This document shows positions 1 through 64,000 of a stretch of 64,000 bases of DNA, piece after piece (the first letter of the stretch is position 1; each line of letters begins with the position of its first letter). Where the stretch lies: the NCBI GenBank assembly GCA_001643675.2, contig LSRY02000033.1, positions 310,001 through 374,000 on the forward strand, read 5' to 3'. A program made the position numbers and the translations under genes. Origin of the DNA: Monocercomonoides exilis PA203. Taxonomy: Eukaryota; Protista; Preaxostyla. The notes under the pieces were generated by a model. It was not told the DNA's origin. It saw only the letters and a list, made by a program, of their open reading frames with translations, and did not search any database.

Positions 1-176
1 TTTTGCCAACTGATTCGCTGTTGCTCAACCAACCACATTCACTCATTTTGTTCACTGGTATTTCTGCACAATCTGGTGATATTATTGGAGTGTTTTTGTG
101 CTTTTTCGAAGTCAGCTGAAAAATATATTAAAGGTGCTTTCTCCAAAAAAATAATGACAAAAAGCCAACAGACTCG

Positions 177-2265
177 ATGGCAGCGCAGCAGTCACAGGTG
201 AGGATGGGCAGAGGAAGGGGAAAGGGCGGGGTGCAGACGTGTGGTGCAGACACGCACGCTAAAAAATTTTCTGCTTCAGTTTTGGAGCTCAGGCAAGAAG
301 GACGGGGGCAGAAGACAGCACGCAGCGTTAACGAAATGGCTTGCAGTTTTGGTGCATAATGCATTTGGGTTTCGTTTTCTTGTCCAGCGCCCATCCACCT
401 GCGAGGCGAAAAAGGCTTATTCGAAAGAAACGGGAGCAGTATTCGGAGAAAAGAAAAAGGCTTGAGTGCTCGTTGCTGTCTGTGCGCTGCACGGCATGTT
501 TGCAATTGATTCATATCATTTTGCTTTTTCACTCCTCGTTTTGCAATGCAATTCTGACTTTTTGGCAGGCAAAGGCGACGAAGAGGAAGAGGATGAAGAG
601 GAAGGCGATGAAGAAGAATTCGGGAGCGAAACAGACGAGGACGAGAACTCGGAGGACGAGTTGGCTGAAGAAGAAAAGGGGCTGGAGGAGGGAGCGGAAC
701 AAGTAGAATCTGAACAGGAGGGCATGGCTGATGAAAGCGCTGAGTTGGAGAGCAACCAGGAAGAGCCAATGGACCAGCTGGACGAGGACAATGAAGACGA
801 AAATGTCGAGGAGGATGAATATGCTGGAGAGCGGTCAGATGACAGCAGCGAGGATGATGCTGAAATGAGCGGGAGTGACATGGAGGATTGGATGGCTGAG
901 AGCGAGGAAGAGGAGGGTGTGGAGAGCGGAAAAGAGAGCGAAGAAGCTGAATACGCTGTGAGCAGCATGCAAGAGAAAAGAGAGGAAGCAAGTGACTGGG
1001 AGCCTGACGTCTCATCTCCTTCTGAAGACAGGGTTCATCTTCAGCCAGTGACAACTTCAGAAGAGCTGAGGAGGGAGGGTTCTGTTGTGGATGAGAAAGG
1101 AAGGAGAGAGGCTGAGAAAAGCGATGCTAAGGCGTGTGATGAGGGTGCTGTAGCGACTTTGGGCAGCACGCAAAAGCAAAAGGGAAGGAGTGCAGCAACA
1201 TCATTTTTGATGTCTGTCCAACAACAGCAGAAGGTTCATCAACCACAACACCAGGAGGAGGAGGAAAGGGGAAAGCGACTGGAAGAGCACCATCAGCTGA
1301 AGTGGCTGAGAGTAGCGGGCTGGATGTGAAGCAGGAGGTGAGGAGGCTGAAGGCGAAGTTGGAGGAAAAAGAGGAAACGATCCTTTGTCTTCTGAAAGAG
1401 AAGAAGGAGAAGGCAGAGGAGATGGGGAAGGAGCGAGAGCAGGGCAAGAGGAGAGAAGATTCAGCAGAGAGGAGCAGGGAAAGGGAGCGGGAACGAGAGA
1501 AGAGCAGGATTCGGGAGCTGGAGGAGGTGGTAAAGTGGAAGGAGTAGGAGGAGTGGAAGGAAGCAGTGAAAGAAGAGATAACCTGGCTGAAGAGCGTGAT
1601 GAGAGGGATGGAGGAAGAGAAGGAGGAGCTGGGAGCGAGGCTGCGAGAAGTGAAGAGGTCAGTGGAGGATCTGAAGAGGGAGAAGGCAGCAGCGACAAAA
1701 AGGGCAGAGACAAAGGAGGCTGAGTTTGGAGAGAGAGTGGGAGGAGGAGGAGAAGTGGAGGATGGAGGCACGCCTGAAGGGGAAGATTGGAGAGGTTGAG
1801 AAGGAAAGAGTTCGGGATCGGTGGTGGTATGAAACAGCAGAAGAGGAGTGGAACAGCGAAAAGGAGGGATTGGAGGCAGAAATACGATCGCCGAAGCAGC
1901 AGGTGCAGACACTCCAACAACAGCAGCATTCCACTGAACACTCTTCTCCATTGCTCAAATACACAGCTGGAGAAGAAGTCGCAAACAGAACGAGCCGGCC
2001 ATCTGTTTATTTGAGGAGCGATCATCGGGCGAATGGGGTATCCCGCACTTACAGTGAGGATCCTCCGTCTGCTCTTTCTCTACCGCTTCAGGTTCAGCCA
2101 TCAACACATTCACCCTCTTCTCAGCAACTTTCTCTCTCTGTACAGCGCCTTTCACCATCTTCTTCTGCCTCTTCTTCTTCTGCCTCTTCTTCTTCTGCCT
2201 CTTCTTCTTCTGCCTCTTCTACTTCTGCCTCTTCTTCTTCTTCTTCTTCCACATCATTTGGTTGA
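177..2265 (+). pseudogene. Degenerate acidic/coiled-coil hypothetical gene (two frameshifts plus an in-frame TAG)
   Basis: The E/D-rich ORF 466-1329 passes by a frameshift near 1240-1260 into the coiled-coil frame of 1302-1547. An in-frame TAG at 1545-1547 is followed by the same frame (1566-1799). A second frameshift near 1725 leads into 1726-2265, which ends in poly-Ser. Probable small 5' exons (acceptor tttttggcag at ~568). Confidence 0.5.
2158..2250 (+). repeat. 15-bp tandem repeat (TCTTCTTCTTCTGCC)n encoding SSSSA
   Basis: About 5-6 near-perfect copies are visible directly. Confidence 0.85.
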
Positions 2266-2786
2266 ACGTCTTGCCATTCTGTATCTGTATCAGAGAAAAA
2301 GACAGATATGACGAAGAAACGAAGAAATTGATAGACGAAGAAAAGAAACACATGTGTGTGAAATTCAAAGATTGGAAATGAAAGAATACAAAAAAGGTTC
2401 AAAAGCGAACGAAGAGAAAGAGAAAGAAGATTATGAACACGAGAGCGGGTGAAGAGGGAAGCCAGACAGAGAGGATTGAAGAGGTTGTTGAATGAATGGA
2501 AATGAATGGAAAATGAGGAAAAAGAAGATGGAAGAACATCGAATAAAAATTTGCGATTCTTTTTGTCGAATGCGGATTTGGGAAAAATATGTTGAAGTTA
2601 AAAAAGTTAAAATGAAAGAGTTATTATTACTGTTCTTTTTACTGCTTTGCTTCATTTCGATAAAGTGAGACATTAAAAAAGACTTTCAAAAAAGGCTTCA
2701 AATGGTAACTTGCTTTCTATTTTGCGAAGCGATGAAAAAAGAAAAATAATATTCTTGAGTCATAAAATGAAATGCGTCTCATTTCC

Positions 2787-3644
2787 TCAGATATTCACAA
2801 AATAATCTGCCAAATATTTTGACAATTCGTTATAGTTTAAGTTAATAAAAGAAATCACTCCATAAAGGCTTGCAACGATATCTTCATATCCTTCTTCTTC
2901 CATCTTTTCAAATATCTTTCTTTTCAACTCAATTCTTTTCGTTTCGTCCATTTCGCCATCTGCCTTTTCATCAAATCTTCTTGAAAGATTCAAAAAGAAA
3001 TACAAGCAATCCCACATGATTCCATCATCCAAAGTTGATTGCTCCATTTTCTCCAAAACAGCACCAACAACTCCACTTTTCAACAAGCTATCAATTTTCA
3101 CAATAACACATTCCGCTACTCTTCTAAATATAATAAAGCATTGTTTGCTTGTATCTGGGTAATTATCTCTTGATGCTCGAGATAACTGAACAAGGCTGCC
3201 TATAACACCAGCAAGTTCTTCATTCCACAATGTGTACCTGGTCAAGTATCTATCAAAAACATCGATCCATCTTCTAATAATAATTTCTTTTCCTCCATTT
3301 CCTTCTTTTCTCTTCCCATCAACACATTTTGAAAGCTTTTCTAATTCTCTTCTTGTTTCCCTCACAAAATGCAGCTCATTCACAATCACTTCTTCAAAGT
3401 TTCTTTCATCTTTCAATCTGTCCATCAAAAATTCTCAAGCAGAGTGATATGCTAATCGAGTCAGATTGCGGTGTTCCCGATGATATTGGATGATTTCTTT
3501 GATCTCATTCACACCCAGCTCTTTTTTCGTTATCTGATAAATAAAGGAGAAATTTTTAATAATAATTGAATGAAATAGGAATGCACACGCATATCCTTCG
3601 CTAATGTTTCTCAAAGCTTGCAAAGCCATTTCCATTTTCTCCAA
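2787..3644 (-). pseudogene. 5'-truncated lineage-specific helical-protein gene with an in-frame TGA
   Basis: ORFs 3435-3644 and 2787-3428 share a frame, separated by TGA-GAA-TTT (AYHSA*EFLMDRL, likely TGG>TGA). No convincing upstream exon. Confidence 0.6.
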
Positions 3645-3883
3645 TTTTCAAAGAATCAATTTTCAAAAACTTTGATTGTTGAAAAAATCCAAAGTGTTAT
3701 TTTTCCATTTTAATGAATGAAATGTTTACCACCTATGAAAAATTATCAATAATGAAAATATATTTGTGTTTCAATGAAATTCACAAATTGCCTTTATGAA
3801 TATTATTAAAATCAAATGAAGGGTATCAGATCAAGTCAATAACTTTGTATTGCTTCTTTAAAAGGGATCTTTCAATGCTTTTC

Positions 3884-6800
3884 ATGAAAGGTACGAAATT
3901 TTGCAAATTATCATTTTTCTATCATTTAAAATTTTGTTGTTTTTATATATTAACAGTTATTTTTTTTTCTTTAGTGTTTTCAAATATTCTGAACTTTTCA
4001 TATGGAAAAACTATTCAATATACAAAAAATACGATTAAAAATTATCCAGGTTAGATTTATTTCAATTAAGCAAGAAAATAATTAATATTTTTGAATATTA
4101 TTTAGAATGCACTGAAAAAGATTTGCTTGTCGCAACCGGTCCTTGTAACAAAACTCGTGAATATGTATTTTATTTTCCCGAAACATGCACAATTGGCTCA
4201 TTAAAACCACCAAAGCCCGTGAAGCTTGATTGCAATTTGGGATGTGGAGTTAATGAATTCTTCGATGTTTTTGCAGAAGAAAAAAAATGTGTTCAGTGCC
4301 CCGAAGGGCACGCACCGTTGAGCTCTTCCGTTACATTTTCTGATTGGTTATCAATCCCTGCAGATTTCACTTTATCCACGTCAGGAAATGGTAAGAATTG
4401 GGTTTCAACGGGATCAACTGTTTCATCAGGGACTCAAGAGAACAATGCGATTGCTAACTTGTCTTTGTCAGTTGATATTTACGCTTCAATGGCTCAAGTT
4501 TCATTTGTGTATCAGGCACCAGCTGTTTCACGATATTCTTCAAAGTTTATTTTTTCTGTTGATGGCATTCAAACTTCAGATTATCTTGTTTCCAACACTT
4601 GGACTGAATATTCCTATGCTATTGGGCCTGGGCACCATATATTAGAATGGAGCTATTCAACAGAGTCGTATTATACTCCAACTTACAACATCCCTGGCGT
4701 TCGCATCAGCAAAATCAGTATAAATCCTATTGGAGAGTTGGTTATTGCTTGCTCGCCATGCCCAGTAGGAACTGCCGGCAAAAATGGTACGTGCAATGTC
4801 TGTGAGCGCAATACCGCAGCAGGAGTAGAAGGAAGCACAGAGTGCAAAGCATGCGACCCTGGAACGCATTCTGAAAGGGGATCGGCTGAGTGTGTTGCCA
4901 TGCCTCCATGCACAAGCAGTGATATCACTTTCACATTGGAGGAGTGTCAGCGCAAAGAGCCTGGTGCTCATAAGCGACAGGCGAGAAAGACAAAGAATGA
5001 GATGGCACACGAAAATGCAGACAATGGAGATAGAGAAAGCGAAGGAGATGGAGAAGGAGAAGATGAACTATTCCGGTGGAAGCGATATTCATGGTCAGAT
5101 GGGGCAGAATGCATTGAGAATGATTCAAATCATCTTCCAGAAGACGAGCAAGTGAGCTGTGGAGAGTGCGATGGAGGGATGGTCAGAGACCAAAACACGC
5201 TGAAGTGTGTTCCTTGCCCCAAAGGGCAGTATCGAAAGGATCCGATAATTAACAAAGCGAACGTTTCTTCGCAGAACACAAGAATCTCTTCGTTTCGGAA
5301 AAAGATTGATAATACTATTGAGGCAACTAAACTTAAAAAACGCTTGAGCCTTGCATCATCGTCATCATCGTCATCATCGTCATCATCGTCATCATCGTCA
5401 TCATCGTCATCATTTTCATCCTCAGTGTCAGAATCAACTGTTGAATCGCTAAAAGCTTCAGCTTCAGAAGAAGTATGCACCAGTTGCCCAGCAGGAACTT
5501 ATGCCCAAAACACGATGATTGTCAGAAACATTCACTCGCTTTCGCCACTGTTCAAAACAAGCTGCGTTGCTGACGCCAGCGGAGAGTATATCTCAGCCAG
5601 CGGGTCAAACGCTGCTGAAATGAAAAATAACCTCTTCTTGAAATTTACCAAGTCAAACAAGCAAGCTTCAATTCCGAATGATGCACATTTACAAAGTCAT
5701 CCAAACTCAACATTGAGCAACTCGTCTATGCTGTTCAACCAGCAGGCCAGAGTCGTCAGCCACTGCGGCAGCGGCGGCTGGCAGGCGACAGGAAATGGAA
5801 TGCACTCAGGGCGTGCACACGTTGGGGCAGTGCAGAGTGTTCTTACGCTTCCCTTCAACAAAAGCGTAGACGCGATGAAGGACCAGGGGTGGCTCCAGTT
5901 CACATTCAGATCGCATTTGAAGGACGGATCTGCGATGTATTATGCGGAAGTGACAGAGAACGGATACAGCGATGCACAGGTGATTACTTCTGCAGACAAC
6001 GGTGCTGAAAGCGAGCGAACAGTTACACTTTCATCCACCGTCACGGCATTCCAGTGGATCGTCTGCACAGAAGAGGCACCAATACTCGGCTCTTCGACTA
6101 CGAAGAAGAACTCAGAAGCAGAGACAAATGCAGAAGAAGATGAGGACTATGTGGAGATCTTGTCTGTGATTGTTTATCAGGAAGCGCTCATGAACTCTCC
6201 TTCGGCCGAGTCGCGTGTGGGTGCCATTCAGTGTGTGCCCTGCAAAGCAGGGTATGCGGCGCCTGAAGGGTCTGCACAGTGCCAGCAGTGCCAGGCAGGC
6301 ACATATGCCACCAACAAGCAAGACAAGTGCCTGAAGTGCGGAGAACACGAGTATTCTGTGACTGTTGGGCAGTCAGAGTGCAAAAAATGCGGGAAGGAGA
6401 CAAAAGCGACAGCAGACGGACGGAGCTGCGAGCTGCTGCAGTGCGGGCTGAGGCACAACGAGACGTCTGTGTTTGATTTGGAGCCGCTGAGGAGCGTGCC
6501 GAATGCGATCGAGGCAGACAGCCAGACGGAGTTATCCAACGAGCAGAAGACAATTATGCAGGGTCCCTTCACGGTCCTTGGAAATCACAAAAAATTCGCG
6601 TTTTCGATCTGCGGAAGAGATTCGAACCAGACCGTCTGCAAAGCATCCAACAGCGTTGTGTATCATCCTTATGCATGTGCAATCGACACAGAGAACAACA
6701 TCGTGGTTAGCAGCGGAAATCAAGCAGAGATAACATATTTTGATGAATCGACAAGCCAAAATCAAAATGTGCTGCAGAATTCAATGGACAATGGAATTAA

Positions 6801-7824
6801 TAAAATGAAATCCAGAAAAATGATGAATAGAATCTTTGCTGATTCAATTAGAACTTCATCATCATCATCATCATCTTCTTCTTCTGCAAATCATTCGATT
6901 AACTCCATTATTCGTTCCTTCATCTCACCATTTCTTAAGCATGTCTTAAAAGTTTCTCAACCATTTTCTTCTTCTCTCTCTTATCCCAAAACTTCTGCTA
7001 CTGTTCCATATCATGGCATAAACATCTCTTACTTCGATGGCAGCATCGAGTCCGTGAGCGACGCTTCTTCCACACGCCACGCCAGCACAAACTACTTCAA
7101 CAACAACATCACTTCTGACACAGACCACACCAGCTCTGTGTATTTCGTGCCACTCAGCACTGAGATCCTCGTCGTGTGCAATCCATATGCCGGGCTGGGG
7201 CTCCCCACCGCCGCCACCACTTTTGAGTCGCCTCCTGGCCGCTATCACTTCACGTGGGTGAGCGAGTGCGGGTGCCGGCTGTGCAACGAGGACGACTACG
7301 AGGTCGCAGTGGGCGAGTGCAGCGGCGGGAAGCAGAAGAGGCAGCACATTCTGAAGCCGAACGTGTGGTGTGCCAGAGGATGGGTGCCGCCCGCAGAGAC
7401 GCTTGAGACTTGCACAGAGAACGGGGTTCGACTCAGTAGAGGGGTGCTGATTGCAATCATTGTGGCGATTGTGATTGTGGTTGTTGGCCTTTTCTTGTGT
7501 GTGCTTATTCTGTGCAGGCGCCACTACAAGTTGAAGTACTCCGTTTTGCAGAAGCAGAATGTGGATTTGAATGATACCAATGCGATGAATGTCAGCACAT
7601 CCCACAAGATGAAGTTTGAAGGTGGTGAAGGGCAGACCGAGTCTGTGTCTTCTCCACCAAGCGGGGATGCAGCTTCTGGCAGCTCGGGTTCACAAAGGGC
7701 GGAAAAGCAGCCAAAGAGGAAGGGATTCACTGCAGCCACTGATCTGTTTAAACCGCGCAAGGAAACAGCAACGTTTGATTTGAGTGATGATTCGTTCCAG
7801 CCACAGTCGCCTTATTCAATGTAG
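3884..7824 (+). CDS. ELAPOR/KIAA1324 (UPF0577)-like type I membrane protein with Cys-rich GCC2/GCC3-type repeats and an MRH-like domain
   Basis: Predicted exons 3884-3890, 3957-4049 and 4106-7824 (phase-1 GT-AG introns) give the signal peptide MKVIFFSLVFSNILNFSYG. CxxCPxGxY repeats are present, plus MRH-like motifs FDLEPL, FAFSIC and YHFTWVSECGC. TM segment VLIAIIVAIVIVVVGLFLCVLILC, followed by a tail with YSVL. Confidence 0.75.
5356..5412 (+). repeat. (TCATCATCG)n 9-bp tandem repeat encoding poly-Ser
   Basis: About six copies are visible inside the ELAPOR-like CDS. Confidence 0.85.
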
Positions 7825-8316
7825 ATGAAGATATTTGCAAAATGTTAATGCTAAAAGATTTAATAAATGGCTGAATAATCATTTTGCTAGGTTTTTATTT
7901 GTGTTTATTATTTGTGAATGAAAAAAATAAAAATTTTTAAGTAGTAAGGGTTGGTAATTTACATTCTGATTCACCTCGTTTCTTCAATGTTTTTAAAAAT
8001 TGAGAAAAATTTTTTATATCAAAGCAAGTTTTGGTTCTTTTCTTACAAATATTTGGTTTTTTATTTGAATAATGGTTTCTTGTCAAAGCCTTCCTTTTTT
8101 TCATTTCAATTTTTCACTTAAAGACCAGAAAATTAAAAATCCTTATAACAACAAAATGATTTAAGTGAATTAGTCTATTGTCTTCAACAATCACAATCAG
8201 CTTTCCTTCAGATGCTGAGTGCGAAGGAAAACTGAAAGAAATGAAAAGAAAGATTAAATTATTTTTTTAAAAATGCATGAGATAGAAAGAGGTGTTTGTA
8301 AAAAAATGAATAACGA

Positions 8317-11300
8317 TTAAAGCCCTCCAATTCTCTTCTTCTGCCTGATTTTCTGCATGTTCTCAATTATAATCTGCGCCATGTGCCTCATCTCCTCCAG
8401 TCTGTTTGTCAGCCCTTCTCTTTCTTTCTCGAATCCCAGCCCAAATACATCATCGTCGCCAAGTCCTCCTCCGCTGCCAACACTCTGCTTTTCCAGCTCG
8501 CTCAGGCCAACTCCTCCTTCTCCGCTGCGTATCTCTGCCAAGAACTGGACAACTTGATCTCCAAGAAGCTTTTCTCCAACCTCGCTTCTCGTCGAAAGCG
8601 CACGCAGCAGCGCAATCACCCTCATCATGATTTCTGAAAAGTCCTGTTTTTCGTATTCATCCAGCTTCGAGTGCAGCTCCACCCGCAGCCTCGACGACTC
8701 CTTTTCGGCTGCCTCCTCCTTCCACTGCTGCAGATACTCTTTCTTCGCCTCTTCTCTCTTCTCTCTCATTTCCAGAAATCCGATCAGCTTCACAACACAC
8801 TTCAGCACACCTGCATTCACCAGATCCATTTGGAATGCACTCTTTACTCCAAAGTTCACGATCGCATGTAGCGCTTGCTTGATAATCTCAATCAGTCCAC
8901 TTCTGCGTGCCACGTTCTTTTTTCTCAGCTCTTTGCATTCTTTCAAGTTGACTGGAACAAGCAGAATGTTTTTCAATTCTTCGACAGCTTTTTCTTCTCT
9001 TTCTGCTGCTTCTTCTTCGTCGACTTCTTCGTCTTCATCATCTTCATCTCCGTCTTTCAAGTCTTCATATTCGTCAATCTCTTCCATCTGCGCCCACGAA
9101 TATCTCACTACAACAACCAGAAGATGAAGCAGAGATGCTTCTTTCACATAATCTTCAGAATCTGCAACAGATGCGATGTTCATAGCAACACGACACGCAT
9201 TCGCTATCGTTGGCTCCATTATTGTGAACTTCACCCTTTGCGATTTGCTCGAAGATCCTGACTTCTTTGTCTTTGCTGATGGATCTTTCTCTCCTTCTGT
9301 TCCTTCTTCCTCATCTTCGTCCTCTTCCTCTTCCTCTTCGTCCTCATCTTTCTCTTCATCTTCTTCATCGTCGTAGTGAATCTTGTAACCTCCCACAAAC
9401 GATCGCAGCAGCATTGCCACCATCTGGCAGATGCCTTCTTTGCACAGCACTTTCGAGTTCTCGCTGTTCACAGCCAGATTTGTCACCACAGACATCATCT
9501 TATCCACTGTTTCTCCGTCTGCTTCTTTCAGACTGTTCTTTATTGCTGTCAGCGCCTCTGCTGATGATTCAGCAGAGGATGCGCTTGAAGAAGCCATCGA
9601 CCCTGCTCCTCTTCGCTCTTCTTTCTCCTTCTGAAGAAGTGCAATCTTCGCCTGCGAGTCATATTCCTCTTCTGACTTCGTCATCAGGATGTGCAGAAGC
9701 ATCACCATCTGCTGCGGAATCTGTGTGGTTGAGATGTATGCATTCACCTCATCCACTGTGGAGATGTTGGTGATCACCGAGCAGCATCTTGGGGTGACAA
9801 GAGGATCTCTCACGCTGTATTCCTTGATCATGTCCTGCATAAGCTCCACTCCGCCGCACTTGGCTATGCGCTCACGGCAAGGAACATACAGAGAAAGGTT
9901 GTTCAGCACCATTGGTCCCTTCTGGGCAATTTTCTGTGAGTTGCGGAATGTTGAGTTTAGAAGAGGAATAAGCGCCTCGATCACATTTGAAGACAGGAAC
10001 AGCGCGCGAGTGGAGTCGTGGCCAGGCAACGAAATGAATGCAGACAGGATACGGTCGATCACTTCAACGTTTCCTTTCCAAGCAGAGAGGAGATTGATGA
10101 GTGTGCTCAGCAGAGTTGATGAACCCCTTCCACCACTTGCATTCTTGTCTGTGACATCGAATCCAAGTTCTGTCAGTTCTTCCTTTGTGTATTTGCCCTT
10201 TTCCAGTGGATCCACAAGCATCTTCTTGCACAAATTCTCGTCCAGTGCTGTGTTTTGCACTAAAGCCACATAACGAATCACAATCTCGTTGCTCCATTCG
10301 CCATACACAGTCAATATCTCCTCAGCAATTGGCATGCCATTTGACTTGAACACAGCTGCTTTTCCCTCTGGACACGAAGTTACTTGCGATAATAGTGTAC
10401 CAATGTGGATGATCGATTCATCATCCTGAATGAAGTGGAAGTGCGACACAGCACGTCGACGAGATGGTTTTTGCACTTCAGCTCCTTCCTTTTGAACAGA
10501 ACTTCTGTTTTCTCCTTCACCTTCAGCATTTTGTTCATTCTCTTCTTTCTTTTCCGCTCCATTATGTTCTTCTCCTTCTTGGCTTTTTTGCAATTCTCTT
10601 TCTCTTTCTTTTTCTTCTTCCTCAGCTGCTTTCTTCTCCTCCTCAAACACAGTTTTGTATGCGCTTGGCAGAAGCGCCTGGAGGCACCTGAACAAACTGC
10701 CAACAACTCCGCTTTTCGTAAACTGTATCGCATACAGCTTTCTGTTCATGTTCATCAGATGCTTCAGCAAAATCGACGTGTATCGAGCAAACGGCGGGCA
10801 GAAGAAGTTCGCATAGTCGCTGAATGTGATGAGCGTCTCTAGCAAGTCTGGAATCTTCAGCAGCGCCTCGTTGCAGCTGGGAGTGAGTGTCGCGTTTGCA
10901 AGCGTCACCATCACATTTCTCAGCATCAGCGCAGTGTCAGTTGGAGGATATTCTTCGTCTGACTCGACATACTTCGAGTTGGTCTGAGGCAAAGAGGGAA
11001 CATTCGATCTTTCTGTGCTTTTCACTTTGGGACTTGTACTTTCTTGTGATTTCTTCGAGTTTTGATTTGAGTGCGACGGCTGTGCGGGAGTCGCCACAAA
11101 GAAGAACTTTGGAGCTTTGTGCTTTCTGTTGTCGATCAGCTGTGTATTCTTTCCATCGTCGAGGAGACTGTCATCTGTTGCATCAAACTCGCTGCTTCCG
11201 TAGTCTTCCTCATTCTCCATGCAGCCGCTTCCATCCATATCAGCACCAGCAGCACCAACTTTGCCCTCAGCTTCATTTTCCTCGTCGAGATAGAACCCTT

Positions 11301-14300
11301 CTGGGAAAAACGCCTCGATCCACTCGTCTTTGGCCTTCTTTCCTTTCGCAAAGCGGCCAATCACATCCATCAGCACATTCAGCACGCCCTGCGTGGCAAA
11401 GAGCTCGTGTGCCTGTGGATTGCACGACAGATTCATCAGCCCTGCTGACACGCGCAGTGAAAGCGATTCACGAAGCGCTGTGAAGAAGCCTGGGTGGATG
11501 TTTGGTGGATACATCGAAGAGGATGTGGGTGTCAAAGCTGGCTGTGCGGACTCTTCTGTCATCGAGTTCAGAAGCACGGCAAATGGCTTGATGATGTTCT
11601 CCTTCAGAAGAACAGACAGTTTTTCCTCTGAATAGATTGAAATGGTATTTGTTGAGATAAATTAAGAAAATTTAAGAAAAATAGGTATTATTGTAAATAT
11701 TGATAAAAACAATAAGTTATTAAGAAATAATTCAAAATATTAATCAAGAACACACTGTACAGGCAGAGATTTGCCAGCAATCCACAAGCCACAATGGAGA
11801 TTTCTCTCTTCTTTCTGACGTTTGTGCTGATTGTCTTCAAAAGCACCTTCACCAGCTGCAGATCAAACACTCTGTGCTTTTCCTTCACGAAAGGCTCCAG
11901 CAGATAGACAGGTTGTGGTGCAGAGCCGCTTGGAGAAGAAGAAGGAGAAGGCAGAGGCGATGAGGAAGGTGAGGGTGAAGGAAGAGGAGAAGGAGCAGGA
12001 GATGCGAGAGAAGACGAAGAAGGAGAGGCAGGAGCGGAGAAGGATGCCATGTAATACAGCTGGTTGGATGGGAGTGATTCGAGTGGAAGAGTCAGAGCAA
12101 AGAAGCAGAGAACAAGTGAGTGTGCGACAGTCGGCTTGGGCAGATCAGACTTGCCAAGCATCCGCACAATCATTGCGGGGATTTGTGTGCAGTTCAGAGA
12201 AATGTTCAGAGATGCTGGAATGAAACGAATTGTATTGAATAAAATAAAATGTAGTTGAAATATTGATGATATAAGTTATCAATAGCAAGAAAAATATGGT
12301 GAAAAAAAGAAAGAAATGCATTTAGCATTACAAAATTTATTTAAAATGTTTATTAAACAAAGTGAATATACAGGCAAATTTTTTCTTTTCTTCTTTCTCT
12401 TTCCCTCATTCACTCAAATCATAAAACACTTTCATCCTCCATCCTTCATCAATCAATCATTGTCCCAACATACCATCATGTGCCAAGTTCCTGACAGCTG
12501 CAAGCGACCTCAGCAGCGTCTTCTCTGACGTGTTTATGTGCAAAAACACAGACTGCAATCCTTCACTTATTCCAAGCTTTATTTCTTTCTCTTTCCCTTT
12601 CTCGTTCTTCTTCTCGTCAGATGCATGCGCCAAGCCAGGAAGATGCGCTCCGCTTTCTTTTGAGTTCGGTTCCTCTTGTTTGGCTGTGGAATCTCCGTTG
12701 TTGTCTTTCCCCTTCGAAGCTGCTGAAGAAGAAGAAGAAGAAGAAGACGATGACGAAGAATTCATTTTCTCATATCTTGTTTGCATCTTCGCCACTCTTT
12801 CTTTCACCTCTTCGTCCTCATAAGGAGTCAGCACAGGTGACATGTACTTCAAAATCACTGGATTTGTGCCAATGTTGGCGATCACTGAAGATGTCAGTGT
12901 CAGAATCGAGTTGTCCTTCCCCACGTGCGACAAGAGGAGGCGGAGGAAGAGATAAGAGAACGGAACAAAGCGGCTGCTGGAGGAGGTGAAGAGATGATAG
13001 CAGAATTGCTCTGTTGTTGGGGGTGGGAAGGATGAAGAAGAAATTGTTTAATAATAAGAATAGTAATAAATGATGCGAGTAAGAATCAACGAGGGGGAAA
13101 AAAAGAAAGAAAAAGAAAGAAGAAATAAACATAACAGTTCAAAACAAATAAAAAACCAATAGATTTCACAAAAATAACTCAATCCACACCATCATTCATC
13201 AGATTCAACAGAGCTTCCAATGCAGTCTTCGTCACTTTCTTTTCTCCTTCTTCGCAGTCTCCATACTCCACAAGAACTGAATGAATAAGTGCTATCAAAC
13301 ACATTTCAGCCTCACTCATTTCTTTGTCTGTGCATTTTTCTCCTTCTCCTTCTCTTTCTTCTCCTCCTTCTCCTTCTCCTTCTCCCAGTCCTTTCTCCTT
13401 CATCCCTCCATTTTCGTTCATTCCTTCTGCGCCATTGACAATCGCACCAATCGTATCAGACGAAGACGAAGGCAGCATCAAAGGCAATGAAGAAGATGAT
13501 GATGAGGCTGAAGCAGAAGTCAAAGCAGCTGATGATTCAACTGCTGCTGCATCGTCAAGAGAAGAAGGGCTGGCTCCGAAGAGAAGCTGTTTGGAGGCGT
13601 AGTCCAGCGAGACAAGCTGAATGAAATGGAATCCCTGTGCCAGAACAGACTGAAATGACAGAGAAGAAGAAGAGGAGGAGGAAGAAGAAGCAGAAGAAGA
13701 AGAAGAGTTAGACAATGAAGAAGAAGAGGCTGAAATAGACATCGCATTCGGTGATGTTAAGGATGCTGCTCCATCAGCAGCATTTCCACTTTCATTCGCC
13801 TCTTTTCCTTCTGCTTTCTTTCTGTGGGCAGAAGTGTCGAAGATAAATAGCAAGAAAGCGGGTATAAGAGACAGATCACAGTTGAACCGTAGCGTCTTCT
13901 CATCATTTTCTTTATCAGAATTTTCAGCATTGCCAGACAAGTTATCTCCAAAGGCAATTGAAGAAGAAGAAGAAGAAGAAGATGATGATGATGATGATGA
14001 AGGGAATGAAACAAATCCTTGTTCTTCGCTCACTTGCTCGTCTTGTCTGTCGATTGTCTTGTTGGAAGCACCGGGCGATGAAAGATAAGCACAAACAGAA
14101 GAAGTTGGAAGAGAAAGCGCAAAAGACGTCAGAATTTCGAGTGAAAGTCGCTGCAGAGCAAACAGATCAAGATTGTCGAGGTTGCTCACCTTTTTCAATT
14201 CTTCTTTTGTTTTGTTGGATTCTGGTTTGCTTTCTTTCTTTTCTTCTTTCTTTGTCTCTTCTTTTTTATCTTGTTCACCTTCTTTTTCTTTTTCTCCTTC

Positions 14301-16404
14301 TCCTTCTCCTTCTCCTTCCTTCTCCTTCCTCTCCTCTTTCACCTCAAACTTGTCCGAAAGCAGCAGCACATTCAACAAAAGCTGCATCCAATCGTCGTTT
14401 TCCACAATCTGCTTCTTCATCAACAACCTCGTCTTCACCTCTTCTTCAACTGGATCTGCTGCCACTTTGTTAACACCAAGTGCCATTCCAATAGGAGAAG
14501 CAGCAGGAGAGAGAGAAGATGAGGAAGAAGAAGAGGATAATGTAGAAGAGGAAGCAGATGATGACAATGAAGAAGAAGAAGAAGAGGAAGAAGAAGAAGT
14601 TGATGAAATAACATTCATTGCTTCGTTAAAGTTCAAGCAGAGAGACAAAACAGAAGACAGTGCAAAGAAGAGAGATTCAATGAGAATAGCTGGTGTGGGT
14701 GCACAATCAGAAACATCAAACAAGAAACACTCATTCAGCAGACTCGACATCGAATCAAACAGAAAAGAAAGAAGAGATTGAGAAAGAGAGGAAGAAGAAG
14801 TAGAAGCAGAAGAGGAAGAGGAAGAGGATGATGCTGCAGAAGAAGAATAAGAAGAAGAAGAAGGCTTTGGAGCGTTGTTCTTCATCGACTGTGAAATAAT
14901 CAGCGAGGACAGGTTGCTGTGCATCAGAAGGCGATGGACAAGGCCCAAACACGAATGGAGCACCCTCACATCAAATGAAGGCGAATAACGAGACGCGAAA
15001 AGTGGATGAGAAGCAAACGAATCGTCAGAAGAGGTTTTCTTGTCAGCATCTTCTTCTTCGTCTTCGTCGTCTTCGTCATTGTCATCAAGCCCATCATCAT
15101 CATCAAAGATATCATCATTGTCTTCTTCTCCTTCTCCTTCTCCTTCTCCGTCTTTCTCCTTCTCTTTCATTTTCTCCTTATTCTCTTCCATTCTGTAGAA
15201 CTTCTGCACTCTTCCAACAATCCTCTTCATAATCCTTGCCCTTCTCCTCTTCTCTTTCCTTGCTTTTCCTTCGTTCCCACTTTCCCTCCACTTCTTCGTC
15301 AAAACATCCACAAACTCCAAAATAACACCAAACACATTGTCCTCCACCAGATTCGCTGCAAACGAAGGCGAGCGCGCCAGGATGATCAGCAGCGACAGGA
15401 GCGACAGCACAGACGGCGTCTCCTCTTCCTTCTCTGCCTCTTCTGCCTCCAGCTCTTCTGTCTTCATCGCATCGCTGCTTTCTCCATTTTCTCCTTTGTT
15501 TCCATTCTCTCCATTCTCTTCATTCTTTCCTTTGTTTCCTTTGTTTCCGATAGCTTCTCTTTCTTCGCTTTGCGCAGAGAACGTGTGGATGGCAGTGTCT
15601 GCCTCGTTCTCTTTCGTCTGAAGAAGTCGCTTCAGTCTGAGCTGAGTGGACTGCTGGCGGAGGAAAGCAGAAAGCGTGTGGGTGAATTGAGGAGAGGAGA
15701 GGTAGTCACAGAAGGGATACACAACAGAAGAAGAAGGAGAAGAAGGAGAAGAGGAAGAAGAAGAGGAAGAAGAGGAAGAGGAAGAAGCTGATGATGTTTG
15801 TGAGGGAACAGAGAAGACGATGAAGTTGCAGAGGATTTGATATGCGAGCTTAGATGGCTTTCCGACAAGAGAAAACAGGACAGACAACGCAGAGGAAGGA
15901 GTTGCAGCAGCAGCAGAAGAAGAAGATGATGATGATGATGATGAAGTTGAAGTTGAAGAAGAAGAAGACGAATCTGCAATAGGAAGCGTTGGCTGTTTGA
16001 ACTTGGGGCATTTGAAGAGGGCAGCTGTCTGCTGGGTGGGAAAGAGAGAGGACAAGAAGAAGAGGAAGATGTGTTGCAGTGGGAGTGAGGATGAATTTGA
16101 GGGTAAGTTTGGAAGAAGCGCTTGAGAAGAGGAAGAAGAGGAAGAAGAAGAAGCAGAAGAAGAGGGAGAAGAAGGAAGTAAAAGAGCGCAGGCAGCAGGA
16201 GAAAGAGAGAGATTTCGGAGGAGGAACAAGGAAGAGAAGCGGATGTTAGCGGAGAGAAGGGACGAGATGGGGAGAGGAAGAAGTGGAAGGGAAGAGCTGC
16301 TTTGAGAAGAAGAGGAAGAGGAAGAAGAGGAAGAAGAGGAAGAAGAAGCTGATTGTGATGCAGTTTGTTTGGTCATTCGAGAAGAATCGTTTGATTTAGC
16401 AGAA

Positions 16405-16436
<32 letters not shown>

Positions 16437-19400
16437 TGATGATGATGAGAGGAAGATAAGTGGAGTTGCAAGTGCAAATGTGTCAAGCTTCATCAGCGGA
16501 GCACGGCAGTTGTCTGTTTGATGAGAAGAGAGGAATAAAAAGTGATTAAGAGAAAGAAATACAAATTGAAAGAGATTAAAGATTGCAAGCAAGAAAAAGC
16601 GATTGGAGAAAATAAGAAAAAGAAAAAAGAAAAATAAAATATTTTGAAAGAAAAAAAAGAAAAAAAGAAAGAAAAGAAAAAAACATTAAATCAAAAGCAA
16701 ACCATATAAATGAATGGAAAATACAATGAAACAAAAACAATTCACCAACCATTTAATATTCTTCACTCAAAAATCTCTTTCTTTCTTTCTTTCTTTCTTT
16801 CTTTTCCTTTTCCATATTAATTTATTAATTCACTTATTTACCCTTATATCACACACCATCCAACGAGAACAGACACAGCACATTAAGCGCCTGCTCCACC
16901 ACTCTCATCTTCAGCTCCATCAATTCTTTGTCCTTCGCATTTTCGCTTTTTCTCTCCTTTGTTTGAGGCAAATCAGCAGCTTCTGCTGTTTCTTTGAGTT
17001 TTTCTATGATTCCTTCTGTTGAATTGAGAACTGAGGTGTTATTGTTCCAGACATGCTGCATTTTTCTAAGGGCATCCACAACAGACAGAAGAATAGATGG
17101 AACAGATGTTTGCAAAAGAGAAGAAGAAGAGGAGGAAGAAGAGAGAGAGAGAGGAAGAGAAGGAGAAGAAGAAGGAGAATGAGGAAGAGAAGAGGAGGAG
17201 GAGGAAGAAGAAGAAAGAGTGGAAGAAGAAGGAGAAGGTGTTAGAGAGAGAGAAGCTATTGGCTGTAAGGGAGAGCGCTGGACGATGGCAGAGCGAGAAG
17301 AAGAAGAAGAAAGGAGAAGAGAAAGAAGATGGAGGATGTTTCTGGAAAGAGAGAGAAACGACGAGAAGGAGAGAGAGGCAGATGAAACAGAGGAGGAAGA
17401 AGAAGAGGAAGAAGAAGAAGCGGAAGAAGATGATGATGATGATGAGGCAGAAAGAGAATTATCAGAAGAAGAAGAGCAGCAGAAGAGCTTCAATGCAGAT
17501 GGGATGATGTCAACCAATGAAGATGAAGTTAATGTGACAACAGTTCGTTCTGAATGAAAAGAATGTGTTGGATAAATAAAATATCAAATAATTAGTTAAT
17601 GTGACAAGTGATTCAGAAATAATAGCAGGAAACGGAGAATATATACATATATAAATAGATAGAAAGAAAGAAAGTTTTTTGAAATCAACAAAAATAATGC
17701 ATCCGATAAACAAAAGCATTATTCCATGGAATGAAAATCTATGCTTTTTTTTTTCATTTATTTATTTCTTTATTTTCTTCACATAGCAACACACCATCTT
17801 CCGCCAAAAAGCTCAGCAGCAGGAAATGCTTCTCAATAATCTCAATGCACCTTTCTCTTTCTCTCTCGTCTCTCTTCGCATCTCTTTCTGCTTTCTTCTT
17901 CCTCTTCTCTTGCAGCTCAATTGGAACATCTTCTTCTGGTTCTTTTTCTTCTTTCTCTTTCTCTTTCTCTTTCTCTTTCTCTTCTCCTTTCCCTGCTTCT
18001 TTGTTCTCTGCCTTTGCTTTTTCTTCCATTTTCCCTGTTTTCTGCTCATCGTTGCCTTTTCCTTTGTCTTTTCCTTCTTTTCCATCTTTCTCTTCTTTTT
18101 GTGTGTTTCTCTTTTCTTCTCTGCTGATTTGCGACGAAAGCGTCGAAAGCAGAAAGTTCAGCGTATCGCCTGAGCACAATGCAGGAAGAGACTCACCTGG
18201 TGAAATAAAAAAAAAAAAAAAAGGAGAAAGAAAGAAGGAAAGATGGTTAGCAAGTTAGAAAGAAATAGGAAAAAATGAGTTATGAGTGGAAAGACAAGCA
18301 AATGCAAAAAAAATGTAAAATCATTACAATATAAAACAAAGAAAAATAGCATTCATCAAAAAATAAAAAGGAGCAAATGAAACAACACATTCTCAAATCT
18401 AATCCATCTCCCTCTCTTTCCCTCACATTCTCTCCCTCCACAACACACTGGACAGCGCCAAGTTCACAAAGCACTCATCGACTGCTAAGCAGAGGCACGA
18501 CATCTTCTCCACCACTTCTCCACACTCCATCTTCGGCGGCGGCGGTGGAATCGCAGCCAGCTCATCCTTTTCGCTCTTCAGCATCGCCTTCTTCTCCAAC
18601 TCGGCCCTTCTCGCTGCTCGCTTCGCAGCGGCGCTGTCTGCTTTGTCGGTCGCACTGGATTTCTCGTTGGATTGAGAGGAAGAGGAATCAGAGGAAGAAG
18701 AAGAAGAAGAGGAGGAGGAGGAGGATTTGGTTGCTGCCTGTGGAAGAGACAAGAGAGAGAGGAAGCCGGACGATAAGATGGATGAACGTTGAGATCCTAA
18801 AAATAAATGAATACGTGAATGAACAAATAAATAAATAAGAAAGAACAGAAATAACAAATGTTATTACGAAGATTGTAAAATTTTTGCATCCAATTGCGAA
18901 ACACATAAAATTTATAAAAGAGGAACAGAAAAAAAAAACAGTGTTTTTCCCATACTTTTCTCTGACATCAGCCGAACAATGCACAAGAATTCGAGCGCAC
19001 ATCTCAGCCGAATCGGCATTCGTGCTTCGTCGTCGCTTTCGTCTTCATCTTCTTTTATTTCCTCTTCCATTTCTTCTCTCACCTTTTGCACTTTCTCCTC
19101 TGCCTTCCGTTTCTCCTCCTCCTCTTTCTTCTTCTTCTCTTCTTCTTCTTTTTTCTTCTTCTCTTCTTCTTCTCTCTTCTTCTCTCTCTCTTTCTCTCTC
19201 ACTGTCATCGACGCATACGCCACTTCTCTGTCGTATTTGTCCCGCTTCTCCTTCTCCTTCCTCTCCAGCTCCTTCTTCACCTCCTCCCGCTTCGCTTCAT
19301 AGTCTCCTTTGTTCTTCTCGTCCACTTCGGTGATGTAGTCCTCAATGTTCGCCTTGATCACCCCAACAAGCTCTTTCATCCCTTTCGTCGTTCCGCACAG

Positions 19401-20449
19401 AGCTAGACGCGAGGCTTCGTCTTAATAATTGTTCGATTTTTTAAAAAAAAATGAAATATTTCAGTTTTTTTTTCATAAAAATAAAATTAAAGAAATAAGG
19501 AAAAGAAATACAATGAGAAAGAAAAATGCTAATAAAAACTGAACGAAAGGTTTATTTTCAAACTATGTTCGCAAAGTTGTCTGATCATCGTAACTGCGCC
19601 AAGTGTGATCTGATCAATTTGCTCTTTCATTCGTTTTTTCTGCTCAGAAGCTGCTGATACTGTAGACAATTTGCTTTTTCCATCTTTGCCAGCTTTGGAG
19701 GTTGAAATGTTAATGGACTCTTGGCTGGCAGATGTCAAGTGAAGTGTGAATTGATTTTCAACTAAGAACATCAATGCTTTCATTCCTCCGATTGAAACAA
19801 ATGATTCAATTGTTGAATCTTAATGCAAATTAGCATGAAAATTTTACAGTTTTATAAAAATATCCCAGTTCATTTGAAATGAATTAATTGTACTTAAGAA
19901 AATATAACAAACCATTCACAAGAAGAATTGATAACAATTTCAGAGCTGAAAACAAAAGAGAAGCCTGAGTGCTTTTAAAAAGCAAAATACGCAGCAAAGC
20001 CTCAAGTCCACCGTTTTCTTGAAGCATTCTTAGATTTGTTTCTAAAGTATATTTTTGTTTCAAATTTTTGAAATGTCAAATTTTAAACCAAATTATTTTT
20101 GAAAATGACAAAGGCAATACCTTCTTGTGCAAAGCGCGAACACAAGTCACAAAAGAATGCAAGAAACGCATGATCAAGTGATTTTCTGAAAAAAACATTT
20201 TAAAAATAGATTTCTCTAAAAAACATCACAAACTGTAAAATTGAAATCATTTTAAGAGTTAAATTTGCTGATTCTTCTGGAATATAAAATGCGTCTGGAT
20301 CTGTCTCCAAAATGAGACGACAGCGAACAGAATACTCGTATGTTTTCCGTTCGTCTTCTGTTTCAATTGCTCTCCATAACGGCTCAAAAAAGTCTAAAGG
20401 AAAAATTAGAATAATGAAATGACAATTGCATCAAACCTTGTTGAGTCAT
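8317..20449 (-). CDS. Giant armadillo-repeat protein (~3,386 aa, 13 exons) with poly-Ser, acidic and charged insertions
   Basis: Hand-spliced exons 20449-20437, 20393-20234, 20185-20121, 20041-19913, 19818-19564, 19420-18956, 18796-18449, 18196-17795, 17549-16857, 16513-13190, 13010-12474, 12214-11756 and 11627-8317 total 10,161 nt in one open frame, all GT-AG. ARM-like motifs: NLRMLQENGGLEALLRIL, CRERIAKCGGVELM, LVNAGVLKCVVKLI, AGLMNLS. The first three exons are the least certain. Confidence 0.75.
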
Positions 20450-21518
20450 GAAAGGGAGAGATAACTCAAACGAAAATAACTGATCAAATGCATAATGTGT
20501 TTTCAAAGATTTAAAAAAATATTTCTGATGAAAACAGAAATGAATTAATGTTAATAAACAAAAAAAGAATGCACAAAAAATCGAAACACTTGAATGTTTA
20601 AAAAGAACAATCATTAAAGTTGAAATACAATTATTATTTCGTAACAAATTTTCGAAAATGTTGAAATTTAACTAACATTAACTTTATTGAAATAAAACAT
20701 TTCTTGTTCTTTGTTGATATCTTGCACTCACCTGAATATATCCAACATATGTATAAGTTGAGATATATTGGATTATTTAATAAATCTTGTTTCAAGATGA
20801 AAATCAGAAAATGTTTTATTAAAAATGGTGAATTGTACATATTTTTTTTCAAATTGCTGAATAACGGAAAAAAATAAAATAGAAGCAGTTATGATAACTT
20901 TGAAGCAAGATTATTATTGACAAAATATATACGTATCATCTGCAGGTGGAAAAAATGTTAAAAAAAAAATGAACGAAAAAATGGTGTTTTCAAGAAAATT
21001 TTGTGTGAATAGAAATTTTCATTTAAAGAGAAAAATGTTCACAATTGCTAAAATTGAATTTATAAGTAATGTATCCGATTTGAAAAATAAAATTCTTTGA
21101 ATAAATAAATTCTGATTTCGAATTATTAATGGAGTTGAAATCTGATAATTAACTTCAAAGAAAGCTTAAACACACAAAAGGATCTTTCTTTTTAAAATAC
21201 AAAAGCAATTTCTCTGATGTGAATGAGTGATTCAAGAAACTTCAAAACTCAAAAATAAAAGGTTAATTTTTAATAAAGATATCCTTACCACTCACAATAA
21301 TTAACGAGTTCAAGTAAAAATACAAACAAAAAAACATGAACAAAAAATCTAAGAAATCGCACACAGAAAACCTTATTATTAAATAAACGCATACATATAT
21401 CGACAAACAACTCTATAAACAGATTGATGAAAAAATAAGATATTATTTGTCTCACTTAGAGCAAATTTTGGTTGTATAAATTGTATTTGAAGTTTTTTTC
21501 AAATCCATTTCGTTTGCA

Positions 21519-24500
21519 TCATCTAGCGCTTTCTTTTCCGTTTGATTTTTTTTCTTTTTCAGTTTGTGAGCTTGACTCCACCATCTCATAGTCAATAGCA
21601 TCTGAGACTGTAATCATTGCAGCTCCTTTTGGAAAGCGCTGGATAAACTCCCTCTTCAGACACAAAAGAGTCGGCCTCGCATTCCCTTCTGCTGAAAGGC
21701 ATCCTTTCACAATCCCCACCATCGAACATTTCTTAGTTGCATGAATGTTCGGTCTCTCTCCATTCACAATTTTCTGTCCGGCAACTTCCGCTTCGTATTC
21801 TCCAAACGGGATCTGAAGAGTCAGGCACTCCCACAACATCATCCCGATCGAAAATGAAACTGACTCCTTTGTTGCCATCATCTTCTTATTGATTAACAAC
21901 TCTGGTGCCTTCCACCTCAGGCACTCTTTTTTGAAACTATCTTCATCCTCAAAGGCAGATGAAGGAAGTGAGTCATCATCATCATCATCACCACTGGCAG
22001 ATGTCACAACTGTTGATGAAGAGATAGATGATGAATCAGAGTCTGATGAGCAGTCAGAGTGAAGCACGATGCAAATAACCATATGTTCAGAGAATAACAC
22101 AATATGAGGACTCAAATTAGCAAGTGATGGAAGCTCATTTTCCATTTCGTCAAAGGAGTGGAGCGCAAGATTAGCCACCCAGAACAGGATCTGGGCTGCT
22201 GTCATCTCTCTTTGTTGAAGACTATCAATATCCATTTCTTTCTTCTCGTTCCTTCCGTGGAGCAACATGAATAATGAATCCCTCAGATCCACAATCAGCT
22301 TTTCATGAGGCGAGGAGCAGGCCATGGCATCCACCAGATTCGACATCGATGAGGTTGTTGGACACAAATCCTCCCCACGAACAAATGTGGATTCTGTGTC
22401 TGAAGTGTCTATTGTGGAAGTGGTTGAAGTGGATGAAATCGATGGCGATGGAGTCTGCTTTCGAATTTCCTCTTCTTCATCTTTCTCCAGCATCCATTGA
22501 GGAATCTTGTCTGAATCTCTCCCCAGAATGTATTCAGTTGATCCGCTCTCACTCAACAAATGCTCAGATGACTCTGAGTGTCCCAAGCTTTTCTCATACA
22601 CCCTCTTCTTGATCCTCTCTTCATTCTTCTTCTCAGCCTCCCTCTCAGCCCTCCTCCACTGAGCCTCGGGTGACATCTCCATCGTCACCATCTCAAACGC
22701 CTTCGGATCCTTCCTCATTGTGTCTTCCACAATTATCTCCAATTCCTTTGTTCGTCTTTTTTGTTTCCTCCACCGAACAGCAAGAACAATTGATACAATT
22801 AAAATGATCAAAAGCAACACAACCAGCATAACAATTACAATCAATGCCCATGATGATTTTCCTTCTTTTCCTCCTTCAACCAAATTATCATTTCCAGTCT
22901 TCGATTCTGTTTTATTCTTCAGAATAACAAACTCAGTTGAAGATGGATTAATGGCATCCCCAAATAGAATGCAACTGTAAACATCTGCAGTGTCTGGTGC
23001 ATCTGAAATCACTGTTGCTTGTATTTTGCCGATTGTGCTGTTCTCAGCCACAAAGCCGTCTTCGTGGAAATCGTGCTTGTCGATCAGCTCCACATCACCG
23101 ATGGCTGTGATGATGCGGAAGGACAGATTGCAGGGGAGGAGCAGGGTTCCTCTGAAGGTCAGCACAGCTTCATTGCCTTCTATGCTTGTGTCGATCGCTT
23201 GGAGGGTTGGTATGAAAAACGGAGATGGCCTTTCAGCAGCCAAGCCAGACAAAGTGCATCCGTCGCTGAGGATCCAAAGAGACGTGTTGTCCTTCAATCC
23301 ATCACCGCCTTTCAGACTGACTACATCAAGCAACCCAGAATTGGCACAAAATATATTTCTTCTAGAGGAAGGATATTGATTGATTGAGGGATTGTTATTG
23401 GATAACTCTCCTTTTTCAATAGACGCATTTCCACCAAAAATGGATAGGCCTCCATTTGGTGATTTTGAAATAAAAGACTCGTCAATGGAAATGGAGCTGT
23501 TTTTTGAGTCAATTAACGATCCATTCCATTTGCAGATTTCATCTCTGCCATTGAATATGAATAAATTGTGAGAGCTGTTGTTGGATGCCTTCCCTTCAAA
23601 CTGACATGATTTAATATTAACTTTAAAACAGTTTGAGAGCACAACCATTTCCCCAAGCTTCATTTCACTTGAAAGACAATCAGAAAATGTGCAATTTGAC
23701 AAACTGAGTTGGTAATTAGGCAAGCGGCAGTTGAGGCAAGAGGCAGAACCTGATGAAGTTATTCTTTTCAGTTTGATAAGAGATAATTCAATAGAATATT
23801 CATCATTTGTTGGCCCTGATAGATAATCACTTTCCATCTCAATGAAAGAACCACTCTGTACGACGCAATCTGACGCTTCCACTTTCTCGATTGATCCATT
23901 CATCTTCTTCAGATATATTGAACTTATCGCAGTGCGTACTTTTTCCAAATAGAGCTGCTGCAGTTGAATCCTTCCTCCTTCGCACTCAACGGTTCTCGTG
24001 CAATTCAGATTCTTCATCTTTATTTCCTCCAAAATGAGCACTCCGTATGTGGCTGAAATAAGTTTCGGAACAACCGGTGCTCTATCTGCTTCCCCGCAGA
24101 ATTCACACGAAACAAGTGAAACTTGCCCAGAAGTGATGAAAAATACGGATGAATGAAGCGATGTGAAGTCAGCTGCCAGTTTGAAGCTTACGCTTTCTAT
24201 CAGCACATTATCCTCAATGAAAATTACATATTCGCGAGTCTTGCTCAGAGATTGTCCAAATGTCACGTTGACATTCTCTCTTCCGAGTGATTTCACCTCC
24301 ATCTTCGCAAAGTCGCACTCCCGCTCGATCTCACTGCATCCATCAATCAGTAGTCGTGCTGCATAATCAATTATCATATGCTCCAGCCCTTGTCCCACAG
24401 TCACGCATGGATGATCCACTTTCCCGCATTGCCGTCCATTTGTTCCGTTCTTCTCTGCCAGTGATGACACAATGATTGTGCTTTGTTGGTATATTGTCAC

Positions 24501-27500
24501 AAACTCTATCAGATCCACTGGAACATAATTTTCCTCGTCAATCCCGTAGATCGCGTCAAACCTGTTGTATACCTCCGGGCGCAGATCAAGCAAAAATTGA
24601 GTTTCATTGATTTGTTCTGCAATCTTCCAGCACTCCACAAACACATCTCTTCCTTTCCATGCTCCATTTCCTCTGAATTCACATCCTTTGAATATAAAAT
24701 TCAGCGACGCTTGTCCCTCAGCCTTCACATACACTCCGCCGCCTCTTCCAATCGCGGGGGAGCAGCCACAATTAGTAATTTTGCTGTTGTTCATTTCAAA
24801 CCTCCCGCTGCTCCCCAGCATCATCAGCACAACTCCTCCTTTTTCTGACATCTCCGATCGACACGTGTCAAACTCTGAGCCATTTATCTCCAGCGCCCAC
24901 GAGCTCATAAAACTGCTTCCAAATACACTTGCTCCATTGAACGATGCAGTTACTCTTTTAAAAACATTCCCATTCATCTCAATTGTTGGTTGTTCGTTCC
25001 TTTCTGATGCACTTCCATCCACATATTGAATTATCCCTCCATTGGCTGTCACATTTTCCATTGTGATGTACTTCAACACACAGCAGCATCCGCTCCAGAT
25101 TTCAAAAAGAGCGGAATCAAAAGCTATGTTGCACGTGTCAAAACCACGAATTTCCAAAGATCCGCTTTTAATTGCAGCAAATTTCATATCTGAGAAGTAT
25201 GCTGAATTGTTCGAACTTAGAGAACAACCTGATATTGACAAAGCTCCGCTTTTGCTGCACATGACAGTGCATGCGGTATCTGCCAGCGTTGAGTCAAGAA
25301 ATATATCAATAGATGTGAATGACAAACTCCAAGAATTTGAGAAGAATCCTTCTGCAATCTCTTCGATATTTGGCTTCTTCAGGATAAGTTTGGCTTTTTC
25401 CAATTCTTCTAAGTCCGTTTGAACGGCTGAGACAGAAAAGTTTGATAGCTTAAAAGTATTTTCCAAAATTGACGAATGTTCAACAAACAATTCCTTTGTT
25501 TCGGCATTCGTGTCTATTTGCTTCATCCCTTTCCAGAATGTTTCACACGGATCGTCTTCCGTCCCACATCGTTTCACATCGCTTCCTCTACTCGATACAT
25601 AAATCATATTCGAACTGTATTCGATCAAAAACCGCATTAAGTCAGTATTTTCAAACTCGCTGTCTGTCCCAACAAAAGCATTTCCGTTCTCCGCAAACTG
25701 CAAATAATTGAAGTAAAATGTTGTATTTGTTACAGATTCGTTTAGTTCCGTCGCTCTGATAAAAAGATTCGTTCCAGCAAAGGCTCTGTTATCCAAAAAC
25801 GTTGCGTCCTTCAGTGTAAATGGTTGGATATTGTTAGCTGAAATGCTGTCAATAAACATAAAGCCTCCAAATCCAGAGGATTCTGAACAAGCACATATTG
25901 TCAAATCACATTTCTGCAAAGAAAGTGTATGAGTTGATGAAAGATAACATGCAACAGCACCTCCTTCTAAGCCATTTGGGGTTTCTATTCCACTGAACGA
26001 ACATTCTGTTGCAGAAAATGATGACTCTATCAAAAATGGTACAGCAGTAAAGCTCTTCGCATTCACGTTGCACAAGATCATGTGCACAAATCCTCCAACA
26101 GAATGAATCAGATAAAACTTGCATTCAACATTTGAACTTGAAGGATGAGCAACAGCAGCAGAAGAAGAATCGAAAGTGAAGGAACAGTTATTTATAGAAA
26201 GACCTTTTTCTGAAGAAGGCATTGACAAAAGCAGCCCAGCTTGCCCAGAACTGAAGAAAGATGGAAGAGAGAAAACGATACGCTCGAATTCCAAGTTATC
26301 ACTGTTCATAAAAACAGCTTCAGCAAAGTTCTCAGAAATTGATGAAGAAATGGAGAGCGTGCTTTTTTTACTAATGTCTGGTGAAGCAATCGTAAACGAT
26401 GATAAATCAAACAAATGATCAACACGCGTTCTTTCAGAAATGCTCAGCTTCTTTTGATCAGCATCCGCCAGGATGTTCTGAAAGCCTCTCCAAAATGAGC
26501 TGCAAGGATAGCGCTCATTTCCGCATCCAATCATATCGTATCCACTCGGGGACACTTGCACAGATGGTGAATGATATTGAACCAAAAACAAATAAAGATC
26601 ATGCACAGATTCACAGAAATAATTCCGATCATATCCCATCATCTCTGCAATCCTCTCCCCTGTCTCGTTTATCAGCATCATCTGAAAAGTAGTTGGGATT
26701 ACTGTCGCATTCAAATTGTCGCAAACCAAAAACATATCCTTTCCAAGCTCTGCCGAATTGCTAATGAATGTAATATCTCCAAAGAGGCAATCGCTACTCG
26801 TTCCTTCTGGTAGCAAAAGATAAACCCCTCCACCTTTTCCAGTGTTTTCATTCATTCCGCTGTTCGTGATGCTCGCATTTGTCACTGAAAATCGTCCAGT
26901 TACAGTGAGACTGCACCTCACAGCTCCTCCTTCACTTGCTCCTGACTTGCAGTTATCGAAAATACATCCATCAGCAACCTCAACTTTTTCGCAATTTGCA
27001 ACATTCACCAGAGAGCTATCTGCCTTCACAAACGTCAATTCGGAGCTTTCAATTTGCACGCTCCCTCCGCTCAAAGAGATTATCCCGCTACCACCAGAAA
27101 ACGCAACGTTGCTGAGTAGCACTTTCGTCACTTGAATGTATCCCTCTTTCCCTCTGATGATCCACATGTTTGTCTGTTCTTCCTCCGCAGATGTTCCACC
27201 GAGCTGGCAGTTATCGATATACAGCTTTCCTCCATCAACTGATATCAATTCTCCAATGCTTGATGTTAATGGCAAACTGAACTTCAAGCACGAGAGCATC
27301 AGCGATACAGAGCTAGTCTCCATTTTCAAAACAAGTCCTCCACTTGCTTCAACTGAAAATAAAGATTTGCTCGTTGGAGACTGCCCGCGAATCGTCAGAG
27401 ACAATCCATTTCGATCCAAAATCTCTCTCAAACAGCACGAGTCAACAACACGGACCGTTGTCTGATCCGTTCTCATCTTATTGAATCCAAACATTAGGTC

Positions 27501-30500
27501 CATGCACGGTTCTTGATCATCTCCACATCTCCCGTCACTGCTTCCTCCACTCGAAATGTACACTGTATTTAGAATTGGAGGAAACAGATAATATAGCACT
27601 GACCGATTGATCACAGCATTGATCTCGGAATCCACCACCCATTTGTTCTCTTCTTCCTCACCTTCAAATGCAGATCCTTCCCATTGCTGGTTCGTAATCA
27701 TATCCCTCGGTGAAGTGCACACAAGAAATACATCCTTTCCCTTCCATGCTTTGTTTCCCTCAAACAAGATTTGCTTCATTGCATACTTCACCCCACTTTC
27801 CTCGAGCTTCAAATAAATCCCCCCTCCAACTCCCACACTTTCATTTACGCAGCATCCTTTCACAGTGTTATTCGACATTGTTAATGTTCCACTGTTTTCT
27901 ACCTCCATATTCAATCCTCCACCATAAGTATTCTCTGATTCTTTGCAAACACATTGCTCCAATGTGCAATTCCATACAGTCATGGTTTTCCCTCCTTTTA
28001 TCGCACCCTCGGTTGCACCTCCATTCCCTTGTTTTCTTTGTACGCTTTTGAGAGTTGTACTGTTCATGTTAATAGTTGCTGAATCGATAACCTCAATAAA
28101 GCTGCTTTCTTCTTGATTCATTCCGTTAACCTGCGAATTCCTTATTTCCAGAGATGCTCCGTTGCACACTTTAATTGCAGCATTTGCAAATTGTGTTGTG
28201 ACGTCTGTCCAATCCATGTTTTCGCAGATGCAGCTCGCCTCGATTCCTTCCATCACAAACACTGAACGAGTGCTGAATGTCAATCCATTCAGCGCAAATT
28301 GTCTAAAACTCATACAGCCTTTCGATACAATGCCAATTGATATGCCAATTAGATTTGAGTCGGAGGCAAACGAGCAATCTGTCAATGTTAAATTCTTCTC
28401 GTAGCAGTGGAAAGCAGATTCCCAATTAACAGCAAATGAAGAAGGAAGCAAAAAGCACATCCCGCTAAACGAACAGTCTTTGCTTGTTCTGATGATGCTC
28501 CCGCTCGCTCCGCTGATACCTTCAGAAATTCTAACTTGTACGCCTGTCTGCTCCACCGTAAATGTGGTTGGTTGTTCGTCAATCGCAAGTGCTCGTTCAA
28601 ATGCAAACGGTGGAAGAAGATAAAATTGCCGTTCTCTGTTTCCAAATCGAAGCGGAATCGCAAACTCGATGGAAGCGCATGCGCTATCCGAAAAACCACA
28701 GCCAGAGTAATCATGGCCATCACTTCCAGCAACATATACAGTTCCATTAAATGTTCTAAGATATGTGACTAAAGGAATAGAATACGACTCTGCAGTTGTT
28801 GATCGTTCGAATCCTTCCATTGCCCGAAAGTCTGATTCGTTGAAATCAATTTCAAAATTTTCCTTCGTAACAATTTGCGATAGATTATATCCGTCCACAA
28901 AAATGTTGTTTCCTATTGAAGCAGAACATTCAGAAAAAGTTGTTCCCTTAAGTTCAAGATCTGCTCCATTGATATCCTCTACATACAAATAAATACCCCC
29001 GCCCAATCCTCCGCTTCCTCCCACTTTTTGAGACGTGCATGATATTAATGAAGTTCCAACTGCACCGTTCTCGGTCTGAATTATCTTGATCGAAGAATCT
29101 GCTTTCGTTCTCAGTGCCATTCCCCCGCCGTTTCCGCTGCCTGTGACGCATCCATTCATCGATCCTCCTTTAATTTGGAAGCTTTTCCCTGTACCAACAA
29201 CACCTTCGATGCCTCCTCCGCTCCCACTTTGTCTCAGTACACCCAAAAATGTTGAGTTATTCAGCACCAAATTGCATCCTTCAGAGAAAGTGATTACCGC
29301 TTTTGAGGCAAAGACGATAGGATTAATAGTTGTCCCCTCAATATTTGCACTTCCTCCTCTCAATACAAAAAGCGACTCTTCAAGAGAGTTTGCTTCCGTA
29401 TTTCCAGAGTCAACAGAAATATTGCAATTTTGCAAAGTTATTGTTCCTGTCGAAGAGAGCAAAAAAAGAGAAGTTGCCTTCGATGATTTTTCTGTATCGT
29501 GGACTATGTCGAAAGATGAAATTTTCAGAGATCCTGTAGACACAGCAAACAAAGCACCAGAAGACATCGATGAAGCCACTGTGACTTTATCATTTCCAGC
29601 ATTATTAAATTCAATTCTTGCTGATCCGATTTCGTAATTGCTCTCAACATACGATGAAGGGTCAACTGAAATTATAGTTGGAGAGTTATTTGAGAGATTA
29701 ATAACATTTCTTGTAAAAGAAATAGTCTTACACTTTCTCAGGTTCAATCCGCACGCGTGTTGGTCGATTCCTTCTTTAAAATTCACTTTGATTCCTTCAA
29801 AATACCCAAATTTCATCAATCCAATCACATTGTTTGTATCATTCATTATTCTTTGCGCTTTGTCTGTCATTGTCCGACATTCAACAAACCATTCAGGTGC
29901 AAATATCTTGGTCCAGTTTTGGAGAAATCCAACATCATGCGCTCCTTGTGTCGCTGTGTTGTTGTCAAAGAAACAGAATTTGATAGATGCTGGTTCAAAT
30001 GTATGATTTCCACCATCTTTGGAAAAAAGAATCGCGCCACCTTTTTGATTGCTTTGACAATTTGAAAATTCACAATCAGATATAGTTATTAACCCCGTGT
30101 CTCCTATCCACATTGCACCTCCGCCATATGTGCTATATGAAGCAATTTCTGAACAATTATGAAAGAAGCACTGAACTATTTCACCTGGAGAATTAAGATT
30201 AAGGTGAATTGCTCCTCCGTCACGATATGCAGTTGAATTGTGAAAGGTACATTTCTTAATCAAATTTCTGGTCACATAATTACTGCTAATTGATGCACCA
30301 CATGCAGAAGGTTCGGTGCAATTACAAAATTTTGATTCAGTGATTGAAATATATGAATCTTTCTCTAACTTTATTGACATACCAGTACAATTTGCAAATA
30401 AACATTTATTAATAGTAACATTTATTGCATTTTCTATGTAAAGTGCGTCGGCTTCAGCAACTGTAAATAAGCAATCTTCAAATTGAATTGTATTGTTTGT

Positions 30501-31337
30501 TAAAAATTTTTGTGGATCCGTGAATGTTTGAGCATATTCCACTTCATAATATTGGGAAAAAGTGCAATTTTGAGCAACAAATCTGTCCGTTGAATATATT
30601 CCATCTGTTATTCCCCCATCAAACGGAGCTGTAACCTCATTAAAAATGCAATTGCGCATCCTCGTAAAACTTGATGAAGAAACAAATTTATAATCTTTTT
30701 CAACAATTGAGGTAACATTTTGAAAATCGCATGAATCCATTGAAATGCGTCGCCCCAAAACATTGCCAAGAAGAGGAGAAGAGGATGAAAAAGTAAAAAA
30801 CGAAAATGAAGATTGTTCCACAAAAATCAAGCTCTGAAAAAGTTCAGCAGCGGGACAAGAAGAAGGAGACGATGACATAAAAGTTGAAGCAAGACGAGGT
30901 CCCTTTGAAAATTCGAGGCTTATATTTCTCAGCTGAAAGCTTCCACCAAAAGAAGAAAACAACGATTCTTTCTCTTTTCCTGAAGGAACAATGACGGACG
31001 AGACAATAGAAAGAACAGAATCAGTTTGAATGATTGCTATCGCTTTTGATGTCGATGCTCTGATCATTAAATACTTCAGTTCAATCGAAGAATTGCTTAT
31101 TTTCAATGGCGAACGAAACACGGTATATCCATTTGGGTAGATGCAATTATAAAATGAGGGAGCAACATGCGCGCATTTGTTCAATTTTTCTGGCTGGAAT
31201 TGTGTTTCACTTAATGACAATTTCTTCAAAGTCTTTAAATATTGTAATTTAACCGTTTCATCTGGTCTTTCATGAAATGATCCGAGTGCTAAATAAAACA
31301 AAAGTAGCCCAATAACAAATGGCCCACAAATAACCAT
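21519..31337 (-). CDS. 3,272-aa single-pass receptor-like protein: beta-helix/PMP-like ectodomain plus degenerate TKL-type kinase C-lobe
   Basis: Uninterrupted ORF with a hydrophobic N-terminus, GGAI/GGGIY and FxxN repeats, and six CGxxxx(P)C modules. TM segment WALIVIVMLVVLLLIILIVSIVLAV. The C-terminal LRWKAPE...SFSIGMMLWECLTLQIPF...GERP matches kinase subdomains VIII-XI. Confidence 0.85.
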   Translation of the reverse strand: MVICGPFVIGLLLFYLALGSFHERPDETVKLQYLKTLKKLSLSETQFQPEKLNKCAHVAPSFYNCIYPNGYTVFRSPLKISNSSIELKYLMIRASTSKAIAIIQTDSVLSIVSSVIVPSGKEKESLFSSFGGSFQLRNISLEFSKGPRLASTFMSSSPSSCPAAELFQSLIFVEQSSFSFFTFSSSSPLLGNVLGRRISMDSCDFQNVTSIVEKDYKFVSSSSFTRMRNCIFNEVTAPFDGGITDGIYSTDRFVAQNCTFSQYYEVEYAQTFTDPQKFLTNNTIQFEDCLFTVAEADALYIENAINVTINKCLFANCTGMSIKLEKDSYISITESKFCNCTEPSACGASISSNYVTRNLIKKCTFHNSTAYRDGGAIHLNLNSPGEIVQCFFHNCSEIASYSTYGGGAMWIGDTGLITISDCEFSNCQSNQKGGAILFSKDGGNHTFEPASIKFCFFDNNTATQGAHDVGFLQNWTKIFAPEWFVECRTMTDKAQRIMNDTNNVIGLMKFGYFEGIKVNFKEGIDQHACGLNLRKCKTISFTRNVINLSNNSPTIISVDPSSYVESNYEIGSARIEFNNAGNDKVTVASSMSSGALFAVSTGSLKISSFDIVHDTEKSSKATSLFLLSSTGTITLQNCNISVDSGNTEANSLEESLFVLRGGSANIEGTTINPIVFASKAVITFSEGCNLVLNNSTFLGVLRQSGSGGGIEGVVGTGKSFQIKGGSMNGCVTGSGNGGGMALRTKADSSIKIIQTENGAVGTSLISCTSQKVGGSGGLGGGIYLYVEDINGADLELKGTTFSECSASIGNNIFVDGYNLSQIVTKENFEIDFNESDFRAMEGFERSTTAESYSIPLVTYLRTFNGTVYVAGSDGHDYSGCGFSDSACASIEFAIPLRFGNRERQFYLLPPFAFERALAIDEQPTTFTVEQTGVQVRISEGISGASGSIIRTSKDCSFSGMCFLLPSSFAVNWESAFHCYEKNLTLTDCSFASDSNLIGISIGIVSKGCMSFRQFALNGLTFSTRSVFVMEGIEASCICENMDWTDVTTQFANAAIKVCNGASLEIRNSQVNGMNQEESSFIEVIDSATINMNSTTLKSVQRKQGNGGATEGAIKGGKTMTVWNCTLEQCVCKESENTYGGGLNMEVENSGTLTMSNNTVKGCCVNESVGVGGGIYLKLEESGVKYAMKQILFEGNKAWKGKDVFLVCTSPRDMITNQQWEGSAFEGEEEENKWVVDSEINAVINRSVLYYLFPPILNTVYISSGGSSDGRCGDDQEPCMDLMFGFNKMRTDQTTVRVVDSCCLREILDRNGLSLTIRGQSPTSKSLFSVEASGGLVLKMETSSVSLMLSCLKFSLPLTSSIGELISVDGGKLYIDNCQLGGTSAEEEQTNMWIIRGKEGYIQVTKVLLSNVAFSGGSGIISLSGGSVQIESSELTFVKADSSLVNVANCEKVEVADGCIFDNCKSGASEGGAVRCSLTVTGRFSVTNASITNSGMNENTGKGGGVYLLLPEGTSSDCLFGDITFISNSAELGKDMFLVCDNLNATVIPTTFQMMLINETGERIAEMMGYDRNYFCESVHDLYLFLVQYHSPSVQVSPSGYDMIGCGNERYPCSSFWRGFQNILADADQKKLSISERTRVDHLFDLSSFTIASPDISKKSTLSISSSISENFAEAVFMNSDNLEFERIVFSLPSFFSSGQAGLLLSMPSSEKGLSINNCSFTFDSSSAAVAHPSSSNVECKFYLIHSVGGFVHMILCNVNAKSFTAVPFLIESSFSATECSFSGIETPNGLEGGAVACYLSSTHTLSLQKCDLTICACSESSGFGGFMFIDSISANNIQPFTLKDATFLDNRAFAGTNLFIRATELNESVTNTTFYFNYLQFAENGNAFVGTDSEFENTDLMRFLIEYSSNMIYVSSRGSDVKRCGTEDDPCETFWKGMKQIDTNAETKELFVEHSSILENTFKLSNFSVSAVQTDLEELEKAKLILKKPNIEEIAEGFFSNSWSLSFTSIDIFLDSTLADTACTVMCSKSGALSISGCSLSSNNSAYFSDMKFAAIKSGSLEIRGFDTCNIAFDSALFEIWSGCCCVLKYITMENVTANGGIIQYVDGSASERNEQPTIEMNGNVFKRVTASFNGASVFGSSFMSSWALEINGSEFDTCRSEMSEKGGVVLMMLGSSGRFEMNNSKITNCGCSPAIGRGGGVYVKAEGQASLNFIFKGCEFRGNGAWKGRDVFVECWKIAEQINETQFLLDLRPEVYNRFDAIYGIDEENYVPVDLIEFVTIYQQSTIIVSSLAEKNGTNGRQCGKVDHPCVTVGQGLEHMIIDYAARLLIDGCSEIERECDFAKMEVKSLGRENVNVTFGQSLSKTREYVIFIEDNVLIESVSFKLAADFTSLHSSVFFITSGQVSLVSCEFCGEADRAPVVPKLISATYGVLILEEIKMKNLNCTRTVECEGGRIQLQQLYLEKVRTAISSIYLKKMNGSIEKVEASDCVVQSGSFIEMESDYLSGPTNDEYSIELSLIKLKRITSSGSASCLNCRLPNYQLSLSNCTFSDCLSSEMKLGEMVVLSNCFKVNIKSCQFEGKASNNSSHNLFIFNGRDEICKWNGSLIDSKNSSISIDESFISKSPNGGLSIFGGNASIEKGELSNNNPSINQYPSSRRNIFCANSGLLDVVSLKGGDGLKDNTSLWILSDGCTLSGLAAERPSPFFIPTLQAIDTSIEGNEAVLTFRGTLLLPCNLSFRIITAIGDVELIDKHDFHEDGFVAENSTIGKIQATVISDAPDTADVYSCILFGDAINPSSTEFVILKNKTESKTGNDNLVEGGKEGKSSWALIVIVMLVVLLLIILIVSIVLAVRWRKQKRRTKELEIIVEDTMRKDPKAFEMVTMEMSPEAQWRRAEREAEKKNEERIKKRVYEKSLGHSESSEHLLSESGSTEYILGRDSDKIPQWMLEKDEEEEIRKQTPSPSISSTSTTSTIDTSDTESTFVRGEDLCPTTSSMSNLVDAMACSSPHEKLIVDLRDSLFMLLHGRNEKKEMDIDSLQQREMTAAQILFWVANLALHSFDEMENELPSLANLSPHIVLFSEHMVICIVLHSDCSSDSDSSSISSSTVVTSASGDDDDDDSLPSSAFEDEDSFKKECLRWKAPELLINKKMMATKESVSFSIGMMLWECLTLQIPFGEYEAEVAGQKIVNGERPNIHATKKCSMVGIVKGCLSAEGNARPTLLCLKREFIQRFPKGAAMITVSDAIDYEMVESSSQTEKEKKSNGKESAR

Positions 31338-31616
31338 TTTTGACCCAAAAATTGGATCGTTAAATTATGTGTTTTTTGGAATATGTTATGGTTATAAATA
31401 TACAAACCATAATTTTTAATTTTTTCGGTTCTGAAACTGTGAAATCTTTTCAACTAACAAATAAAGTTAAATTAGAATTTTAAAAAGCATAGAAATTATC
31501 ATAAACACAAATATGCATCACTTTTTGATAATGAATAATATTCTTTGCTTATCTTTTGTCTCTAGCTGTTCATTATTAGGATTAATAATAATATCGATAA
31601 AGAACTGACAAATACC

Positions 31617-31617
<1 letters not shown>

Positions 31618-31677
<60 letters not shown>

Positions 31678-31697
31678 TATTATTATTATTATTATTA
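31618..31697. repeat. Poly-T (55 nt) followed by an (ATT)n microsatellite
   Basis: Directly visible, ~280 bp upstream of the receptor gene start. Confidence 0.95.
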
Positions 31698-31990
31698 TCT
31701 TATTGAAACATAAGTCAAATATATTTGCAACCTTCACTCGTCATTTTTGTTAATAGATAAATGTTGACAATAATAACACTTACATTATTTTGGTTGTTTC
31801 AGTTAAACATATTTGACTTTCTTTTTATATAAAATGCCTTTTGTGTAATCAACTTTGAGAATATCTTCATTTGAAACAGTTTTGATAGGATCCATTCAAA
31901 AATTAGACCAACGCTTCATTTCATCCTTCTTCACTCGAATCACTTCAAAAAAAAGTTTCTTTCATTCATTCCTTCTTCGACGCATGCAAA

Positions 31991-32275
31991 ATGAGAAAAG
32001 TGAAAACACCTTCAAACGTGCGAATTGCAGAGGCACTCAACTGCACATCGAGCCTTGTCTACCAGATTCGAACCGGATACATAAGGAAAAAGGTTATTGA
32101 GAAAAATAACATGTTGATGACTCAAAAGCAAGAAAAACGAGTCATGATAATACGGAAAATTTTTTGAGATAAAAGAAAACTTTTTTCATCTTTATCAATC
32201 AGAGCTGTTGTCACATGAATTGGCCATGAAATTCAGTCTCAGAAATTTCTTCTTATTTCATTGAAAGGTACAGAA
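31991..32275 (+). mobile_element. Degraded N-terminal HTH fragment of a Tc1/IS630-like transposase
   Basis: The 58-aa ORF 31991-32167 (below the ORF-track cutoff) reads MRKVKTPSNVRIAEALNCTSSLVYQIRTGY, an HTH-like pattern. A downstream frame reads HLYQSELLSHELAMKFSL, resembling a second HTH. No DDE domain is visible. Confidence 0.4.
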
Positions 32276-32327
32276 GTTGAAATGTTTTAAAGGTACAATT
32301 TCAACACTTTATAATTCTTTTCAATAT

Positions 32328-32581
32328 GGGTTTTTATTTTTGTAATCATATATTTTTTTGTTGTGTGTGTAGTTTTCTAATTTACAGTGATTGACAAAAG
32401 AATTTTCAAAAAAGCGTTTCAATTTTTCATATTATTTTCTTCAAAAGCTTGTTGTTATAGAAAGACAGAGAAAGTTCATTAATGATTTTTACTAAAACAT
32501 TTGATTAATTTCAAATCATCAACTACAAATTGTGAATTCGTAATTTTTGATGAAAAAATATGAAATAAAAAAGAATCACCT
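32328..32581. mobile_element. MITE copy A (~254 bp, degenerate TIRs)
   Basis: Left end GGGTTTTTATTTTTGTAATCATATATTTTTT, right end GAAAAAATATGAAATAAAAAAGAATCACCT. Flanks are ATAT/TTAT (imperfect 4-bp TSD). Shares internal AGAAAGACAGAGA with copy C. Confidence 0.6.
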
Positions 32582-32607
32582 TTATTGAATTTATTGAAAA
32601 GACAACT

Positions 32608-32862
32608 GGGTGATTATTTTTGAAATCATATATTTTTTCGGGGAGTTGATTTTTCAAAGATTGTTTGTTTTTTGAAAGAAAATGTTAATTGAAAAGAGAA
32701 AAAGCTGTTAATTGTTTTTATAAACAAATAGTTTCACAGAATCAAAGAAAAAAATGCATTCAATAAGCCTTTTCACTTTTCAATTTTTTTTATTGATAAT
32801 CAAGATAAATTTTTAAACAGAAAATTTTGAATGAAAAAATATGATTTCAAAAATAATCACCC
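32608..32862. mobile_element. MITE copy B (255 bp, ~30-bp near-perfect TIRs, AACT TSD)
   Basis: Left GGGTGATTATTTTTGAAATCATATATTTTTTC, right GAAAAAATATGATTTCAAAAATAATCACCC. AACT occurs at 32604-32607 and 32863-32866. Confidence 0.8.
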
Positions 32863-33548
32863 AACTTAATAAAATTGAATCATTTTATCAATCTCAAAAT
32901 TCCACAAAAAATTATCCAAGATCGAAAAACTTTAAAACAAAATAAAAAACATTTATTTAAACAAAGAAAAAGAAGTTTATTAATATGGATTTCAATTCAA
33001 GTGAAAACCAATGAAATTATTTGGATACAAATGTTTGTTTATTGAGATTGTTTTATCTATATAAAATGCTACTGTTTTCAATGATGTTTTTGACTAATAT
33101 CAATTAATCCTTTTCTCATTTTAATAATTGTAAATGTTTGATTTTTTCGGTTTCAAGTCAAACGCACATTGCAAAAAACCTTTCATTTAAAATAAATAAA
33201 ATAGATTTCAAACTTTATTTATGAATTACAGGATTTTTAAGAAAAGGATAATTTTTGTTTTATGAAATAATAACTGTTTTTCTATTGTGCAAATGTGAAG
33301 AATATTTATTAAGATAAAATAACATCCAATTTGACTAATGATAATATGTCTTTATAACTTAAAAAAATGTTTTAATTCTTTTATTTTGTTATTGTCGTGT
33401 CTTGGATAATATATAACTCAATAAGGTTCCAAAAGAAAGAGATCCTTTTATGTTCTGAGAATAGCTTAAATTTTTTTAAAAATTCATAATTTTTTATTAC
33501 ATAACGTTTTTTTCAAATAATTCGTTCTTCTGAACTACTTCAGAATTG

Positions 33549-33944
33549 CAGATTGTGCAAAAAATACATGACATCACAAAAAATACATGATAAGATCGAT
33601 TTCACAATAACCACAAGAGGAATAATCCTGACAATTTTCCTCAAAATATTTCTCATCAACACAAACTCATTTTATTTGCAAAACTTTCAAAATAGCCTCA
33701 TTTGGACTCAGAAAAAAATTATCATTGAAATCTCGGTGTAATATAAAATATTGTGTTTACTCGAAAACAATAATGATTATTTCGGAGCACAAATGAAGCT
33801 ATTTAAAGGTTTTATATATTAAATGAGTTTGTGTTGATGAGATATATTTTGAGGAAAGTTGTCAAAATTATTCCTATTGCAGTTATTGTGAAATAGATCT
33901 TGTCCGGTATTTTTTAAGATGTCAGGTATTTTTTGCACAATCTG
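33549..33944. repeat. ~400-bp imperfect spacerless palindrome (foldback-like element)
   Basis: CAGATTGTGCAAAAAATAC at 33549 pairs with GTATTTTTTGCACAATCTG ending at 33944. CTCATCAACACAAACTCATTT pairs with AAATGAGTTTGTGTTGATGAG. The centre is AATATT at 33747-33752. Confidence 0.85.
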
Positions 33945-34037
33945 AAAATCTTAAAAGTGTTTTATCTTATCAGATTATCTCAAACGCATTGTTGCATAAG
34001 AAATCAAATATTTTTGTCTTATCTCAATGTAATACAT

Positions 34038-34295
34038 GGGTTATTTTTTTTTTGAAATCATAACTTTTTTCGGTGTGTGCTTAATTATGAAAATCTTTTG
34101 AATTCGAAAATATAATTTTTGTTGAAATGCTTTATTCATTTTATTGAATCAAAAGACATGGTTAGAAGGGAAAGAAAGACAGAGATGATTTTTGAAGCAG
34201 TTATTTCTTTTCTGTGTTCATTGACAAAAATTCAAAACAAAAATTTTAATCCGAAAGTTTTCTTCGAAAATACATGATTTCAAAAATAATCACTC
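34038..34295. mobile_element. MITE copy C (258 bp, ACAT TSD)
   Basis: Left GGGTTA-poly(T)-GAAATCATAACTTTTTTCG, right CGAAAATACATGATTTCAAAAATAATCACTC. ACAT occurs at 34034-34037 and 34296-34299. Confidence 0.75.
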
Positions 34296-35029
34296 ACATT
34301 TTGAAAACTTTCAAAATTTTTGATCACTCCCACAATACAAAATTTTAACGTTTAAAATAATATTGAACAAGCAAGAAAGAATACCTAAAATTTGAAGCCA
34401 GATGTTCTTTATTTATTCCAATAAATAACATTATTTCGAAATCTTTGAATTCTGTCAACTTTTTTACGACAAAGATAAGTTTTCATATGCCTCCAATTTT
34501 TGATTTTGCACTCAATCATTCACTATGAAAAACATCAATATCTAAATAATATTTCTGATTGAAATTGAATTATTTCTGTGATCATTCACTCAAAGAAAAA
34601 CAACTGACTTGGTCTGAATTTTGAAAAATATTCGATAATAATAAAGATTTGTAAATTTTCAATGTTGAAATTAACTTTTTCTATTTTCAATTAAACTTTT
34701 TCGAATATGAATAATAACATTCGATGATGAATAAATGCTTTTCAATATGGAGTAATAATTATCGATTTTGAATTTGAGTTTAAAGATTTTATTTTAGACT
34801 TTTTCGATATCTAATAATTTTTGGTGAATATTATGAAAATCAAAAAAAGAATAACTGACTTTTTTGCATTATGGATTGAACCATCACTTGCACACACGAG
34901 AAAAATCAAATATTGAAGCATTATCTGAGAGTGTGAAATGAATGATTTTGATTTTTCATATAAATTTTCGAACATTTTCTTTAAAAGAGAAATAATTGTT
35001 GAGGGCGGAATATTTATCAACACAGCTAC

Positions 35030-37828
35030 TATGGTAAAATTGGAGGAGAATTTCGTAGACAAAAGAAACAGAGAAAATCAATCAAATATTTGTTGGAATG
35101 GAGTTCAATACCAACACTGCAAAGGCTGAAAAATACATTTTTCTTGAATGAAACATCAAATTACAGATCAATGAAAGGCAATTCCTATTTCATCTTTGAG
35201 AAGGAAACAACAATCATAGCAACGCGGTATTTGGTGGAGATGAGTGTGATTATTCCACTGATACAGATCTGATTGGATTTGTGACTATTCATCAGATAGA
35301 CACAATCATTGTGAGCAGTTTGAGTGGATCAAACGAAAAACAGTGTGGGACAAACATTCTTCCTTGTTATTCAATTGATCATGGGCAGGAGCATCTGACT
35401 TCAGATTTCATGAGTGTGATGATTGTTGTCGAAAAGTGTGTGATTGAGGAAGAGATAAATCTGGAGGAGATGAGTTTGAGTTCAAAGAGCAGAGGCTTGT
35501 GTGAAGTTGAAGTGAAATTGGATATTACATGAACTAGAGGGACTTTAGTTACAACAATAGGAACAGTGTCATTGGCAAGAGTGGACTTTGTATTTGAATC
35601 AAATTTCATTTCTTCACATGGATCGTTGATATCACCAGAGGGAGGAATTCTTGAGATAATGAATTGTTCATTCACAACAAAACAATCTAATGAAGAAGGA
35701 AATGAATTAGCAAGCATTCCATTTCACATAATAAATATGGAAAAAGGAGAATTACAACTTGACGGATGCTCTTTATCAAATCTCATTCTTCATGAATCTG
35801 CATTATATCTTTCATCACCACTTCCATCAGCTATTGATTCTTTAACAATTTGCAATTCAACAGTTTCAAAATCTCTGATAGATATTACCGAATGTGGTCA
35901 ATTAACAATTAAGGATTTCAATGCAGAAAATATCACAGTTGAAGGAAATGAAGAATCGTTGATATCTTGTTTGTCAATGAAAAAGACAATACAATTGACA
36001 AATTGCACAATTGGTGGAGTCGGTTCAAAGACCACAAAAGGGAAATTGATGAAAATGGAGAATTGTTTGTATGTGAAAATGGACAGTTGCGTTTTTGATG
36101 GGAGTTCAAAGGAAAGAAATGAGCAATATTTGAACGAGGAAGAAGAGAAGTGCAGATGGGATGGATCTGTTGTGGATATTGTGAAGAGTTCTGTTTTGAT
36201 GAAAGACACAACAATATCAAATTCACCAGAAGGTGGAGTCACAATGAGTGAAGGAAATGTGATAATTGAAAAAGGAGAGTTCATTGACAATAATCTATCA
36301 ATTGAAGGATATCCATCGATGAGAAGAAACATTATATGTTTTGATTCAGGAATATTGAATGTGATGAGTTTAAAATGAGGAGATGGATTGAATGATGACA
36401 CATCACTTTGGATGCTGAATGAAGGATGCAGTTTTGAAGGGATTGTTTCTGAGAGAGATTCATCATTTTTCATTCCTGTGCTGGAGAGTGTGGAAGCAAA
36501 AGAAGAGACAGATAGAATGAAACTGACATTCAAAGGGATGCTTTTTGTTCCATGCAATCTGTCATTTTCAATTGTGAAGAGGAAGGGAGAAGAGAAAGAG
36601 ATTGAAAATTATGATTTTGATTCAAATGAGTTTTTTCCAGAAAGAGAAGTTGAGGGAAGTGTGGCAAAAGATCTTATCAACAGTTGTGGAGATGAAATAG
36701 AAGTGAGTGCTTCAATTTTGTCAGGGAATTCAAATTCTCCATCTTCAACAAATTCATTCATTCTGAAGGACAAAAGTGAGACTATACCAAAAAAAGATGA
36801 TGTTATCTCAAAAAGAGAGTTATAAATTGAATGGAGTTTGGTTGCCTTTATTAAGTGCGTTGTCATTTTTTAAAATTTTTGTTGCTTTGTTTGTTGTGGT
36901 TGTTGTGCATTTGCGAAGGAAGTTAATGGAAGCTGAAAACAAGTTAGAGGCAGCAGATTCAGAAGCAAAGCAAATAATGGGGAAGATTGAGAGGAGAAGA
37001 AGGGAAAGCAATGGAGGGAGCTTTGAGATGAGTGAGATGCCATCCACACTGCTGGAAGGAATGACGAGCCAAATTCCACTTCTCATTGACAACGATGAAG
37101 ATCTTCCAGAACCTCCGTCAGTGAACAATGAAATACTGAATGAAGATGATCTTCCAGATTTGGAATCTACATTGACATTTTCCGAGAATAATTCTGCTGC
37201 TGGGATGCAACAATCCCATTCGTTCAATGTTATATCAGCAAAGAAGCCATTTAGAGAGAAGGAGAAAAAGAACATCAAAACATTGCATTCAGCAATTCAT
37301 TCTGTGCAAGGCAATTTCACACTTGGAACAAGAGCGATGAATGTTGTTGACGGGAAAGAAGTGGTTTTGGCAGTTGCAGAGTTGTTTGAGCATTTGATTT
37401 CTGTTGGAGACGAAAGGGTGGAAATGATGTCAAGGCAGCTGTGTCCGTATTCAATCTTTGTTGAGGAAGGGAACGAAAATGAAATATACCTATTGACAGA
37501 TGAATTGGAGGATGAAAAGGAGAAGGAAGAAATGAAGCGATGGCAGGCGCCAGAAGAAGGAGATGAGGAAATAGAAAAGGCAATTGTTTTCACACTTGGA
37601 CTGATTCTCCATGAAATGACAACAGGCGAAGTGCCATTGAGTGAATGCGATGCTGAAGAAGCGCAGGAGATGATGAGAGATGGAGTGCGACCGCTGACAG
37701 AGGGAATTGAAGGGGAAGATCTGATAGAACTGATGGAGGAAACGTGGGCAGATGAACCAAGGGGCAGGCCTTCTTTGGACGAAACAATAAAACTGTTGAA
37801 GAAAATAAATCAGAATGAAGATGACTGA
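35030..37828 (+). pseudogene. 5'-truncated pseudogene of the beta-helix receptor/pseudokinase family
   Basis: Colinear with the C-terminal part of 21519-31337 (QINExQF, TIIVSSL..N.KQCG...PC, CRWDGS, YPSMRRNIIC, FFIPVL, TM, RWQAPE...FTLGLILHEMTTGEVP). Stops at 35197 (TGA), 35530 (TGA), 36376 (TGA in place of the first Gly of SLKGGDG) and 36823 (TAA), plus a frameshift in the TM-coding region. Confidence 0.85.
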
Positions 37829-38340
37829 TAAAGTGCAGTGTTTAACAATCAATTTTCAAGACTTTCAGCAAAGAACTGAAGAATCAAAATATTTTATCAT
37901 CAGCATGAAACTTTAATATTCTTTTTATTGGAAATATTTTTTCGTTTTTAAGCAATATTTCTCTTTGAAGAATATTGAAGAGCATTTATCGAACTTGATG
38001 AAATGAATTCCTTTATTAAAATTTGCAATTGTTTGATGAAGTTCAAATTGCATAATATTGAAATTGCACAACAACAACAACAAACAAACAAACAAACAAA
38101 AAAAAAAGTGTTTTTTCGAAAATTTGAAATTATTTAGTATATGTATATTGATCAACTATATGTAAAGTATATTTATGATCAAAAGTGTTTTTTTATAGAC
38201 TTTGTTGTGTTGGTGGTTATCAATCATAAAATTTTAATTATCCTATGAAATTTATATGAAAGAGATTGCTTTGCTGAGGATCTTTTGACTGCTTTTCAAT
38301 TTTATGGGGTTTGTTTTCACATAAATAAAAATTGCTTTTT

Positions 38341-38416
38341 TTAGTTGATGAAACAAAAACATTCCATGCTAATGCTGATGTGCATGATGGATTATATGTT
38401 TTTTATTCTGAAATGT
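38341..38416 (+). ncRNA. Box C/D snoRNA, predicted 18S rRNA 2'-O-methylation guide (snR53/Am796-like)
   Basis: C box TGATGA 38346-38351; guide ATTCCATGCTAATG 38361-38374 abutting D' CTGA 38375-38378; C'-like ATGATGG 38384-38390; D CTGA 38408-38411. The guide is the reverse complement of the conserved 18S segment CAUUAGCAUGGAAU. Confidence 0.8.
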
Positions 38417-38853
38417 ATTTATGATTTCATTTTCATTTATTTTTTTGAAAAATTTTGATTTATTAGTTATCAAAATCAATTTTGTTCATATTTTCCATTT
38501 TATTTTGCAACATTATGATTTTATAGGTTCTTATTCAACGAAGTTTATTTTTAGAAGCTTCAAAACGTATTTCTTTTATTTTTTGTTTTTGTTGAATTAT
38601 CTCGTTTTTATGGAGTTTGACGTGTTATTTTTTTCTTCAAAATCAGTTCATTCCTTATTTTTTTAACTTTCATGAATAAATAATTAAAAATTGTTAACAA
38701 AAAGAATTCAACTTTACAAATGATGCTTACGATCAATTAAAAGAAAAGGATTCGTAATTTTAAGCTGATCTGCGAATAAAATGCCTTCGTAAATTAAAAG
38801 CAGAATTTGCACGAAGATATCTCCTTCGTCTTGGTTAGCTATTCCATTTATTC

Positions 38854-41800
38854 ATGGAAGCTCAAGAAAAAATGACTCTTAAAAGGCAAGATAGCACAGA
38901 ATCTTTGACAGAAAATCTTGAATCTTTTCATATCAAACGATTGATAATTGTATCGAACAGACTACCAATTACATTTTCAAAACCTGAAAAGAATGACGAT
39001 AGTGCAAACCGAAAGAAATTCATTCTAAAACCTTCTTCTGGTGGTTTAATTGCTGGTGTGATGGGAATAAAAAGTATTCCTTATACTTGGGTTGGATGGC
39101 TCGGAGGAGGTTCTGGATCTTTGCCCGAATCAGAGCAAGAAGAATTAGCACAACAAGTAAAAGAAGAATATGGATATATTCCTGTTTTTATCCCTGATGA
39201 TATTGCTAATCTTTATTACAATACTTTTTCGAACCAAGTTCTTTGGCCTATTTGTCATTATCGTCAGTTTAATCAAGACGCTCAGAATCCACAAAGCTGG
39301 GAAGCTTACAAAACCGCAAACAAACTTTTTGCAGATGCAGTTCTCGATTTGATTGAAGAAGGAGATGCTGTTTGGGTTCATGATTATCAATTGATGATGG
39401 TACCCCATTATCTTCATGAGATTCAGCCATTGATGACAATTGGCTTCTTTCTTCACATTCCATTTCCTTCATCTGAAATGTTTCGCACTTTACCTCAAAG
39501 ACGAGAGCTTGTTGGATCACTTCTCGATAGTAATCTTGTTGGGTTCCATACATTTGAATTTTGCAGGCATTTCATATCCACAGCGCAAAGAGTTATGCTG
39601 GATGCGGAGTCGTCAAGCGAAGGCATTTTGTGTCGAGGCAGGCAAACTGCAGTAAAAGCGTTGCCAATTGGAATTGACCCAGAGCGTTGGCAGACGATGC
39701 TGAACGAGAAGGAGACGATTGAACAAATACGCGGGCTGGAAGAGAAGTGGAAAGGGATGAAAGTGTGCATAGGGGTGGATCGAGTAGACTACACGAAGGG
39801 TCTTCTGCTGAAAATGCGGATTGTGGAGGCGATGCTGAAGCGGCACACAGATATGATAGGCTCCTTTGTGCTGTTCCAGATTGGCGTGCCGTCGCGGATC
39901 GACGTGAAGGAGTACCAGGAGCTGACGGACGAGTTGCACAAGGTGATTGGCGAGATCAACGGGAAGTTCGGGACGCTGGACTGGATGCCCATCCACTACG
40001 TCGGGCGCTCTGTCAATCCGCGCGATCTCGCCTCGTTCTATGCGATGTCAGACGCCTGCCTCGTGACATCCATCCGCGACGGGATGAACCTCGTTGCGCT
40101 CGAGTTCATCGCCTGCCAGGAGCAGAGCCAGGTGAAAGGGGCGCTCATACTGTCAGAGTTTGCGGGGGCGTCGATGCTGCTGCCGGGATCGTATCTCATC
40201 AACCCGTGGAATATCAACGAGTCGGCGGACATTCTGCACACAGCGCTACTGGAGGCCGGCACGCCTGGGTGTGTGGCGAGGCACCAGCAGAACTTTGAGA
40301 TCGTTGCACACACGAACACCGCAGAAGGGTGGGGCGCGCGCTTTTCGGAGGCGCTGCTGGAGTCCACAGCGGGGCGGATGTTCGATGCGAACGAGACCGA
40401 GGCGCTGACGAGGCAGATGCTCCTCGACGGCTTCGAGTCGAGCCAAAACGGGAAGCGCTACCTCTTCTTCGACTATGACGGAACACTCACGCCGATCGTG
40501 GGCCACCCATCGCACGCAGCGCCGTCGAAGAGCCTGCTGGCGCTGCTGAGGAAGATGGCAGAGCTGCCAGACACAGAAGTGGTCATTGTGAGCGGCAGAG
40601 ACCGGAAGTGCCTGGAGGAGTGGTTCGGAAGCTGCCCCGTGGGGCTGATTGCAGAGCACGGGCTGGTGTGGTGTGGGAAAGAGAGGACGCAGCAGAACAT
40701 GGCAGAGGATGATAAGAGCGAGGAGGAACATAACGTGAAGGAGAACGATTTGTCGCCTGATATTTCATTGGATGCATCAACAGGGCTGATGTCGACGTTT
40801 CAGCCACTGATGCAACATTCAACATCAACATCAGCACAAGAATCATCATCAGAATCGGCATCAGCATCATCTTCTTTCTCACAGTCATCACCTTCTCCAG
40901 TCTCATCGCCATCTGCTTTCTCTTCAGCTTCATCTTCAGCCACTAATCCATCGCCTTCTCCCTCTCCTCTTCCCAAGAACACCCCATCATCATCATCATC
41001 TTCTTCTTCCTCTTCTTCCTCCTCATCTCCGCCTTCATCCAATTGGACTTTGCTCTACCCAGACATCGATCTCTCCTGGATGTCCTCTCTTCTCCCTCTG
41101 CTGGAGTCTGCTGTTGAGCACACGACCGCCTCGTGGCTGGAGACTAAGCCTTCCTCTCTGTGCTTCCACTACCGCAAGTCGCCGCGCGAGTTCGGTGAGA
41201 AAATGGCGGCGGAGCTGCGGTTCAATCTGATGGCGAAGGCGACGACGCTGCCGATTGACGTGGTGTGTGGCAAGTGCACTGTGGAGGTGAGGCCGCTGGG
41301 CGTGAACAAAGGCGCTGCCATCAAAAAAGTGCTGCTGAATGTGTTTGGAGAAGGGGAGATGAGAGAGGAGAAGGAAGAGAAGGAGGAGAAAGAGGACAAA
41401 GAAAAGGAATTTGATGAGTTGGATGAGCTGAGTGAGGAGAATGAGGATGAGGAAACTGAAGAAGAAGAAGAAGAAGAAGAAGAATATGAAGGAAGAGATA
41501 GAAAAGACAACAAAAACGATCATAATGAAGGAAAGAACAGAAAAGATAACAATGAAAACAACACATTCAAGCAACAGAACGAAGAAAGCAAAAAAGCTAA
41601 AATGCCAGCCTCGAAGGCATCATCATCATCATCATCATCAACTTCTTCTTCTGCCACAACAGCCGCAACACCTCTTAATTCCCGTCTCACCCGCTCCTCT
41701 TCCTTCTCTTCCATTTCTGCTTCTTCTTCCATCCCTCGCTCTGCCTCCTTCTCTTCCCAGTCATCCGCTCCATTGAAAACATCACTCTCCAACTCTTCGC

Positions 41801-42132
41801 TTTCTTCCCTGTCATTTGCAGTCCCTGCGCCTGTGTATGCGACCGACGCCTTTGTGCTCTGCTGTGGAGATGACAGAACCGACGAAGACATGTTCGATTT
41901 TGTCAATCTGCTCCCACACGGCATGTCTGTTGTCATTGGCCCTCAGCCTTCTCAAGCACGCACTCGTGTCAAGTCCTGCTTTGCGCTTCTCCACATCCTG
42001 TCGCAGCTTGCCGGCAGGCTGGCGCACCAGCCGAGGCACAACCAGATGCTGATGGAGGAGAAGATGGCACACAGGCAGTTTATGATTTCGGAGCCGGAGG
42101 ACTCGGTTTCGAAGGGGATTGGGAGTTTCTGA
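38854..42132 (+). CDS. TPS: Fused trehalose-6-phosphate synthase/phosphatase (GT20 + HAD TPP)
   Basis: GT20 motifs: IIVSNRLP, SSGGL, LWPICHY, VWVHDYQL, GFFLHIPFPSSE, GVDRVDYTKG, RDGMNLVALEF, LSEFAGA. HAD motifs: FFDYDGTL, VSGR, NKG, GDDRTDEDMF. Confidence 0.95.
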   Translation: MEAQEKMTLKRQDSTESLTENLESFHIKRLIIVSNRLPITFSKPEKNDDSANRKKFILKPSSGGLIAGVMGIKSIPYTWVGWLGGGSGSLPESEQEELAQQVKEEYGYIPVFIPDDIANLYYNTFSNQVLWPICHYRQFNQDAQNPQSWEAYKTANKLFADAVLDLIEEGDAVWVHDYQLMMVPHYLHEIQPLMTIGFFLHIPFPSSEMFRTLPQRRELVGSLLDSNLVGFHTFEFCRHFISTAQRVMLDAESSSEGILCRGRQTAVKALPIGIDPERWQTMLNEKETIEQIRGLEEKWKGMKVCIGVDRVDYTKGLLLKMRIVEAMLKRHTDMIGSFVLFQIGVPSRIDVKEYQELTDELHKVIGEINGKFGTLDWMPIHYVGRSVNPRDLASFYAMSDACLVTSIRDGMNLVALEFIACQEQSQVKGALILSEFAGASMLLPGSYLINPWNINESADILHTALLEAGTPGCVARHQQNFEIVAHTNTAEGWGARFSEALLESTAGRMFDANETEALTRQMLLDGFESSQNGKRYLFFDYDGTLTPIVGHPSHAAPSKSLLALLRKMAELPDTEVVIVSGRDRKCLEEWFGSCPVGLIAEHGLVWCGKERTQQNMAEDDKSEEEHNVKENDLSPDISLDASTGLMSTFQPLMQHSTSTSAQESSSESASASSSFSQSSPSPVSSPSAFSSASSSATNPSPSPSPLPKNTPSSSSSSSSSSSSSSPPSSNWTLLYPDIDLSWMSSLLPLLESAVEHTTASWLETKPSSLCFHYRKSPREFGEKMAAELRFNLMAKATTLPIDVVCGKCTVEVRPLGVNKGAAIKKVLLNVFGEGEMREEKEEKEEKEDKEKEFDELDELSEENEDEETEEEEEEEEEYEGRDRKDNKNDHNEGKNRKDNNENNTFKQQNEESKKAKMPASKASSSSSSSTSSSATTAATPLNSRLTRSSSFSSISASSSIPRSASFSSQSSAPLKTSLSNSSLSSLSFAVPAPVYATDAFVLCCGDDRTDEDMFDFVNLLPHGMSVVIGPQPSQARTRVKSCFALLHILSQLAGRLAHQPRHNQMLMEEKMAHRQFMISEPEDSVSKGIGSF

Positions 42133-42605
42133 ACAATCTGTAATTTAATATTGTTGAATAATATTGTATATGTTTTTATCTTTTATTGAACCCTTTTATT
42201 TTTATTTTATTTTATTTTTTTATTTTTAGCAATTGCTATTTTTGAGTTTGAGTTTATGTTTTGTATTTTCGTTAAATCGAAATAGTTATCATATTTTCAT
42301 AAAGATAAGAAAACTTTTTACTTTTTTGCTGGAGAAAATTATAATCTTCCAATTAACTATGTGCATATTGAAAATTATAAAGATTGAAACTTTTAATTAA
42401 AACATTTCAAAAATCTTTGAATGCGCAAATGTTTCCAATAAAAAAAAAAATCTTTTTTTCTATTTCAAGGAAATATGCAAGAAGCTCAATTTAGAATAAC
42501 CAACGATATATTAATTATTTCTTGCAAGCTTCTCACATTGTTTTTGTTATCTTCATTGTTTCAATTATTTTTTTGTAACTTATGATCAAAACCTTAATTA
42601 TCGTA

Positions 42606-45600
42606 ATGGATAAGCCAAAAAAAGAACATCGTTCTCGTGGGCTTCTTGACAAAGATGCTCTTAAGAAAAAGAGAACAGAAGAAAAGAAGGAACATAAAAA
42701 AAATCCTAAAGCATTTGGAGTTCGTTCAGGGCTTCATGTCATGCGGCAAGCTCGAAGAAATGCTGATAGAGAGCAGCGCCGTCTTCACATTCCAAAAGTT
42801 GAACATACACTCAGCTTAAGAGAAGCACCACCTCTTGTTGTTGTTGTTCAAGGTCCTCCAAAAGTTGGAAAGACAACCCTCATCCGATCTTTCATTAAAC
42901 ATTACACAAACATGAGTGTATCAAATCCCATTGGACCAATAACAATAGTCTCCGGAAAACAACGAAGAATAACATTTTTTGAATGTCCTAATGATCTGAA
43001 TTCAATGATTGATGTTGCAAAAGTTGCAGATATATGTCTTCTTTTGATTGATGCAAGCTACGGCTTTGAAATGGAGACATTTGAATTTTTGAACATCCTT
43101 CAGACTCACGGATTTCCAAAAGTCATGGGCGTTCTTACCCATCTCGATAAAATGAAGGATAACAAAGCACTTCAAAAAACAAAGAAAAGACTGAAGCAAA
43201 GGTTTTGGGATGAGATTTCTCATGGAACGAAGCTTTTTTATTTGACAGGACTGCAACACAACAGATACCTTAAGCGAGAAATACAAAACATGGCAAGATT
43301 TTTATCAGTTATGAAGACCCTTCCGTTGACTTGGCAATCAACACATCCTTACTTGCTTGTTGATCGATGGGAAGATATTACCCCAACTGCAGACATTGCA
43401 CTTCACCCCAAATGCGACAGAAGCGTTGCATGCTTTGGGTATCTTCGTGGTACAGTTCTCTTTCCAGCATCGATGAATCTTCTTATGCACATGTGTGGAC
43501 TGGGTGACATGCAAGTGGTTGAGGCAGGCTCTGTCTCTGACCCTTGTCCGTTGCCAGATAAAGCAAAAAAGAGAAAACTCAATGAACGAGAAGTTAATAT
43601 TTACGCCCCAAGTTCAGATGTTGGAGGGCTTCTCTACGATAAAGATGCTGTTTATATCACACTCCCCAACCAGAACATCAACTACACACCACTGGCGATT
43701 CCTAACAGCACTTCAGCTCCATCAGGCTCAAAGCCAGGAGCATCTTCGACAAGCTCTTCTTCATCCTCCTCATTGGCTGCACCAGCAGCTGCACTGAGCG
43801 CAGGGCAGCCAGGCTATCTTCCGCCAGCAGAGACAGAAGGTGTGGAGATGGTGAGAGAACTGGCAACAGAAAGAGCATCCGGAATGCTCAGCAGCGTCCA
43901 CCGCGATGACGATTTTAAGCTGTTTAGCACCAGTAAAGGAGGGCTGGTACTGGAGGATGCTGTCGAAAATGAGAAGAAGGGAGGAAAAGGAAATAAAACA
44001 AAGAGAAAGGTCACAAACGATAGTGAGGAGGAAGAAGATGATGAAAGTGAAGAAGAAGAAGAAGATGATGAAGAAGCGGAAAGTGAAGCGAAACAAGAGA
44101 GACGAAGGAAAATGGGAACAGAAACCAAACTGAAGAAGCTCAAGCAAAAGAGAATGAAGACTGATGGAAAAGCAGAAGGAGATAGCGAAGAAAGTGACAA
44201 CGAGGATGAAGAAGACGATCTATTAGAATCAGACGATGGTGATTCGGAGGAAGAGGAAGAGGAAGAGGAAGATGAGGAAGATGATGACGATGAAGAAGAA
44301 ATGGAAGAGGTAATTACAGAGAAGGTGAGAACACGAATGAATCCCAATCTGAACCATTCGGCCAGCAGTTCTGAAGAAGTGAATGGAGACGACAGCGAAG
44401 AGGATTCAAGCGAATATCCACAAAACGAAGAAGATGACTCTGAGGCAAATGAAGAAGGTGAAGAGGAAGAGGATGAAGAAGATGATGAGGAAGAAGAAGA
44501 CGAAGAAGAAGAGCTTGAGGAAGAGGAAGAGGAAGATGAAGACGATGTTGTTGGAAAGCAGCAGTTTGGCTCAGACCGCATGTGGATGTCCAAAGCGCTG
44601 CATCGGGCAGAGACGCTGTTTGGGAGGCGAAGGCAGCCGATTATGGAGCGTATTTACGGGATGGGCTCAGCTGCCTTCTCTTCGGCTGCTCTTTCTGCCT
44701 CAGCACACACATCGCTTTCCTCTTCCTTCACCACCAGCAACAAGTCTTCAGTGAACCAGAAACGAGTGAGCGTCAAGCCGAACAGCCTGTCAGACGGAGG
44801 CGAAGGATACGAAGCAGCTGACGAGAACGAAGAGAACGACGACATGGCTGGCGGAGTGCTGAAGCCAGTTGTGACGCCGGAGGTGCTGAAGCTGAATGCG
44901 CTGGACACGACAAACGCGCTGCTGAACACGAGTCTGTCTGATATGGCGATCTCTGTGTGGATGGACGCAGATGTCAGAGAGCTCATTCGCGACCGCTTTG
45001 TGACAGGAGACTGGGGCGTGCGGGAGGCGCTGAGGGAGAAGAAGCGGAAGAGCCTGGAGGAGAAAGTGAGGAGAGGGGAGATGACTGAAGAGGAGATGGA
45101 GGACGAGATGAACAGGCTGGATCGGCTGGGAATGGAGGAAGAAGGAGAGGAAGGGGCAGAGGGAGAAGGAGCAGGGATGGATGAGGATGAGGAGGAAGGC
45201 TTTGGAAGCAAAAGGAGTGGAATGGCGAAAGACGACGAAGAAGGTCCGAAATGGTCAGCAAAAAGAGAGTGGGACAAAGGAAGAGACGACGAAGAAAGCA
45301 ATCCATATGAAAATACGGATACATACGATATTATCGAATCCTCAAAGAAAAAAGGGAAAAAGGACAAAGATGGAGAGAAAGGTGAAGGAAAAGGAGGGAA
45401 GAAAAGGGGGAAGAAAAGCGGAGAGGAAGAGGAAGAAGACCCCGAAGAGACAGCTTTTCAGAGAGAGCTGCTTGCGCAGAAGGCAGCGCAGGAAGCGCTC
45501 AACCGGGAGTTTCTTGCAGAAGCAGACAACGAGGCAGAGCTGGAGATGATCCAGGGCATCCAGCCAGGAAAGTACGTGCGTGTGGTACTGTGCGGCGTGC

Positions 45601-47114
45601 CGTGCGAGTTCTGCGACGGAAAGACAGTAGCAGCGCAGCGGGCGAAGATCGGAACGGTTCCTTTGATTTTGGGGGGCATTCCAATTGGTGAGACAACAAA
45701 AGGGTTTGTGAAGGTGCGGATTAAGAAGCACCGCTGGTACCCGAAGATCCTGAAGTCGTCTGACCCGCTCGTCTTCTCCATCGGGTGGCGGCGCTACCAG
45801 TCGCTGCCGATGTTCTCTATCTCTGACACTGCCGCCGGAGGCAGCGGCGGAGCAAACGCAGAGAAGCAGCGCCTGCTGAAGTACACCCCGCCCCACATCC
45901 ACTGCCTGGCGACGTTCTGGGGCCAGTTTGCGCCGCAGGGGGCAGGTGTCATCGCATACCAGCACACAGCGCTTCTGTCGCCCACGTTCAGAATTGCAGC
46001 GACGGGTGTTGTGATGGAAGCCGGCCATTCGTTCCGCATTGTGAAGAAGCTGAAGCTTGTTGGGTATCCGTTCAAGATATTCAAGAACACGGCGTTTGTG
46101 AAGGACATGTTCAACAGCGAGCTTGAGGTGGCGAAGTTCGAAGGGGCGAAGATCCAAACGGTGTCTGGGATCCGCGGGCAGGTGAAGAAGGCGCTGACGA
46201 CGAAGGGCCACCCGACCGGCTCGTTCCGCGCGAGCTTCGAGGACAAGATTCTTCTGAGTGACATCGTGTTTCTGAGGACGTGGGTGAATGTGGAGCCGAT
46301 CAAGTTTTACAACCCGCTGTTCACGCTGATTGAGGACGATGGAGAACTCACGGGAAAAGAGGAGATGAGAAAGAAGGCGGAGGAGGAGATGGACGGAGAT
46401 GGAGCTAATGAAGAAGAAGAAGAAGGAGAAGAAGGAGGAGGAGAAGAAAACGAGGCAGACAATGTAGAAGATGAAGAAATGGAAGAAGAAGAAGAAGAGG
46501 AGGAGGACAGTAAAGAGGATGATGAAGAAGATGAAGAAGATGAAGGGATGACAATTGAGCAAAGACTAAAGCAGTCATCATCCTCCTCATCTAACTCTTC
46601 TTCGTCGCTGTTCATCCGATCTGTTGGGGAGATCAGAGCCAGCCGCAATCTTCCTGTTCCCCAAAAGGCTGACTCTGGGTACGAAAGCTCGTCCAGCCGT
46701 GTGGTCGATCCGTATCAGCTGATGAAAGAGCGGAAGAAGCGCAGCGGCGCCTTCCCGCTGTCGGAGAAGCTGCGGAATGCGCTGCCGTTCAAGTCCAAGC
46801 CGAAGCTGGAGAAGAAGAAGAAGACGGAGAAGAAGCGGGAGAAGGACAGCCTGTATGCCATTCCGACGTTCCTGACGAAGGAGGACAAGGAGAGAGCCAC
46901 GTTTTTGCAGGAGCTGGCGACGATCCGCAACGAGAAAGTGGCAAAGAAGAAGCTGAAGAAGCATATTGATAACAAGAGGAAACGCGCACTGAAGAGGAAA
47001 GAGGAAGGAGAGAAGGCGAAGAAGCTGAGGCTGAGGAAGAAAGAGAGGTTCCAATTTGAAGGCTCGAAGAAGAAAACGGAGGCTTTGAAGAAAGGAAAGG
47101 GAAATGAATTGTAG
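42606..47114 (+). CDS. BMS1: Ribosome biogenesis GTPase BMS1
   Basis: P-loop [58 protein letters not shown], and C-terminal [60 protein letters not shown]. The start could be 42582 or 42606. Confidence 0.97.
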
Positions 47115-47512
47115 AGGCTTGGGGCTTCTGCAGTTTTTATTTAAAAATACCGCTTTTTCTTTCTTCTTTTTCTCGTTTTCTTTTTCTTTTTCTTTTTAAA
47201 TAGAAAAAAGTGGGACTGAAAACGAATACAATTAACACTTCACTTTTAAATCGTCTGAGACATTTTCTAATCTCAACTTTTTTTCATTTCACAGCAGATT
47301 AAATACCAAAAAAATTCACTTCTCGTCTTCAGTGAAATTTTTGTGTTGAAAAAAAATTTTTTTTTATAAAAAATAAAATGCAAAAAATAATTAAATAAAC
47401 TTTTTTAAAAAAATGATTCAATGTTGGGAAATTTGAATGATAATTCAAAATTTGCAATGAGTTGTAAAAGTGAGACATATAAGATAAAAGAAGAAAACGA
47501 AAGAAGAACACG

Positions 47513-47559
<47 letters not shown>
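47513..47559. repeat. Poly-A run (47 nt)
   Basis: Directly visible. It lies ~22 nt past the stop of the minus-strand gene, so it would be poly-U in that 3' UTR. Confidence 0.95.
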
Positions 47560-47560
<1 letters not shown>

Positions 47561-47581
47561 ATCATCTCACAAAATAATACA

Positions 47582-49641
47582 TTAAACATCTGTTCCTTCA
47601 CTTTCTTCCATTGCCTTTCCGATCTTCCTTGCTGCAATTTTCGCCGTTTGACCCGATCCTTTCGCTTCAACAAGCTCCAAAAGATTTTTTAATGTCTGTT
47701 TTTTCATCTGCCCAACATACTTTGTGGCAAGCAAGAAAAAACAAGATGTCAGTTTCTGATCAGCTTCATCGACAGAAGCAAGAACTGAAGGCAAAACAAA
47801 CGTCATCAAATGAACGAATGAATAAGAAAGGAACAATTGAAGCAAAATGTGATGGAATTTGAATAAATATTACAAGAACAACAACAACAGAAATAAACAG
47901 CATCCCGTTTGGAGAAATCATTAATGCATTAAAAGAAGCACCAGAAAAAGAAGGAGTGCAAACCATTTACTGTTTCATGCAGTATATCCGAAGTCAATGA
48001 AGGGCCACGATACAAAATTCGATGAAGGAGATTCAAAAAAGCAGAATCACCCAACTGAGCTTTGTGCAAGTTCAAAGTTCTTCGATGTATTTCAAAAATG
48101 AAAAGATTTTTATAAAAAAAGAAAAGAAAAGAAAAAAAGAAAGAAAAGGAAAAAAGAAAAAGAAAAAGAATAAACTTTCAAAAAATATTTAAATTCAATA
48201 AAAAGTTCCCGCACATCAACAAGTCTTGCAGCGCGTGAAGAGGCAGACACTCGTCCCGAATAAGCGCTCCGACAACTTCCATCTGCGGGCTGCCCTGCTT
48301 AACCGTTCCAGACGCAAAGAGTGGTGCTACAAGCTCGCTCATGCAAGACAGAGTGAAATGCGACGATAAAGTTGCCAGAAGATTCAGCATGATACGCGAC
48401 GGCTCTTCCGCCATCTTTAGCACCTGTTGGTTGTACAATCGAGAGAGGTACAGAGAAGGATATTTCAATAAAGAAATAAAGAAATAAAATAAAGAAATAA
48501 AATAAAATAATAAAAAAACAATAAAATAATAATCAAATAATTAAGTAAGCAAATCAGCTAATAAGGAAATAAGGTGAAATTTTTTTTCAAAAACTACGAT
48601 TAAAAAAATATAAAGAGAGGCTATTTTCTTTTCAATCAAAAGTTCGGCAAACCAAAGGAAGAACACTGTGCTTCACGAGCGAATCAGTTATTGACTTTCG
48701 AATTGTAGTGTCTTCGGGTGTTGATGACATTGGGGATGTATCCAAGGAATTTGAAGAGGGCATTAATTTTGAAAGCTTTTGTTTATTTTCTTGTGCAATT
48801 CTTGTAAAAAACGTATCGACATCTGCATCTGAAAGGACAACTTGCTCAACAATCTTAGATAGCGAGGATTCAAACTATTTAGAAAGCAAAAGTGATGATT
48901 TTTCAAACATACAAACATACGAAAAGAAAAGAAAAGAAAAAGAAAAACCTTTTTCACATCTGCAGAATGAAGAATATGAAAAACTGCGTCCATTGAAACA
49001 TATTCTCCAATTCCATCTGAAGAAACCAAAAAAGCGTTAAGCAAAATTTTTTCATCGTCGCTGCTCATTGATTCAGTTTTGCTTTCATTTATATCAAGAA
49101 AGGTACTTTGAATTGGCTGAGATACATTTTGTTCTTCTTTTTCATCTTTAGAATCGTCCTTTTGTTGAAGTGTTGCAGAAGATGGCAAATCGATGCATTT
49201 TTCTTCCGATGAAGCACATTTAAACAAATCGTGAAGAAGAAATTTATCAAAAAGCATTTCATTATCATGCTTTGAAACACAAGAAGATAAAATTTCATCT
49301 GAAATTGCACCATGTTGCAGAATTGTTTCTTGATCAGAATAGACTTGCGATTCAAGTGCGCGAAGTAACAGAAAGAATAATTCATCCTTTTTGCACGTAT
49401 TATCTTTCGAAAGAAATGAAAAATAATATTCAAGTTGTTTCTTTGTGAGTGTGTGAGATTGCGAAAGAATTGAGAGTAAAATGGAATGAAATTCCACAGA
49501 AGAACAAATTTCAAAGCTAGTCCTTTCGTATTAATAAAAAATAACGATTTAAAAGCAGAGAAAATATAATGTTCAAAACTTTTCTTTGGCATTTCTTGCT
49601 TCAAAAGCATCCTGAAACTGCTTCAACAAGGAGGCAAGCAT
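47582..49641 (-). CDS. FANCE-like protein (Fanconi anaemia group E C-terminal helical domain), 6 exons, with an apparent 1-nt frameshift near 48003
   Basis: Exons 49641-49580, 49522-48949, 48874-48653, 48423-48215, 48079-47964 and 47784-47582. The spliced SVLPLVLKMAEEPSRIMLNLL...ELVAPLF...GSPQMEVVGALIRDE...FLLATKYVGQM recalls the FANCE C-terminal pattern (ILSL..SASRLL...LL.P.L...GP.Q.ELL..LVK.E...TVMTKY). Recognised from memory. Confidence 0.55.
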
Positions 49642-49750
49642 TGCATTTGTTAACAAATAACAGATGCAAAATTTTTAAATGAGTTGTTTCTGTTGCAATT
49701 AAACTTAAAGAAATATTCCAGATCACAAAAGAGCCCAAAAACAATTGTTT
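49642..49750. promoter_or_regulatory. Putative bidirectional promoter (109 bp) between the FANCE-like gene and TEL2
   Basis: Divergent predicted start codons at 49641(-) and 49751(+). Confidence 0.45.
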
Positions 49751-52700
49751 ATGACTTATGTTTATCATAATGACTTTGAAGAAAGCTTTTTGGAAGGGAA
49801 AAAATATTTGCAATCTGTTACATTATTAGGCGAAATTTCCATTCCCATTCTACACGAGTTATTCTCGGAGGATTTTGTCGAAAATGTCGTATTTCAACTT
49901 AAAGAGGATGAACGCAATAATATTTTTTTCAAGCCGTTGCTAAAAGATTCTCATCAAATACATGGTGTTTTTTATGTAATTGTATTTTATTTAAAAAGAA
50001 TTCAGCCATTATCTTCGATGGTTCTGAGCGATAAATCGAGAAAGCAACAATATTATCATTTTTTAGAAAATACTCTGAAACACATTCTTTCCAAGCAATT
50101 TTTAAATCTTATTGTGAATACGTCTTGTGATGAATCGAATAATAATGGAGATTTATCAACTGTTATAGCTGCTCTGCCTGATATTATAATGAAGCAGGGT
50201 TATAATATTTCAAACTACTTTTTTCCTGAGTTTGCTTTGAACTTTGTATTTTTTATTTGCACTGACTTTCATTTTCTTTCCTTTTTGTAGTGTGTATTAT
50301 CCATCAGTCGCGAAAGATCTCTGGAAATTGCTTTTTTCTCAATTAATTGGAGATTTTCCTGAAAATGATTTGTCTGCAAAATTACTAATAGGACGCTGTC
50401 TTTCAACATTATGTAGTAGGGGACAGCAAAGAATTGTTGTAGAAGAATTTGTAAACTTTTTAATTCCTTTGTTGCCTTCCGAAACATTGAGAATTTCAAA
50501 TTCAATTCTCCATGATCTCTTTTATTATTTCTTCTTACAACTTCACAACTCTTCATTTGAAAGCTTCTTCTACTGTTTTATCTCTTATGCAGCAGAACAA
50601 ATGACAGGAAAAAAGATTCCTCGTGAACTTATTGAATGGATACGAAAGCAGATTTTGCTGAAAAAAGCTAGCGAAATGAAAGAATTGTCATCACCACGGA
50701 AACTTCTTCAAGGCATGTCACTTCGTTGAAATATTTAATTGATGTAATGCGTTTTCAATTCATTTTTAATTATTTGACTTATAAATTCTGCATATTTTCA
50801 AAGATGCCATCACTTCATTGTGTTGTCAAATGTGCATGTATTTTCTGAACGTTCCAATTGATAGTAACATTATTAAAGAAAATCCAACAAATTTTTCTCT
50901 TTCTTCACAACAGCCATCTTTTTTTTTATCGACAACGCGTTCATCTTTTCGCGACAATGCAATACAGCCAAAAACATGCTTTTCACATTCTTCCGTCGCT
51001 TTACTTCAGAAAAATATAATAACACTTTTTACACAGAGATTTTTATCATCGCATCCTGTTCCTCTTTTATCAATTCCTGTGCTAATTGGGGTTATTTCTA
51101 GATGTGCAGATGGCTTTACAAGTGAAACTTACTCAACAGTCTCTCCAATCTCTTCTCATTCTTCAATATCTTCTCACAATGCAAATATATTGCCTGTAGC
51201 TGAATCAAAGCACATCCGTGCGGTTTTCCCTTCGTTGCATTGCATCTCTGGCGAAGTAATAAACGAATGGTGCCTCGTAGGAATGAGTCCCAGCTTGAAT
51301 GTTGCACATTTTGTTTCATTGTGCCTTTCAATCATCCTTTTGTTCAATAGCCGTAATGCCAGCCATGAGAAATCTTCCGAAGAACTCGATGCAGTTATTA
51401 AAGCCAATGCGTCAAACGCATTTCTGTTTGATTATCTTCCTTCTCCGTCTTTGATAGATGGCCCAGAAACGGGCCAATCTTCTTTCTCTACAGTTGCAAG
51501 CAAAGATTCAGCACTTTCGAAGCATCCCAGCAGCAGCGCCAGCCTGCGGCTGATGTTGAAGGTTTTGAACGGGCTGCATTCAACGATGTCTTCCACTCTT
51601 GTTGTTGTCAGGCACTGCGCAATGGTAGTAGGAGAATGTGTGTCTAGGCTGATGGTTTCATCCTCATCTTCTTCTGCACAAGCTTCAAACTCCTCACAGA
51701 TGCTCAGCGCAGGAGCTCTGAGTGATCCAGATCAATTGATGCTTCATTTTGATTACTCCGAGAATATGAGTGCACTGTTTCAAATTTCGTCTTCATATCT
51801 TCCTTCTTTACACGCTGTTTATCAGATGTCTGGTGGAGAAGAGAGCATTTCATCATCTTCATTCTCTTCTTCAATGCAAAGTCAGTCATTTGCACAGCAA
51901 AATTCTTCTTCTCAATCTGTTTCTCCAGAAACAAATCCGTTTGCACGAGTTCCTCTGACTTCAGAGCTGCCCATTCATGCCATCTGGCTTCTTCATCTGT
52001 ACTCTGATGTTCCTCTACCGTCGCAATCCGATCTTACTGATGTAACTGCATGGATCAAATTCTGCATTCAATTTGACTGTCAATTGCTGAAGCAATTCGA
52101 ATTCAGCGGAAAGAAAGAAAATGATGATGCATCAAAAGAAACAGCATCTTCTATTTCAACAGTTAATCTAATGTCTCATGATGCAATTTCGTCACATGCC
52201 AGTCTCCACTTTCCATCTTCTGTGCAACACCACAAAAATGAATCTGATATTGTTGCAAATGAAAATGCAAGTTCAGTGAGCACTTTTCAAAAAGAAGATA
52301 AATGCTCCGAACTGAATAAAGATGGCTCCTCAACGAAGAACAAGCGTAACTTCATGACGATGTGGACTGAAGACGATGATCCGGACGAGCTTTTCTTTGG
52401 GAAGCGCAAACGTCAAAAGAAGTCTCGAGTTAAAAAGGATGCTACAACAAAAGTTTCATCTTTTCTTGTCTGTTCTGAAGCTGATATTGTTCCGTTCACA
52501 AAGGAGACTGCGGTTCTGAAGCGAGAAGTGTTCGATCCAGAAATTAAGCAAGAAGAAGAGATACTTTTCTTGATGAACCCGCAAATGAAGCAAAAATTTA
52601 AAGAAGCAACGAGAAAGCATTGCGGGCACAAGCACTCAACAAAGGCAAACTGCGTTGGACATTCGTCAAGAACAAAAAGTGCTTTTGATGAAAGCAGTGG

Positions 52701-54510
52701 AGCCATAATTGATGGGGAAAATGTTGAAGAAGTCAAAAAAGAGGAAAATTTTGAATGCGGATCATCAGATGTGTCCGATTCATCATCAACTGAAAATGAA
52801 CTGGATGATCTGGCCTTGCCACAGGAATCATCTTCACTTCTGTCAGCAGCTGCATGGCCTGAAGGAAATTCAATATTTTTAGCAGATGCTGTCGACGCGC
52901 TGACTGCGTCTGTGTCAAACACCGATGCAAGGCTGTTGAAAATTACGCTTCAGCGCCTTCCGCAGCTTATCGCCTCGTCACCGCCAGATCTGTTGGAGAA
53001 TGCATGTGTTGCTGCACGTACCGTTTGCGGATTGGTAAATCTTTTTTCATTGGATGATTTTGATTTGATGAGAGTTGATGTACTTGTAAGATTGATTGCT
53101 GAGGTTGGCCGCCCTGTCATAATGTATGTATTTTTCATATTTAAATATTTGAAAGGTTAAATTTGAAAATTTTGTTTGCCGATGATACACTTTACTCATG
53201 GTCGTTTGCTCCTTTGAATGTTTCCAAGATCACTATCTGAGATATTTTACGGCTATGGCATTTCCACAAGCAGTCGAGTGGTGATAGCTGAATCATTTGC
53301 AGAAAGCGCGTTGGAGCTATCCGGAAATAAAACTACACGATCAGTTCATCAGCAATCAACCGCAAAAGAAAAAGAGGAATCTCAAACAAATAGACACTGC
53401 AATTCCATTCAAAAAGACTCCAATCGTTTCAAAGAGAATTCTGCAGATAATGATGCAAAGGCAATACATGAAAAAGAAAAAGAGCATTATGAGCCTGAAC
53501 TTTCGGAGCATAAAACAATACGTTGGGGATCTTTTCGAATGTTTGGAAATATTTCTTCTTTTTTTGCTCCAAAAAAATAAAGATGATTTCGCTTATTAAT
53601 ATAATTTTCAATACTTCATTCATTATTGCAACATGTCAATTTGTGCAATCTGCTTTCATTTCCATTCATTCTTAATTTAGAAAGCCATGCACCATATTAA
53701 ATCGATTTTCTCGTCTTGCTGCTTGTGCATTTTATTCATTGCTTTCATCAGTAGAGGCACAATCACCATCTTTAATGACTCATAGTACGCAAGCTTCAGT
53801 TATAAATGAGATGCTGAGCCCAACTGAAATGCATCAAATATCACAGCCAACGAACCCTGCAACGTTCACTGTTAGGGAATCACTTTCACTATTTGGAGAT
53901 GAAAGCTTTTTAGGAAGTATTTTGTTGAACACTCTTGCCACTATTATTTTATGTACCGGGCCAATTCCAATTTTTTCCAAGATGTGCAAAGATCTTCTAT
54001 CATTTTGCTGGACACTTAGATCGCACAAACATCCTCTCATGAGAAAGGCGGTATGTTTACTCTCAAAACAATTTCTTTCTTTCTTTCTTTTTTTTTTCTT
54101 TGTCTCATTTTTCAACTTGTATGGATAATTAACTGTAAAAATATACAATTATTTTTTCATTTATCGCTTTTCTATTTTTATTCAAAGATTATATGCTGCT
54201 TACGCGCTTGCTTTCTTTCACCTTTATTGAATAATGACTCTACGCTTATTTTATCAACTTTTGAAAATGACATTAGGGAAGCATCTATTTTTTTGCAAGG
54301 TTTGATTATTGTTTAAAGAGTTTATTTTTATTTTTATTTTTATTTTTTCAAATTTTCATTTTTTTTATTCCTTTCAAAAAATATTTAAAAGACATCTGTG
54401 AAAGTGAAACAGACCCAGATTGTAGAGTGCTTGCAACAGATTTTCAACAGTTTCTGCTTGGCAGATTGAAAGCATCTTCATTTGAACTTCCAATTGATAA
54501 TATTCTTTAA
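49751..54510 (+). CDS. TEL2: Telomere length regulation protein TEL2/TELO2 homolog (TTT complex), 7 exons
   Basis: Introns 50230-50290, 50713(or 50725)-50803, 53124-53228, 53541-53680, 54051-54187 and 54300-54391. TEL2-domain pattern FLADAVDAL...LPQLI...DDFDLMRVDVLVRL...EIFYGYGISTSSRVVIAESFAESALELS, plus KTIRWG, NRFSRLAACAFYSLL, LRSHKHPLMRKA and ETDPDCRVLA. Confidence 0.8.
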
Positions 54511-55206
54511 CATAACGAAAATAAAATTTTTCATTCGGCTAAGGATTGCTTGAAGACGTCATGAGTTGTATCAGACTTACAAAATTCAAGATTTCCTTTT
54601 CAATAAAAATTACTTCGAACTGAAAAAGTTAGATTTTCTTTCTGATTAAATGGTTAAAAAATAATGAATTTATAATTTATATTAAATGGAAAATAGAAAT
54701 TTGATATAAAACCATTTTGAAATTATGCAGCAAGCTTCATTTCCAATTTCTTTGTATAATTATATTAGAAAAGAGACAGACACTTTTTGTTTTGTTAATT
54801 CTTAAATAACAGGTTGAAGCGATAAAAATAATTAATTTATAATTCACAGTCGTTTCAACAATCATAGACAATCATATGAAGAAAATTAAAATCTTATAAG
54901 ACGGAGAAATGCTCAGAAATAACAGTTTGCAGATTTTCTTTAAAGTGTTGTGAATAAAGAAATATCTGACGTTAGAAGAAGAAAAAGCATAAAAGAATTA
55001 TAGTTTTAATGTTTAACAGTATTTAAAAGTTTATAAAATAACAGTTTTAAAGATAGAAATATTTTTTATAAAAATCAAACAAAGGGAGAGGTACTCAATA
55101 AGAAGAATTTAAATGTTGTGCAAAAACATATATCACATCACAGATATTAAGCATTATAAAAAATGCTCAAAAAATAAAAAAATAAAAATCAAAATGATAA
55201 GAATTT

Positions 55207-58200
55207 TTACTCTTTGTTCGACAGCATTGGCGCATAAAGCCCATCATCTTTAGCCTTTTTGGAAAGCATCGGTTCGTAGCTGCTGTCTTTACCTCCTTTC
55301 ATTTGAACACTTGTTCCTCCATAGCTCTTACTTCTTCCTCCAGACTTTCTCTTCTTTACAACACAAATAATCACAACAGCTACAGCTACACCAACAACAG
55401 CCAAGACACCAATAATAATACCAGCAATTGCTCCTCCTGATAATTTTGGCTTGTTCTTTGGCTTTTCAGGATCGTCATGTGGAGGTGGTGGAGGAGGAGG
55501 TGGTGGGATCACTTTCTTTCTAAGTTGAACATCGTTTGTTGCTTTATTATCACCAAATGTTAATCTCACAACAACTTCGTCAGCATCACCAATATCGACT
55601 AACTTCGTATCTACATCAGCTTTTGCAACAGTATCGCTGACAGAATCAGTGAATCCATTAACATGTGTCCATGTACCAATCTTCTCACCTGTTTTCTGTG
55701 CAACATCGAATCCAAGTCCACAAGGAATAAGCTTGGTACCCGTAAATGTAATTGTCGTCTTTGCTCCATCGAAGCTTGGAGATGTAGCTGATTTCAATGT
55801 TGGTACGAAGAATAATGAATCCTTCTGAGGCAATCCCTCTCCTGTGATGTCACATCCATCATTAACCATCCAAAAGTCGCTATCACCTGTTCCATCACTT
55901 CCAGCTTGCAAACTATCGATCACGATCTTTGTGTCTGAGTTTGTTCCTTGGCAAATAATGTTATGTCTGAGAGAAGGATATTTCTGTTGCTTAGGATTAT
56001 TGTTGAGGAATTTCACATTCACAAGTTGAGCTGAACTTTTCTCAACAACTGATATGCCTCCAGAAATAGAACTGACAAATGAAACACTTTCAAATTTCGC
56101 TGATGACGCTGATTGTAATCTCACTAAAGAAGCATCACTCTTCCACACGCAAACTCCATCTACAGCAGCTTCGTCCAAACTCTCTTCTTCAAGTTCATTC
56201 CAGGAAGTGGTTGGAGTTGACAATAATCCTGTGAAAATTGTGTTTTTAACATTAGTCTTCACAAGAGAAGATTTAACTGTAAGCATTGAAAACTCTATGT
56301 CATTGGTAGCAGCGTTAGTTGGTCCAAACTCTGCATTTTCAATATCAATAGAAGCGCGAACTTCCGATCCAATAACAATGGCTTTAACTCTTGTTCCTGT
56401 ACCAATAAATTGAGGAGGATATTTAACCTTGATGTTCTTCATTTTGAATGAAGAAATCGGGTGGAACACAGATTCATAAGATGTTGTAAATCTATCAAAC
56501 ACTTGAACATCCGCCAATGAATCATCTGTAGATGTTAAGACAAATGGATGAGTTGTTGTTGCTTCAATATGCAAAAGGAATTGCTTTTTGATCTTCACAG
56601 TTTGTTCATCAGTTGAAGTAATATGTTCTTGAATGAGATCCCAAGAATTGCAAGGATGTTGAATAGATCCGCAACGTTTTCCTTCCTCTGCTTCTGTCAA
56701 AGATGAAAGAACAACTTCATTTGTTTTGTAAGGAATTTGATGTTTGCTTTCGTCCATTAACAAATCAGTAACTTCTTCATCCCCGACTTGTGCATTGATT
56801 AGATTTTCTTTTTCATACATATCAGACAAATCAAGATCGAACATACTATCCGTTATTTGATCCAGATCTTTAACTTTAATAAATATGTTCTTTCCAACCT
56901 TTCCTTTATTATCTTTGAAGGTAGCAAGGCTGAGCGTTACAGGAACTGTTGCAACTCCAACGCTATTATAACCTGCTTCAAAGGCAGCCTCGAGATAAAC
57001 TGCTGCTCCTTGACCTTCATTTGCATCATTCTCATTCATTTCAAATCGAGTTTCTTTAATGACAACATTTGAAGCAGCTGATGCAATTACAACTCTTAAA
57101 GCTGATCCGGTTTTTCCTGTTGATACGCATTGAACAAATGATCCTCCTTCAAGTTTCACCGAAACTGCAATTGTATCAACATAAACAACATTACTTTCTC
57201 CTGTAAGGGAAATGCTTTTGAAATCTGTATTCTTTAAAGTAAATCCGCTTGAAGTATTATTCATAAATATTAATGATTTCTCACTCATTTTAATCGACTG
57301 AATAACACAATCAGTGAACGATATGCTACCTTGATCAGCCCTAAAGATATAACTTGTAAATGCTGTTTCTGTTTTATGAGCATTGTCTGGTTTGAAAACA
57401 CAATCAATTGCTCCGAATCCTCCAGCTTCACTCACGAATACCAACGGAACTCCTCTATTTTTCTCAATTGAAGAATCGAGAACAATAGTGAATTTAGAGA
57501 ATGACAAAGACGAGGCAGCCATATTCACTAAGAACATTCCATCAGCAACATCATCACCATATGATGTGGAGAATGTTGTCTCATCCTTTGATTCTCCTAC
57601 AATACCCACAATCAATGCAAATGCGTTATTATCATCTCCACCTTTAGTACTAACAGGGCCTTTTTCATTTTTATATGTTCCCTTTACTAGCTTGGCATAA
57701 TATGGCAAACCTTCCCCAAACTTCTTAAATGCAACTTCAATAGATTTGCATCCAACTTTGCCTGTAAATCCACAATCATCTTCTTCATTTCCTCCATCAA
57801 TAGCGATTACTCTTGTAGCTTCCCCGTATGGAATGTATCCCTTTGTTTCATCATCTCCGGATTTGTGATGATGATATAAAGTATTAGCATTCTTATCAGT
57901 TGTCATAGATTTTTTGAAAAATTGAATATCAACTTTATTTTCGTTTTGATCATCAACATAAACATCAGATCCTTTTCCTGTTTTTGTATTTTTCTCGAAA
58001 TAACACAAAACATTCGTTTCTTCTGGAACTGTGTCTTTAAGAGTAATATGCATTGCACCTCCATTAGTTGCAGTGTTTTCGATAAATGAAATTCCTTTCA
58101 AAACACTAGCAGCAGGAAGAACAACCAAATTTAACGCTCCTCCATTAGCAGCAGAACATTTCTCAAATCTAGAGGAAGAAAATTGAATTTGCTCAACATC

Positions 58201-61200
58201 ATTTGCATACAGAACACCTCCTCCGCAATTGGCCGCAGAAGCTTTACACTCTGTAAATACACCTCCGGTAAATTTGATAATTGGTTTGATATCTTCGTCA
58301 GTCTCTGGGTTCTTCTTTGTTGATGCTCTAAACAAACCTCCGTTATCCTTCTTATTTTCACACTTTTTAAAGTTTCCTCCAGATACAGCAAGTGTTCCTT
58401 TAGTTTCGATAATAGCAAATGAAGGTCCATTTAATCCTACAACGTTTTCATAATTTCCACCCGCAAATGTCAATGTTCCATCAGATTCCATTGCAACAAG
58501 TGGTGAGTTTTTCATATCGATATCTTTTAATTCCATTGATACAGTCATTGAACCAAACTTTTTCGTTTTGTCTTCATCATCTTCAACGTAATAAGAAACC
58601 TTCAAAGGTGATTCATTAAATGTTAATCTTCCTGATGGAGATTCAACAACAAATGTTGAAGCTTCGATGCTTACAGTTCCACCAACAGATGAGATCAAGC
58701 AGATTTCGACTGGTTCTCCAACTTTACCTTCTTCTTGATAGAATTCACAATGGCTTACACTCAAAGAAGATCCATCTGTATACGATCCAATCAAAGCACT
58801 TGGTTTATAATTGCATACTGTATCACGGAATTTATTGGGATATGTAACATCCAAATAACTCAATGTTAAAGTCTTTTGAACAGCAAATGCTGGATCTCCT
58901 TCTTGTGCAACTTCCATTGAATCACTGAATATAAAGTCAGCAAACGCCTGTGGTTTCAAACTTGAATCAATGGTAATGTGCTCAACATAATTCCATCTTG
59001 TTGTAGGAACATTATATCCACTAACAATGCTAAATGTAACTTGTCCTACTTTTTTCTGTGCATAAGCTTTGTCAAATGTTTTGCAAGGATGGCTCTTTAA
59101 ACCACAGAAATTATCATCTTCTCCAAGACGAGAATCGACGTACACCGTATCAAAGTGGAAATTATCAAACAAATACAAGTCCACAACATTTGATTTAAAC
59201 AGAGCACAATCTTTACCTACCATTTTGTTTTGTTTTTCTGGTAAATCAATATTAATCAAAGGTTTCACAACTCTCTTAGTTAAATCATCCAAATAAACAT
59301 AAAGATCTTGTCCTTTGCTTGCCTTGTTCTCCTTATCATCTCCTTCCTCTTTTTCAAAAGATGTAATGATGATTTCAGCTGGTTTATTTTGGAAATCAAG
59401 ATAAATTGCTCCACCTGATCCCTTTGTCGTTGAGCATTCGCATGATGTAAATTTACATCCATCCCCTTCTGATTTTTCTAATCTGAAATGACCTTCAACT
59501 TCTTCTGATTTTAAGCAAATGGCACCACCAGTTGTTGATTCTCTAGCAACGCATGAATCAAATGTTGAATCAACAATCTGTACACTTAACGTTGTTTGCT
59601 TTACATCAGCATTTATAACTGAAGCTCCGTTAGAGCCAACTCTTTCAATTTTAGAAAATTCACATTTATTCAATGACAAGCCAGATTGACGTTTATCTCC
59701 TTCAGAAAGGCAAATAATTGAAGAATCTTTAAATGACATTGAATTGCATTTCATTTCTTTAATATTCAATGAACCTCCTTTAACTTCAAATAATGGAGCA
59801 AGATATTGTTCGTCTTTTTTCTCAGCATCTTTTCTCACATCAAAGTCTGTAAGTGTTGCTTCTCCACCTTCGATAGCAAACAATTTAGAGTGACGATTTC
59901 CAAGAATAGACTGATCATGAATAATAATAAATCCTTCTTGAGTAATAGAACCTCCTTTAATTGAATAAAGAACATTTTCTCCTGCGAAAGAAGTACGGAT
60001 AATTGTTGATTCTTTGCCAGCTGTTTGAACAACAATGAATTTCGCACCAACTGCAATTGTTGCTGTTTCTGAAAGCGAATCTCCTTCCATAATATGAATA
60101 GTATTTTGTGTCCAATCGCTACAATATGAAACAGCCACTCCAATTGTTCTACAGTATTTATCTTGCAGATTTTCATTAAGTCCACATGTTGGTTCATCAA
60201 ATTTGCTATCCTTGCTAACATACCTATTTCTTTGATCATCTCCAATAAAAGACTTTTTCTCTGCTCCTTCTTCAGGTTTCGCAGAAGTCACATAGTATAA
60301 ACGTGATTCGTCTTGTCTTGTGCTCATACTTTTATAGAATGGTGAATTTTGATCTTGTGTAATTGCTTCGTTATGCATATCTTTCAAATAAACATCATGA
60401 CCATGTACTGTTGCTTCGTTTTCATCAACAAATAAGCAAATAAACTTTGATGCCAAGTTAGCTATAGCTTCATATATCATATAGATTGCACCTCCATCAT
60501 CAGCACGATTATGCGCAAATGAGCATTCTGCCAATTCAACAGAAGCTGGATATCCAGAGAGATATATTGCTCCACCAAAGGCTGGATGTTCGGCTTCATC
60601 AGTTGAAAGAGCAGTGCATGCAGAAAATGAAACACGATGTAATTTCAAAGATTGTTTGATTGAAGAAATTGCAATTGCTCCACCAAAGCAATCTTTTCCT
60701 TTAACAGTACATCCTGAAAATGCTGAATCTTGATCGATAACAAGAGACCCTGAAGTTCCAGAGCAACTAATTGCTCCTCCAACTGCCTTTTCTTTCAGGG
60801 TATTGCAGCATCTGTCAAACTTGCAATTGTGAATTGTAACTGTTTCACCGTCTTTCAGAGCAAAGACTGATCCTTGAACTTTGGAAGTTATGGATTCAAA
60901 TACACAACCATTCATTTCCAATTTTGCAGGTCCAACAAGGTTAAATAATGAACCTTCATTAATCTTCACTGATCTAACAGTAACGCTTGCAAATGTCTTT
61001 ACATTGGTAGCTGTTTCAATAACAAATGCATTCTTTTCGAATACTGACTCCGTAATACCTCCAAATCTGGTGAGTGAGCAATCAGTAACACTCAAAACAC
61101 CACTTTTAGCATGGATGATTGCAAATCTCATTTCATTCGTATTACCATCTTGTTTAAATTCACATTTCGACAACGTTAGAGAAGCAGCTGTTCCTGCGGT

Positions 61201-64000
61201 TGAAATAACGCTTTCTGGCAAGAATCCACAACTAAATGTGAATTGATTTCTAAATTTAATAATAACTTTTTCAATTGTCATTGTTGCTGTATTTTGAATT
61301 GCTCCATCACCTTTAGATGCAACAGTTGTCGATGCATCAATATCAATTGTTGAATAAACATTTCCCATTTGTTCACTAGCTGTTGTGAATTTTATTCCGG
61401 CTGCATAATTCCACTTCATGGATGCATCACTTGAAACTTCATCAACAATTTCAAATGTCTGTTCTCCAACTCCATCAAATCTATTATCTGCAACGAACTT
61501 TAATGTTTTGCATGGAAGTATATAATCTCCACAATAAGTCTTGTCATCCATACCCTTTTCCATTGACGAAACATGTACATGGGACTGTTTAGTGAATGTT
61601 GTGTAATAATACCACAAATCATAAGCTTTTGGAATGAATTTATCTTTTCCAACTTTCATATTTTCTTCAGTGGATGGAACAAATTCCTGTGGAATATGTT
61701 CAGCAACAACCAAATATCTTAAATCATCGTAATCAATGTACAGATCTTTTCCAATTCCGGCATCGCACTTTGTAAATGTGACAGATTTTTCAAACTTCAC
61801 ATTTAATGATCTCGATTCAAGGTAAATCGCTCCTCCCATACCAACGGAGTTGCAGTAGCATTCTTCAAATTTAGTATTTCCTCCAAATGAGACCTTAGAA
61901 TCAGCACTATTTGCGTGTAAAGTAAAGACACCTCCTTTTTGAGAACTTGGAGATGTCACTTTTGTAAATGTTGAATCTGAAACATCAACATCCAAGGTGT
62001 ATGCATTTTCATTGTGAGAGCAAATGAATGCAGCTTCTTGTCCATTGCAGCATGTTACATCTTGTACAATGCTTTCATATATAGAAGCTTGTTGATTAAT
62101 ACCATTCAATGAAATCAATGGAACGCCTTGAGTAATAAATGATTTTATCGTGGATTTTTGAATAACCAGAATTCCATTAACAGTAAATATCGAAGTTTCG
62201 AATTTGCTCAATTTAGAATGCTTATCATCAGGCAAGATCATGCAATCCTCAATCATACAAGTACCACCATTCACATTTACCAATGTTGACTTTCTGCATT
62301 TCTCTTCCTGAGAATTATGTAAAATAGTTGCTTTTTTAATGCTCATTTCACCATTTTGTAGAACACTAAACATCACGCTTTTCTCATTTTCAAAGATGGT
62401 ATGGATTGCTGTGTTTGCAGTTCCTTTACCTTCGATTACAATTTGCTTCTTCACTTCAATTGTTTCCTTTTCTTTATCAAACACTGGAGATAATAACAAA
62501 ACTGTTCCTTGTGTCCAATCAATACTTTTTTCAACAGCAACTTTAATTGACTTGCAAGGAACTTCATTTTTAAGACCGCAATTATCATCCTCGTTCTCTT
62601 TTGATTGATCAGCATTTCTAACCTTGTCTTTCATTCCAATATATTTCGGTCTGTCATGTTCCTCTTTGCTTGATCCGTAATATTTGACTCTATTATTATC
62701 ATTTGTAGAAGTTAAACTTGGATAAAATGGTGACGATTCTCCATCTTCAGGCAAATCCGCTTGTGTATCTTCGATGTATGCATCCATTCCTTTTGGTGCA
62801 GTATTTCCTTCAAAGAATGATCTAATCTTTGACTTATCGTTCTCAGCATTTTCAGCTAACATGTAAAATGCACCTCCCTTTTGACTTGCTTTGTTACTCT
62901 TAAACTTACATAATTGAATGCTTAAAGAAGAATCAGTTGGTGTAGGAGGAATAATGTAGACTGCTCCAGCTTCATCAGAAGATGAACATGAATCAACAGT
63001 AACTGATGTCATACTGAACCTTGTTCTACAATGACAATAAATAGCACCTCCCTTTGCTTTTGTTCCCGTAACTTCGCAATGTGTAAATTCACCTCCTATA
63101 ATATCCAAAGTATTATAGAATGAATCAACTGATATTGCACCACCATGTGCAGCTTTCTTTTCCACGTCATCACCAGTTAAAGAACTTGAGCACTTACATG
63201 TTGTAAATTTGCATTGTTCAATTTTACAAACTGGTTTGTTTATGTCATCTTCCTCTCTAACAAGGTTGAGTACACCACGATTGCTCTTGCATTCAATGTT
63301 AGTAAACTCGCATTTTGAAAGTGTTGCCGTTCCACCAATTTCTATCACTGATTGAAGGAATGTGCTAGATGTTTGACCTCCAACAACACAATCTGTCATA
63401 GTCAACGAAGATCCTTTTGACTGAATAATTGCCATGATTTCAATGTTAGTATTTGATTCAAATGAAAACTTAACTTTATTTAATCTCAAGTTACCATTAG
63501 CATTAATTCTAAACACAGCAACTGCTTGATCAAAGCATAAGCCTTTGCTAAATTTAATTGGTGATTCAATAATTATATTTTCAATAGTTAATGAAGAACC
63601 GGATACAGTTAAATATCCTCCATCATCTTCACCAACGTTTGCTTGTTGCTGGCATTTAATTGTTGCAGGAGTATCTGTTTTCGTTGAAACAATCTTTAAG
63701 CCTTTTGTAAATACATATGCTTGCTCTAATGTGAATGATTTACCCGATTCAATATGAATTACAGTATTAGCTGTTCCATGTGTCATAGCATAAGGCAACG
63801 TCAAGCAAGGATAGTATTCTGGTCCACACCAAATATCGTCTCTTGGATTAGTTGACATCACATAAATGTCATCGTCTACGTAATTTTCAATTAGAGAATA
63901 TAAATCAATTGGAACAACATTGAAAATATTTCCTGAATCTAAGCCAACCATAACATTATGTGTTTTACTGAAATATCCTGCTCCAAATACATCTTCTGTT
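55207..64000 (-). CDS. Large (>2,900 aa, 5' end outside the window) beta-helix/PMP-like single-pass surface protein with a short YxPM tail
   Basis: Open to the window edge. GGAI/FxxN repeats, seven CGxxxx(P)C modules, the family membrane-proximal module (YPSLRHNIIC, FFVPTL), a poly-Pro stalk, TM GAIAGIIIGVLAVVGVAVAVVIICVV, and tail SYEPMLS...LYAPMLS. Confidence 0.85.
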   Translation of the reverse strand, partial: TEDVFGAGYFSKTHNVMVGLDSGNIFNVVPIDLYSLIENYVDDDIYVMSTNPRDDIWCGPEYYPCLTLPYAMTHGTANTVIHIESGKSFTLEQAYVFTKGLKIVSTKTDTPATIKCQQQANVGEDDGGYLTVSGSSLTIENIIIESPIKFSKGLCFDQAVAVFRINANGNLRLNKVKFSFESNTNIEIMAIIQSKGSSLTMTDCVVGGQTSSTFLQSVIEIGGTATLSKCEFTNIECKSNRGVLNLVREEDDINKPVCKIEQCKFTTCKCSSSLTGDDVEKKAAHGGAISVDSFYNTLDIIGGEFTHCEVTGTKAKGGAIYCHCRTRFSMTSVTVDSCSSSDEAGAVYIIPPTPTDSSLSIQLCKFKSNKASQKGGAFYMLAENAENDKSKIRSFFEGNTAPKGMDAYIEDTQADLPEDGESSPFYPSLTSTNDNNRVKYYGSSKEEHDRPKYIGMKDKVRNADQSKENEDDNCGLKNEVPCKSIKVAVEKSIDWTQGTVLLLSPVFDKEKETIEVKKQIVIEGKGTANTAIHTIFENEKSVMFSVLQNGEMSIKKATILHNSQEEKCRKSTLVNVNGGTCMIEDCMILPDDKHSKLSKFETSIFTVNGILVIQKSTIKSFITQGVPLISLNGINQQASIYESIVQDVTCCNGQEAAFICSHNENAYTLDVDVSDSTFTKVTSPSSQKGGVFTLHANSADSKVSFGGNTKFEECYCNSVGMGGAIYLESRSLNVKFEKSVTFTKCDAGIGKDLYIDYDDLRYLVVAEHIPQEFVPSTEENMKVGKDKFIPKAYDLWYYYTTFTKQSHVHVSSMEKGMDDKTYCGDYILPCKTLKFVADNRFDGVGEQTFEIVDEVSSDASMKWNYAAGIKFTTASEQMGNVYSTIDIDASTTVASKGDGAIQNTATMTIEKVIIKFRNQFTFSCGFLPESVISTAGTAASLTLSKCEFKQDGNTNEMRFAIIHAKSGVLSVTDCSLTRFGGITESVFEKNAFVIETATNVKTFASVTVRSVKINEGSLFNLVGPAKLEMNGCVFESITSKVQGSVFALKDGETVTIHNCKFDRCCNTLKEKAVGGAISCSGTSGSLVIDQDSAFSGCTVKGKDCFGGAIAISSIKQSLKLHRVSFSACTALSTDEAEHPAFGGAIYLSGYPASVELAECSFAHNRADDGGAIYMIYEAIANLASKFICLFVDENEATVHGHDVYLKDMHNEAITQDQNSPFYKSMSTRQDESRLYYVTSAKPEEGAEKKSFIGDDQRNRYVSKDSKFDEPTCGLNENLQDKYCRTIGVAVSYCSDWTQNTIHIMEGDSLSETATIAVGAKFIVVQTAGKESTIIRTSFAGENVLYSIKGGSITQEGFIIIHDQSILGNRHSKLFAIEGGEATLTDFDVRKDAEKKDEQYLAPLFEVKGGSLNIKEMKCNSMSFKDSSIICLSEGDKRQSGLSLNKCEFSKIERVGSNGASVINADVKQTTLSVQIVDSTFDSCVARESTTGGAICLKSEEVEGHFRLEKSEGDGCKFTSCECSTTKGSGGAIYLDFQNKPAEIIITSFEKEEGDDKENKASKGQDLYVYLDDLTKRVVKPLINIDLPEKQNKMVGKDCALFKSNVVDLYLFDNFHFDTVYVDSRLGEDDNFCGLKSHPCKTFDKAYAQKKVGQVTFSIVSGYNVPTTRWNYVEHITIDSSLKPQAFADFIFSDSMEVAQEGDPAFAVQKTLTLSYLDVTYPNKFRDTVCNYKPSALIGSYTDGSSLSVSHCEFYQEEGKVGEPVEICLISSVGGTVSIEASTFVVESPSGRLTFNESPLKVSYYVEDDEDKTKKFGSMTVSMELKDIDMKNSPLVAMESDGTLTFAGGNYENVVGLNGPSFAIIETKGTLAVSGGNFKKCENKKDNGGLFRASTKKNPETDEDIKPIIKFTGGVFTECKASAANCGGGVLYANDVEQIQFSSSRFEKCSAANGGALNLVVLPAASVLKGISFIENTATNGGAMHITLKDTVPEETNVLCYFEKNTKTGKGSDVYVDDQNENKVDIQFFKKSMTTDKNANTLYHHHKSGDDETKGYIPYGEATRVIAIDGGNEEDDCGFTGKVGCKSIEVAFKKFGEGLPYYAKLVKGTYKNEKGPVSTKGGDDNNAFALIVGIVGESKDETTFSTSYGDDVADGMFLVNMAASSLSFSKFTIVLDSSIEKNRGVPLVFVSEAGGFGAIDCVFKPDNAHKTETAFTSYIFRADQGSISFTDCVIQSIKMSEKSLIFMNNTSSGFTLKNTDFKSISLTGESNVVYVDTIAVSVKLEGGSFVQCVSTGKTGSALRVVIASAASNVVIKETRFEMNENDANEGQGAAVYLEAAFEAGYNSVGVATVPVTLSLATFKDNKGKVGKNIFIKVKDLDQITDSMFDLDLSDMYEKENLINAQVGDEEVTDLLMDESKHQIPYKTNEVVLSSLTEAEEGKRCGSIQHPCNSWDLIQEHITSTDEQTVKIKKQFLLHIEATTTHPFVLTSTDDSLADVQVFDRFTTSYESVFHPISSFKMKNIKVKYPPQFIGTGTRVKAIVIGSEVRASIDIENAEFGPTNAATNDIEFSMLTVKSSLVKTNVKNTIFTGLLSTPTTSWNELEEESLDEAAVDGVCVWKSDASLVRLQSASSAKFESVSFVSSISGGISVVEKSSAQLVNVKFLNNNPKQQKYPSLRHNIICQGTNSDTKIVIDSLQAGSDGTGDSDFWMVNDGCDITGEGLPQKDSLFFVPTLKSATSPSFDGAKTTITFTGTKLIPCGLGFDVAQKTGEKIGTWTHVNGFTDSVSDTVAKADVDTKLVDIGDADEVVVRLTFGDNKATNDVQLRKKVIPPPPPPPPPHDDPEKPKNKPKLSGGAIAGIIIGVLAVVGVAVAVVIICVVKKRKSGGRSKSYGGTSVQMKGGKDSSYEPMLSKKAKDDGLYAPMLSNKE

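Follow-up and report, generated by a model that had tools for sequence, protein, structure and literature searches.

Three members of a probable superfamily of giant beta-helix surface proteins with exchangeable pseudokinase tails in Monocercomonoides exilis

The three loci described here are most probably members of a superfamily of giant beta-helix surface proteins of Monocercomonoides exilis, two of them live and one dead. The members share an ectodomain scaffold that carries several kinds of cytoplasmic tail, and the data support repeated exchange of two of these tails, both remnants of a kinase C-lobe, between ectodomain lineages. M. exilis is a mitochondrion-less gut protist that serves as a model amitochondriate eukaryote. 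The window, by which we mean the whole stretch of DNA that was analysed, comprises 64,000 nt of strain PA203 (assembly GCA_001643675.2, contig LSRY02000033.1, positions 310,001-374,000 of the forward strand), and the genome searched for relatives measures 82.3 Mb in 101 contigs.

Three loci with a shared ectodomain scaffold

Locus 1 runs in order from a putative signal peptide through beta-helix modules, the membrane-proximal module and a membrane span to a class A tail. Features of the three loci are given below in window coordinates.

21519-31337, minus strand: locus 1, a type I membrane protein of 3,272 aa encoded intact by a single ORF, with a class A pseudokinase tail
31278-31337, minus: locus 1 hydrophobic N-terminus (aa 1-20), a putative signal peptide read from the sequence
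29994-30446, minus: locus 1 right-handed beta-helix, aa 298-448 (Pfam PF13229, E 5.7e-8; score 33 bits, cut-off 25.9)
27504-27527, 26502-26525, 25545-25568 and 24405-24428, minus: locus 1 four CG-x-PC caps (shuffled expectation 0.0)
23244-23531, minus: locus 1 module N-half, predicted terminal beta-solenoid rungs (AlphaFold2 model residues 9-104 and alignment)
22908-23219, minus: locus 1 module C-half, predicted IPT/TIG-like Ig beta-sandwich stalk (AlphaFold2 residues 113-216, pLDDT ~85-95)
22776-22850, minus: locus 1 membrane span (hydropathy peak 3.8 over 19 aa)
21585-22337, minus: locus 1 predicted class A pseudokinase fold, a C-lobe with a small N-lobe remnant (AlphaFold2, Foldseek and Pfam)
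22053-22115, minus: locus 1 degenerate catalytic-loop and DFG region (the stretch reads L-S-P-H... and ...H-S-D)
21900-21917, minus: locus 1 R-W-K-A-P-E
~35060-37828, plus strand: locus 2, a disabled, 5'-truncated pseudogene with a class B tail
35344-35367, plus: locus 2 single cap
~36148-36780, plus: locus 2 module
36791-36860, plus: locus 2 mosaic junction (blastn against 60 family loci)
~36839-36910, plus: locus 2 membrane span
37055-37077, plus: locus 2 class B marker E-G-M-T-S-Q-I-P
37499-37792, plus: locus 2 class B kinase C-lobe remnant (Pfam PF07714, E 8.6e-9, positions 156-256 of 258)
55207-64000, minus strand: locus 3, the C-terminal 2,914 aa of a protein annotated at 7,937 aa, whose 7,940-codon open frame extends past the window end
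63805, 62554, 61510, 59083 and 56650, minus: locus 3 caps
55507-56169, minus: locus 3 module, a divergent copy (27-30% identity to locus 1)
55480-55506, minus: locus 3 Pro9 stalk
55357-55434, minus: locus 3 membrane span
55267-55278 and 55225-55236, minus: YEPM and YAPM, respectively, in the 51-aa locus 3 tail

An earlier note, made from the sequence alone, had set boundaries for the three loci. These hold for locus 1 with its intact ORF, but locus 2 is a 5'-truncated pseudogene and locus 3 continues beyond the window; the annotated protein P0220 ends with the locus 3 sequence and has a hydrophobic N-terminus. The frame of locus 2 is broken by in-frame stops at 35149, 35197, 35530 and 36376, the last a TGA in place of a conserved Gly codon, and by a frameshift at ~36790-36825.

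The capped repeats that the note saw in all three loci were borne out by counts against shuffled sequences. CG-x(3-9)-PC caps occur four times in locus 1, once in locus 2 and five times in that portion of locus 3 which lies within the window (shuffled mean 0.0), and GGA[ILVM] occurs five times in locus 1 and 12 times in locus 3 (shuffled means 0.3 and 0.2, respectively). In locus 1 the caps head beta-helix units of ~320-380 aa. The full locus 3 protein has 35 GGA[ILVM] motifs against 0.6 in shuffled sequence and 44 F-x-x-N motifs against 25.3, and a Pfam search of locus 3 returned no PF13229 beta-helix match.

The membrane-proximal module, likewise claimed as common property of the three loci, is alignable in all of them over ~215 aa. 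The locus 1 copy is 30% identical to that of locus 3 and 39-51% identical to two pieces of that of locus 2, and 13 columns are invariant across 39 members (including W10, Y61, S63, N67, C70, W94, C100, P141 and C142). Its N-half in locus 1 contains GG, F-x-x-N and Y-P-S-x-R-R-N-I-x-C motifs. The AlphaFold2 model of the module (pLDDT 81.8) suggests that it consists of the last beta-helix rungs followed by an IPT/TIG-like Ig sandwich and is not a new fold; the stalk part of the scaffold has four conserved cysteines. The C-half matches in fold the IPT domain of Plexin C1 (Z 9.3) and the IPT/TIG domains of NF-kB, NFAT, EBF and Met (Z 8-9), at an rmsd of ~3 A over 80-95 residues and at fold level only. 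The note was right that the module matches no named sequence family, and Pfam gave no IPT/TIG (PF01833) profile match within it, but the fold itself appears ordinary. Foldseek matches of the whole module to the insulin receptor (TM by query ~0.26, rmsd ~17 A) were rejected, since all they capture is that a solenoid precedes a sandwich. Searches of the ESM Atlas returned nothing specific, either by fold (TM < 0.5) or by features (score <= 0.82).

Tails of the family and their exchange

Among ~180 C-termini sampled from the ~900 copies, ranked by similarity to two queries, the scaffold carries class A tails of ~420 aa (the great majority), class B tails of ~300 aa, K/E-rich tails of ~310 aa with no kinase part, and, on deep-branching members such as locus 3 with its Y-x-P-hydrophobic-L-S signal, short or other non-kinase tails. 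The K/E-rich tail is not a frameshifted class B tail, since a tblastn search of class A and B tails against the DNA of one such gene (L057) found only the juxtamembrane motif, in the same frame.

The earlier note had placed a degenerate kinase C-lobe at the end of two of the loci. Loci 1 and 2 do match only the C-lobe part of the 258-position PF07714 profile (positions 163-256 and 156-256, respectively), but their tails belong to two different classes that are 17-22% identical. Across the family, the match is confined to positions 155-258. An HRD-type motif was found in 0 of 269 module-bearing proteins, and all 120 tails that a first protein search gave were without a VAIK lysine; G-x-G-x-x-G was sporadic. 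In the AlphaFold2 model of the locus 1 tail, residues 150-400 mostly have pLDDT > 90 and no N-lobe is seen beyond two strands. This model resembles RIPK1, BTK, FGFR, BRAF and ILK (Foldseek, E ~1e-7), and PDB profile matches of the tail include TAK1, TNNI3K, EGFR and EphA2 (E <= 1e-11). Classes A and B and the Blattamonas proteins share invariant R-W-x-A-P-E, F311, alpha-F G314, E319 and alpha-H/I R370. As judged from the alignments and the model, the tails keep the C-lobe from alpha-E to alpha-I and are without N-lobe, HRD and DFG; with these missing, they cannot phosphorylate. Genuine kinases of M. exilis match PF07714 positions 2-258, and the genome also has giant open frames with near-complete kinase domains (e.g., C52:244016, C23:935922 and C47:332771).

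The module tree and the tail tree tell different histories. In the tail tree, classes A and B each form a single clade with 99% support. In the module tree, a quick search with many unresolved forks, class B needs nine changes, of which at least seven are forced by well-supported branches, and an AU test rejects class B monophyly (p 9.7e-60, log-likelihood difference 646). The breakpoint is visible in individual pairs: class B protein P0053 is 54-94% identical to class A protein P0033 over ~2,300 aa and 8-28% identical from the membrane span onward. Locus 2 itself is a mosaic. Among the 60 family loci compared by blastn, its upstream DNA (35088-36791) is nearest to a class A gene (L056, 81%) and its downstream DNA (36860-37852) to a class B gene (L022, 93.8%). 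These comparisons support the conclusion that, on at least seven occasions, membrane span and tail moved as a unit from one ectodomain lineage to another; the breakpoint lies in the conserved juxtamembrane stretch. More generally, the family evolves by segmental recombination, and its ectodomains are mosaics.

For the short tails the outcome differs. The features that the note had read at the end of locus 3 are all present: nine prolines, a span and a tail of 51 aa in which YEPM and YAPM occur. The closest paralogue, MONOS_9641, has a single Y-L-P-I-L-S at the corresponding position and lacks the second motif, so the tyrosine pairing is not conserved. An ITAM reading was also rejected; the spacing of 10 residues fits, but the final residue is Met and only one such motif occurs in the nearest paralogue. 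The pattern of a Y-x-x-hydrophobic sorting signal, as a pattern only, is matched by YEPM and YAPM in locus 3, YLPI in MONOS_9641 and YVAI in L038. These three genes form deep, long branches outside the pseudokinase-tailed clade (98% support), and in them tail type appears to follow phylogeny, with no swapping seen. Because the tree is a quick search and the branches of locus 3, L032, L038 and Blattamonas are long, the position of the short-tailed genes and the root are unsure. The idea of one scaffold with different outputs stands in that several tails occur on it and that tails of classes A and B were swapped; the swap proposed by the note, pseudokinase against tyrosine tail, is not the one found.

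In the explanation that we favour, the variable ectodomain would bind external ligands (glycans, bacteria or the host surface), the conserved dead-kinase tail may act as a docking scaffold for cytosolic partners, and the short tail might direct adaptor-dependent endocytic sorting. A more far-reaching version holds that classes A and B are functionally distinct outputs and that recombination of the span-and-tail cassette onto shared ectodomains is selected, as a protist analogue of immune paired receptors. Separately, two giants of ~7,800 aa with a Y-x-P-hydrophobic-L-S tail, predicted to be glycan-free, would be a distinct class of uptake receptor. We consider this version unlikely in both its parts.

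Slightly less plausible still are paired receptors in the immunological sense, the reading of the note, in which near-identical ectodomains are coupled to tails with opposing outputs; the opposed tails would be classes A and B, or else pseudokinase and tyrosine tail. Class A and B genes share ectodomains at the 54-94% identity given above, the class A partner closest to L022 lies on the same contig as L022, and the locus 3 tyrosine motifs have ITAM spacing. However, the examined A/B partners fall short of near-identity and mostly sit on separate contigs. Both classes are remnants of a C-lobe, have their invariant residues in common and show no sign of differing outputs. The tyrosine version is further weakened by the motif, which has Met rather than Leu or Ile as its last residue and occurs just once in the closest paralogue, and by the short-tailed ectodomains, which have no close pseudokinase-tailed counterpart (best paralogue identity of the locus 3 module, 38%).

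Family size and the remaining alternatives

The tail-motif DNA pattern R-W-K/Q-A-P-E was found at 934 genome sites against 0 in the control, giving a family of roughly 900 copies. A first-look search with the module yielded 1,460 candidates in the M. exilis genome, and all 150 that were scored had E <= 5e-66, mostly within open frames of 2,500-4,400 aa. Class B comprises at least 72 copies. Many copies are arranged as inverted pairs, and disabled or truncated ones include locus 2, L014, L025 and L043. All family matches that were named are proteins of M. exilis or Blattamonas nauphoetae. This includes the ten names looked up from the large profile search, for which the best 150 of 792 matches were listed, so relatives outside the oxymonads are possible.

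The family coincides with genes already annotated. The M. exilis 'protein tyrosine kinase' family has been described as its largest gene family, with 332 models of which 320 are TKL-like (Karnkowska 2019, PMC6759080; Treitli 2021, PMC8767320), and part of it coincides with 'unclassified repeats', in regions flagged by RepeatModeler (PMC8767320). These are the same genes as ours. The passages on this family found in the two papers give the count and map only, and the beta-helix ectodomain, the module, the catalytic loss, the tail classes and the recombination were not found in them. Among searchable papers, we found none that joins an oxymonad with a pseudokinase.

The repeat annotation, the disabled copies and the many inverted pairs might suggest that most copies are selfish or decaying repeats without cellular function. 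We regard this as very unlikely, given that most scored copies lie in the long stop-free frames noted above and that conservation climbs steeply from ectodomain to tail (identity between random class A pairs: upstream ectodomain 33%, module 58%, tail 73%). Moreover, the Blattamonas homologues retain the same architecture and the same dead-kinase state in another genus, and selection favours N-glycosylation sequons in one class but disfavours them in another. RNA-library contigs also cover locus 1, with 0 differences in its gene-specific ectodomain, in a single study in which contaminating DNA is possible.

A further alternative is that no cassette was exchanged, classes A and B having diverged with their ectodomains, and that the mixing is an artefact of errors in the tree, of chimeric gene models or of misassembly. 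The unresolved forks of the module tree and the status of the P-numbered proteins as annotated gene models leave some room for it, but it is already largely refuted and now highly improbable. In addition to the AU test, modules of the two classes are up to 85% identical against 17-22% for their tails, and in five full-length A/B pairs the drop in identity coincides exactly with the membrane span. In the genome, the class B genes L022, L047, L051 and L053 each occupy an unbroken open frame of 2,200-2,600 aa, and the class B marker pattern occurs at 72 genome sites on at least 35 contigs, against 0 sites in the control. Finally, active receptor tyrosine or TKL kinases, as suggested by PF07714 scores above cut-off and by the published annotation, are scarcely credible for tails that match only positions 155-258, have a sporadic Gly-rich loop at most, yielded no HRD or DFG across 269 proteins and are modelled without an N-lobe.

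Comparison with known systems and significance

The closest analogues of locus 3 are the Pmp-like surface proteins of trichomonads, whose beta-helical ectodomain carries GGA[ILV] and F-x-x-N repeats; a C-terminal membrane span replaces the bacterial autotransporter, and their short tail bears endocytic motifs (Handrich 2019, PMC6701047). We treat this as resemblance. Locus 3 differs in its length of ~7,900 aa and its IPT-like module. Its Chlam_PMP (PF02415) score is 17 bits, below the cut-off of 20.6, with nothing in aa 1-4900 of the full protein, and it lacks the A-T-P-I-T-K motif of trichomonads; a place in the Pmp family was therefore rejected. The C-terminal beta-barrel of chlamydial Pmp autotransporters is absent as well, and a single span with a cytoplasmic tail is present instead.

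Receptor pseudokinases are single-pass receptors in which a dead kinase domain, kept as a whole bilobal domain, serves as a scaffold. They include HER3, RYK, ROR and PTK7 of animals, plant receptors of the BIR2 type and some transmembrane kinases of Entamoeba. The tails described here are similar in that their fold matches TKL/TK kinases including the pseudokinase ILK, but hardly anything is left of the N-lobe, the ectodomain is a beta-helix chain encoded over several kilobases and there are ~900 copies. In plexin, Met-type receptors and the insulin receptor, a larger head that binds the ligand sits on membrane-proximal Ig-like domains of the IPT/TIG or FnIII kind, and the L domain of the insulin receptor, a beta-solenoid followed by FnIII, can be likened to the arrangement in the module. 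This likeness is at fold level only (Z <= 9.3, identity ~10%, TM by query 0.26), with no sequence family match. The family may also be likened to recombining variant surface families and to KIR and Ly49, which share mosaic ectodomains, a conserved tail, segmental exchange and alternative tails; no evidence of switching, exclusive expression or opposing signals was found in the M. exilis family.

By a rough estimate, the family makes up ~5-9% of the M. exilis genome and explains much of the 35% classed as 'unclassified repeats'. The 'tyrosine kinase' annotation is misleading, as it inflates the kinome of M. exilis by ~900 proteins that are unable to be enzymes. The combination of a hypervariable, recombining beta-helix ectodomain, a conserved Ig-like stalk and exchangeable dead-kinase cassettes that are also present in Blattamonas is unusual. 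It makes the family a tractable system for surface diversification in a gut commensal and for the half-kinase as a putative signalling scaffold.

Family members in the window and in the genome

Three loci in the window belong to a giant beta-helix surface-protein family, and housekeeping genes are interspersed with them (38854-53160).

Family members and housekeeping genes in the window
21519-31337, minus: locus 1, a single ORF of 3,272 aa
Locus 1, protein start: hydrophobic N-terminus
Locus 1, aa 298-448: right-handed beta-helix (Pfam match)
Locus 1, aa 1271, 1605, 1924 and 2304: four caps (CG-x-PC motifs heading beta-helix units)
Locus 1, aa ~2602-2810: membrane-proximal module
Locus 1, aa 2830-2854: membrane span
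Locus 1, tail of 421 aa: Pfam kinase profile matched at positions 163-256/258 only
~35060-37828, plus: locus 2, a disabled, 5'-truncated copy
38854-42132: trehalose-6-phosphate synthase/phosphatase fusion
42582-47114: Bms1/Tsr1-type GTPase
50818-53160: Tel2-like protein
55207-63951, minus: locus 3, with five caps, 12 GGA[ILVM] motifs, module, nine prolines, membrane span and 51-aa tail

The earlier note had described shared caps, GGA motifs and a module at these loci, and our results agree. Shuffled sequences give at most 0.1 caps and at most 0.6 GGA[ILVM] motifs, compared with 4-11 and 5-35 observed, and the module can be aligned across all three loci. Likewise, the proline stalk and the tail of about 50 aa with two YxPM motifs correspond to the nine prolines of locus 3 and its 51-aa tail, which contains both YEPM and YAPM. 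Locus 3 is a partial gene in the window: its open frame of 7,940 codons extends beyond the window, and its sequence forms the C-terminus of the annotated protein P0220 (7,937 aa), whose start resembles a signal peptide and which carries 11 caps. Locus 2 retains only the last beta-helix unit. It is interrupted by in-frame stops at 35149, 35197, 35530 and 36376, where TGA replaces a conserved glycine codon, and by a frameshift within an A-run (~36790-36825). A separate 1,233-aa ORF (4123-7824, plus) gave weak Ephrin_rec_like and NCD3G cysteine-rich matches (E ~4e-5), and may encode a cysteine-rich surface protein of a different kind.

The oxymonad M. exilis is considered the first eukaryote known to lack mitochondria. 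A six-frame search of its genome (82.3 Mb, 101 contigs) with the locus 1 module returned 1,460 first-look candidates. All 150 scored module matches had E <=5e-66, and most lay within open frames of 2,500-4,400 aa. The tail motif R-W-K/Q-A-P-E, searched as a degenerate DNA pattern, occurred at 934 genomic sites, compared with 0 for the reversed control. Across the genome, many copies occur as identically scoring inverted pairs separated by a few kb, one partner often being truncated (e.g., C9:1600650(-)/1618289(+), C55:442448(+)/450057(-) and C1:2704(+)/7151(-)); such pairs may be either genuine palindromic duplications or artefacts of assembly.

In the accessible text of previous studies, the family appears as the largest gene family, labelled protein tyrosine kinases, with 332 models of which 320 are TKL-like (PMC6759080), and its overlap with 28.9 Mb of 'unclassified repeats' is recorded (PMC8767320). 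No description of its architecture was found in the accessible parts of the literature searched, and no paper in the searchable literature paired 'oxymonad' with 'pseudokinase'. As far as these sources go, the family has been published as a count, and its nature has not.

The gene-specific parts of locus 1 matched identical contigs in four RNA libraries of one study, for which contaminating DNA is a possible source. Summed RNA-contig depth over the conserved tail of locus 1 (21794-22778), which is no measure of expression, was ~5 to 70x that of the gene-specific ectodomain, as expected if contigs from many paralogues pile up there.

Tail kinds and the dead kinase

The 178 C-termini surveyed come from 60 genomic loci and 124 database proteins, with duplicates among them, and fall into four kinds.

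Tail kinds among the surveyed C-termini
Class A, ~410-450 aa: 154 rows, including locus 1
Class B, ~300-310 aa: 14 rows, 13 with distinct modules; the type on locus 2
Lysine/glutamate-rich, ~310 aa, without kinase part: 4 rows (L057, identical in sequence to P0068; P0079; P0059)
Short or other non-kinase: locus 3, MONOS_9641 (a single Y-L-P-I-L-S), L038/P0223, MONOS_330 and MONOS_465
Longer, low-complexity members of the non-kinase group: MONOS_360, P0214 and P0225

Tail identity is 17-22% between classes A and B and 69-93% within class B. The class B marker E-G-M-T-S-Q-I-P occurred at 72 genomic sites and at none in the control. The idea that the lysine/glutamate-rich tail is a frameshifted class B tail was rejected. 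L057 and P0059 share with class B only a juxtamembrane motif, and no such match was seen for P0079.

The pseudokinase tails had been described as degenerate kinase C-lobes, and several lines of evidence support this. Genuine kinases of the same genome match PF07714 at positions 2-258, whereas family members match from ~156-160 onward only; in homologues from Blattamonas nauphoetae the match is likewise confined to the C-terminal part. Neither HRD nor VAIK was present in 120 tails from the first protein search, where DFG and the Gly-rich motif were merely sporadic, and none of 269 module-bearing proteins had an HRD-type motif. The structural model is confident from tail residue 150 to 400. It runs from two strands and a short helix through alpha-E, a catalytic-loop/beta7-8 region with its catalytic residues replaced, and a Ser/Asp-rich disordered insert at the expected place of the activation loop, to alpha-EF to alpha-I. 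The first 66 class A tail residues model as long helices. Foldseek matched RIPK1, BTK, FGFR, BRAF and the pseudokinase ILK with a TM-score by target of ~0.5, i.e., half a kinase, and in a PDB profile search TAK1, TNNI3K, EGFR and EphA2 aligned from APE to alpha-I only.

R-W-x-A-P-E, the alpha-F Gly and Glu, and the alpha-H/I Arg are invariant in class A, class B and Blattamonas, and constitute the structural core of the C-lobe. Identity of random class A pairs rises from 33% in the upstream ectodomain to 58% in the module and 73% in the tail. Monocercomonoides and Blattamonas share the dead state, and no part is better conserved than the tail, so the kinase remnant is under selection; its most likely role would be that of a docking scaffold. 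The genome also contains giant frames with kinase domains of another extent.

Open frames of 2,375-6,905 aa with near-complete kinase domains (profile positions 4-28 to 254-256)
C52:244016-244684
C23:935922-936590
C47:332771-333481
C52:99224-99973
C14:510284-510988

Exchange of tails between ectodomains

Tail outputs are modular and have been exchanged between the two dead-kinase classes. In the tail tree, class A and class B each form one clade with 99% support. In the module tree, which has 152 rows, class B (13 rows) requires 9 changes, and well-supported branches force at least 7 of these. An AU test rejected class B as a single clade (log-likelihood difference 646, p 9.7e-60). Identity between class B and class A modules reaches 85%. 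The ectodomains of P0053 (class B) and P0033 (class A) share 54-94% identity across ~2,300 aa, and identity falls to 8-28% from the membrane span on; four other full-length pairs show the same drop. The exchange junction lies in the extracellular juxtamembrane stretch, C-terminal of the module. This pattern is not a gene-model artefact, because the genomic open frames of class B genes are uninterrupted.

Full-length comparisons further show that the ectodomains are mosaics, whose segments differ in their nearest relatives. Locus 2 itself is a mosaic of the two classes: among 60 family loci, its segment 35088-36791 is nearest to a class A gene (81%) and its segment 36860-37852 to L022, a class B gene located on the same contig (93.8%).

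The earlier note had envisaged one scaffold with swappable outputs, pseudokinase versus tyrosine tail, and had set against it tail type strictly following ectodomain phylogeny. Modularity and swapping hold for class A and class B, but for the tyrosine tail the module tree gave no sign of transfer onto a pseudokinase-type ectodomain. In this unrooted tree with long branches, locus 3 pairs with MONOS_9641/L032 (97% support), and these, L038 and Blattamonas fall outside the clade with all pseudokinase-tailed M. exilis rows (98% support).

The membrane-proximal module and a proposed mechanism

Pfam and the ESM Atlas, searched by fold and by features, gave nothing specific for the module, so the earlier reader was right that it matches no named sequence domain. 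Its fold, in contrast, is not new. In a 39-member alignment, 13 columns are invariant and four cysteines are conserved; this alignment yielded an AlphaFold2 model with pLDDT 81.8 and pTM 0.75. Residues 9-104 model as beta-solenoid rungs, which are the last beta-helix coils because they carry the GG and F-x-x-N motifs, and this part closes with the invariant stretch Y-P-S-x-R-R-N-I-x-C. Residues 113-216 model as a beta-sandwich, which in an exhaustive structural comparison groups with IPT/TIG-type Ig domains. The best match was plexin C1 (Z 9.3, values of ~9 being only slightly above the tool's stated noise level), followed by IPT domains of NF-kB, NFAT, EBF and Met (Z 8-9); rmsd was ~3 A and identity ~10% across these matches. 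Foldseek with the whole module gave only weak matches, to insulin-receptor ectodomains, which similarly have a solenoid followed by FnIII. As modelled, the module combines known, ordinary folds into a conserved composite. Within the last 330 aa of the P0123 gene model (Blattamonas BLNAU_16772), the module leads into a further CG-x-PC cap and beta-helix unit instead of a membrane span. This may reflect either an internal position of the module or an error in the gene model.

Pseudokinase-tailed ectodomains are enriched for N-glycosylation sequons (locus 1: 54 vs 35.0 +/- 5.0 expected), which supports passage through the ER. The two short-tail giants, each of ~7,800 aa, show strong sequon depletion: P0220, the locus 3 protein, has 16 vs 83.6 +/- 8.3 expected, with 2 only in its part within the window (55435-63951, 2,839 aa), and P0238 (MONOS_9641) has 1 vs 53.2 +/- 6.1.

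Anatomy, dead-kinase state, conservation gradient, mosaicism and cassette exchange were observed or modelled; a 'paired receptor' system and bacterial sensing are speculation. We propose that the protein would reside in the plasma membrane with its beta-helix chain outside. The Y-x-P-hydrophobic motif of locus 3-type tails might act as a Y-x-x-hydrophobic adaptor signal, by analogy with the trichomonad Pmp-like and BspA tails, for which such a role has been proposed (PMC6701047). Cassettes would most likely be exchanged by ectopic homologous recombination that starts within the conserved module end. The variable ectodomain would bind external ligands, and the C-lobe remnant would recruit partners.
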